Assembly: GCF_021028975.2 (NCBI RefSeq) | Contig: NC_059432.1 | Span: 7,874,001-7,938,000, forward strand | DNA from: Sphaerodactylus townsendi | Taxonomy: Eukaryota | Direction of reading: 5' to 3' | DNA: 64,000 nt | The notes under the pieces: model-generated | What the model was told of the DNA's origin: nothing | Databases searched by the model: none | The model's input: only the letters and a program-made list of their open reading frames with translations | Part shown: positions 1-64,000 of the stretch, piece after piece | Position numbering within the stretch: position 1 is the first letter of the stretch | Layout: each line of letters begins with the position of its first letter | Made by a program: the position numbers and the translations under genes

Positions 1-406
1 GAAAATTGGCTGTGATTCTAAAATCGTGTGTTCTTGTCTTCCAAAACAGCTCGCTGAAAATAAAAAAGGGAAAACTATATATTGGCTGAGCAGAGTGCAG
101 CCGTGTACTTTCTGGGCTAAAAAGGCACCCAGGATCAGAGCCTGCAGAGCAAACGTTCCAGGGGAGCCTGAAGCAAAAAACTGCAAGCAAGGGGAATCTC
201 TGCAGATTCCCACGAAATGTTAGCACTAGCAAGAGAGCTTTAGTGGTCAGGCAGGAAAAATAAGATGTCTCCTCAGCTCCACACAGCAAGAGGAGACAAC
301 TTGCAGCCAACTGGGGGGGTGGGGGGGGGAGGCAGTAGTTTTGTGTCTTTAAAATAGGACGGCTCAAGCAGAAATAAAGGATCCTGCAGATGTCTTGGGG
401 AAAAAG

Positions 407-590
407 CTGTGCAGAAAACCCTCCTGACAGTCTGTCTGATAGTGGAATGCACTCCCTCGGAGTGTGGTGGAGTCTCCTCCTTGGGAGGTTTTTGAAGAGA
501 GGCTGGATGGCCATCTGTCAGGAGTGCTTTGATTGTGTGTTCCTGCATGGCAGGGGGTTGGACTTGATGGCCCTTGGGGTCGTTCTATCA
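407..590 (+). mobile_element. CR1 LINE 3' end fragment
   Basis: 3' UTR ...gtgctttgattgtgtgttcctgcatggcagggggttggacttgatggccctt, shared with the CR1 tails at 44860-44925 and 49630-49700. Confidence 0.8.
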
Positions 591-1079
591 ATTCCTCCCC
601 AAGATGCCCCCCCCCTTTTTTGCATTCTCAGGACGTCTTATTTGTGCTGTGCAGAATGGGCCACCAGGCGAATGGCCAGGACCCATCCAGTGGCTACGTG
701 GGCAAGGAGGGTAGATGAAAGAGAGCCATTTCTCCCATTGGAGAAAACACACAAAAACACACACAGCCCCAAAGAAGCCAGGCATGTTCAAGGGAGCTGT
801 TCTGTGCCATATTGTCAGATTCCACACAGAAGCCGGGGCACTTTGAATCCAGGGAATTCAGCAGCTGAGCAATGCTGGCTTCCTTCTGTTTCTGGGCAGG
901 CCAATTCACAGCAAGCCAGAAATACCCTGGAGGAGGAGGAAAGATGTCTGCTCAGCAGCAGCATTTGGGGGGAAGGTTGGGGGGAGTCGTGGCCATGTCT
1001 TCCTAGTCAAAAGATCTATCTAAGATGACAAAACACATCCAACATGGCAAGCCTCAAAGATTGAGTGACATGAGACTCA

Positions 1080-1220
<141 letters not shown>

Positions 1221-1649
1221 CTAGAGGTGGAAACAGGGTGGGGGTAAAAGGATCATCAGAAACAAGCCCAAGGCAGGACCCCCAGGGTGAAATGCACGAT
1301 GCCCGGCTGTCACTTCCCACGGCTCTTTCAAAAAGGCTTCCGCAAATTCACCCAGAATGTGGGTCACTGGTTCTCATGAGAAGTGTGGGCCCAAGTCGCT
1401 GTGGCTCCCAACAGCCTACTTCTATTGTCTCTGCCAAGCAACGTGGACACTTGTCTCAATTTTCTTTCCCACCTTCTAAAAATTCTTTTCTACCTTGTTT
1501 TTGACCTCACATTTTTTACGGAGGTATCTGGAACATAGAGGAGCTTCCTGAGAACTGCCCATGGATTTGTGGTGTGCGTGCGTGCGTGTGTGCGTGCGAG
1601 GGAGGGAGGGAGGGAGGAAGCCATCCACAGTTGTACTACAGCTTGCTTA

Positions 1650-1934
<285 letters not shown>

Positions 1935-2865
1935 TCAAAGCCGCCAGGATAACTAGCTGTGTATGTGCAGGAAGAACACTCCAGGGAGACGCTGCCCACC
2001 AGATCACGGCCTCATCAGTGGATCTTTGGGAGGGAAGCTGCACGGCTCTGGCAGGCCAGGAACTCCCGAAGCTGCCAGACGTGGGCCCTTCAAGGCCAGC
2101 CTTGTCTACTTGGACGGGCAGCCGTTTTTCCCAGGCTCCGCCTTTCATATCATCTGCTGCCAGATCCTTTAAGAGGAAGTGCTGGAGGTTTGACGTGGGG
2201 TCCTCTGCACACCCAACAAATGCTCTGCCGCTGAGCCAAAGCCCCCAAAGCCCCATTGTTGGCCCACAAAGGTATTCTCTACGTTTAAATTATGCAGGGG
2301 GTTTTCAACCCTTTATCCGTTGATTCTTAGATCTGTAAGGATGAATGGAGTGTGGCTTACCCATGCGAATGCATGTGACTAGATTTGTGTTACTTTCAAG
2401 AAGGTGCATGTTTTAAGCTATCTATTTTGTGGTGTTTGTCATGGTCTTTGAATTTCAACACGGTCCCTTTCTTCTTCTTGGAGACATGCAGGGCATTTAA
2501 AAGTTTAATGTGCACTCAACCACTACTGAATTTATTTTGGAGGACTTTCAGCTGAGAGAGGCCACAGCAACACTTCCCTTGCCCTGTGTCTTACGGGAGG
2601 ACCTCTGGTGCACAGATGCCTGACACGAGGGTTCATGTGCACTAAGGGGTATGGGGGGAAGGGCTATCCCCTCCCCTCCCAGCCAGCCCTGGAATGTGTG
2701 GTAAGCAAAAGACGGACAGGCCCACCCTCTTCTTTCTTTCACACCACCATGGATCTTCTTGGGGACCCAGCTTCCCGGCTTCTGCTGATTCTCTTGAGGT
2801 GACTGCTCAGTTCCAACGCACACAGCTCCCAGTCTACCTCCAGCAAGCAGCACATGCATTCCTCA

Positions 2866-3102
<237 letters not shown>

Positions 3103-6100
3103 TCATAGCTGCAGTCTTATCAGCTTTCTGTCTGGATGCAGAGATAGAAATACCGGAGCATCCTATGTGCCTAAGTTTGCAGACTGATCTGGCTATTCCA
3201 GCGATCTCTGCCAAATGTAACTGCTGGGTGAAGCTAGCCAGCAGCGACACACACCCCGCCATGGGTGGCCTTGAGACAAAGTCAACCCTGTAAACTTTGT
3301 AGAGCAAATGGGTTTCCTACTGGACTCTAAATAAGGGGCCAGATCCCCTACTGTGGTGGCATACTTCTCACTGGCAGCCCTTCTTGCCTCCTGTTGCTTG
3401 GATTGGCTGCAGGAAAAAATTAAATAAAATGCTTGCATCACACACAGCATGATGTCACTTCCAGGGAAAAACATGTAAGTGGCATCACATCACTCTAGGA
3501 ATAACTGGAAATAACTGGTTTTGCCGTAGAGTTGCTGGTGATTCCTCAAGTAATGTGACATGGCTTGTGAGTTTCCCCATAAGTGGCAACATGCCCTTAT
3601 GTCTTTGCTCCCCAAGCTGCCAGGTGTAGCAACCCTGACTCGAAGCTGCTGCTGCCCTGAAAGTCAAAGGCGAGGGGTCAGCTGGGCCCACATGAGTTTC
3701 TCTGCTGACCTAGGACTACTGATCCACTACGTTGGCGTCTCACTGCCTTGTGTGGGTCTGGGCAGCCAGGCCGATTGCACTGTCTTATCTTGTCCTCTGG
3801 AAAAAGGTCTGGGTGTGGCTGCATCTTCAAAGTTTTACTGAACACGCACTGGGAGCTCCTACACATTTTTATGCTACTTTTGTGTGTGCATGATTTGAAT
3901 TGGAGAAAAGGAGTTTAGCCTTCTAACGGAAACAGCTCCATACCCAGACCTGGCATTCGCAATTAATAATGAGTTTGTCATAAGGGAGCTTATACCCTAG
4001 CATGAAAAATGTCTGGGAGCACCAAATATATCTCCCAGTACGTTACCAAACTTTGGGGTTGTTTTTATCCCAAGACCTTTTCCTGGTGGTTCAGAAAAGA
4101 GTGGAGAGCCCAGACTCACAGAAGACTGCAGGACTTCAGCGTCATCTCTACGGCATAGTTTCATAATTAAATGTTACATACTAACTACACAATACATTTA
4201 TTATGGAAATAATCAATGCAGACACACTCAGTGTCCCCTACTCACGGGGTGAGTGGGGGGGGGGGTGAAAGGTGGGGAGGAGGGCCCCAAGATTTCCACC
4301 AGCCCTCCCCAGTCACCAGCCCTCCTCAGCAGCTGCAGCCACAACTGAAACATGAGCTTCCCACAGCACTGAGCATAGTGCTGCCTTTCCTTTAAAAATG
4401 TGATACAGTCCACCCCCAAGGGCAAGTTCCTACTACTCTGTTCACTTGGGAGTAAGGCCCACTCAGCAAAGATCTGGGTTTTCCATCATAATGGTCTCTT
4501 AGGACATATTTGTATTCTCCATCTCCTTCCACAGGTTAATCAATAAACTCTTTCCTACTCCCTTGTGATGCTGGAATGCCATTGATCCTTTTGATCTATT
4601 CCTTTTTCCTGGAGGAAGTGAGGTTTGAGCGACTCATTCCCCCTTTTCAGCCTGCAACATGGTTTATTTTTATAAAGTTGTTTATTTAAAAAAACCTACT
4701 ACCATAAATGCATGGCTACAACATTACAACCATTTTTTAAAAATCAAAATCTTAATGAGTACACAGTGAAATGCTTTAACTGGCCGCTTCCCTCCAGAGA
4801 AAAGGAACTGATCCATGCTGGAATGCAGAGAGTGAACAGGAAGCTACTAAAGACACTGGATGAACAGAAGAGAAGGGAGTGTTGGAAGGGACAGAGGCCC
4901 TGGGAGCCCTTTGTAGACCCACAGGTGGAAAGCAGCGATGTAGATCTGACGCCATCTATAAATAAGGGGTGTGATATATTGCTGCTACTGTTTTAAAGGG
5001 ATTTTAATGTGATTTTCTAATGGTTTTTGTACTCTGTTGAATATTGTTTTGCTGTTTGTTGATTTTATTGTATACTACCCAGAGCCCTCCGGGGCTAGGG
5101 CGGTATATTAAATCTAATTAATAATAATAATAATAATCTGAAATTGCACCTTACGTGAGAGAAGAAAACAGCCCTAGCACAGGTCTGAAAAAGATGGAAA
5201 AACAAAACAGAAAACACTGGCATGCAGCAGAATGACAATATCACCTGGTTTTCCCACAAAAAAACTAGGGTGAAAAGATACTGCCTATTCCAGGCTAATG
5301 TGGACGCATCCTGGCAGGCACAAGCAGAGCTCAGCAAGCTCAAAACAGCTCTGCGGGGCCTGCAAGACGGAGTTGTTCTGCTGGGCTTCTGGAGAAGTCA
5401 GCCGTTGAAGGTGCCACTCCCTCCATCTTATATCCCATCTAGCTGCATATCTACTGTTTTGACTGCCCTCGGTGAGTTACTTGTGGGTGCTGCCATGCCA
5501 TCTTATTCTATGGAGTTAGGGTTGGATTTTGTTTTATGGTTTTAGCTAGAAATTTTAATGGTTATGTTTTAATTGGCTTGTACACTACCCAGAGCCCTTC
5601 GGGGGTGGGCAATATATTAAATTTAACGAATTAATAAATTGATAAATAAATAAATAAATAAAACCTCCACTGGATTCTCCCTTGTTGAAGTGTGTGGTGA
5701 TTCCTTGATTAAGAGAACAGTTTTCAGAGAGGAGGAAAAAAGGAAAGGCTTAAAAAACAGCAACAGGTGCTTTGGGGGAGATGGCTGCCTGCCATTGCTC
5801 TGTCCTCTGCAGACTGCCCTCCGGTCAAAGCTCATTGGTTTCAGCGGACCTAAACTGGAGTAATGCTGCATAGGACTGCACTGTCAATGCCAAACGGGAC
5901 ATTTCAGCACCCTCACAGTGGCCAGGAGGAGGCTCCCATTTTAAAATCATTTCTAAATGCTCCCAGGCCCTGGTCCAACCTGCAGCACGGCACTCCTCAT
6001 ACTTTCCCAAGTTTGGAAACTGCTGAAGAGTGTGGGTGGGTGGGTGTGCAGCCATTTTGGCACTTTGACCAGGGGGCAGGCAGGGCAAAGGACAGGAGCC

Positions 6101-7157
6101 CTCAGCCTGCTGCTGCACGGAAAGCCAGGTGAGGTTCTGACCCTCAAGGCCTGTTCCGCTGACTTTAAGGGGGCAGCACCACCAGGACCCCGTCAGAGCG
6201 AGTGTCGCCCTCAGCCAAAAGGGAATCCTTCTTTTAAACTGTCCAAAAAACTGCAGGGAATGAAGAAAAACAAACAAACAACAATCTCTTGATATCATAA
6301 GAACTATTCGATGAGACAATCTCACATCGATTTACACACAGAACTGCAGCCGCCCCAGAAGAGACCGACCTTGCGGAGTCTCTTCCGACTGTGGTTTTTG
6401 TGCCAGGCTCCCTGCTGCAGAGGCACAGCCAGAAAAGGACAAACCAAGTTTTCAGCGCATCCCGTTGCTTCAGAACAAAAGCATAATCTGCACACAGGCC
6501 AAAAGAAAGCGGCACAGCCTGTCCACAAGCCACAGATGGGAACCGGCGAGGGCCAGAGTTGTCTGCCAGAGCCCCTGACTGCCCAGAACTCCCTGCTGTG
6601 CTGCACCACTACCCAAAAACACAACATTTTGAAGGGCAATTTAACCCTGAGAGTGCCAAGACCCCACCTGGGGGGCTTGCCATACATTCCTGTCCAGCAG
6701 AGGCCGGGAGAATGTGCCACCTGACGGACGTGTATTTCTTTTGATTGCTTTGCTTTGCATTAGACTCTGCTTGCTGTTTAAAGGAAACGTTTTTTCCTCT
6801 GAGCCAGGCAGCTACTGGCTTCTTATTGGGCTCTGACCTTGGAGAAGCGGCACAGCCTGGAAAGGGAAGCTGCGCCTGTGGGACGGGGCAAAGAGTCTTA
6901 ACTAGTGGAAAGGACACTTGAATTTCAGTTTCAGCAACGCTTGAGTGCAGCCTGTTCATTACTCCAATGCAATAAACTGATTTTGTTTGAACCAGACTCT
7001 GGTCATTGGGGAGGAGGTTGACAGCCATGGCGTTGAGTTAAGTTCTGCAACCAGTTACACAATCCTGCATCTGAAGATCTACTCCATTAAACTCTTCACA
7101 TCTCTGGCAGTTCCAGGAAGGCACACATCCCCCACCCCCCGCCCACCCAGCACTCAC

Positions 7158-7238
7158 CTAAGTGCCTGGTCCAGACTCATGCCAGTGAATTCAAAGAACT
7201 TCAGGTACTCCCCTGCAACCATCTTACTAAAATCGTTA
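7158..7238 (-). CDS. PSD: PSD coding exon 6 (81 bp, Sec7)
   Basis: Read manually; not in the ORF track. ttccag|T then NNDFSKMVAGEYLKFFEFTGMSLDQALR; donor AG|GTGAGT. Confidence 0.97.
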
Positions 7239-7654
7239 CTGGAAGGGAAAGAGAAAACACCTTTAAAAAAAAGAAAACTGAGAAGAAGAGGTGAAGGGGC
7301 ACATCATAGCAAGACCGGACTCAGGTAACAAGTCAGTGGTTTTTGAGGCGTTTGCATGCCTCCCCTGGTCAGGAGATTTTTATTCTCCAGAGACACCACA
7401 CATCACGACTGCACTGGGATGGTGTGGGTGCTGCCGTTCGGCTAGAGGAAGAGCAGCATGGACATGCAATGCCTGGCCACCCCATCAGCGGCCACCTAGC
7501 CCGAGAGGCAGGGCTCACAGGCCTCCTCTGCTGTTCTCCGCAGAATGGTTCTACGGGAAGGAAGCAGGCTGCCCAATGGTCACAGGGGGGGAGTGAATGG
7601 AGCTGGGGGTGGGGTGGGGGGGAAGCAGCCTTTTCTCCTAATACCCACACGTAC

Positions 7655-7849
7655 TTCTTCCCCAAGTGGCGGGACACGTCTGCCTTCTTGAAGCCGTCCA
7701 GATTGTACAGTCTTTTTGCCAGGCGTTTGGCTGCCTCCAGATCCGCCTTGTGCCCATTGGAGAGGGTGTCGGTGCTGCCCAGGGCCAGCTGTTCGGTGCT
7801 GTCCATTTCGGAGTCCGAGTCAGAGACCTGCTGGCTGAGCGGGTGCTCA
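7655..7849 (-). CDS. PSD: PSD coding exon 5 (195 bp; start of Sec7 domain)
   Basis: ttcag|T acceptor; SEHPLSQQVSDSDSEMDSTEQLALGSTDTLSNGHKADLEAAKRLAKRLYNLDGFKKADVSRHLGK; donor AA|GTACGT, phase 2. Confidence 0.97.
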
Positions 7850-8689
7850 CTGAAGGGGGGGAACACACATACACACACACACACGTGTCAAGGAGATGTG
7901 GCACGGCAGTGGCCTTGGACCCCATGATGTTTCATGGAAAATGCTTCAAGGTGATTTTTTTTGCCTCTCTGAGAACCAGGCAAATGGTTTCATTGGAAAG
8001 CCAAGAGGCATCTTGACACCCATGGGGATCTATCCCACCAAGCAATGCCTTGGTTGCAAAAGCATATCCGCTGATTCCCCCTTCCCACTGCAGAACCCCA
8101 CTTTGCCCCCTATTCCTGAGAGTCCACTGACACAGGACACGTCTGCTGTTGACTGCAGCAGGCAAGTCCCACTCCACTAATATTGTGGATCTTGAATATG
8201 CATGATTATGTTGAACATCTGGAGTCCAAACAGCAAGCCAGCTACAAGTGGGGCCAGGGGCCCAGGGCATGGTCCTAGACAAGGCCATTCGAGGCCCCTC
8301 TGACTAGTTCTCCCTCCTGTTGAAAATCCACCAAAAGACATTTGGAAGCCATGGGTGGGGGGTGGGGACAGGTGGAAACATCCTTGAGATGTGGTCATGG
8401 TCTTCATGGAGAAGTCATCCCAACTGCAAAAAACTGACAGAGGAATAAGTGGTCTCAGGTGGCAAGGGGGGGGGGGAGAGTCTCAATTGACCCTAAAGTC
8501 CACCTTCCTGGAGGACGGTGCTACAGCCAAAGGAACCATAAACCTGAAGCCTTAGTCTCATTTTTCATAACTGATCTCCAGCCCCAAAACATGATTTATT
8601 TGATCTGTATCCCATCCTTTATCCAAGGAGATTAGAGCAATATATGGAGCTCTCCCATGCCCATTTCATCCTTCCAATGATGCTGTGAA

Positions 8690-8940
8690 GTGTTTGCACT
8701 GTCACTCACACGGTCAGGAGTTCGAGCCCCCTGTGGGTCAGATATCCTGGCAGCTGGCTCATGGTGAACTCAGCCATCCATCCATTCCTTGGTCGGTCAG
8801 TGAGTGCCTAGCACATAGCTAGGGGGCAAAGAATAGCCAGGAAAAGCAATGGCAAACCCACAAAAGAAACTTGTCTATGAAATCATTGCTTGCAGTGGTA
8901 CCCCAGGGTCGGACACGACTGAAGGGGAAACCTTACCTTT
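8690..8940 (+). mobile_element. Sauria-type (Squam1-like) SINE, degenerate
   Basis: B-box-like ggagttcgagccc, aactcagccatccatcc body, gcaatggcaaacc and BovB-like tail ggtcggacacgactgaa. Confidence 0.55.
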
Positions 8941-11418
8941 ATGCAAGGCTGAGAGAAGAATTGGGCTAAGGTCACCCAGTGAACCTCTGGTGGGAGGGGA
9001 AATGGGATATAAATATTTGAATAAATGATAAACCTAGGCAATGTGGTGGAATTCAGAGAGTCTCTGCAGAAAACATTTTCATGCCTTGTTCTCCTCCATA
9101 GGGAGATTTAAATTAATGGATGGTGTCGACCAGAATGGTGAACGGTCACCCTGGGCCCAACTCAATTCTGCCTGAAACCGGCCAAAATATTATAGAAAGA
9201 TTGCTGGCATTTGTCTATGTATTATTTAATTAGGTTTATATTCTGCCCCTTCCTATACAAGCTTGGGGCAGTTTCCAACATTTCCACAATCCATATGGCA
9301 GTTAAAACATAGAATTCCAACCACGTAATTTAACTTCCAACAATTAAAACCCATAACAATTTAAAATTTAATCCAATTGTTTCATCTCAAGATGGCACTT
9401 AATTCCTTTCACTCCAGTTGAGGGAGAAGGAAGGGGAAAGATGAAGGGGAAAGGGCATCCATCCATAAGGGAAAACTGCTGTTGAAGCTTGTACAAGACC
9501 TTACAAACTGTAAGGGCTAAGATGGCGAGAGATCTGAGAGGGGATTTCCCTCTTTGTGAAAATAGTTCAAAGTAGCTCTGGAAGGGGAGAGAGAACCAGG
9601 GCAGGCAGCTCAAATAGCTTCCCGCAGCGCGGTTTTCCTGATCTCAATTGCCCACCAAAGCAACTTGTTCTGTGGGCCAAAGCATACAATATGGTGGGGA
9701 GTAAACAAACAAACCTTGGGAAACAGCTCTTTCCCTGACATGCTCCCACTGTCTTTATCTTTGAAAATGCAAGTGCCCCATGTTGGTGCTCAATGATGCT
9801 TCCCAGAGGCCACTTTTTCTGCCTATGACAGGTGTGGAGAAACATGCATAAAACATACAAGCATGTTGTTATGTCTGAAACTCGTGTATCAACAAGTTCA
9901 TGTGGTGACTACTGAATGTCACAGAGGCTCAGAGTGTTGCTGCCGGCCCATGTGAGATTGTTTCTGCACACTGGAGTTACTCCTGATTTTTTTCGGAGTT
10001 GACCCACAAGTGCTGGAATCTATTTGGGCAGGACATCTATGTCAAGACCCTGTCAAGATTTCAGCTCTTTCCTGGTTCTTGCCATGAGACTATGGGATGG
10101 GCTGGGAGAAGGTGGTTCCGTGGAAGTCCTTAGCATAGTATGCTAGTAAGCCTATGCTTGTTGTGTTTTCAGATTTAGGCACACTGCAACTTCTCTCACC
10201 CCTCAAGGCAGCCAGCGCATGGGCCTTATCTCTGTTTTGATTTTGGAGGCTTTGCACAGCCTGAGAATGCTCCTAGTGATTTGACCCCGCTGGTGGAAGG
10301 GGCTAAATGGGTGCTTAGGGAAGGGATATTAACCAAAGGTTGTGTAGTGGAACTCAGCCCCAGCAAGACTTGCTTGTAATCTGTTTGCAGTGTTCCTATC
10401 AATACACCAATTTCAGAATCCATGAGTCTGGTTATTGCAGATCCTGACAATCTACCTCCATGTGCATTTTTATAGTTGTGGAGCCAGTTTATTTTCTTCC
10501 ACATTTGGTTTAAAGAATAAGGATTTTCAAGGGAGGGGGCTGTCGTCGGTGGAGTCAGAGCACACCGCCCCTTATTTTTAAAAAAGAATCAGCTCCTGTG
10601 TTACAATGATCGTTTAAGGACATTCTTAGAACTCCCAGGTTTCATTTTTTGAAAAAGGAAGTCTCTGGCCCAGGAGTCCCAGTACATGGCCAGCAGGAGC
10701 CAAGAATCCACCAAGACCTGTTCTGATATATCTGCCAGGGAAGCAGCCAGAGACTGACTTAAAAAAAAAATGAAGGTGGGAATTCAGAGAACCTGAACTA
10801 TCGTTGTAACACTGCTTAGTTTAGGCCTTTTAAAAAAATGGAAATGGCTTGCCTGACGGGTGGGGAGAGGAAGTGGTTTAAAGTTGATGATAGTTCAATC
10901 ATTGAAAAATGTGCTGGAAGTGGGTGGGACGAAGAAGCCAATAAAACATTATGCACTAGGAAAAAGACAATTCAGAATTGACGTTCAGAAAAAAACATTG
11001 AGGTTAAAGTGATCTCAAAAGAACTGGGAAAAGGGGGGGCAGTTTAAAAAATCCTAAAGTTAAAATTGAAAGCACAAAAAGCCACAGAAATCATTCAAGA
11101 AACAGAAGCTGTACAGGGCCAGAGCTGACCGGGGGTGGGTGGGACCCATGAGGAAAAGTCCAGAGCATCTTCCATGTCAGGGAACTTTCTCATTGAAAGA
11201 TCCAAGTCACCAACTTTTTTGGCAAAAATTTCCCCTCTCCTTATTGGTAAACTATATTCTACTTTTATCTGGGGTTGTTTTAATTATTAATGTAAGCCAC
11301 CTTGAACCAAGAGGAAAGGTGGGATATAAATGTTGTAATGAATGAACGGAACAGAACCATGTGTAAGCCCTTGCTAAACCCAGAATTTTCAGACAATGGC
11401 TTGGTTTCAGTGTTGCTA

Positions 11419-11678
11419 AGCATGGTATAGTGGTTGGGAGCAGGTGGACTCTAATCTGAATAACTGGGTTTGATTCCCCACCCCTCCATATCAACTCTTA
11501 CCTGGTGAACAAGATTTGTTTTCCCACTCCTCTATTCCTGCTGGGCTAGTCCCAGTTCTCTCAGGACTCTCTCAGCCCCACCTACCTCACAAGGTGTCTG
11601 TTGTGGTGAGAGGAAGGGAAAGGAGTTTGTAAGCTGCCTTGAGTCTCCTTACAGCAGAGAAAGGTAAGGTATAAATCC

Positions 11679-11742
<64 letters not shown>
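11419..11742 (+). mobile_element. Squam3-like tRNA-derived SINE with long (AAT)n tail (11684-11742)
   Basis: A box tggtatagtgg, B box ggtttgattcc, body ctctcagccccacctacctcacaaggtgtctgttgtg shared with copies at 40370, 47416 and 59780. Confidence 0.8.
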
Positions 11743-11743
<1 letters not shown>

Positions 11744-12091
11744 GCCAACAACCAGCTAAAGATCTGGCAGCTGTGAAAACCACCACCACCACCACCACCA
11801 CCATACTTCAACGTCTATGGCACAAACCAGCGGAGGTCATCCCAGTGGTAATTGGCACGCTGGGCGCCATCCCGAAAACACTAGGGCAGCACTTGAAAAA
11901 TCTTCGAATTGACAAAATTAACATCTGTCAAATCAGAAGGCAGCCCTACTGGGATCTGCACAAATACTGCCAATACATTACAACTTCCTAGGCTCGAATT
12001 GTAATGAAGCTTGAATTGTTCTGTGAATTGTAATGAAAGGCCAACAGCCAGCTAAAGATCTGGCAGCTGTGAAATCTACCATAATAATAAT
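11743..12091 (+). mobile_element. Dong/R4-type non-LTR retrotransposon 3' fragments (two in tandem)
   Basis: ORF remnant LQRLWHKPAEVIPVVIGTLGAIPK...IDKINICQI resembles the R4/Dong restriction-like endonuclease C-terminus; 3' UTR ggccaaca.ccagctaaagatctggcagctgtgaaa occurs at 11743 and 12039; flanked by (TAA)n. Confidence 0.7.
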
Positions 12092-14257
12092 CAGCACACC
12101 TTTGGCTCCAGCTGCAATGGGGTCTCCTCAGGTTCAATCAGTTGCAAAACCAGAAGATGACATAGATGAACCAGAGGGGCTTCCCTCTCCCTCACGGGAG
12201 CCCATCCCAGTCCTGGCACTGAATTCCAATCTGATTCTCATCTCATTCATTCCTTTCACTACAGGAGCAGGCGAAGGCTGAATGAGCTGGGATGAAAGCA
12301 ACTACACACCTTTATTCACATATTCTCTCTGTGTTAGTGTATGTGTTTTAAGTGACCAGAAGCAAGCAGTGAGGGACCACTGACACACTCACAGTTTGAA
12401 GGAGCTGGAGCTTCTAACCTCAAGTTTTCCAGTTTACAAAAATGACAACTCAGTTGGGGCATCAACGGGATCTATGCATGGGGTGGAAGAAGGAGGGGGG
12501 GAGAACTTCTCCCTTTCCTATAATACTAGAAACGTGGGGATCCTAATGACATTGACAAGTAAATTCAGGTCAGACAAAAATAAATGCTTCAGTGACTGGG
12601 GGAACCATAGAGATGGACTCATGGAAGAGGAGCTCATCTGTGGCTACTAGCCATGGCGACTGAAGGGAACTTCTGTAATAAGTCTGTGGCAGTAGGCCTC
12701 GAAACACTGATGCCCGAAGGCAGCCATGGGAAGGTCGTGGCCTCTTTGCCCTGCTTGTCGGCACTCCAGGGATGCTGCTGGTACCGTAGAATGCAGGGCT
12801 AGATGGGCCCTCACTGGGTGATCCAAGGAGGCGCCTCTTCCTCTCTCACCCAGCCCCTTTCCAACATGGGGAATGAGCCAGGCTGGGGAGAAGAGCACAC
12901 TTGAAGCACAGAGGACCTTCATCCATCGGCACACTCTTTTTAACCACAAGAAGGCTCCCTCTCTGAGGGGGAGGGGCCTCTGCTGGGCATGAAGAAGGGT
13001 GCAGGTTCCGATCCTGGCACCCAGTTAAAAGGGCCCAGCAACAGGTGACTGGAAAGGCCCTTCCTGAGACCCTGCAGAGCCCCTGTGCTCAGTGCGACAG
13101 ACTGCAAGGCAGCTTCACATGTTCACTTGACACAAGAAAGGGGAGGCCCGGTTGCTGCTCTTGCTCAGCCCCCAGCTGCATTTGTCTGAACAGCTCCCTG
13201 ACACTTCCTGTTCCGACTGAACTCCCCAAGAGAAATGCAGAGTTGCAGGGAAGGTTGCAGGATGAACAAAAGGAGCAGGCCAATTCCGTCCCTCCCACTC
13301 GGCAGTGCGCCAGGGCTCCTTCTCTCCCCCTCCCCACCCCCGTGGCTTCTTTCTCCCACGCCTCGTGGTCAGCCACTCGAACTCAGCTCAGCTCTGCAGC
13401 CCCCTCCCAACAGTCCCACGATGGGGGATGCTGCCAGACCCTCCTTGTTGCCAGGCACCCACTCTCTTCCTGCGTGCTTCTCGTTGCCATGGCACCCACT
13501 TCTAAGGTAGGCAGAAGCAGCACAGAGCCGCCAGCACAAGCTGGCTCTGGTTAGCAAACTCTGTTTGGAAACATGCCCATCAGTATGACAAACAGCACAG
13601 ATTTTGGCCTACTCAAGTCAACAACACCACAGATGACCATGCTGTATGTGTGTGGGGCGGGGGAGCAGAGCCCCAGGCGTTGGCATAGCCAGCATCAAGG
13701 GAGGGGGCAGACTCTGCTTCCATGTTGCAGCCTTTCCCCCCACGGTGCAGCTGCATTTGTTTGCACCCTCGGAGAAGAAATGAGGTGTGGGAGGGCCTGA
13801 ATGGCTGCTCACAGGGCCACAGCACTGGCACAACCTGCCTCCCAGCCCGGCAGTGGCTCTGGAAGCAGCAATGGGCCGCCATTCATTTCCACAGCAGGAA
13901 GGAAAGCAGGCCATGCGTTCTGCCCTCTGGCACCAGAGCGTGGCCCGAGTGAGCTGGGCTCCTCCTGCCTCTTGGTCCTGTCCCTCTCCATGTGTGTCCA
14001 CGGTCCTCTGCCCCAGTTCCTCGCCCCTGCGGCCACCCACGGGTCCGGCAGCCAGGAGAGAATCACTGCCGAGGTCACCTCTCCATAGCCGGATACTGTT
14101 CAAGCATGGACCGCGGGGGAAGCTACTGCTGCTGCTGCACCAAAAAGCTCTGTGAAGCCTTGGGACTCAAACACACAAACATGAAAAGTGCTTCCTAGGA
14201 GGCGTCTGAGCCCTGGCCGAGAGATGGCTGTCAGGTTCAGGACAGGCTGTGAGGCAC

Positions 14258-14260
<3 letters not shown>

Positions 14261-14346
<86 letters not shown>
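14261..14346. repeat. (GGCA)n tetranucleotide microsatellite
   Basis: About 21 perfect GGCA units. Confidence 0.95.
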
Positions 14347-15397
14347 TCGAGACCATCCTAGGTTTCCAGTCTGCTCTGAAACATCCACCAGCCACCTGGG
14401 CAGGACCAGCCTTGTCCCCCGTATGGTCGCGTGCCATGACCTTGGCAGGGGAAACACCTCAAGGAGCTTCACTACACCAGAGGCTCTGGGACCCAAGTAG
14501 TGACCAGCTGAACACCCCAAGCAAGGAAGCTGCTGTCCCCCTTTGCTTGCCTCAAAATTAGCGGGAGCCAAGCTGTCCTCAGAGACTGAGAGCCCAGACA
14601 GGAGGCTTCAGCTGGAGGGTCCCAGCTGGTGGCGAGAGGACAGGCAGTGGGGCAAATGGAGAAAGCAGTGGAAAAAATTCCCTTTTGCTTTCACCCCTCT
14701 GTGGCTTCCCTAGAAAGAGATGCTTGCAGGTGTGTTACAACTGCTGCATCCCTGCAAACCGCGGCATCTCAACATGCACGTCACGCAAAATATTTTTTTA
14801 ATTATGCAGATCAAGCATCTGTATGCTTTCTAGAAATGCCCCCAAGTGCCACACCAAATGGAGACGGCAGCACTGGAAGAGGTTTGCTGGTGACAAGAAG
14901 AAACGGGTTTCTTCAGACAGTGCCCCATAGCAGGCCTTGGACTCAAATTCACAACTGGATTTCAACTAATGCAAAAAGAAAAAAAGAGGAAGACTTCAGC
15001 TGTGAGGGCAAACCACCCGGGCCCCCTGTGGCTCAGCCACTCCTCCCCCCCCCCCACTCCAGCCCTGGGGCTCAGGCAACTGCCTGCGTGGGCATCGTGG
15101 GCCGGCTGGGGAGACGGTCAGCTGAAATGACTGGTTTGTGGGACAGCCAATCAGTGTGAGTGGACACACAGACGTCAATTCTGTCTGAGGTTGTCAGACT
15201 GTATATTTAAGCTTTCAAGAAAATCAAGCACTTCAAACTTTTAAAAACTTTCTGTCCATGAAATTGTGCAGTCCCTCCAAGTTTTTCAGAATTTACACAT
15301 AATAAAGAGCTGTAAGAAACCATTTTCATAGACTGAACAATTTGTTAAAAAATTCTCATAGCTTGCTCAAGTTTTCCAGTGATTACACAGTCATTAC

Positions 15398-15600
15398 TGT
15401 ATTGTCGAAGGCTTTCACTTATTAGGACCACTTCAGGGATGTTGTGGGAGAGAAACGTTCCAGTAGTATTTTCTCCTGACTTTTTGCCTGCATCTGTGGT
15501 TTGGCATCTTCATCTTCCCGTCACAGATGCAGATGAAATGTCAGGAGAAAATACTACTGGAACATGGCCACACAACTCGGAAATCTCACAACATCCTCTA
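15398..15600. mobile_element. Penelope-like element remnant with inverted arrangement
   Basis: gttccagtagtattttctcctgac...gcatctgtg is mirrored by cacagatgc...gtcaggagaaaatactactggaac; the same cacagatgcaggcgaaac motif occurs at 18767 and 34599. Confidence 0.65.
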
Positions 15601-15644
15601 CATTATTGTCAATCACTGCACAATTCCTTTCATTAATATATATT

Positions 15645-18159
15645 TTTTTGCTTTATTAAATTTATATCCTGCCCTCCCTGACCAAAGTTGGGCTCAGGGC
15701 AGCATAGAAACATATTTAAAAACCAATGTTTCTAATATATAAAATCACTAGACATACCTAACATTAAAAGTTAAGATGGCAAACAAGTTCCACTGTATGA
15801 GGACCACCCAGCCCTGCTCATTCAGGAGAGGGCAATGCAGAGTGACCAGGCCCCGGTATTTTAGGGAGGTCGGCCGATAACATTGGGACATTCAAGTGGC
15901 CTCAACCAAAGGCCTGGAAGAACACCTCCACATTGCAGGGCCTGCGGAGCTGTTTAAGGTCCCCCAGAGCCCTGGCCTCATTAGACAGGGAGTTCCGCCA
16001 GGCTAGAGCCAGGGCAGACAAAGTCCAGCGATGACCAGGAGGTTTTCATCAGAGGATCAAAGTGTCCCCCATGGGCAATATGGGGCAATGCGGTTCTGCA
16101 GATAGGTTCCAGACCACTCAGGGCCTTAAACTTTGAACAACATTCAGAATTCCAGTAGCAACCAGTGCAGCTGCCGAAGCACAGGCGTTCTCACCAATGT
16201 GCCAGTGAGGAGTCTAGTGGCTGCATTCTGGACCAGTGTTAGTTTCTGAGTGTCAGGATGCCTAGTGGGTACTGGGGCTGCTTAGCACTTTGGACTGTTG
16301 GGGGGATGGGAATGTTACTCTGTGGATCATTTTTAACTGCTCTCACCACCAGGTGCTTGCCGAGGTCAGCTCCAACAGACTTTTGCTCTTATCAAACTGC
16401 CTGCATACTTCATTGTCTGTTCTCATGGGAGGGGGGTGGGGGAGTGCTTCCTTACATCATATTACTGCTGTTTGCACGCATAAAAGTCAATTCTGGCTTT
16501 TCCAAGCTGTCCTCTGGATGTGTGAATAAACCTCTGCTCTTTACAAGGTGTTGTTTCTTTCAGTGAGGATCTGACACTGAGTCAGTTTCAAGGGCAGGCC
16601 CACACAGAGTGAGTTACAGTAATCTAGCCTGGAGGTGACCGTCACATGGATCACTGTGGCTAAGTAAGGGTGGGAAAAATAGGGGGGCAGTTGCCTAGTG
16701 TGCTGAAAATGGTAGAATGCGATCCTCGTTGTTTTGATGACTTGGGCCTCCATAGAAAGGGAGTTATGCCCAGACTTTTAACAGATGTGACTGGATGTAA
16801 TCCCACATCACCAAATCTTGACAGCTGGAAGCCCTCCACCAGATCACCTTGACCTAGCCATAGGACCTCTGTCGTTGATGGATTTGGCCTCAATCTGCTC
16901 TTTTCCAACCAACCAGCCAGACCTCTAGATACCGTGTCAGAACATCTGGGGATATCAACAGAACAAGCTGAGTGTCATCAGCATGCTGGTGACAACTCAA
17001 TCGAAAGCTCTGAACAAGCTGCACCAGAGACCCCATGTAGATGTTAAACAACACTGGGGAGAGGATGGCCCCTTGCGGCACACCACAAACAAGTGGATGC
17101 TGCCTATGGGATGCCCCCCGCCCCATGTGCCACCTGATGTCCCTGGTCCTGAAGAAATGGGATTAGCCATTTCAAGGCATCAGACAGGCAGTGGCCCAAA
17201 AGACCATAATCAGCCATGTCAAAAGCTGAAATGAGATCTAATAACACCAGCAGTGCTGACCGGCCTCGGTCCAGCTGCATCCAAAGCTTGTCTGTAACGG
17301 CAACCAGTCTCTGTCCCATGGCCAGGGTGGAAGCCAGATCCAACACCGATGCGTCATTTAGAAATACCCGCAGCTGTTCCACAACCGCTCTCTTAACTAC
17401 TCTGCCCAGAAACGACAGATTGAAGACTGGGCGGATCCAAGGGAGCTTTGGTGATAGCGGGTTTCAAGGGAGGCAGGTGCGCCACTGCCTCCTTAAGCCT
17501 CCCTGGGAAAACTCCCCAAGATAGGAAGCGGTTGATGACTTCCAACAGGAGGCCCCACAGCAGAAGGACATGGGCCCAGAGAGCAAGTGGCAGGATCATC
17601 TAGCTGTGCACTTCTCAGCTCTGCATCAGGACTAAGGGAGCAGATCAAAGAGGGGTCCAAATACAGGACCAGGAAGACAGCCAAAGGGTCTCCAGTCCCC
17701 TTACTGTTTCCAACCAGTGGGAGGTCATGGCGGAGCACAAGACGTTGGGTTCACCAAGAAGCTTCCAAAAGCCTCACAGCCGTGTGCCAAATTCCCATCG
17801 GCAAGGGATGTCAGAAAGCACCACATTAAATGGACAGCCGGATGAGAGCTAGGAGACACAATGGCATGCACAGAGTCTCTTCTTTGGTGTCTTCTACCAC
17901 CATCTCAATGGACCTTCAGTTCCGTCCCTTCTAAGTGATGTTCTTGTAGTTCTACTCACACTTCTATCTAACTCCTCACTGTAGCCACCTCAGCTCCCTT
18001 TTCATCAGCCGAAGCTCCTCGATGTACCAAGGTGCCAAGCTGGTCTGGGAGTGGGGAGGACGTCAGGGAGCAATCACCTCGATGGCTTTGGAGAGCCGGA
18101 TAGTCCAGTCCTCCACCAGCACATCAAGGAAGCTGATGGCAGGCTTTGCATCCTACAGG
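15645..18159 (-). mobile_element. L2-clade LINE, decayed ORF2 (RT); continues at about 20016-20080
   Basis: RT remnants LVLLDLISAFD, CGVPQGAILSPVLFNIY, HADDTQL and VTSRLDYCNSL in broken frames; L2-type 3' end near 15650. Confidence 0.85.
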
Positions 18160-20015
18160 CAGAGGTGCATTTGCCTAGGGACATGGGGTGACCCATTTAG
18201 TCACGTGGGGGGCGCAAAAATTTCAGGTTCGTTTGTGGGGGGTTTTTGTATTTTTTAGTGTTTTTTTCACTTTTGGGCTGGCAGGGGGCACAGTTTTAGG
18301 TTAGTGGCACCACAATTTCACAGTATCATCAGGTGACACTCCTGATGATACCAGCCAAGTTTGGTGAGGTTTGGTTCAGGGGGTCCAAAGTTATGGACCC
18401 CCAAAGGGGGCGCCCCATCCTCCATTGTTTCCAATGGGAACTAATAGTAGATGGGGCTACCCTTTTGAGGGTCCATATCTTTGGATCCCCTGAACCAAAC
18501 TTCACTAAACCTGGGTGGTGTCATCAGGATAGTCTCCTGCTGATACAATCCAGTTTTGTTGAATATTGGTTCAGGGGGTCAAAAGCTATGGACCCCCAAA
18601 GGGGGCACCCCATTCCCCATTGTTTCCAATGGGAACTAATAGTAGATGGGTTTTGAGGGTCCCTTTTGAGGTCCCTTTTGGACCCCTTGACCCAAACTTC
18701 ACTAGACATAGGTGGTATCATCAGAATAGTCTCCTACTGATATCACCCAATTTTGGTGAATCTGGCCACAGATGCAGGCGAAACATTAGGAACAAGATCT
18801 ACCAAACCACAGCCATGCAGCCCAGAAAATCCACAACAACCAACATTGAAAGTGATGCTGTTTGGGGGTTGGGTGGGTTTTAAAAAGAGAATCTGGGCTC
18901 TCTAAACAACATCAAAAGTGATGTTATTTGGAGGGTGGGTGGGATGGGGGGAATCCCCCCTGAAACAGCATCATTTTTGTTTCCAAGAGGTGCTGTCCTG
19001 CCTCGAGGCAGAGGTGTTGAGCATGCAAATGGGGACCTCGAAAAGTTTGGCAAGGTAAATTCTACTGGTATCTAGCCTCCAAGGATATATGCCAGGCTTC
19101 GATCCATAGGGAAACCCCGTAGAGAAGTTCTTGCTCACTATTACGAAATGACTTCCTTTCGCTCTGAAGTATGCACTTTATGAAACAGGAGTACCTGTTT
19201 TGTTTCATTAAACTGTATTTGGATTACTTAGTTCTGCTATGTTTTAATGCCTAATAAAGGTCTTTGAACTTTGGGGGAAAAAACAGCATCACTTTCAATG
19301 TTGTTTAAACTGGGGAGCCCAGATTCTCCCTTTAAGGTGGATTTAAAAGAAGAATCTGGGCTCTCTAGTCTAAACAACATTAAAAGTGATGCTATTTGTG
19401 GGGTGGGATGGGGGAAATCCACCCTGTTACAGCATCACTTTCAATGTTGCTTAAACTAGGGAGCCCAGAGTCTCCCTTTAAGGTGATTCTGGCTCTAAAC
19501 AATATTGAAAGTGATGCTATTTTGGGGCGGACCCCCCCCCCCAAATAGCATCAATTTCAATGTTGTTTAAAATAGAGAACCCAGATTATCCCATAAAGGT
19601 AGATTAAAAGGAGAATCTGCGCTCTCTAGTCTAAACAACATTGAAAGTGATGCTGTTTCGGGGTGGATTTTCCTTTTATAGGAGATTCAAAAGGTGAGCA
19701 CCTGGGCCCCTTAGTTTAAAACAACTCCCCGAAAAATGATGCTGTTCTCAGGGTGGATTCCTGCCCTCTCGCTCCGCCTTCCGCCACACACACACACAGC
19801 ATCACTTTCAATGTTGTTTAAACTAGGGAGCCTTGGGTGTGCAGATTTGTGAGTTGGGGCATGTTCTATAATGTGATGGTGACTTTGAGATGATCTGGTG
19901 CAAAAAAATCATTCTTTTGTTGTGGGGGTGGTGGCCGCCCACATGGGGGGTAGGTGGGATGGGGCGGAAAACTCAGATTTTGCCCTGGGCTCCATTTTTC
20001 CTAGCTACGCCTCTG
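18160..20015 (+). mobile_element. Non-autonomous hAT-like DNA transposon (family A) with nested Penelope (about 18762-18842) and LINE 3' fragment (about 18978-19272)
   Basis: Termini CAGAGGTGCA... and ...TAGCTACGCCTCTG; flanks cctacagg / cccccagg (6/8 TSD match); interrupts the L2 element. Confidence 0.7.
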
Positions 20016-21869
20016 CCCCCAGGGCATTCTGGAAACCAATTGGATCCATGAGTCTCCTTGGGAAGGCATAAAGAAGTCTGTCATTTAGGCAGAGCTTTTC
20101 AAATAATAGTTAAGCACTTTCTCAATAATTGTGCCCTTCAAAAACTCCCAGATAGTTAAAAAACATCCAGACAATATTTGTTAATGTGGTGTAGTGGCTA
20201 GAGTGTGAAACCTGGGTTTGAATCCCCACTTGTGCCATAGAAATTCATTTGGTGATCTTTCACCATTCACACACTATCACCCTAACCTACCTCACAGGGT
20301 TGTTGTGAAGATAAAATGGAAAAGAAAAGTATGTAAGACCCTCAGGGATCCACTGCAGAAAAATTAAAATGAAGTAAATAGGTAAATAAACACAGCACGT
20401 GTGAGGCTGAGAGCCTCTGAACCGTCAGGCTCCTCCTCGTCAGAGGCAGAACTGAGTCAGTTGGGTCGGGAGACTGAACTGAGGTTTCTTTTGTCTTTCC
20501 TAAACTGCCAGGGAGCATCAGCTGAGGCTGCTGCGTGAGAGGAGAGTGGGTGGGCCCTTGGAGCCTGCGGGAGAGGGGCTTCCGGCTGATTCTCTTGTCT
20601 GATCAGTTGGTGGCTGAGGAGGCTCTGCTTGCCGAGGGCCAGCCCTCTGCTGTTGCGGTTTCTGCTGCTCGCCTTTGAACTGTAAGGCTCCCCCTCAATC
20701 AAGGGGCCAGACTTTGGTGTGAGCCGAAGGGCTCTTGGCCCGGAGCTCTCAGCCTGGGGACCCTATCAGAATCAAAGAGGTTTTCACATTCCTATATGTG
20801 TTAGCCTTTTTGGCTTCTGCAAACGTTAGGCCAGATCTATAAGTTTCAGGTTTCATCAAGAGGCAGAGGAAATCCGAGGGTGAAGGTGGCAATGAGTGCT
20901 GAAGGCCCATTTCCAAGTTACCTGCAGGGCGCGCACCAGGTTTCTTTTCCTCCCTAAGAACAAGATGGACTTTGCTTGTCAAAAATGTAAGTTGATAGTT
21001 CTTTTAGAGGAGATCGTTTGGAGTCTGGAGGAAAAGATCAGTACCCTCCGTGAGGCCAAGGAAAGGAAGGAGTTCATTAACAGAAGCCACGGGGCCCTGC
21101 ATAAGGGTGGGGTGGTGGCCAAAGGGACAAGAATGTGGCCAATTTCCTGATGAGCATCCTCTGAACACTGCAGTGTGAACCCGAAGGTGTTGAACAAGAC
21201 GGCATTCAGTGCCACTGGAACTCAGGAACCGATTCCAGGCCACTGCAGTAGTGGCAGAGATGGAAACATGAGAAAAAGACGGAGGAGGGAGGAGGAGGGA
21301 CGGGTGTGACAAAGAAATAGCCCTGGGAGGAAAAGAGAAGTGTTGGCCATCGGTGACTCTGTGAGAAGAGATAAGGAGTGTCATGTGTCCAGGAGGCGTG
21401 TTGCGTGCTCCAGGAGAGATTAAAGATACCGCAGACCAGTGCCGGTTGCCAAAAACGAGTCAACGTACAGATCACGTTTGCGGGCCTGAACCATGAACAG
21501 CACCAAGGCTGGAGGGAACGGGGGCACAAATGGTGTCCTTCCCAGAAGAGGAAGAGGAAAGTGAAAGGAACAGAAGATAACAAGTGGGGGGGGGGGGGGC
21601 ACAAAGAACTAGCAGAAGCAAGCAGCTATCCCATTTCCACCCCCCTCCTTTGCTTCCTCCCCTCTCCCCCGACTTCTTTCTGACTCTCACTTTTTCTCCC
21701 TCCTGCCACTTCTTTTCTTACTCTCTGTCCTCCATGCCTGTCACTTTCTGTTTCTCCCCCCCCCCACCTTCCTGGCCACCTGCCTGCCTGCCTGCCTGGC
21801 TCCTTTCTCCCCACTCCCTGCCCCATCAGCTGCAGCATCTCTCCCAGAATCAAAACAGACCTCCCAGCT

Positions 21870-22810
21870 ACAGAGATTAGTTCCCCTTCGGGTTTCTAGC
21901 TCCATGTTGGGAAATTCCTGGAGATTTGGGGGTGGAGCCTTGGGAATAGGAGGTCTGGGGAAGGAAGCAACCTCCATGGGGTATAATGCCACAGAGTCCA
22001 CCCCCCAAAGCTACCATTTTCACCAGGGGAACGGCCTCTGTCATCTGGAGTTCAGTTATAATTCTGGGTGATCTCCAGGCTTCACCTGGAGGTTGGCAAC
22101 ACTAACTCCCCTGGAAGAAACAGCTGCTTTGGAGGGTGAAGTCTGTGGCATTCTGAGGCCCCTCCCCTCCTCAAACTCCACCCTCCCCAGGCATCACTCA
22201 TCGCAACCTGGAGTTGACAACCCAGCCCTCGCCCAATAGCCAGCCTACCTTTACCTGACCCTCTGCCTTAACATGTCCACCTTTCCACCCGCACAGCCTC
22301 CACCTTGGAAAAGGACAGTCTTTCCCACAGAGGGGACCAAAGTAGCTGGAGTTGGTCTCCTCCCCTCCTTTTCATCTGCACAAAAACCGTGTCAAATAAG
22401 CTCGGCTGAAAGCAGGTGACGGCTCCAAAGCCACCCAGTGAGCTTCTACGGCAAGGTGGGGATTTGGGCCTGGGTCTTCCAGCCCCTGCTCTGAAGCTCT
22501 AACTGCTCTAACATCACACTATCTTTCATGGGATGGCTGCCGTTGAACAGTCACAAGCAACAGACGAGGATGAACCGTCCAGTATCAACTCACTCAGAGG
22601 TGACTGCTCGGTCTAGGGTTGCCAACCTCTGGGTGGGTTCTGGAGATCCTCCAGAATTACAACTGAAACCCAAACTATAGAGATGTGTCCTTCTGAGGAA
22701 AATGACCACTCTGGATGGCATTAATACCCTGCTGAGGTTGTTTCCCTTCCCAAACCTCCCGCTTCCAAGGCTTCACTCCCAAATCTCTAAGAAACCTGGA
22801 GCTGGAAACC
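21870..22810. mobile_element. Cluster of short non-autonomous elements with agggttgccaacctc-type ends
   Basis: ggaggttggcaac (22088), ggagttgacaaccc (22210) and tagggttgccaacctc (22614), with a shared ctccagaattacaactga / tcagttataattctgg body. Confidence 0.45.
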
Positions 22811-25800
22811 CTTCAGGCCTGGCCCTGCTTCCTCCTCCTCCAAATCAGGCCCAGAAAGAGCTCTGCCTTCTCCCCATTGCCTTTACTGGCAGAACAGTTG
22901 CCTAGCAACAGCCACTGAGGGAATCTGTTGCTTAAAGCCACAGGTTTTTATAATGTTCAGCTTTTTAAAAAATGTATTTCTTTTTTAGATTGTGCATTTT
23001 ATTCAATCCTGGGGCTCTTTTCAGGTTTGTAGAAAAATCTGTCTTGCCAGTTCACAGCTCCAGTCACCGGATTTAAGCATCAAAGGATTTGGCTGACTTC
23101 ATTATTGGAATATAAGATTGAAGTGAACCACTGGCTGCAATAGTGGTGCCAGCAAGAGTGATTTGGGTTACGGGACCATGGGCAGGATTTTCTAGATGAC
23201 GACCTTCCAGCACATGACAGACTTCATCAATCAAGGTCAGGGAAGACCTTGTCTGGCAGAAGCCTGGGGAGATTCATCAGCAGGGCTTTACACTGACAAC
23301 ACAAGGGAAGGAGATGACCAGCCTAGGGATTTAAATGAAGGAGACAGCAAATAGCAGAGGCCCACCTGGGAGGGACAGGTCTAAGGGAGAAAAAGGTGGG
23401 GGCTTCAGGTGTTCACGTACCTGTGCCCAAAGTCAGGGCAATAAGAAGAGCTTGAGATCTGAATGAAAATAGAGGGATATAATTTGGTAGGCATTATAGA
23501 GACTTGGCGGGATGAGTCCCATGACTGGAATGTAGTGGTGGATGGATATGAAAAACTGAAAGGGTTGGAAAGAAGGCCAAGTGGCTCTGTGAGTGAGTTT
23601 GTGTGCAGGAAATACTGGATGTGGCGGATGACGACCCAATGGGAAGAATCTGGGTGAGGATAAGGAAAGGAAGGACAAGTAGTCTTGTGGCTGGAGTCTG
23701 CTCCTGGCCTCCTGGCTGGGGTGAGAAAGTGGATGTTGCCCTCTTTCAGTACTATGACACAGTTCTCAGGCAACATGACCTTGTTGATATAGGTGACTTC
23801 AATTTCCCTGATGTGTTCATAGGTCAATTTATTTGAGCCCCTAGGCCATAGACCCATTTCTAAAAAAACTTTGACAGCAAAGTGCAAACTGGAATTTTGC
23901 CACATCTACTCCACAGTTCTGATTTAGACCATTAACCTTAACTTCACAGCATCAGGAAAAGGGTGCGGGGAGACAACCTCCACTAAGCACCTGCGGTCAA
24001 CAGCTACTTGACCTACCTGGCCTTTCCTTTTTCACACGGCAGGGGAAGCCATGAAAGGCTCGATCATACTTGTCTTGGTATTAACCAATAAGCAAGAACA
24101 GGCAGACGGGGTGAAGGTGGTAGGGGCCTTTGGGGGAAGTGACCATGTCCTCCTAGAATTTATTTTGCAATGGAGGGCCAAGAAAGTCCATAGCCAGATG
24201 TGTATGTTTAGTTTTAGTGAGGCAGATTTTAATAAACTCAGAGGTATGATGAGAGTCATTCCATGGGCAAGACTTCCGGAAGGGAAAATAACAAATGAGG
24301 GATGGGCTCCCTTAAAAGAAGAGCTCTTGCAAGCTCAAGCTTTCCCTTTCCCATCAAGACTGAAACATGGCAGTGGATCCAAGAAGCTGTTATCCCCCGC
24401 CCCCCCCGGCAGCTAAGAGTTCGTCTGATGAGGACCTACTCGAGGCAACTGTGCAGGAAGTTTTCCGGTCTCAGGCACCTGATTTGGAGCTTATCAGGAG
24501 TACTGGGCAAGATGCCAGCAGTCCTTCTGAGTCTCCAGACACTATGCAGCATTGCAGGCAGAAGCTGAGGTTGGCTCTGAAGGAGAAGAGATGGCCGGCT
24601 CGCTTGTAGTCAGCACTGTGCAGCAGAGCAGGCTGAGCCCTTGCAGGAGTTGCCCCGCACAGGTGTCAGGCCCCGCCATTCTGGGCCTGCCAAAGCGCCT
24701 GACACATGCCTGGGCATGCCTTGCGGTGGCTGGTCTTGCATCAGCCTTGCCCCAGGTCAGAGATTCAGCTTTCCTGTTTTGCAGCAAGGTAGTGAGTAGA
24801 GTTTAACAATTCCTCCTAATGTCTCCTCCTCCTAATGTGTCTACTGCAACTGTCTTCAACTATCCTTTCTAATGCTGATATGGGGAATGCAAGGGTGGGG
24901 GCTACAGGATTGTAATTGTAAGGTTTATATTGGGAGCCATGGAGCTGGGACCTCAGTCTCAGCGACCTGGCCATAAGGGTCAGACACTGTTTCAATAAAG
25001 CTCTCAAAGCCATTCTTGAGTCTTATTGTTGACTGGGGTACTAGGCCTTTACAATAGGCAGCCCAGATGGATTTAATGAAGAGCAATGAAGGCTGTTTTC
25101 CTTGACCCTGCCTGCCTTCCACTGCACTGTTTCCAGACTCTGCTTTGACCTTGGCCCGGCTTGTGATGAACTTGACTTCGGCTACTCACCTCCAATGTGT
25201 ATGTTTCTTGGCGAGTGACTGTCTGGCTTGGTTGACCCTGCTTCCTGGACTCTCCCACTGGCCTGTTTCATCTGTGTTTGGGCTTTGCTCACTGTTTACC
25301 ACCTTGGACTGTTGTAAGGGCAGGTCTCTGCCTCAGGCCCTGTGGCAGCTCCTGGCCCCTGAGCCTCCTCAGTGCTGGTATTGCTGTGGCAGTGCCCCAG
25401 CCCTGCCCAGTAGCCACTGTGCATGAACAGAGATCTCCATGATGAGCTAAGGAAGAAAAACAAAATGTTCACGAAATAAGGGACATACTTCTAAAGGTTG
25501 CTGGGCGCTGCAGGTCAGCCTTCAGAGAAGCCACCGCTCATAGTGAGCTGATGTTGGTCAGGAAGTTTCGCCGAAAGGAAAACTTTTTTCAGATACGTGA
25601 GGAGCAAATGCAAGATAAAGGAGGCAACAGGCCCACTGTTGGGAGGAAATGGAGAAATTCTGACAGGGAGAAAGACTCAGTGCCAATTTTGCCTCATTTT
25701 TTCCCTGAAGAAGAGAGCAGGCTCACATAGAGATGGTGGTAGCCAAGGTGTGGTGTCTGGGCTGCTGGTTGACATGGACAGAGGGGTCACTGAGAAGCAC

Positions 25801-26563
25801 CTGTTTGCATGGGATGACTACAGGGTATGCACCCAAGAGTACTCTAATATTACCTCAGAGAACTTTCACAGCCGCTGTCCCTAATCTTCAAGACTTCTTG
25901 GAGGACAAATGTCACACCACAAGACTAGAGGAGGGCAAATGTTATCCGAGTCATCAAACAATGGGAAGAGGAATGACCCAGGAAACAATTCTGCCCTCTG
26001 TCCCAGGGAAGATCCTGGAAATTTTAAAAGGGTCAGTCTGTGAGCATCTGAAGGAAATTTGTTGCAAACAGGCCTTGTTTCCTTCTTTGACTGAGTGATG
26101 AGTTTACTGGATTGAGGGAATGCTGTCAATGTTGTTTAACTGGATTTCGGTAAAGCTTTTGACAGGGTCCCCGATGATGTTTTGATGGGTAAACTGGAGG
26201 GTTGGTGACTAGACTCTAGGATAGTTAGGTAGGTAGGGAACTAGCTTGGGAAACTCACCCAAAAATCATTGTCAACGGCATTTCATCTGAGTGGAGGGAG
26301 ATGTCCAGTGGGATGCCACTGGGGTTAGAACTTTTCAATATTTTTATCAATGATCTGGGGGGGGGGGGGTCCATTACATTTGTACCTGATTCCAAAATGG
26401 GGGGAGAAGTGAACACCCCAGAAGACAGAGACAGAATTCATCGAGATCTGAACACACTGGAAAAGTGGGCAGATGTGAACAACAAGGATAAGGGCAGAGT
26501 TCTACATCTGAGTAACAAAAAATAAGAAGTATACATCATGAATGCTGGATCCACTACTGAGTA

Positions 26564-26566
<3 letters not shown>

Positions 26567-26621
<55 letters not shown>

Positions 26622-26625
26622 TGTA
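26567..26625. repeat. (GT)n microsatellite within CR1
   Basis: Near-perfect GT run. Confidence 0.95.
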
Positions 26626-27888
26626 TGAACAAAATCCTGAAGGTATGAGTAGACTGTGATTTAAATATAAGCAGGCAGTATGATGCAGTGGCAAAAAGAC
26701 TAATACCATCTTGGGGAATATCAACAGAGGCATCACATTCAACTCACAATATATTATAGTCTCACTATAGACTGCATTGGTCAGGCCACACTTGGAGTCC
26801 ACATGCAGTTCTGGGAGCCTCATTTCAACAAGGACGTGGACAGAAGGTAGAGCGACGAGGATGATCAAGAGACTGGACCAAGCCCTGAGCGGAAAGGCCA
26901 AGGGGCCTTCAGGGAATGTTCAGTCTGGAAAAGAGGACATTGGGGGGGTGGGGGCGGGGGCTCATGATTGGTCTCTTTAAGGATTTGAAAGGCTGTCACT
27001 TAGAGGAGGGCAGGAGGCTGTTCTTCTTGGCAGAAGAGAAAAGGACTCAGAATTACGAGTATAGGTTATGGACACAAAGGTACTGGCTGGATATTAGGAC
27101 TTCTATCTTTTTCCATAGTGAGAGTAGTTCAGCAGTGGAATGGGCTGCCCAAAGAGGTGGGCAGCCTTCAAGCAGCAGCTGGATGAATGCTTGGGAGAGG
27201 AGCTTTAGGCTAAGCCTGCATTGAGCAGCAGGGAATTGGATTAGGTGGCCTTCCAAATCTATGATTAGAATAATAGAGTTGGAAGAGACCACAAGGGCCA
27301 TCAAGTCCAAGCCCCTGCCACGCACGAACAATTCTATTATATCCTTTTAGCTTACTACAAAGCACCTCGGGAGAGACACTAGTAAATCTGGAGAACAATA
27401 GCTGTGAACAAATGTTAAAAATAAATGCAAAAGCAGAGGGTACGTTGCTGACTGGGTTGCAACTTTTGAAACACAAGTTTGTGCATCAAAATTCAACCAC
27501 AACATTTTGGAGCAGCCCTCATTATTACGACACAGGACACAACAGACACCAACACTCCTCCTTCTAGAAGATCATCTTTCAAGTTAGGAAATGTTTGCTT
27601 TCAAAAGTAGAAAAACTGAGTAGCAGAACATAGAGACCAGATGCATCTACACACAATACATTTATTCTCCACTCATTTGCACACATCCTCATCTACCTTG
27701 CTAGTTTTACAAGGCAGTAATACCCAAGAAGGATGGATGCTGCTGTATCTACATCTTCCACACACTCTGCTTCTGCCCTACCACAGTAGCAGAAGACTGA
27801 CAAAACAGGATACATCAGCAACAGACAGGATGAAAGTCTTCAGTAATCAGGTGACAGGATCCCAGGAACATGCCATCCATTCACTCAC

Positions 27889-28323
27889 CTGATGATGGAG
27901 GCCAGGGGAATACCCAAGCTATCCTCTGAGTGGCAAGGGCTCTTTTGGCCTTGTTGGGGGTCCTCTTCCCGTTCTGTCCAGGGGGCATCTGTGGCTGAAC
28001 TAGTTCCAGAGTCTGGCTCCAGGAGGGCCAAAGGGGCAAAATTCTGCTCTATGAGCTTGGCACTGTCTCGAATTTGTTCTTGCATTTCTGGGGTAAGGGT
28101 AGGGAGGTCAAAGTTGAAATAAGTGCTGTTGTGGGTATGAACAGGAGAGGACAGGATGTCAATGGAATCAAGGCTGGTGTAGGAGGTGCCTTTGGCTCGG
28201 TGGGACTCCATGATGCTCTCGAAATGTTTGCTGAATGAATCCATCCCATCTTTGGATAGGCTGTGGCCCAGGAGGAAGGGCACTGGAGACTTAAGCAGCT
28301 CTTGTGTATGTCTGTCCATGATC
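27889..28323 (-). CDS. PSD: PSD coding exon 4 (435 bp)
   Basis: (CT)n tract then cag|G acceptor; LKSPVPFL...[18 protein letters not shown]...[10 protein letters not shown]...[10 protein letters not shown]; donor AG|GTGAGT, phase 2. Confidence 0.95.
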
Positions 28324-28325
28324 CT

Positions 28326-28386
28326 GAGAGAGAGAGAGAGAGAGAGGGAGAGGGAAAGAGAGGGGGAGAGAGAGGGGGAGAGAGAG
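28326..28386. repeat. (AG)n / (CT)n microsatellite forming the polypyrimidine tract of coding exon 4
   Basis: Directly abuts the AG acceptor at 28324-28325. Confidence 0.9.
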
Positions 28387-28509
28387 GTGAAACTTTTCAA
28401 TAGCCATACCTTCCTCCTCCCCTCTCAGCCAGAAGAGCATCTCAGGGCTGTCCTACACTGACAGCCAACCCTGCCTCCCTTCCAAAATGAGAATAACCAG
28501 TTTATTATG

Positions 28510-28665
28510 TATTGGTGGCAAGGGCCATCAAATCTGAAGGGTTTTCAAGGCAAGGGACATTCAGAGGTGGTTTGCCCTTGTCTGTCTCTGTGAAGTGACC
28601 CTTGATGGTCTCCTACTCAAGTACTAACCAGGGCAGACCCTGCTTAGCTTCTACCATCTAATGTA
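28510..28665 (-). mobile_element. 5S-rRNA-derived SINE remnant (5S-Sauria-like)
   Basis: Reverse complement reads gaagctaagcagggtctgccctggttagtacttgagtaggagacc (5S-like), then ggcaaaccacctctgaatgtcccttgccttgaaaaccc. Confidence 0.6.
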
Positions 28666-28702
28666 GTGGTTCCCACTCTAGGATACACGTACCCCCAGCA
28701 AA

Positions 28703-29891
28703 CAAGGACGTAGGTAAGGGGGGGTTTCTCAGGTTCAACCCCCATTACATGTTTGAAGCTCCGCCCCTGTTTTTGTATTTTTAATGTTTTTTGTTTTTTG
28801 CCTGCAAGGGGCACATTTTTTAGGCTAGCAGCACCAAAATTTCAGGAACTTGTTGGGAGACTCTCCTGCTGATACCACCCAGCTTTGGTGAGGGTTGGTT
28901 CAGGGGGTCCAAAGTTATAGACTCCCAAAAGGGGTGCCCCATCCCCATTGTTTCCAATGGGAGCTAATAGTAGATGGGGCTACCTTAGGTTTAGTGAAGT
29001 TTGGTTCAGTGGGTCCAAATGTATGGACCCACTGAACCAAACTTCACTAAACCTAGGTGGTATCATCAGAAGAGTCTCCTGCTGATACTACCCAGGTTTG
29101 GTGAAGTTTGGTTCAGGGAGGTCCAAAGTGATGGACCCCCAAAGTGGGTGCCCCCATCCCCCATTGTTTCCAATGGGAGCTAATAGTAGACGGAACTACT
29201 CTTTTGAGCGGCCATAACTTTGGATCCTCTGAACCAAACTTCACCAAACCTGGGTGGTATCATCAGGAGAGTCTCCTGAAGATACCCTGAAAGTTTGGTA
29301 GCTTAACAATTGCACCCATGACAGCAGGCACCACCCAAATTTCCCCAGATTCTTCTTTTAAATACACCCCTTTCGGCATGGACTTAAAAGGAGAATCTGA
29401 GGCCCCCAGTTTAAACATTGAAAGTGATGCTGTTTCAGGGTGGGGGATAATCCACCCCAAAACAGCATCACTTTCAATGTTGTTTTAATTGGGGACCCCA
29501 GATTCTCCCTTTAAGGTGGATTTAAAAGAAGAATCTGGGCTCCCTAATGTAAACACCATTGAAAGTGATGCTGTTTGGGGGTGGACTCCAGCATCACAGC
29601 GCCCGCCCATTGGGGGGAACTCAGATTTTGCACTGGGCTCCATTTTCCCTAGCTACACCTCTGCCTGGAGGGGAGGGCTGAAGGAGCTGCCGGCTGCCAG
29701 CTGGGAGCCCACCGGTGGGGGGCGGGGGGGCGGGCGGGGCAGGGGAGTCTGCCATTCCTGGCCTCAGAAAGCTGCTTTTATAAGCACTGAGGTCAGGGGT
29801 GGGGCTTGGGGAGGTGTGGCCACGCCCTGGGGATGGGTGGGGTCATGGCCCTGCCCCTAACCCCCCCTAAAAATCTATACCTGTGTCACTG
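28703..29891 (+). mobile_element. Non-autonomous hAT DNA transposon (family B)
   Basis: TIRs CAAGGACGTAGGTA... and ...TACCTGTGTCACTG; TSD ccagcaaa / ccagcaag (7/8). Confidence 0.85.
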
Positions 29892-31094
29892 CCAGCAAGT
29901 CTGGGCAGCTTTCCCAATCAATTGTGCCGGGATAGATAACATGTCTGTTTTTTCTCATTCAACTCTTCTATGATACCCTCAGCCAGCAAACAGCAGCGGT
30001 GGCTTTGGTGATGCTGGCTTTCAAAGGAGAAAAGCTCCCTGAAGCACTTCCACTCTGGGAAGACGAGCTCCATGATGCCTGCTGTGTTCGGCTCTGACAC
30101 GCACCCAGAGGGCAAGAAATGCCCCCTCTCCCTTTTAGCAAGAGCAGAAGAGCAGGAGGAAGAAGGAAGAGAGAATCCCATCATGTCCCCACCGAGATTT
30201 GCCACGAGATTGGAAATCTGCCGAAACTGCCTCCACACAATGTTTCCCTGAAATGCCAGCATTGTGCAGCAGAGTGTCTGTGATCTGCATTTCCAACCAG
30301 TGTGGCGTGGTGGTCAGGGTTTTAGACGAGGGCCTGGGAGACCCACGTCTGACTTCCCACTCTGCCACGCAAACTGACTGGGTGACCTTCGCCAGTCATA
30401 CGTTCTCAGCCTAACTGTCCTTGTTGGGTTGTTGTGAGGATAAAATGGAGGAGTGGAGAATGGCGTAAGCTGTCATAGGTCCCTATTGTGGAAAAAGATG
30501 GGCTATAAATGAGACAAACAAAGATATAAATAGACTCATCCCTCTCTTACGGCCCAAGATTGAGAAGGGGCCTTAAATGCCTTCTCGTCCACCGCCACCT
30601 CCTTCTCAGAGTAAGAAATCTGAAGCTAGAGCATCCCCTACAAGTGGCTGGCCACGTTCTGCTTGGAGACCTCCAAAAGGAAGAGTCCACCCCCTCCCCT
30701 AGGCAATTATTTCCATTGCTGAACTGATCTTCCTGTTAGGAAGTTTCTCCCAGCATTGAGTCATGGCCTCACGGATATACATTAGATGCAGTCCTGTCCT
30801 CTCCAGCCAGGCAGAAGACATCTTGACCTCTGTCAGAGATAATGATGGAAACCAGCAGGCCTGACAATTTGCTTTAGGATTCAAATGTGCGAAACATGTA
30901 CAAGTTTTACTTTCTCTGCTATCAGCGTCTCATCCTTGGAAAAGAAATACTCAGAAAAATCTCTGAACAAATTGATCTAATAATTCACAGTTTTGATGTG
31001 TACATTTCTATGGGAAATGTCTTCAAAGCCCAGAGAAATGCTCACCTCATACTTGAAAGGTTTTGGCATGGGAATGAGATTCACACAACTGGAT

Positions 31095-31900
31095 TGTGAC
31101 GGAGTAGACAGGGGCAGAAAAGCCAGCATGTAAAGTGACAGGCTGGGAGTGGATCATGGAGTTTTAGGAGGTGTCAGAGTTCAGATGAGATTTGGAGGGG
31201 AATTCAACTCTGAGATCCAGAGGGAAAAGACACGTTTAGTGTCTGCGGAAGCTGGCGGGGACTGCTGGGGTTGCTGGCGGGAACAGAACATTGGGGTGGA
31301 GGAAGCATCCCTCCTCTAGCCAAGAAGGGGAATTTGCTTCTAGAAAGAGAAGAATTCCTAGCCCAGGTTCCTAGAGCAGAGCTAGTTTGTCTTCCGGACA
31401 GAGTGGGGAGAACAGAAGGAGCTGACAAAGTGAGAGAGTTTGTGTCAGAAGGGTGTGTGTGAATTTTACACTGCCTGTGGGAGGAAAATTCCCATTCCAA
31501 GTTCTTTAGAAGGATTTACATCAAATGCTGTGAAGGGAGCCTAAAGTTTAGGAAGTCTGAAGGAAAAGCAATCGGGAGAATACTCTGTATAGTTTCAAGG
31601 ACCAGAATGAACACATGAACCTCACTTGAGTACTCGCTTGGGTTAAATCTGTGAAGCATCTTGAAAGTTTATCTTAAGATTAACTTATTTTAAAGCATTA
31701 AAAACTCTGTGACAAACTAACCATCAGCCATCTGTGCTGAACACTGAAAACAACTTCACATTTGTATATAAAATTGCTTCTTTCCTTGTAACCAACATTC
31801 CCTCCCATACAATCCCCCTGAAGTGTTCAGTAAAATTTTACTATTTATTGGTTAAACTTTGGGAAAGCCTCTTGCATGGTTATCTGAGGTAAAACAGAGA
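31095..31900 (+). mobile_element. Possible solo LTR-like element
   Basis: Starts TGTGAC; purine-rich then AT-rich composition like the block at about 38115-39030. No TSD or 3' CA end confirmed. Confidence 0.25.
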
Positions 31901-32638
31901 GAGGGCTGTTATGCATGCAATGCTTTCCTCGGGGCTCTTTGTTGCACAGTGGGGTTGTAGTGGGTTCTCCACACGTTTCTCCGCTTACATGTGAGGATGT
32001 ACCCTACTGCCTACAATGCGGCTTGCCTGCTAATCTCTCCCAGGGTTTTTGCTTTTCCTGGTTCTGTTAACTCTGCCCATCAACTCACTCTTAAAGGCAC
32101 ACATCTCATCACAGCTGGTAGTCACTGGCTTTGTTAAACCCCAAAAACTGCTGTTATATAGATATTGCTGCTATTTTGATATTTTAGCCCCTTCCCAAAA
32201 ATAATTCCCCCAAATGAAAGAAGCAAAAAACCTCCTTGGACCACACTCTACTGAAGAAGGGACTCATGTCCTAGAATAGATATTCTCCTCCACCACCACC
32301 CCTCGCTTCACACACACACATATACTTCCTACTGCTGCTGCTGACGCAAGAGGAAAGAGAGGCTTGTTATTTCAATATTCCTTAGTATTTCAATATTTCT
32401 GTGTTAGGACTATCATTATTTTGATAGATCTAATATGATACAAATGCTTGAAGTTGAAATAAAGTTCTACAAAGCCCTCCCAATCATCAGAAAGTAGAGC
32501 AGGGGAGGCGGGGTGGATCAAAAAAGCCCAAAGCAAAGAATAATGCAGGGTCATTTCTTTCATCTTCCCTGTGAAGCAGGGGAAAAAGTAGCTTTTTGTC
32601 CGCTCTTACAAACAGCCGAAATTATAGGAACTGCCACG

Positions 32639-32640
<2 letters not shown>

Positions 32641-32710
<70 letters not shown>
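32641..32710. repeat. (GT)n microsatellite
   Basis: 35 perfect GT units. Confidence 0.97.
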
Positions 32711-32712
<2 letters not shown>

Positions 32713-32842
32713 GGTATCCATAACAGAAGCTCTGCTCCAAAAAGAATCCCCCCTCAGTGCGGGGCAGAGCTCTAGTGTATAGCTGGCCAGAAAGTGAAGG
32801 AAAGGGGGAACACCTTATTTCCATAAGCTGGTTTAGTTAAAC

Positions 32843-33008
32843 AAGTGGTTCTCAATCTTCCTAATGCCACGACCCTTTAATACAGTTCCTCATGTTGTGG
32901 TGACCCCCAACCCTAACATTTATCCATTTTACAGATGGAGAACACTGATGCAGAGAGTCTTAGGTGACCCCTGAGAAAGGGTCCTGACCCCCAGGTTGAG
33001 AACCACTG
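32843..33008 (+). mobile_element. SPIN (Space Invader; URR1-like) hAT MITE, 166 bp
   Basis: TIRs (A)AGTGGTTCTCAA... and ...GGTTGAGAACCACTG; body cttcctaatgccacgaccctttaatacagttcctcatgttgtggtgacccccaacc matches the recalled SPIN/URR1 5' end; perfect 8-bp TSD AGTTAAAC (32835-32842 and 33009-33016). Confidence 0.88.
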
Positions 33009-34189
33009 AGTTAAACATTTATTTTAAAGAGAAAAAGGGGCTGGGGAACTGAAGAGAGCCCCCAAAAGGTTAAATAAACACACATAGAAAAGTTGATCAG
33101 GAGTGAAGAAAAGATCTTAGGAGAACGAGAGAATATTCTTGATGGGGAGCAGGGAGGTAGGAATCTTACCCCTTGTGATCCACTGCCTTCACATAAGATA
33201 GCCACACCCAAGACACCCCTGAATCTCTCAGATGTGGGCTGTGTAAGTCTAGCTAATGTTTCTGAAAGCACTTTGGTGAGAATATCAGAAATTGTATTTT
33301 CTGATTTTATTTACATATGCAAGCATATTTTGTATCATCCTTTCATATTTATCCATTTCAATAATGATTTAATGCCATTAAAGGTTTTGAACTGAATGAT
33401 TAGATTGATTGAAAAACACACACCTTAAAAGATAAACTTGAGAGGTCTTTGGCTGGGGCACAAGGTTTTCACTTAACGCCTGAAATAAATAAACTTCTGA
33501 CCTCATTCAGAGGGGTGTAATCTACAGAGATTGGGTGTCGAAGCAAGTAGCCATCTCAGTACAGCTTGTGATTTATAGTGGGACAAGCAAAGAGACCCCT
33601 CCTTAGTGCATGGTTTAAAGGGAACGCTTCTCTTATGGGTGTGTGTGTGTGTGTGTGTGTGTGTGTTAATTTCTTACACCCTCTTCCAAGTGACATCCCA
33701 TCAGCTGTTTGAAAAGCTTGACTGTGGGGAAAAAATTAACTGTGCACATTGAACAGAATTTTCTTCCAAATATGAACACATTACTTTCCAAAAGAGGGTT
33801 TGCGGGGGTCACTTCATATTGCATATGGCACAAAGATCTGTGGGCTGACCGTAGAAGGGAAGAAGGCCTCTTTGGGCTGTACCCAGCTGCTTTTGTCTTA
33901 CACACACACAAACGCATGCTCATTGTGATTCTTCCTCAGCAGGGACGGAATCAGGTGGGGATGGAGGCAATGCAGGACAGAAGGAGGCAATGCACACGTA
34001 CTCCCAAACTGCAACACTAGAAGATGCAGTTTCATGAACAGTAAAACACACACACAAAGCTACACACAACAGGACTTTTTGCCCTGAGTGTCCAATCTCA
34101 GGTTCCTTGAACTCTAATTCTGTTATACAGAAAGTTAAACTGTGATCACTGCCTATGAAAATCTGCTTTATACCAAACACAAAAATAAT

Positions 34190-34740
34190 AATCCAGATAA
34201 TTTTTATCAAATGATGTATCATCGGTATTTGTTCCTGGAGAAATAAAAAAAAGGTTTAAAAATTGCGAACGTGGGCTGGAAATGAAGGGTCGTTTATGGT
34301 GGACATATGATAAAGTTAAAAAGTTCTGGATACAAATACATTCAATAATCCAGAAGATTTTAAAGACTAACAAACAAATGAAAGCAGAGGACTATCATTG
34401 GGTCTTAAGGACAAACAGTTTGAAATAATATACTTACGGAATTTTGTTTTTATATATTACACTGGCAGCAAGAATGTTATATGCACAAAAATAGAAAACT
34501 TCATCTATGTCCACAATAGAAGAATGGTTGGGGAAGATACTGGAATTAACTGAGATGGCTTTTCACTTTTCTCTGGGATACACCTCTGAAGATGCCAGCC
34601 ACAGATGCAGGCGAAACGTTAGGAACAAAATCCACCAGACCACGGCCACACAGCCCGGAAAACCCACCAGAACCAGTTGAATCTGGCCGTGAGTTGAGAT
34701 GGCTAAGTTTACTTTTTTGATTAGAGAAAATATAAACTTT
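34190..34740 (+). mobile_element. L1/Tx1-like LINE 3' remnant with nested Penelope fragment (about 34570-34692)
   Basis: AT-rich remnant reading ...WWTYDKVKKFWIQIH...; Penelope motif ctgaagatgccagccacagatgcaggcgaaacgttagg; gagatggct occurs on both sides of the insert (34551 and 34696). Confidence 0.55.
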
Positions 34741-37304
34741 ATTCTGTAACCAGCCTTGAGTTGCAGCAAGAGAGGTGAACTATAAATAAAAAAAATAAGA
34801 AGTCCAAGGTTTCAGATTTAGTTCTTTAGAATTTTTCTTCTCAGTACTGAAAAGTGGCCCACAGCTTAAAAAAAGGAAGTAAACTGTACTGTGAAGAACT
34901 TTGCACCAAAATTCCAAAATTTTCCTCACATTTCTCACCCATAACCTTTGGCAATCAGGTTGGTTTCTTACTGTTTGTACCCCAGCACTGACCAGTCTGA
35001 TATGCCTTTGGGGTTTCTCCCACATATATCTCCTCCTCCTCCTCCTCATTTGGGATTCATAGATCTCAATATACCAAGAGAGAGCAAGAGAGAGCCAGGA
35101 TGCTGGGCAGGCTGATCTCTATGGGGGTGATCACACTCTGAAATTTCCTGCTCCCAGCAACACGTCAGACAAACTTCCATCTATAGCTTTGGGTGACAGG
35201 TAAATCAAGGCCTTCTGAGTCAGATCAAAATTCTTAATGCACTGAAGCCATTCCTGTTTTCATCAGTGGAGTTAAGATTGCTTTTGAATGAATTTATTTA
35301 CTTTTTTCACTTGGAAATAACCTTGAATTTTTCAGGAGAAAACAAATCAAACCAAGCAGAAAGTATTCTTACATCAGCACAGAGCTGCACAGACAGAAGA
35401 AACCATTTTTTGAATAAGAAGGTGGAAGTCACCCACATTCCCCCTGGGGCACGGCCCCACAGCCAAGGTAATATACATTTAAAACGTATCTGCAACAGTC
35501 CCAGTGACAGAACAAGTCAGCAAGGCAGTGTGAGAACTTGACTATGGAGAGGAGGCCTGGACAGCCAATCTTTTAAAAAATCCATATAACCTACCTTCAG
35601 TCTCACATTAAAGCAGCAAAGAAAAAAAAGACCACCTTTATATAAGACAGAATTCAATTTATAATGGGACATTAGAAAGTCTTGGAAAATTAAGCGGGTA
35701 GACACAGAACAAGAGAGGAGGTGTAATCTGCAGAGGGTGCCCATCTATCTCACACGCAGAATGTCCCGAGAGTGCGTTTGAGGCGCTCAGCTCCCAAGGA
35801 ACACATTTTCTCCTGTGAGACGATGGCAGATGACGCGGGGATGGTGGGAGACGCCAAGAGACACACAGATGGAATCTTCAGGGTCGTGGAAAAGGGTGCT
35901 CACAGCTCTTCTGCTACTGCAAAGAGTGAGAGGGCAGAAGGACGTACAAGGCAATAAAGGCGATAATCCTCTGCAGCTGAGGATATGCTTTCATAGGTAT
36001 TTCTGGTCTCACTGTGGAAGATCTGATCATTAAAAACAGAGAGACAAGTTTGCAGTGGGCATCTTCATTGCATGACTACCTGGCGAGAAGATGGCTGGCA
36101 CCCCAAACCAGACAAGGAAGCTGCTGATAGCACAAGGGATAGATCAACGTCTAGGTCTGTACAATGAACGCTAAAAGATATAACTGTGACATCCTGGAAG
36201 CCAAACTATGGTTGCTTGTTATGAGGCTGAAACCTAGATACTCAAAAGCAGGACAAGGGGAGAGGCTACACGGCCTTTTAGAGAAGGGGAAAAGGAAATG
36301 GCAGGGGGAAGAGAAAATGAGATGCCGGTCACAAGTGCTTGCTCACAGAACAGAACTACACTCTGTTCCAAGTAGGAACCCAAGCTTGGAGGACGTAAAC
36401 CTGGCATCAAGGGGGTTTGGGGGCTACTGCCAAACTAAGTGTACAGGCATTCTGAGGTATCATCTTCTGCTATAAGGCACTACCCAGGCTCAGGGGTATC
36501 CCATGTCCCTGGGTGCACGCCATTTCATCATGTGGGGGGGTGCTGGCCACCAACTGGGTCCCTGCGCACAGCCTCTCTCATGGTACGGCAACCTGGCCGG
36601 GGCTCAGCGGCTCCCCCTGCACCGAGGTGCCATTCGCTGGCCAAGTCGCCTACCATCAAGCCCCGCCCCCAGCATTCCTGCAGGCTGGCTCTTGCCCTCC
36701 CCAGGGAGGCTGGGGAGCCGGTCATGCCCCAGGTGCCATTTTCGCCCAGTACGCCTCTGCCCAGTCTGTTCACTGTATCCTTCCCAAATCAGTGTCTTTT
36801 TCTGCCGCCTTCATGGGCCAGCATTTGTACAGGCATATCCAGTTACTTTGGCCCCATCCCATTACAGCCCCTTCTCCATTGCTGCCTGTCCAGGCCTCTT
36901 CCTTTCTTCCCCTCATCACCCATTATATTTCAGTTTCAACTGGAGAAAAAACTGGAGGTTTTTTGTTTGTTTTTTTGTTTTGTCTTACTATACAAAGTAC
37001 GATTTAGTCCCACAAATTTCTGAGAGTACAATAATAACTGGAGAATTGTGGGCAGCACCACAGAATAGTCAAAACCATGGTCATATGTCTCCCATCACAC
37101 AAAACCTCACTCAGTGCCGCATCCCGTTGGCAGCTGACATTTTCCAGATGACCCCAGCTGAGCCTGGCCTGCCTTTCCCAGATCACAATGTGTAATTGTC
37201 CCGCTAATAAAGCCCTCTGTTACTCTCTGGACCACTGCAAAATAGGCAACATTGCTGACTGCAATTATCGTGCTGGATATGGATCATACTAGAGACACCC
37301 TCAC

Positions 37305-37779
37305 CTCTCTGCTTGCTGCTGTATGGCTTCAAACACCTCATCATCTTCATTGACCTGTATCCCATTTCTCAGACACTTGGCATCATTCTCCAGGTTGTGC
37401 TGAGTAAAAGGGTCCCCCAGAACAATGCTCGCTTTCCCTAAGGTTCCTGTGAAACTATGATTGCTTTCGCTGTCCTTCTGACTCTCAATGGCAGAATCCA
37501 CTTCTTCCTTCTCAGCCAGGATATCATCAATGTTGGTCTCATGGTAGCACCTCAAGGGAACACAGTCCAGGTCAGTCTCAGAATACTTCACTGTTCTCCG
37601 AATGATTCCCGTTTCACAGTTTGCTGGCTTTGGACTTCCTGAAGGATCCATCTCAATTTCAACCTCCACATGACACAAGCTACGCTCTGGCCCCAACCGG
37701 TCTTGCTTCGGTTGTGCTGGGCGGCTGCATTTCTCGAGGACTGGAGATTGAGGAACAGGTTGCTTCTGAGAGGGCATCC
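37305..37779 (-). CDS. PSD: PSD coding exon 3 (475 bp)
   Basis: ttctgttctag|GG acceptor fits phase 1; contains [37 protein letters not shown] and DDEVFEA (PSD motifs); donor AG|GTGAGG, phase 2. Confidence 0.93.
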
Positions 37780-39099
37780 CTAGAACAGAAAGACCCCCTG
37801 GTTACAAAGGCCCCCCAACAGAAGCCACATTTAGATGTGGGTGAGGCTTTGCATGACATGCATGCCACTCCACTGAAAATATTAACACCTCACCATTCTA
37901 GCTTTGTTTCTGTGGAGGCTTATAACCCTAAAAAGCAACTAAGAACATCACCAAACACCAGCTAAAATGGAAAAATAAAAATAAGTCAAAACAGCATCAC
38001 ACTTAAAATTGGGACAATTAAAATTGGGACAACCTTAAGAGTAATCAGCATAACATCAGAAACAGCCTTCTGGGTACTCTTAAGGTTTTCAGAACATTAC
38101 AGCAGAATCCCAAAGGTGTCAAGCAAGATGGCATTCAGTGCCATTAGGAACTGATTCTAGACCTTTGCTTTGGCGGAAGAGATGGGGAGACGGACTGCAC
38201 AGTAAAAGAGAGACTAAAAGTGCAGGTTTGTCTGAAGACAGGATGTTTTACATATCAGAGTGTGGAATAAACTCCTCAGGAACATGGAAGCACTCTGATT
38301 GGGTATGCTCAATATGCTCTGATTGGTCTAGTGACCAGATGACTCAGACAGGCAGGAGGCTTTGTCTCTGGCAGAAAGAGTTTGAGTATGCTCTTGGATT
38401 CTGATTCTCGAGAGTGAACATTTATTGCCATAACTGTGTGTCACGGCTCTGCTCTAAGAGTGTCAGTCAGCACAAGCTATGGAAGCAAATAACGCCAAGA
38501 CAAGGAGAACAGATTGTTTTATTTAGGGGGCAGACTTGCCACAAGTGGCCATGAAGGTAAACAGGGATAGGAACAGATCTTCTGGGAAAGAAAACGTGAG
38601 ATTTATGTTTCAGTTGGGTAGCTAACAAAGTCAAGGCTGGGTGTGTCTACTGTGAAAGGGTACCAGCCTGTTAGGACCCAAGGTCTGTGTTAATCCATTA
38701 ACTAGTAACATCAGTAACATTAAACTGTACCATGTAAAGTAAAAACTTCTAGAACATCTAAGCAAGTGAAACATAAAGCCTAATTAAGATCTGGCCAGAG
38801 CCTGAAAACCAAAGTCTAAGTTGAAGTTGTATATAGTTATCTCTGACTACATTTAAGCTTTCTCCTATCCCATCTCATCTGTTTAATAAATTTTATTTCA
38901 GTTCACTGAACCTGTCTCATTATGATTTGGTGCCTTGATAAGGGGACTTGCCTTAGGTTAAATAAAATGATTCTTCCACCTTCTGAGTTTTAGGGCTGAG
39001 CAATACAGTTATAATCATCTCTCGCTACCATCTGAAACAGCTCACTCACTAAGAAAAGGCGAGAAATCTGACCAGTTCAATCAGATAGAAGCCCTGCTG

Positions 39100-40865
39100 G
39101 TGGAAGAATCACAAATATAAGCAAGATAGGAGGAAGTCAGGTGGAGAAGAAATGGCACTGGGAAGAAAAGGAGATATATATATATATATATTGTCACAGG
39201 TGACTCCCTGCTGAGGGGTTTGGAACATCATGTGTATGGGCCTGGTCCCTGACCTGAAGGTATGTTGCTTGCCAGGGGCAAAAATAAGATATTGTAGATT
39301 GGATCCCAAAATTGGTCTAACTCACAGATCATCACCCATTTGGGACCTAATGACATGGCCATGAACACCTTCAAAAGCATGAAGGCTGAATATGAAGGTC
39401 TAGGAAGGAGGTTGAAGGCAATGGGGGCACAGGTGGTGTTCTCTTCGATTCTTCCTGTCAGAGGAAGGGGAACGCGATGGGAACAGAAGATATTGGATGT
39501 GAACCACTGGCTGCGATGGTAGTGCTGCCAGGAACATTTCGAACTCTGGAACCACAGGCCAGATTTCCTGGATGATGACCTTCTACATGTCGGACTTCGT
39601 CAATCAAGGTCAGGGAAGAATGTGTTTGGCAGAAACCTGGGGAGATTCATCAGCAGGGCTTTACACTGACAATACAAGGGAAGGAGATGACCAACCTAGA
39701 GATTTAAATGAAGGAAAGAGCAAATAGGGTATGGAAGGACTACTCATTAAATTTATAGATGATCCCAAATTGGGGGGAGCAGCAAACACTCCAGAAGACA
39801 GAGATGGAATTCAACAGCATCTGAACACACTGGGAAAGTGGGCAGACGTTAACAAGATGCAAATCAACAAGGATAAGTGCCAAGTTCTACATTTTGGTAA
39901 CAAACATTAGGAATACACATACTGGACGAGGGATACACTATTGAGTAGCAGTGTGTATGAACAAGATCTTGGGGTATGGGTGTTTGGGTATTAGTTAAAT
40001 ATGAGCAGTCAGTGAAATGCAGCAACAAAAAAAGCTAATGCAATCAATGGGTGCATCAACAGAGGCATAACATCCCAAATGGGGAGATGTCATAATCCTG
40101 CTGTACACCACGTTGGTCATGAGGCTTCACCTGGATTATTGTGTGCAGTTCTGGAGGCCTCACTTCAAAAGGGATGTGGACAGGAGGGAGCGGGTGCAGA
40201 GGAGAGCGACGAGGATAATCTGGGGCATGGAGACCAAACCCTGTGAGGGAAGGCTGAGGGGCCGGGGAACGTTTAGTCTGCAGAACAGGAGACTGAGGGG
40301 GAATATTTAAGAATCTGAAAGGCTGTCACTTAGAGGAGGACAGGGAGCTAAACTTCTTGAGTTCAATAAGAGAGCAGCAGTGGTGTAGTGGGTAAGAGCA
40401 GGTGCATTCTAATATGGAAGAATCGGGTTTGATTCCCCACTCTGCTGCTTGAGCTGTGGAGGCTTATCTGGGGAATTCAGATTAGCCTGTGCACTCCCAC
40501 ACACGCCAGCAGGATGACCTTGGGCTAGTCACAGCTTCTTGGAGTTCTCTCAGCCCCACCCACCTCACAGGGTGTTTGTTGTGAGGGGGGAAGGGCAGGG
40601 AGATTGTCAGCCCCTTTGAGTCTCCTACAGGATAGAAAGGGGGGATAGAAATCCAAAACTCTTCTTCACTCTTCTTCTAATGGGTTTAAATTATGGGCAG
40701 AAAGGGACTGGCTGGATATTAGAGCAAAATTTTACAGTCAGGATTATTTAGTCAGTGGAATCAGCTGCCAAGGGAGGTTGTGAGCTCCCTCTCATTGGAA
40801 ATTTTAAAGTAGGGGATTGGGCCAGATGGCCTGTTTGCCCCCTTCTAACTCTATGATTCTATGAA
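39100..40865 (+). mobile_element. Internally deleted CR1 (ORF1 esterase joined to RT C-terminus and 3' UTR)
   Basis: GRRLKAMGAQVVFSSILPVRG (SGNH esterase), then LLIKF.DD and HLDYCVQFWRPHFKRDVD...VQRRATR; tail ccttctaactctatgattctatga. Confidence 0.8.
40370..40677 (+). mobile_element. Squam3-like SINE inserted in CR1
   Basis: A box tggtgtagtgg, B box ggtttgattcc, (CTT)n tail; splits the CR1 sequence caataa|tgggtttaaa. Confidence 0.85.
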
Positions 40866-41033
40866 AAACAAAAAGGAGTAGAAGTTTCTTTAATGAAGAA
40901 AGGAAAACAACATTTGAGGAAGGGGAGACTCAGAGCAAAGGGGAATGGTTGAAAAGTGAGCAACTGAGTTTATCCAGCTTCTAGCCACGAGCTAAAGACA
41001 TTATTTTTGGCATGTGAAGTCTAGTGCTGGCCT

Positions 41034-42425
41034 CAAGGATGTAGGTAAGGGGGGGGTTCTCGGGTTCAACCCCCCCATTGCATGTCCAAAGCTCTGCCCC
41101 GTTTGTGGTTTGTTTGTATTTTAAAGTGTTTTTTGGTTTTTGGCCTGCAGGGGGCACATTTTTAGGCTAGCAGCACCAAACCTTCAGGCTATCGTCAGGT
41201 GACACTCCTGATGATACCAGCCAAGTTTGGTAAAGTTTGGTTCAGGGGATCCAAGGTTATGGACCCTCAAAGGGGGTGCCCCATTACCCATTGTTTCCAA
41301 TGGGAGCTAATAGTAGATGGGGTTATTTTTATTTATTTTAGAGTTTTTTATACCGCCCCACCCCCGAAAGGTTACCATTTTGAGGGTCCATCTCTTTGGA
41401 CCCCCTAAACCAAACTTCACTAAATCTAGGTGGTATCATCAGGAGAGTCTCCTGTTGACACCAATTCAGGTTTGTTGTTTAGCCGAACGTTAGCGGACTC
41501 CCAAAGGGTGCGGCCCCATCCCCATTGTTTTCAATGGAGCTACTAGAAGATGGGGTCACAATCTTGAAGGTCTACAACTTTGGACCCCTGAACTGTGAAC
41601 CCCTCACTCAAATCTAGGTAGGTATCATCAGGAGGAGTGTCCTGTTGTACCACCAAGGTTGGTGAAGTTTGGCTCAGGGGTCCAAAGTTATGGACTCCCA
41701 AAGGGGTGCCCATCCCCATTGTTTTATTGGGAGCTAATAGAAGATGGGGCCACCTTTGAAGGTCTGGCACAGACCCCTAGACAAACTACCAAACCTGGAG
41801 TGGTATCATCCAGGAGGGAAGTGAAAAATACAAGATACCCTGAAAGTTTCCAGGTGACGTGCCTAACTAACAATTGACCCCTGACAGCAGGCACCACCCA
41901 AATTTCCCCAGATTTAAAGGGAGAATCTGAGGCCCCCAGATTAAACCTTGAAAGTGATGCTGTTTCAGGGTGGGGGATAATCCACCCCAAAACAGCAACA
42001 CTTTCAATATTGTTTTAACTGGGGACCCCAGATTCTCCTTTAAGATGGATTTAAAAGGAGAATCTGCGCTCCCTAATTTAAACACCATTGAAAGTGATGC
42101 TGTTTGGGGGTGGATTTCAGCATCACAGCAGCCACCCATGGGGGGCCCCCGCAAACCTCAGGTTTTGCACCGGGCTCCATTTTCCCTAGCTACCCTTCTG
42201 CCTGGAGGGGAGGGAGAAGGGACTGCTGGCTACCAGCTGGGAGCCCAGCCAGTGGGGGGGGGGGCAGGAAAGGGAGGTCTGCCATCTCTGGCCTTGGAGA
42301 GTTGCTTTTATAAGCACTGAGGCCAGGGGCGGGGCTTGGGGAGGTGTGACCACGCCCCCAGGGGCAGGTGGGGGCGTGGCCTTGCCCCTGAACCCCCCCA
42401 TAAAAAATCTATACCTACGTCACTG
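41034..42425 (+). mobile_element. Non-autonomous hAT DNA transposon (family B)
   Basis: TIRs CAAGGATGTAGGTA... and ...TACCTACGTCACTG; perfect 8-bp TSD GCTGGCCT (41026-41033 and 42426-42433). Confidence 0.9.
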
Positions 42426-43455
42426 GCTGGCCTACCAGTTACGGGCACGTTTTGATGAACCAACCGTCTTTATCCTTCTCACCCCTCTAACACTAAGGCG
42501 GTAGCATAGGAACCACTGGCAGCAAGTGCCCACATGACCAGACAGGAAGAGCCATAGTTACGGCCTCATGGGGCTGGGCAGGACAGGGAAAGAAAGGAGG
42601 CACCTGGAGGAAAGACTCCCTTGTGCAGAAAAGGAATCCTCTCCTCTCCACTGACCGATCCTGCCTCACCCTCCGGCTGTTTTCTGGAGAGGGGAGAGCC
42701 ACGGGCTTCGTGTTCTGGGCACGCGTGTGTGTGCTGCGAGCCCTTCCAGCAAGCAGCCCTTATTTGCTATGCAAAAGCTAAATTCTCCCTTTTTACAGAA
42801 AAAAAAAATCAGTCCGTACGGTTTTGTGGTACCCCACATAAATGCCACCCTTGGTCAAGCTAATTAAGGGGAATATTTTTTCCTCCTAGAGGCAGCCCTC
42901 AACAGAGATGGTTCCCAGGGGGCTGTCCTGCCAGAGGAGAGGCTCAAGGAACCACACGGTGGTACGGAAACTCTTAAATATCTCAGAGAGCTTAATTTCA
43001 AGAAGGCATAAACCTAGTAGTTCACTCACTTATTAGCGGTGCCACCAGTGAGAATAGAGGGTGAAAAGGTTGGTGTCCCCCCCTTGTGCAAGTGATAGAA
43101 TTAGGCTAGAAGAGGAAATAAATACCTCAAGAGTGGTGGTGCCCAGTAGCTTGAAACCTGACTAATCCAATTCCTTCCTCACCTGGGTCAAACAGGGGAG
43201 CTTGCTGAACCTGATTTACCAAACATCCCCTTGTATATTGCCTTTGCTGGCATCATGGGAAATAGAGGAAATATTGCGAAGGGCTCTTCAGCCCCCAGCT
43301 CTCTGACAAAACACAGTGGTGCTGGAGAGCATGAGGCAGTCTGCTCAGCTCACAATGCCTCTCATTTTCCCAGTGACCCAGTTCTGTTCAGGCTAGCCAT
43401 TTCTTTCTTTGACACACACACACAAGCAGGAACACCTGGCTACTTTAAATGAATT

Positions 43456-44927
43456 CAGATCTCCCAGGAGATTAAAAGAACTGGCAGAAGTAATCTCAGA
43501 ACCACTTGCTATAATCTTTGAGAACTCCTGGAGAACAGGAGAAGTCCCAGCAGGACTGGAGGAGGGCTAAGGTTATCCCCATATTCACAAAGGGGAAAAA
43601 GGAGAACCCTAATAATTCCTGTCCACTTAGCCTGACATCAATACCAGGAAAGATTCTGGAGCAGATCATTAAACAGACATTCTGCCAGCACTTAGAAGGC
43701 AATACTGTGATCACAAAAAGTCAGCATGGGTTTCTGGAAAAACAAGTCATGCCAGACTAATCTTATCTCTTTTTTTGATAGAAAGACCAATTTGGTACAC
43801 GAAGGGAATGCTGTGGACAGAGTACCTTGATTTTAGTAAAGCTTTTGACAAGGTGCCCCATAATATTCTTGCAAATAAGCTAGTGAAATGTGGACTAGAC
43901 AATGCTACTATTAGATGGATTTCTAATTGGTTGACTGATTGAACTAAAAAGCGCTCATCAATGGCTCATCTTCATCCTGGAGAGAAGTGACTAGTGGGGT
44001 GCCACAGGGTTCTATTCTGGGCCCAGTGCTATTCAATATTTTTTATTAATGACTTGGATAATGGAATAGAGGGCATGTTAATCAAATTTGCAGATGATAC
44101 CAAAACAGGAGGGGTAGCTTATACCGCAGAGGACAAAGTCAGTATTCAAAATTACCTGGACAGATTAGAGAGCTAGGCCAAAACGAACATAATGCATTTC
44201 AACAGAAATAAATGTAAGATACTACAGTTGGGCAGAAAAAATGGAACGCACAGATACAGGATGGGTGACACCTGGCTTGACAACACTACATGCAAAAGGT
44301 ATCTTGGAGTCTTAGTAGAACATGAGTCAGCAGTGCGATGTGGCAGCCAATAAAGCCAATGCGATTCTGGGCTGTATCTAGTATAGTATAGGAGTAGAGT
44401 ATAGTGTCTAGATCAAGGGATATTCTGCATTGGTTAGACCTCACCTGGAATATTGTGTACAGTTCTGGGCACCACAATTCAGGAAGGATAGTGACAAGCT
44501 GGAACGTGTCCAGAGGAGGGCAATCAAAATGGTAAAAGGTCTGGAATCCATGCCCTACAAAGAGAGGCTTAGGGAGCTGGGTATGTTTAGTTTGGTGAAG
44601 AGAAAGTTAAGAGGTGACATGATAGTTTAGATATTTGAAGGGATGCCATGTTGGTGAGGGATCAAGCTTGTTTTCTGCTGCTCCAGAGACTGGGACCAGG
44701 AGTAATGGGTTCACGGTGGAGGAAAAGATCACCTAAACATCAGGAAAAACTTCCTGACTGTCAGGGCTGTTCGACAGTGGAGTGTGGTGGAGTCTCCTTC
44801 TTTGGAGGTTTTTATCCAGAGGCTGGATAGCCATATGACAAGAGTGCTTTGATTGTGTGTTCCTGAAATTGCAGGGGGTTGGACTTGATGGCCCTTGGGG
44901 GTCTCTTCCAATGCTGTGATTCTATGA
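43456..44927 (+). mobile_element. CR1 LINE, 5'-truncated (RT and 3' UTR)
   Basis: DWRRAKVIPIFTKGKKENP...[40 protein letters not shown]; tail gtgattctatga. Confidence 0.92.
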
Positions 44928-45738
44928 AGTGATCTGGAGTTTATTCCTCTGAGCCCAGTTATAATGTTTCTGTGTTCATCTTTGCAAGGGTGAAGTCTAG
45001 CAATGCTGTTCAGCATGAAGCAGCAATGCAAGAATGTGATCTAAGGATCTGGCTCAATTGGCGAGCTTCCTCTTGAGCCACCAGGGAGGAGTTCCAGTCT
45101 GCCATTCCGCACAGTGGAAATCAGCCCCGCCAGCGGCCGACCGCCCTCACAAGGATGCACTGGACAAGGACAGCTTCTGACTCCTCTGTTTTTTCCTTCC
45201 AAGTCACTCGGCTGGATCCTGCTGTTGTTCTACTACTCTGCTGTGTCATTCTGGAAGCCTCCCTCCAACAAAACTCTGATGGAAGTGACCTTTGGAACAC
45301 TTCCACATAAGAAAGGTGAATGCCAGAATCCACAGTATCTCACCCTAACCTGCCTCTCGGTGGTGTTGCTCTGAGGTTGATGTGGGTGAAGAGAGAATGC
45401 CACTTTGGGTCCCTGTTAGGCACTTGGATCAAACTTTAAAAAATCATCCCCAGGACCAAAATGCACCTCTTTCCCCAGCTGTGCTTTTGATTTTTTTCTT
45501 TGTCTGCATCCATTCTGAATTTCAGGACAGCATGACCAACACGGCCGTCCACTGACAGGTTATCTAAATACTGCAAACCCTCCGGTTTTGGCAGGGTCTG
45601 GATGGGAAAAGTCTATTCCTCTGCTCAGCTTCCAATGGCATCTCCAAATACAGGGAATCCTAACAAGATGCCAGTTGTCCAAGGTGAAGACGCCGTTCCC
45701 ACTCCACCCCCACCCCATGTTTTAGCAGCAAACATTAC

Positions 45739-45841
45739 CTGTCCCAGGAGGGTCCAATGAGCCATAGAAGAATTCCCACTTGGCCTTGGCTATGCGCTGC
45801 GCATGAGCAGAACACTCACGGGAATATGCCCACGGGCCTCC
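45739..45841 (-). CDS. PSD: PSD coding exon 2 (103 bp)
   Basis: ctgcag|GGA acceptor after an 88-bp intron; GGPWAYSRECSAHAQRIAKAKWEFFYGSLDPPGT (PSD motif HAQRIARAKWEFFYGSLDPP); donor G|GTAATG, phase 1. Confidence 0.95.
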
Positions 45842-45929
45842 CTGCAGAAGGAGAGAGAGAGGAAGAGCTTGATCAGGGGTCTTTGGAATGGGCAGGGGGG
45901 CCACGTTTCTGGCTTTCTCTGTGCAGTAC

Positions 45930-46886
45930 CTGGGATTCTTCACTCTGTGGACCTCTCCAGAGCACCGAGAGATCCCTGGCAGGGCTGCTCATCCCATTGG
46001 TGAGGGAGCTGGAGAGGCAGTGAGCAGCCAGAGGGCGAAGGAGGCTCCCGTGGCCCAGGCTCAGGGAGGAGGATTGTGCGCTTGCAAGGAACTTGCTTCC
46101 CGTCAGAAGGGGGTCTGAAGCAGAAGTTTCCAGCTTCAACTTGTGACTCAGGTGCTCCTGGACTTTACTGCCAAGGGCCAGTGCGGCCTGTTTGCCTGCA
46201 GGCGCTGTGGTGGAGCTGTCTATCTTCGACCTGGCCTCCTCCTTCACAACGTGAGTGGCAGGCGCTGGGGATGTGACCGCTTTGTGCTGTGGAGAACACA
46301 GCTGCTTTGGGAGAGTGGGGCAACCATTCCCCTGCTTGCTGGGGCCACAGGCGAGGGCTTCCCCCAGTTCCAGGCTCCTGCTCAGCCCCTTCTCCCTCTT
46401 GGGCTCTGCCAGGGGGAGGCCGTTCAGGGTTTTCACACTGGCCTTCTCAATAAAGCGGAAGGTCACCACGGAGCTTTGTCCACCAGGGACCGGGGCCACC
46501 AAAGGGCTGCGGCTACCTGGAGAGCCCAGGGAATGGGACGGCTTGCTCCTCAGTGGGGTGCATGGGGCTGTCACTCTCCCTGAGCTGGGGCAGCTGCCAT
46601 TGCCCAGGCAACTCATCTCGGCCACTCTGTGGATGAGGGAACCGGTGCTGCTGTACATGCCCAGCTGGGACCACCTGGCTTCAGGGGTCAGCCCCTTGCG
46701 GAGAAGGTGGAGCCGACCAGCATTCAGGTTGGGTGTGAGGCAGGGCTGAGGGCTGAAGGCAGCCAGGTCTGCATTCTTGGACGGTGACGGACGAGGTCTC
46801 CTCTCCAGAGCTCGAGGGAAGTGTTGAGGGGACATCATACGGTCTCCCTCAGGGCGGAAACACACAACGGCCTCCACTTGAGACAT
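45930..46886 (-). CDS. PSD: PSD/EFA6A coding exon 1 (start codon; N-terminal Pro/Ser-rich region, 319 codons)
   Basis: Acceptor cctttgctttcccccag|G at 46887, then ATG at 46886. Translates MSQVEAVVCFRPEGD...MYSSTGSL...RVTAPCTPLR...QSSVVTFRFIEKASVKTLNGLP...KLKLETSASDPL, matching recalled human PSD motifs (MYGSTGSL, RVTAPCTPLR, QSSVVIFRFVEKASVRPLNGLP). Donor CAG|GTACTG, phase 0. Confidence 0.93.
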
Positions 46887-47415
46887 CCTGGGGGAAAGCA
46901 AAGGCTCAGGATTGCAGCTGGGAGGGGAAGGACAAGGACAAGGAGCTTCCCAGACACTGCTAAGATGTAAAGCCAAACAGAAGCGACGACAGCACCCTCA
47001 CGTGGCCCTGAAACAGAGAGCAGAAGGTCAGAAGTCAGTCACTCTGAGACACAGCGACTCAAAGAAAGAGCACAGACACAGACCTTACACTGCAGCTGCC
47101 TAGAAATCATCTCACAGCACATACGGCCGTGCGGACTTTCAATTTCACACAGATTTTTCCTGTGAAATGTATGCAGATTGGGTGCTAGGCTACAGTCCAC
47201 ATTCTGCATCCCTTTAATCAAGACTGAACCTCTGCTGTAGAGGCGCCACGTTCTCCAGGGACCCCAGTCCCCAGCCGCCATCCCTCCAAGAGGGTGCAGT
47301 AACACCACTAGCACCCTTCCCTTGGGCACTGGGCTCACTGTGCAGCCTTCATCTAGTCACTCTCTCTCTCTCTTGGTCTAACCAAACCCATTTCATGGGA
47401 TTGCTGGAAAGTTAT

Positions 47416-47707
47416 GAGGAAGAAGAAGAGTTGGATTTATATCCCCCCTTTCCCTCCTGCAGGAGACTCAAAGGGGCTGACAATCTCCTGGCCCTTCCCC
47501 CCTCACAACAAACACCCTGTGAGGTGGGTGGGGCTGAGAGAGCTCCGAGAAGCTGTGACTAGCCCAAGGTCACCCAGCTGGTGTGTGTGGGAGTGCACAG
47601 GCTAATCTGAATTCCCCAGATAAGCCTCCACAACTCAACTGGCATAGCTGGGAATCAAACCCGGTTCCTCCAGATCAGAATGCACCTGCTCTTAACCACT
47701 ACGCCAC
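47416..47707 (-). mobile_element. Squam3-like SINE
   Basis: Reverse complement is near-identical to the 40370 copy; A box tggcgtagtgg, B box ggtttgattcc, (CTT)n tail. Confidence 0.88.
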
Positions 47708-49629
47708 AGAAATGGCGCATGTCACACTGAGGTCCTTGGGGAAAGGGCTGGATAAAGATGTATGGCACAACCATTCCATGACACGAATGGCAAACAAACA
47801 AAACCAGAGACTGGGAGCCCCCCTGTGCTTGCCCCCATCCCCTGCCTGCCACCAAGCGGCCTTCTGGCACATGCAGAGCCAGGGATCTGCAGGAGGCACC
47901 AACGGCTCTTTGCTGCCCACCCAGCCAGGGCTTCTTCAGGGCAAAAGCAACAGATGCTGCACCTTCTCCCCTGGCTGCCTGGAAGTGACAGCCCAGCAGC
48001 AATTTACACCCACTGCTGACTGCTGCCACCTTAGACAGCAGCAACTGAAGCCCGGGAGCCAATCCGGGGCCGTGTGAGCACTCCTCGCTCCCACCACTGT
48101 ATTCCAGCAGGATAAATTCTGGGCAGCAGCTGGGGCCCTTCGCCCTCTGCACGGCCTCGCTGCTCTTTGGCCCTGCATTTGCTCCCCAGAAGTGGAGAAC
48201 AGGACAGCTCCGCCTGACTGCAGGACCGCACAAGTTCAAACGACCACCCTCCAGCTTGGCACTTTCAAAGTAGGAAGGACCCCACACTTGTCCCTGGGTC
48301 CTCATTTGGTTTCCCACGGCGTAGCTGCCCTAAGATGGCCTGCAATTCCCAGCCCCTCGATTCTTTTAAGGTTGCACATGGCACCCGGCAAAACCTCTTG
48401 ATTTTTTTGGTTAAAGTAATGGTCTGTGGGCTGTGTGTGAGGCGGGGGACTAGGAGGGGCCTTTTCCCCAGCAGACCCCACCTGACAGGTGCCTGGGGGA
48501 TCCCGGTGTGCCTTGTTTGCTGCGTCACACAAAGGACTATGCAGATGAAACAAAAAGAGCACAACCCTTGCAAAGAGCCACCAAGGGTCAGAGGCCTACA
48601 GGTGTGTCCTTGTGCAGAGGATTCATACATGAACCAATCAAAGCAGGTGCCACTACTTTTCATTCACTGGGTCCCCATGCAATGCCTTGTGCAAGCTGCA
48701 TGTCCAGTGCAAAGAGTTTCCTTGCCAAATCTGCCCCCACCTGAAATCCCCCCCCCAACGCCCTCTGGTCCCAGACCGTGGAAGATCGTTTGCTTCAGCA
48801 TCCCACAGTCCAGGGGTAGGGAGTGACCTGCTCAAACTACCTGTAAAGATCTTAAAGTTTGCTTATTTCTTTTAAGTGTTCTTTTTTCTCTTGCAAAATG
48901 CTGTGTGTACAACTGTAAAATCCTGAGCTATTTTTAGGCTGGGCCCGAGGGGGGGGAGGTGGACAGATATCTTTTAAAAAATTGTTTAAAATTTATATAA
49001 CAGAAAAAGAAGATAAAAAGAAAAATGGATCCTATCCTAGTTACAATTCTAAATACTAAGAGAGACACCAATGTTATTTACATAGAACTATATAAAAATC
49101 TTAAATCAATTACAAATATTAAATATTTTTAAGGTAGATTGTAACAGACCAAGATTTTTCCAAGCAGGAGCAAAAAGAAAATCAGGAATTTTGTTATTCT
49201 AATGACTAAACAGGAGGGGTGGGCGCTGCTTCTCTTTCTTGTCCACCACTGCATACCTTCTATATAAAGCAATCCTGGACAGTGGGTGGGTACTGCACTT
49301 GCAAGAGGGGGGAACACCCTTTAAAAATAAACAGAGAAGACACCTTAATGTGTAGCTAAAGATCAGAGGGCATAGAAATTTGTGTTTGTATTGTGTGCAG
49401 TGGGGTACACACAATTATGGCCAGAATCATACTGAGTGTCCCCAAGGAACCATCTAGACAGCTGTACAAAGTCCACAGTTGAGTCTCCTGATATGTGTTT
49501 TTAAAGGTAAAAAGCATCCACCAGGTCTCTTGATTTGACCTGGGTCAGGACATAAGACCGGAGGGTGGGGGGGGGGGGGTACTTTTCCCCTACCAGAAAT
49601 TGCTCACCTTCTGAGCATTTATTACAAAC

Positions 49630-52070
49630 ATAAAGTTGGAAGAGGCCACAAGAGCCATCCAGTCCAACCCCCTGCAAGGCAGGAATACACAATCAAAGTA
49701 TCCTTGGCAGGTGGCTATCCAACCCCTGTTTAAAAACCTCCAAAGAAGGAAATTCCACCATCCTACAAGGTAGTGTATGCCACTGTCGAAAGCTCTCGCC
49801 ATCAGGAAGTTCTTCCTGTAGTTTAGGTGGAATCTCTTTTCCTGCACCTTGAATCCATTACTCCTTGTCCTAATCTCTGGAGAAGCAGAAAACAAGCTTG
49901 CTCCATCTTCAACAGGGCATTCCTTCGAATACTGAAACATGACTATCATGTCCCCACCTTAATCTTCTCTTCTGCAGGATAAACATGCTCAGCTGCCTGC
50001 CTAAGCCACTTCTCATAGGGCATGGAATCCAGACCTTTGACCATTTTGGTCACTCTCCTCTGGACACACTCCACCATGTCAATATCCTTCTTGAATTGTG
50101 GTGCCCAGAACTGGACACAGTATATCAGGTGAAGTCTGACCAATGCAGAATAGAGTGGTACTACTATGTTCCTAGATCTCCTATGGATGCAGCTCAGAAT
50201 TGTATTGGCTTTCTTGGTTGGTGTTTCACACTGCTGACTCATCTTCAGTTTCTGGTCTACTAAGACTCCCAGATCCCTTTCACATGAACTGTAGTCAAGC
50301 CAGGTGTCCCCCAGCCTATATCTGTGCATTTCTTTTTTTTCTGCCTAAGTGCAGAATCTTACATTTATCTCTGTTGAAATCCATGTTATTCATTTTGGCC
50401 CAGCTCTCTATTGGTCCAGATAATTTTGAATTCTGACCCTGTCCTCTGAGGTATTCATTACCCCTTTTAATTTGGTGTCATCTGCAAATTTGATTAGCAT
50501 GCCTTCTATCCTATCATCCAAGACATTGATAAAAATATTGAATAGCACTGGGCCCAGGACAAAACCCAGTGGCATCTCACTAGTAACTTCTTTCCAGGAC
50601 AAAGATGAGCCATTGGTGAGCACTTGGGTTTGATCAGTAAACCAATTAAAAATCCATTTAACAGTAGCATTGTCTAGCCCACATTTTAGTAGCTTGCTTG
50701 CAAGAATGTCATGGGGGACCTTGTCAAATGCCTTACTGAAATCAAGATATGCTACATCCACAGCATTCCCTTGATCTACCAAACCTGTCACTCTATCAAG
50801 AAGAAGAGGAAGAAAGGAAGGAAGGCAAAAGAATGAAAAAAGAAAGAATGAAAGAAAGAAAGAACGAATGAAAGTGGAGGAGGAGGAGGAGTCTGGCATG
50901 ATTTGTTTTTGAAAAACCCATGTTGACTTTTAGTGATCATGGCATTCCCTTCTAAATGCTTCCAGACTGTTTAATGGTTTGCTCTAGAATTCCTGGTATT
51001 GATGTCAGGCTGACTGGGGACTAATTGTTTGGGACCTCTTTTTCTCCCCTTTTTAAGATGGGGAGAACATCAGTTCTCCTCCAGTTTGCTTGGACTTCTC
51101 CTGTTCTCCAGGAATTCTTAAAGATTATTGGGTTCTGACATTACAGCTGACAGTGCTCTTAATACCCTGGGATGTAGTTAATCAGGCTCTGGAGATTTGA
51201 ATTCATTTAAAGTAGCCAGGTATTCCTAGCCTACCTTTTTATTTATTCTGAGCTCAATTTCCCCTACTGCATCTTCTGTTCCATTTCTTCCTGGTTGAGC
51301 ACTGTTTTCCTTTTGGGAGAAGAGCAGGAGAAAGAAGGTGTTGAGTAGTTCTGCCTTTTCTCTGTCCTCTGTTAGCATTTTGCCATCTTCTCCACATAGT
51401 GACCCTATCACATCTTTTTTCTTCCTTTTGCTATGGACATAACCAAAAAACCCTTTTAAAACAGTTTTTAACCTCTTTGGCAAGACTGAGTTCATTCTGC
51501 ACTTTTGCTTCTCTGACTTTCTCCCTACACATCCTCGCTATTTCTTTGAATTCTTGTTTGGTGATTTCCTCCTTTTCCCGGTTTTTGTTCATGTCCCTTT
51601 TAAATCTTTGCTCAATTGAAAGGTCTTTGGACACCCATCCTGATTTCTTTAGACAGCTCCCATTTTTCCTCCTCATTGGAACTGTCTGAAATTGTGCTTC
51701 AAGATCTCACTTTTAAGAAACTCCCATCCCCCCTGCACTCCCTTCTTGTTCAGTATTCTTAACCCTGGGATCACACCCAGTAGTTTCCTGAAATCCGCTT
51801 TCTTAAAGTCTAGCATGTCTGACTATGCTTGGCGTCCCCTTTCCACTGAATAACAAACTCCAGGATAACGTGGTTTTCCCACCTAAGGGATAATTGACAT
51901 CTCCTATTACTACTTTTTCTTTCTGAAAGTTTGGTCGTCTGTTCCAGGAAGGCATCATCCAACCCCTCAGTCTGGCTTGGGGGGTGGGGTGGGGGTGGTC
52001 TGTAATAGACCTCCATAACAAGATCACTGTTGTTCCTCTCCCCTTTAATTTTTACTTTCAGAACAAATGA
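49630..52070 (-). mobile_element. CR1 LINE (partial endonuclease, RT, 3' UTR)
   Basis: [38 protein letters not shown] and [13 protein letters not shown] on the minus strand; purine-rich microsatellite insert at about 50798-50890. Confidence 0.92.
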
Positions 52071-52985
52071 CATTTGTCTCCAGCATGACAGCCACAATGT
52101 TCCCTGCCCAGTGTGGCTCTTAGCTCTTCCATCCAGGAGACACCACAGCCAGGGCAGCCTGTGATACTTTTCTTATAGTTCTATTTGTGTGAACAATTGA
52201 AGCACAATTGTCACAAGACCTCACCTGAAAGAGTGCATCACATTTTGCACCTTTTCAACCCCTACTGAAAACAGATATTGGACTTAAATCAGTGTCCAAA
52301 CATTAAGTGGAAAAAGTGATTCAAATATACATATCAATATTTAAGGGCGGCAACACATTCAGGTGTGCATGGATTTTTTATTGCTGTCTTAGAAACCTAT
52401 GAAGTCAGAGGTCACAAGTCAAATGGAGAACTATATCCTGAATATGGGCACCAAACATCACTCAGGTTTACATTTACATGAAAAGGCAGAAGCCTCATTC
52501 TACTCAGTCGGAGACAGAACAAACAGAAACTGCACAAGAGGGATATCGTACACGAGTGGAGATTATGCTATTTGACGCTCATGTCCAACTCCCACACTTT
52601 TCCCTACGCACGAGCAGGCTGGTGTGGAATGGCCCCTAGAACTGCATGGAGCTACTCAGTCGCCCCATTTCTGACACGAGGCGTGTGGCTAAATCACCAA
52701 CACAAAATTGTGCAGCCAGTGTGCCCTGAGGCGGAGGTGAACATGGAATGTGAACCTAAATTAAAGCACGAAGAGTAAAAAGAAAGGAGAGAACTGCCTT
52801 ATGTTTGAAAAGTCATGGCAAGAAAGCTATTTAATATAGAGGGGGCATGAGAATCTCTGTACAGACAAAATAACAAGTAAAATACTCAAAGAATTTCCAA
52901 GGGGGGGGGGATGTACACCACCTTGAGCAAAGTAAAGCAGTGCGCTAATTTTACCTCCAGTGTGGGGAGATGATAGAGAGATCAC

Positions 52986-53470
52986 CTGCCCCTATGAGAA
53001 GAGGAGGCAGGAAGCGACCCTGTGGGCACTCTCTTTCAGGAAGAGGTGGTCAAACAGGATCTGGAGCTTTGAATGATAAATGAAAGAGCACCTCCGACTC
53101 CCCACAATTAACAAGGGGTGCAGTCGTCCATCACCAGTGGGTTCAAACCAGCCGTCTTGAGCAGCTCCCCTTTCATCGGGTCTGTGCAGGAGAACTGTGG
53201 AGTGGGTGGGCACAATCTGCCCCCATCATACTGTGCACCTCAAACCCGTGGCCCGAGGCAGGCAGAAGGAGCTGTAAGAAGCGGCTGGAATATAAAGAGG
53301 CTTTGTTAAAAGTGAGGACAAGGCCCAATTACACTCTTTGCTCAGCACAGAAAGAGGAGGGGATTATGGGATAGAGGTAATGGGCTTCAGCAGCATCTGG
53401 CAAAGAAGGTGCTTGGGAGCATGTCGGTCACTAAGAGACAGGCCCTGACGTAAGATGAGTCACAGCCGGG
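52986..53470 (-). promoter_or_regulatory. Candidate PSD promoter and non-coding first exon
   Basis: Repeat-free, CpG-bearing segment; adjacent CRE-like TGACGTAA (53446-53453) and AP-1 TGAGTCA (53456-53462); TATA-like site at 53290-53296; minus-strand donors CAG|GTGATC (52986) and GAG|GTAAAA (52955). Coding exon 1 begins with an acceptor, so an upstream exon must exist somewhere. Confidence 0.3.
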
Positions 53471-53956
53471 ATTAAATCAAAGTCAGCGGTGGCAGAAAGT
53501 TCATCAACAGGGCAAATAGAAATGCTCTCTGTATCCTGTCTCAACAAAAGAAAGTACCTCAACGTGGAATCAATCCACAGCCAGTTCCTGGGCCTTGGTT
53601 TCAGAGGAAAGCTCCTGCAGTCCTAGTGCCCGCCCTGTTCTGCACCACCACCACCACCCCTAAGTCCTGATTCTCCAATTTCATTTTAAAAGCTATTTTA
53701 AGCCCCGTTTCTGTCCAAACCTTTCTTCTGTGCCTATTAAGAATGCCTCGGCACAATGATTTAAAAAGGCAGGTTCTGTTTTGACCTTAGATGCACTAAG
53801 AATGCTCTTTTATTACACTAGCAAGCTTAATAGGGCACAGAAGAAAGGTTTGGACAGAGGTGGTGCTTAAATTGGCTTTTAAAATGCAACTGAACAACCG
53901 CACTTCTTTGTCCTGCAGATAGATGGCCCTGTCACTTCTGCCACACCACACACAGC

Positions 53957-54300
53957 CAGTGGCGTATCTGCTCAGGGATGGGGGGGGGTACTCCTTGTTC
54001 CGGGCGCCACTAATCTGGTCACATGGGGGTGCACAATTGGCCCCCCACGTGACTAGGTCCGTGAGGCCCCCCACGTGAGGAAGTACTGCTGCTTTGTCGA
54101 CTTCAGGCTCCCTCAGCCCCGGACCTAGTCATCGACAAGGGCGGGGTCAAGGATGCTGGGCCCACCCACCCCCGGGCTCCCTGGAGCCCGGGAGCCCAGC
54201 TTCTGCCCTCCCCTCTGGGGAGAGCAGAAGAGACTGCCATCCTCCGAGAGGTGCATTTATAAGCACTGAGGCGGGGGGCAGGGCTCAGGGGCATGGCCAC
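53957..54300 (+). mobile_element. Truncated hAT-like element
   Basis: Starts CAGTGGCGTATCTG; shares tttataagcactgagg...GC-rich block with the 3' extension of family B. Confidence 0.45.
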
Positions 54301-54610
54301 TGGGCCATGCTCTTCTATTGGGAGTAGAGCTGAAATGAAAATGTAAGCATCCAAATCCCTCAGCTTCCTTCCCAGAACCTCAAAATCCCTTGTGATGCCC
54401 CAAAACCTACGTCTTGCAGGGTCCTTTGTTCCCAGGAAGGGATAACCATCAGTGGCCTTGACAAGTCCTGTCAGTCTCTCTGTGACATCGTGTATTTTTG
54501 CCCAGGGAAACAGCCCACCTCTCAAGACATCTTGCCAGGCCTGTAAATCACTGCTTCCATTTCCCGCAGCGCCACCCATCATCTCTGGGGTTTTGCAGGG
54601 GCTATTCCTT
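54300..54610 (-). mobile_element. CR1 ORF1 esterase fragment (a further ORF1 Zn-finger-like fragment at about 56400-56600)
   Basis: PWAKIHDVTERLTGLVKATDGYPFL...DFEVLGRKLRDLDA...SALLPI. Confidence 0.65.
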
Positions 54611-55589
54611 GGACTGAAACTTCTCTCACATGCTTATTCTCCAAGGACTGACTCTGTGGCTCATGTGCCTGTTCCTTATCCTCACTGACAAGAGAGATAA
54701 CTTCTGTAGCTTCAAAATTCAAACCCAGTTCTCTCCAAACATCCTCAGCCCTGCTGACCTCGCAAGGTGTCTGTTGTGATGAGGGGAAAGGAAAGGAATT
54801 TGTAAGCCCCTTTGAGTCTCTTTATAGGAGATAAAAGGGGGAGGGTATAAATTCAAAGTCCTCCTATTTCTCCTTCTTCTAAATAGATTACGGGGTGAAG
54901 AATCCTAGTCCCACATCAGATCTAATTAGACCTTTAATTGTTCAAAACCAGCATAGCATCCAGAACCTGCAGAAGAACCCAGAGAATATATGTGGGAATG
55001 CAAAATACGCACAGCCGCACCAGCTCCACCCAGCAGCTATGAAATGTGCTGTGAATTCGATGGATAACGCAGACACATGGCCTGAAACGCCTTTTCCTCC
55101 GCCCCTCTTTTCCTTTCCACTTTTCTAAACTGGCCTTGGTTCTGTCTTCTCTCCCCTGCATCCCTTGCCCACCTGTTTCTCCATTAACTGGCTTGGGTTC
55201 TGCCCAGCATTTCTGTGGGAGCAAGGATTTCTGCTGGCACACTGGGAGGCATGAGGGGGGGAAAGGCCTTCCACGGGCACCTGCAGGAACACGCCCCTCT
55301 TCCTAGCTTTCTCTCTGGCCCCCTGTTCCTTCCAGAGCAGTGAGCTGGATGTTTGGGGGTTGAAAGAATAGCTTTGCATACACTCTAAGGGCGACTCCCC
55401 ACAGATGATTAATCGTGTGATACTCATGTGATAAATCATGCTTTGAACAAGAACTCCCCATGGCCCAAATGCTGAACACGGCTTCATTATGGCTCTGGCG
55501 TGCATCCCCCCCTCATCACACTGTTTTCAGAACCTGCATGAAGTACACCTTTTTGCCTATCAAGCACCAAAGGTGGGGAGAAACAGGGG

Positions 55590-56090
55590 CAGATGCGTGT
55601 TATTGTTCCCGCCCTTGGAGCCTTCCAGCCAATCAGAATGCAATGGGCTATCTTTAAAAAATATATACATTTAAGGAAGTATGCGAGAGCCTGGCAGGGG
55701 CGTTTGTTTGGGGGGCGGGCTGGGCTGAGCTGAGGGGCAGTAAGCGGAGGCCCCCATGGGGAGGAGGTGTGGCAAGGGAGAAGGGTTGAGGGTTGGGCCC
55801 CTCCGAGGGGCCGCCGCCACTCTTCTCTTGCGAGCACGGCTGGGTAGCTGTCAGGCGAAGGGTGTCGTGCAGCTCGGCAGTGTGACCAGTTTAAATAAGT
55901 GAAGCGTGGTGGTTGTGCAGTGGAGCAGTCATGCAGCTGCCAGCCGGCAAGGGCTGGCGGAGGTGAGCAGCCAGGCCTGGGGGGCTACTTCCCCTGATAT
56001 GCCACTGCCGTCACCTCCCCCACCAGGCTTGGAGGACCCCAGGCTCCCCTCGCTCGCCCTCCTTCTCCAAAGGTGGGGGGGGGGGTAGAG
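55590..56090. promoter_or_regulatory. GC/CpG-rich segment with CCAAT and GC boxes (promoter-like; could be TE-derived)
   Basis: agccaatcag at about 55627, gggggcggg at 55711, elevated CpG. Confidence 0.25.
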
Positions 56091-59000
56091 GAACCCGCCT
56101 GAGACAGCTCACAAAGTAAAAAAAACAACACAATAAAATCACAGAAATAGCATAAAGACAACAACAGCCACTAAACCAAGCTGACCTGGCAACTCCCTCT
56201 GGGATTTTAAAGGCAAGTAACGAACAGTTGGTTTGCCACTGCCTGACTCTGAATAGCAGCTTCTTTGGTGGTCTTAAATCCAAAAATTAACCCGAGCCAA
56301 TCCTGCTGAGCTTCTGAGACCAGGTGAGACTGGAGCAGCCAGGGCCGCCACCCAGGTTAGGGGCCATGATGAATTGTGCCCAGTAACAGGACAGCAATGC
56401 AAATCGGTCAGCAGAAGGGCAAGGCAATTTCCTAGGCTTCCAGGAACTTGATTTGAAATATCCTCCTCTCTGGCCAGAAGTTCCTTTACTTCCACAAGTC
56501 CCTTGCTTCTGAGTGGCGTTCAGACAGAAAGCGCAGTGTTTGCAAACTGAGTCCTGGCGTGTATGAGGCTCGAAACCCCTTTGCAAAGAGCTGGCCTTCA
56601 CGTGAACAGCTAAGGATTAGGCAGCAGGAGAATGGGACTGGTGGGGGTGGGGAGCTGTTTTCTCACCTAGCACAACCCCAGCCACCTCACCGTTCCAAGC
56701 AGATCCCTCTGCTCCTTCCCTTTACCTTTGCACAGTACATAAAAAAGGTTCACAAACAAAGGGGCATCCAGCTACAAAACCACATTTTTCTTGTTGTAGT
56801 AACCTGAGCCCACAATCCTCCTGAAGACACCTCTGATAGCAACACAAGGCACAATCATACTCTCTTATTTTCAGTCAATTAACCTCAAACAGAATTACCA
56901 CCCACAGTTGTCTCCATCAGAATCCCCATCCAGGCGTCAGCATAGAACCGCATTTTGACAATGTCCAGGGTAAGGGGAACTTGTTCACTAGGCTTGAAAC
57001 AGGGATTTCCTGGGCAATCGCTCACATCACGTGACCTCAAACATGCTCTGGAGTCAGGAAAAGGTGGGCGCAGCAGAAGTCTGAGGATGTGGCATGAGAT
57101 GCCGCATGACGGGAAAGCACAGCAACAGCATTCCTACCAAAGCAAAGAGTTTACGGCTAGCCACCCAGTATGGTATTTTCAGGTCTCCCAATCCCACCCC
57201 ACCCCTGACCTGCCAAGGCATATTCTGCTGATCCGCAGCCTAGATCTGCTCCGGTTCTCTCGGCTCAGCAAGGATCAGTTCTGAGTAAATGTGACATCCA
57301 TCTGGATCAGAAGGACATGCCTTCCTGGAGAATCCAATCCTCAGAGACAGTAAACAAGTTCTGAGCCACTCCACCACCCTCGGAGAAAATGGTTCCGTGA
57401 CTGAGGGCAGGAGGTTCAATGTACGAAGCATCACTCCGTGCCGACTACTGAGTTTTCATTTCTAAAAACTGAGAAGTAGGAGGAGCTTCTTCCACACCAT
57501 CATTTTTAGAAATGAAGGCCTGCCCTCACCCAACAATGTATACACACCTGTGTGCAGTCTCACCATATGTTCGGATCAACATACACATTCATTTAAAAAA
57601 CTACATATTGTCGGTCAATGCTGTGTATGGCACCATTAAATCAACAAGAGTCTCCACGGACTGCCCCAGATCTTGTTTGCAACAAATACTGATTTATGCT
57701 CTGCCTTTGACTCAATAAACAGGGATCAACTGTGGGAAAATCAACTAAGATCACTATTAATAAAGGCCTCATCTGGTTAATTGATAGCGAGGTCAGCTTA
57801 GCAGCATGGCAACTGACACTTGTTTTGTTCAATTTAAGAAGAGAAAGGCCTTGCCAGATCGATCCTGGCCAAAACGATCCCTCTCTGGTCTGGAGCAAGA
57901 CTGGCACTAGCTGTTAGGCACGGGTGTGGCGAACAGCAACCCTGGAAATAAAGTGGAAGCAGAACTCCCTCCAGGCCCGTGTCACTGCCTCAAGCAAGAG
58001 GCCCCATCCCAGAGGCGTACCGGCAGAAAATGGGGCAAGATCAGATTTTTTCCACCCCTGCTGGAGCGGTGACGAGTGAACGCAGCCTTCCCCAGAGGGA
58101 AGAGGGAGGGGGCAATACCACATGGCAATTCTTAAGGCAAGCTGGGCGCAGCCTGTTTAAGCTGTGGGGGCCGGGGTGAGGCCGGGGTCAGCAGTTCGGG
58201 CCATGCCTGAGGGGGTGTGGTTTTGGGGCTCCCGGGCCTTTTCAGCAAGCTGGAGGCGGCTTGGCTTTCAAGCAAGGAGATCTGGGAAGGCCAGCGTTCC
58301 AGAAGCGGGACGCTTCTTGCGGGGGCTGGTCTTGGCAGGGCCCTGCTTACTGCCTTCCTGGCCAGATGTGGCCAGTTTTAAGCAAAGGGCCAGGCCAGCA
58401 AGGGTGAGCCAGCACAGGTGGGTAGGGGCCTCCTCGACTGATGGTCCCGGCATTGGGAGAGGCAGTAGACCATTCCTTCACTAGCCAGGAGCCAGTTGGG
58501 CACAGGCTGGCTCCTCCCCACCAGGCCGGGGAGCTGCTGGGATGGGAGGGGTGCCTGGGCGTGTGGATCGATTTTGCGCCCTCCAAGTGATAAAATGCAT
58601 GGCGCCTGGGGACATGTGATACCACATGTCCCTCTGGGCGGTACGCCTCTGCCCCATCCCTTTCCAGCCCTGCACTGCTGCCAGCTGCTTCTAAGCCACA
58701 GTGTTTTGGCCCCAGCCAGCCAAGCATCCCCTGCTCTGCTGATGGCTGGGCCAAGTTCCACCACACATTATGCTAACCCAAATGCTTGCTTGGGTCCCTC
58801 ATCCAAAGCCAGCGGAATAGCCTACAAAATGGGCTGCTTCTGCAGGGAATTTGCAGATTTGCAGTAAGTGACAGCATTTCTTCTGGGCCCTGGCTCCTCT
58901 AATGTATCTTATTAATGTAGAGACGTTGAGTATTTTTTAATTGTGACATTTGTGATATTGATCATTGTGGGCTGCACTGAGTACAAAATAAGGCAAGGTA

Positions 59001-59259
59001 ATATATCATTCCCTGGATATATATTTATTTCATTTCATTACCTTTATTGGCATAAGAAATAACAGAACAATAATACCAATAAGAAAGAATAATTAGGAGA
59101 GTATTGAAATAACAGTACATAAAAATTTGGCCACAGCCTCCAGAATCACATTGTTCTCATTATTGAGTAGAAATACAGTTTTTTGTGAGTCGCTTGACTC
59201 GACTTGATCTACCAGCAAGGGGGCTGGGAGCTTGGCTCCAACAGACACATACAAGGGGC

Positions 59260-60550
59260 CAGGGACGTAGGTAAGGGGGGGTTTTCTCGGGTTCAAACCC
59301 CTCCCATTCAAGTCCGAAGCTCCGCCCGCCAGTTTGTGGGTTTTTAAAACATTTTTAGTATTTTTTTGTTTTTTGGCCTGCAGGGGGCACATTGTTTAGG
59401 CTAGCAGTACCAAACTTTCAGGGATTGTTTGGGGGACTCTTCTGATGATACTACCCAGGTTTGGTGAGGTTTGGTTCAGGAGGTCCAAAGTTATGGATTC
59501 CCAAAGGGGTGCCCCCATCCTCCATTGTTTCCAACGGGTGCTAATAGGAGATGGGGGCTACACCTTTGAGGGTCCATAAGTTTGGACCCCGAGCCAAACT
59601 TCACCAAACCTGGGTGGTATCATTAGGAGAGTCTCCTAAAGATACCCTGAAAGTTTGGTACTTCTAGCTTAACAATTGCACCCCTGACAGCAGGCACCCC
59701 ACAAATTTCCCCAGATTCTCCTTTTAAATCCACCCCATATGGCATGGATTTAAAGGGAAAATCTGAGGCCCTCAGTTTAGAAGAAGAAGAAGAAGAGTTT
59801 GGATGTATATTCCCCCCTTTCCCTCCTGTAGGAGACTCAAAGGAGCTTAAAATTGTCTTGCCCTTCCCGCCTCACAACAAACACCCTGTGAGGTGGATGG
59901 TGCCGAGAGAGCTCCGGAAAGCAGTGACTAGCCCAAGGTCACCCAGCTGGTGTGTGTTGGAGTGCACAGGCTTATCTGAATTCCCCAGATAAGCCTCCAC
60001 AGTTCAAGCGACAGAGCAGGGAATCAAACCTGGTTCCTCCAGATTAGACTGCACCTGCTCTTAACCACTACGCAACATTGAAAGTGATGCTGTTTCAGGA
60101 TGGGGGATAATCCACCCCAAAATAGCATCACTTTCAATGTTGTTTAACTGGGGACCCCAGATTCTCCCTTTAAGATGGATTTAAAAGGAGAATTTGGGCT
60201 CTCTAGTTTAAACACCTTTGAAAGTGATGCTGTTTGGGGGTGGATTCCAGCATCACAGTGGCTGCCGGGGAGGGGGGGGGCAAGACTCAGATTTTGCACC
60301 GGGCTCCATTTTCCCTCTATGCCTCTGCCCAGAGGGGAGGGCAGAAGGAACTGCCAGCTGCCGGGTGGGAGCCCAGCTGGTTGGGGGCAGGGGAGGGCAG
60401 GGCAGGGGAGTCTGCTGTCCCCGGCCTCGGAGAGCTGCTTTTATACGTGCTAGGCCGGGGCTTGGGGAGGCGTGGCCATGTTCTAGGGACGGGTGGGGGT
60501 GTGGCCCCATCCCCGAACCCCCCCATAAAAAATCTATACTTATGTCCCTG
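59260..60550 (+). mobile_element. Non-autonomous hAT DNA transposon (family B)
   Basis: TIRs CAGGGACGTAGGTA... and ...TACTTATGTCCCTG; collinear with the 28703 and 41034 copies; TSD not preserved. Confidence 0.85.
59780..60073 (-). mobile_element. Squam3-like SINE nested in hAT element
   Basis: Highly similar to the 47416 copy; splits the hAT sequence cagttta|...aacattgaaagtgatg. Confidence 0.88.
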
Positions 60551-61387
60551 CAATAAGATATGCCAAACAGACTCTTCACAGGTGAGATTACAAATACATT
60601 TCCTCTTGTGGTGCGGGAGCCCCAGACTTCTTCCTTGTCGAAGAACAGAAGGTAAAACATTGCAACAAGCTAATGATTCAGCCCGTCACCATTTAGGCTC
60701 TATTAGCAATTGCAGATATCCTGCCATAGTTGAGTTATTCCCAAAAAGGAGGGAAAACAAAATTTATTGTCCTCATTTATCAATCCCCAGGTATTCCAGA
60801 TCAAGGAGCCTTGTTTTGATTGTACCAAATGCCTCCCTTTCAGTAAGCATGGCTAATATATATTTATTAAATGCTATACACACACACGCACACACACACA
60901 CAACACACCTTCATTTTTTAAAGTAGTAGGAAAAACTATGCCAGGGACTGGGGAGGAGTCGGTTCTTTTGTGATGTCACCAGTTATATCCAATCATAGCT
61001 GTGTACAACTAATGGCTACGCCAGACATGCAAGACCCGTTTGTGAGAACATTCCAGAAAAAACATGGTTTCTAACCAAATGCTGTTGTTGGCACTCTGGT
61101 GGATTCTGCACAGCATCTTTATAACAAGTTGCAATCGTTATAAATGAATTTGTATTTCATTTATAAAGGGAGAACTAATTCATTTATAATGGTTGTTATA
61201 AATATGCTGTGTGGAATCCACCCTTTCTCACTGCTGGAAACAGGAATGCCTAAGGAGAAAATGGGAAACATTCAGGAAAAAAAACCTTGCCCATCCTTTT
61301 TATTTCCCAAAGATTTCCCCCTACCCTCATTTTTCAACAAAAAAACCCCCCAGGAAATTTTAGTGACCACTTAAAGAACTCCCATGA

Positions 61388-63206
61388 CACATCAACTCCT
61401 TTACGGAGTTCCCCTTTGGATTGGAGCTTGGAATAAATCTGTAGAGAGAGTCCAGTCCAAATTTATTTATGAGATTTTTGGGGTAGCCCACTGTGTTCCA
61501 TATGCTGTTCTGTGTCTCGAATCAGGACAGCACTTGTTGGTAACCAGAGCATGGATAACTACCATATATACTTGCATATAAGTCAAATTTTTCAGCACAT
61601 TTTTTGTGCTGAAAAAGCCCCCTTCAACTTATACGCAAGTCAGGTGAATTTTAAAAAATATTTTAGGGGATTTACTTTGTAGACTGCCAGGGGGTGCAGT
61701 TTTTAGGCTAGTGGCACCAAAATTTCAGGGATTTTTCAAGAGACTCTCCTGATGATACCACCCAAGGATTTTGAGAGTAATGAGAGTTTGGTTCCAGGGG
61801 GTCCAAAAGTTATGGGATCCCCTAAGGAGGTGTTCTCCCCATCCCCCCCCATTGTTTCCTAATGGGGAGCTAATGAGAGGTAGATGGAGGCCTTGTGGCA
61901 ACATTTTTGAGTGGGTCCATAACTTTGGACCACCTGACCCAACCAAACTTCACCAAACCTGGGTGGTATCATCAGGAGGATCTCCTAAAGATACTCTGAA
62001 ATGTTGGTACTGCTAACATAAACATTGTTCCCTATCTCCTGACCAAAAATCCAGTTTTGAAGGATTTTAACTCTTGTGTTTTAGCTTGGTTGCTGGTTGA
62101 GCTAAGGTTTTTGTACTTCTAAAGTTATTGTTGAGACCATATTGTTTTTGTTGACCCTCTTTTCCACCTACAGAGCTAGTTTACTGTTTTTCTTTGAAAT
62201 AAATATTCAAAAACATTTAACCTACTGATGCCTCAATTAATGTAATTTTATTGGTATTGATTTTTATTTTTGAAATTTACCAGTAGCTGCTGCATTTCCC
62301 ACCCTCGATTTATACGCAAGTCAATACGTTTTCCCAGTTTTTTGTGGTAAAATTTAAGGTGCCCTCATTGACTTATATGTGTGGAGTGCGTACTTATACA
62401 CAAGTATATACGGTACATTGCAGGGAGATAAATTCTGGTCTCATCTTTGCTTTAATACTGAAGCTGAAAGTCTCACACATTTAGCCCTCTCTGAACTGAA
62501 ATCCTCTGAATGGTGGAAGTGTATAGAGGCCAAAATATCCTATTTAGGTCTCTCCTTCAAAACCTTTTTTATGCAATCTGCAAACGAAATTTGGCTATCC
62601 CTAAAAAGAAGGCTACTGGACCAGGAATACCAGTTGCTGTTGCGTGCAGCCAGGACATCTTGTTCTCCCTTGCACTATGGAATCTATCCTGAAATTAGCA
62701 TGACAGCTAAATATCTATCCCAACTATCAGAGCCCAGGCAGAGATGGAGCATTACTCGAGCTAGATGTAACGCATTCCCCTCTGCCGTTCTTAAGGGCCG
62801 CATACAGTTGAATATTCTCAGACTTCAAGATAGAACATGTACAGATTGTCAGGGATACTGTTGAGACCCTCGAAGGCATATATATGTTTTCTTGCCCGAG
62901 GTAGGCGCGACCTAGACTCCTCATCCTTTATTTGTCCGGCAAGGCACTAGGGGAATAAGAAAGAAGATTGTTCGGGCAGATACAAAGACTATTCACCTGC
63001 TGCATAATAGCGACGGCGGGGTAACTGGAAATACCGCTGAATTTGTATTAGAAGTGCTCAAGTCAAAGACATAATGGAAGCTTGATCACCTCTTCTGTAC
63101 CAACCTTATGTGTTTTGTCCAATTTTATGTCCTGTTTTAACACCCGCTCTGTCCTGTATTTTGTTTTATTTTTACTGATATGCCTAATAAAGGTCAGTTG
63201 AAGTTG
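61388..63206 (+). mobile_element. 5'-truncated LINE (RTE-X-like; clade uncertain), ORF2 C-terminal part
   Basis: 14-bp TSD AAGAACTCCCATGA (61374-61387 and 63207-63220); QLLYGVPLWI...VERVQSKF...RAWITT, then KFWSHL...ARCNAFPSAVLKGR; tail atgcctaataaaggtca(gttgaa)n. Confidence 0.8.
61562..62413 (+). mobile_element. Tc1/mariner-superfamily (Tc2/pogo-like) non-autonomous element nested in the LINE
   Basis: TIRs CCATATATACTTGCATATAAGT... and ...ACTTATACACAAGTATATACGG; TA TSD at 61560-61561 and 62414-62415; the LINE reading frame resumes after it. Confidence 0.8.
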
Positions 63207-63449
63207 AAGAACTCCCATGAAATATTTTTATTCTCATTAAAAAGCCCACCTTGCTCAAAAAGGCATCTCACTCATTTCAAAAATGCTTAATGTTAATAAA
63301 TTATTCAAAGTTCTAAAATTTAATTTCCAAATATATTGGCAGTCCTACTTAATATGACTGAATGAGAGTATTTCCATCCAAATAATACATTTTTGTTTTA
63401 ATACAGAATTTTGTTCAGTCAACTTTTTTATTTTCCTGCCTCTCAAATA

Positions 63450-63720
63450 AAGGAGCTCCCGTGGGAGGCAAAAGTTCTGCAGTGCAAAGCTCAGCCCATG
63501 ACCTGAGTTCAATCCTGACAGAAGCTGGTTTTAAAGAGCTGGCTCTAAGTTGACCCATCCTTTCATCCAAATCAGTACCCAGCTTGCTGGGGTCAAGTAT
63601 AGATTGCGGAAGGCAATGGCAAACCACTTTTGTAACTTCAGTCTACCTAGTAAATATTGTGGTCTGACGTCACTCCATAGATCAGTACTGACCCAGTACT
63701 CACACAGGAGACTCATTTAC
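63450..63720 (+). mobile_element. Sauria SINE (Squam1-like)
   Basis: ggagctcccgtgg head, gagttcaatcc B box, cagtacccagcttgctgggg, ggaaggcaatggcaaaccac. Confidence 0.65.
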
Positions 63721-64000
63721 CTTTTTATCTTTACCAGACTGCAAAGTTAAAGATAATTTGCTATGGCAGCATATGATGCAGTTCCTTCTCAAGGACTGGG
63801 TATCCCTGCATTTTTTCCTTACAGAAAACCAAGACACTGACACTTTAAAATTCCATAAGCATGCCAAATAGTACAATTTTATATGCCATGTTATAAATGA
63901 TACATTTTTATTGTTAAATCAGTAAATCCAGTTTAAGTTAGACAGAGAAGCCTATATTTCATAAACTGAATATATTTATTACTAGCGGGGCCCGGCCACG

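Follow-up and report, generated by a model that had tools for sequence, protein, structure and literature searches.

The fold-back module shared by DNA transposons in the stretch analysed here (hereafter the window, 64,000 nucleotides of contig NC_059432.1 of Sphaerodactylus townsendi) is probably a non-coding, hAT-derived segment that is handed on between transposon families as passive cargo, without mobility of its own; we put the probability of this reading at about 0.72. The sequence-only reading of this DNA had proposed either an independent mobile unit or a cargo that hitchhikes across transposase systems, and the cargo alternative is supported by four types of element ends around the module, by a parent of the Passer family that is free of the module, and by leftover inner ends of other elements. 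The relevant features of the window are as follows:

18160–20015, + strand: non-autonomous hAT element bounded by CAGAGG ends (end type A) and interrupted by later insertions; TIRs present, target site duplication (TSD) matching at 6/8 positions
18250–18760, + strand: fold-back module inside the A element, roughly 1.5 units long (BLAST)
28703–29891, + strand: non-autonomous hAT element of end type B; TSD 7/8
28777–29332, + strand: fold-back module inside the B element at 28703–29891 (BLAST)
29620–29664, + strand: A-type right terminus kept inside this B element (sequence reading)
41034–42425, + strand: non-autonomous hAT element of end type B, with its module at 41117–41895; TSD 8/8
59260–60551, + strand: non-autonomous hAT element of end type B, with its module at 59341–59700; TSD lost (none at 6/8 or better)
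59777–60072, − strand: SINE-like insertion, part of the B subfamily of 59260–60551; matches 40385–40680 and 47416–47708
61562–62413, + strand: deletion derivative of Passer (pogo) with the module; TA flanks on both sides
61562–61644, + strand: Passer left arm of about 83 bp; 79–85% identity to coding Passer copies
61649–62049, + strand: captured module in the Passer element; its left junction matches the hAT A subfamily at locus L130
62048–62413, + strand: 3′ arm of Passer, preceded by the final codons of its transposase gene; 88–94% identity to coding copies

The module was found by BLAST in all five of these elements, at lengths of 360 to 779 bp and with pairwise identities of about 70–87%. 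The five sites first proposed were thus all recovered with spans near the original coordinates, but the true start of the module lies about 40 bp further to the left, in a T-rich stretch. A single unit is a hairpin of about 300 bases with inverted arms, a GC-rich arm, and T-rich flanks, and an element may hold from one to many such units. The proposed fold-back was borne out for the module at 59370–59700, which folds as DNA at −121.9 kcal/mol (z = −18.9), a stability matched by none of 100 shuffled sequences. The 29 best matches to the module of the B element at 59260–60551 all sit behind a B left arm; the tail of the SINE-like insertion in the same element, which we take to be a Sauria SINE, was found by BLAST in further B copies. 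Membership of a structured RNA family was also considered, and the modules at two loci (L001 and L031) gave no match in Rfam. A search for other sources with a 27-mer found no match in metagenome contigs, a weakly informative result.

Exact matches in the 1.81-Gb genome number 4,450 for a 23-mer from the module arm and 10,267 for a 29-mer from the core, as compared to none for reversed-pattern controls, which excludes chance matches. Forty hand-placed 10-kb stretches (400 kb) contained 13 module clusters, which scales to roughly 5 × 10^4 such clusters genome-wide. Two sets of anchor loci, both on contig C1 and both chosen blind to their flanks, were used to classify the host elements: the first 70 matches of the 23-mer, and the first 30 matches of the 29-mer (27 distinct places), the two sets overlapping at a few places. 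Four types of ends were identified around the module, namely hAT A (a set of subfamilies), hAT B, a TAGG-ended hAT (type C) that is absent from the window and was found elsewhere in the genome, and the family with TA TSDs, Passer. The nearest termini in the first set were A at 46 loci, B at nine, Passer at seven, and C at six, with no terminus at two; in the second set, they were A at 11, B at ten, C at three, and Passer at one, again with none at two. The earlier proposal that the module is shared across different ends therefore holds, but the number of end types is at least four instead of three. A known terminus was present within 1.2 kb of 68/70 and 25/27 anchor loci, as compared to 33/377 control points. 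The four anchor loci without a terminus represent three places, one with an A left end identified by reading and two that are truncated fragments; among the 13 clusters, 11 lie beside a part of a known family, a twelfth shows an A left end when read, and the last is interrupted by a microsatellite. TSDs matching at 7/8 or 8/8 positions were found at 22/33 A-like ends and 15/30 B right ends, while the TSD of type C (7/8) was read at a single locus, L132.

No intact solo module was found among the 70 and 27 anchor loci or the 13 clusters, and none of these showed a free insertion at a T-rich site without a TSD. These results bear on a rival explanation, in which the module descends from a formerly independent element of Helentron-like or foldback type; this element would have entered the old hAT, or several MITEs, and its free copies would since have decayed. 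The module does possess its own inverted arms, T-rich flanks, and a unit number that ranges from one to many, and Helitron Rep genes exist in this genome (22 matches), the longest Helitron ORF having Rep and PIF1 domains; however, no endonuclease domain was detected in the C-terminal 994 amino acids of this ORF. A search of ten Helitron loci (20 kb each) yielded no Rep/helicase-endonuclease partner with the ends of the module, and the four modules present in these 200 kb do not exceed the background of 13 per 400 kb. Helitron-linked modules were also considered as a source; three of the four were inspected and represent one hAT A insertion with an 8-bp TSD and two C-type pieces. The accessible part of the description of HINE elements gives a layout of short subTIRs with a separate 3′ stem-loop (PMC4067079); neither subTIRs of 12–15 bp nor a separate 3′ stem-loop was seen in the module, whose unit reads as one long fold-back. 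The module resembles HINE/DINE-1 elements (non-autonomous Helentrons), as far as the same source describes them, in being non-coding, with palindromic parts, T-rich surroundings, and variable internal repeats (PMC4067079), but differs in that neither free copies nor a Rep/Hel partner with its ends were found at the loci examined, the module always lying within TIR elements with TSDs. The T-rich flank, moreover, is a shared inherited sequence and not a target site. Given the lack of intact solo copies in these samples and the ordinary hAT nature of the Helitron-linked modules that were inspected, the Helentron interpretation is unsupported; family-specific breakpoints and an older paralog in a coding hAT also argue against an independent unit, and we regard a formerly independent element as distinctly unlikely.

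The element at 61562–62413 had been taken for a Tc1/mariner element; we assign it to the pogo superfamily instead of Tc1/mariner proper. A search with DDE_1 gave 46 matches, and coding elements with the same arms were found among the top 30, which were examined. Their ORFs encode 439–462 amino acids, with BrkDBD, HTH_Tnp_Tc5, and DDE_1 domains in each of two proteins scanned, and the catalytic spacing is DD35D (35 residues between D301 and D337 at locus L178, with the aspartates chosen by motif). Passer-ended elements have a short TIR and are flanked by TA at 27/30 left ends and 19/25 right ends. The published definition of Passer, in the part accessible, comprises the same three domains, DD35D, a TA TSD, and a short TIR (PMC7386202). 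Judged by these characters, the predicted autonomous parent of the TA element is Passer. As the sequence-only reading had maintained, one module is present in families moved by unrelated transposases; we identify their ends as hAT on the one hand and Passer (pogo) on the other.

The coding Passer copies are 86–95% alike, and none of nine coding loci tested contained the module (best E = 0.12). In the window element, the module occupies the former position of the transposase gene. The Passer TIR alone has 3,668 matches, the first 30 loci of which represent 28 distinct elements; 12 of these carry the module and 16 carry other fillers or none. A query with the left arm of the TA element returned 29 other best matches that all run on into the module, a count that is biased because the query held about 40 bp of the module flank, such that 12/28 is the fair value. 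The TA element thus belongs to a family that has been amplified, and a single nested accident is rejected. In RNA runs, the Passer composite was represented by small shares only.

Leftover inner ends that show nesting were found in B and A elements. Of 30 loci selected by their B right end, 21 retain a right terminus of type A inside the B element, and 22 contain the module. Most of the C right end is retained inside two of six A elements tested. The Passer composites present two junction variants, one of which (TA1) is nearly identical to the T-rich stretch of the hAT A copy L130, while the other (TA2) resembles the hAT A copy L165; no hAT terminus was found inside 25 Passer composites, and no microhomology was evident at the Passer junction.

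The oldest carrier of the module appears to be a decayed coding hAT family. A search for the hAT dimerisation domain gave 73 matches; among the 30 examined, none represented a coding parent with A or B ends, and diverged modules were found about 1 kb behind the gene at three loci. A DNA search with one of these loci led to 29 loci of the decayed family, whose copies are 66–77% alike, as compared to 86–95% for coding Passer. An old-type module is located 3′ of the transposase within 1.5 kb at eight of the 29 loci (in two of the eight, the module scores equally high or higher against young copies), and none was found within 1.5 kb at the other 21. Several of the eight loci have a colinear 3′ region in common, and five end 230–330 bp beyond the module in the AAGCCTA terminus that is also present in C elements. 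The module of the old hAT is 61–64% identical to all MITE versions of the module. Young-type modules lie downstream at two further loci, while upstream of the old hAT genes a single young insertion was found, in two duplicated loci. A relative at locus L419, which is one of these 21, has an intact frame of 917 residues with zf-BED and Dimer_Tnp_hAT domains, and the module was not found in the 3.5 kb downstream of it; the left end and TSD of the old coding hAT were sought and not recovered. This TAGG-ended hAT is the oldest module carrier seen, and we infer that it would have been the source of the module.

A tree of the module was built from 63 rows representing the first unit only. The starting set of 77 rows comprised three old paralogs, two A rows that were short, and 72 arms taken from 147 labelled ones; after the removal of 12 near-duplicates and of six rows that were truncated or mislabelled, four B rows were added. 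The window's own TA copy was excluded by the filter. Thirteen Passer modules cluster with the hAT A rows L130 and L165 (97/87), and this group is nested in a wider hAT group (88/95). A single clade of B modules was rejected by the AU test (p = 0.0004). Neither a branching of Passer before all hAT MITE modules (p = 0.22) nor a single capture by Passer (p = 0.42) was rejected; Passer may have captured the module once or twice. The placement of L130 and L165 inside the Passer group and the AU value of 0.22 would also agree with a partly reversed flow, from the Passer composite to some hAT A subfamilies, or with gene conversion across families, as would the differing variants of the first hairpin held by Passer composites with the same arms. 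However, coding Passer lacks the module, the hAT versions are older and more diverse, and the L130 and L165 rows are short, one being less than half filled; either process would be very surprising. Because the AU value of 0.22 leaves the tree insufficient, the direction of transfer rests on the comparison with the parent, the ages, and the junctions.

As passive cargo, the module would likely have begun as part of the old hAT and have been passed on as elements nested within one another, lost their ends, or were copied during gap repair, the order being from the old hAT to C, from C to A, and from A to both B and Passer. Type A may have taken the module from C, and B would have engulfed A. Non-autonomous elements are mobilised in trans by a transposase that recognises their outer ends; each composite would have been moved by the transposase matching its own. 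In Passer, the transposase gene may have been replaced through interrupted gap repair in which an A element served as the template; alternatively, an A element may have inserted and both hAT ends then been deleted. Shortening of elements by interrupted gap repair has been described in the accessible part of a study of lizard hATs (PMC3014272).

The left breakpoints of the module all fall within about 40 bp, just outside the GC-rich arm. Such tight clustering is poorly explained by passive capture and, together with the high share of the module in several families, leaves room for an active role. The hairpin, or a site for a host factor in its arms, might raise the transposition or survival of the ends that capture it and so be selected repeatedly; it would then act as a portable middle domain that boosts cut-and-paste elements, perhaps by offering a site to a host protein, whichever of the unrelated transposases moves them. 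In addition to the breakpoints, the share of the module in 12/28 Passer-TIR elements, 22/30 B-end loci, and many A subfamilies fits this explanation, as does its acquisition or exchange more than once within B. However, families with the same ends and no module have spread too, including a 147-bp B element (loci L289 and L293), further elements at L202, L208, and L229, and an A element in L419, and sheer abundance makes any common repeat the likeliest filler; judged on these sequence comparisons, an active module seems unlikely. SINE superfamilies (CORE, V, and Deu) keep a central domain while their enzyme-recruiting ends are exchanged. The module is similar to these central domains in that one middle part is retained while the ends change, but SINEs are retroposons whose central domains are shared between phyla, whereas the module is cargo of DNA transposons. 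If it were active, the module would be a DNA-transposon counterpart to the shared central domains of SINEs, and any ends that captured it would spread; the known Passer ends make help from the internal hairpin to unrelated transposases directly testable. If the module is passive cargo, it provides a tidy example of a known process.

That process has been described in Anolis carolinensis, where, in the accessible part of the account, the non-autonomous hobo_AC families of hAT capture fragments of other elements, some of them from different superfamilies, and exchange their ends and internal parts through recombination (PMC3014272). The description of the module as a candidate undescribed system was consequently too strong, since capture and end exchange are already documented there for lizard hATs. 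As in hobo_AC, lizard hAT derivatives amplify captured cargo along with themselves; in that system, varied fillers enter hAT ends, whereas here one hAT palindrome occurs across many families and, unlike in the hobo_AC account as far as accessible, has also entered a pogo element with an identified parent (PMC3014272). The TA element is similar to Passer as published in its domains, DD35D, TA TSD, and short TIR, and Passer occurs in reptiles; the accessible part of that publication does not describe such a composite, and the window element is non-coding with a foreign filler (PMC7386202). A literature search, mostly outside subscription journals, retrieved no description of the module or of a hAT-derived filler in Passer. 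With regard to the literature searched and the accessible parts of these sources, capture and end-swapping are thus known in Anolis, and the sharing of a hAT palindrome with Passer appears new. Here a sequence can be traced across the boundary between hAT and pogo and into its later amplification, and the parent, the junction, and the likely donor all occur within a single genome. Repeat libraries based on best hits will mislabel and misdate such families.

The module was seen in the S. townsendi genome and in runs with four organism labels only. Contigs from four runs, with these four labels, contain the Passer arms together with the module, and in the same runs the flanking repeat was also seen joined without the Passer composite, as expected for a composite that inserted as one unit.

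The Passer composite of the window, a deletion derivative of the pogo element Passer that carries the fold-back module, is surrounded by another dispersed repeat (window 61400-61556 and 62430-62600), other copies of which are continuous across the insertion site. The GC-rich outer arm of its module (window 61682-61700), also present in all module-bearing families, appears to resemble the CTCF core motif, with the closest likeness in the Passer composites. Because the module folds back, it would contain two putative CTCF-like sites in opposite orientation.

A second palindromic module is common to the hAT elements of types A (CAGAGG ends) and B (a second end type) and absent from the Passer composites; the A copy carries it as several arrays.

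Second palindromic module in the window:
19280-19670, A copy
29344-29585
41911-42116
60073-60246

Further short Passer-ended families elsewhere in the genome combine the same arms with different fillers (loci L202, L208 and L229; L216-217, L221 and L224; L222 and L230), one filler also being palindromic. Open frames were found at the loci below, two of them coding Passer copies.

L178:832-2220, Passer copy, 462 aa, at least one terminal arm
L181:1306-2625, Passer copy, 439 aa, at least one terminal arm
L419:2276-5026, hAT frame, 917 residues, zf-BED and dimer domains
L251 (G000:C6 near 121.157 Mb), Helitron, Rep/helicase frame, 1,520 residues

Copies related to the L419 frame are otherwise decayed, and this frame is possibly a domesticated gene. 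A long simple repeat adjoins the L251 Helitron. A cluster of numerous long open frames, of DDE_1 and hAT type, lies at about 7-13 Mb on contig G000:C3; one of them has 3,768 residues, and the region resembles a field of genes derived from transposases.

A 1.5-kb repeat also occurs twice in the window, in opposite orientations (43428-44911 and 49636-51227), with 76-78% identity between the copies.
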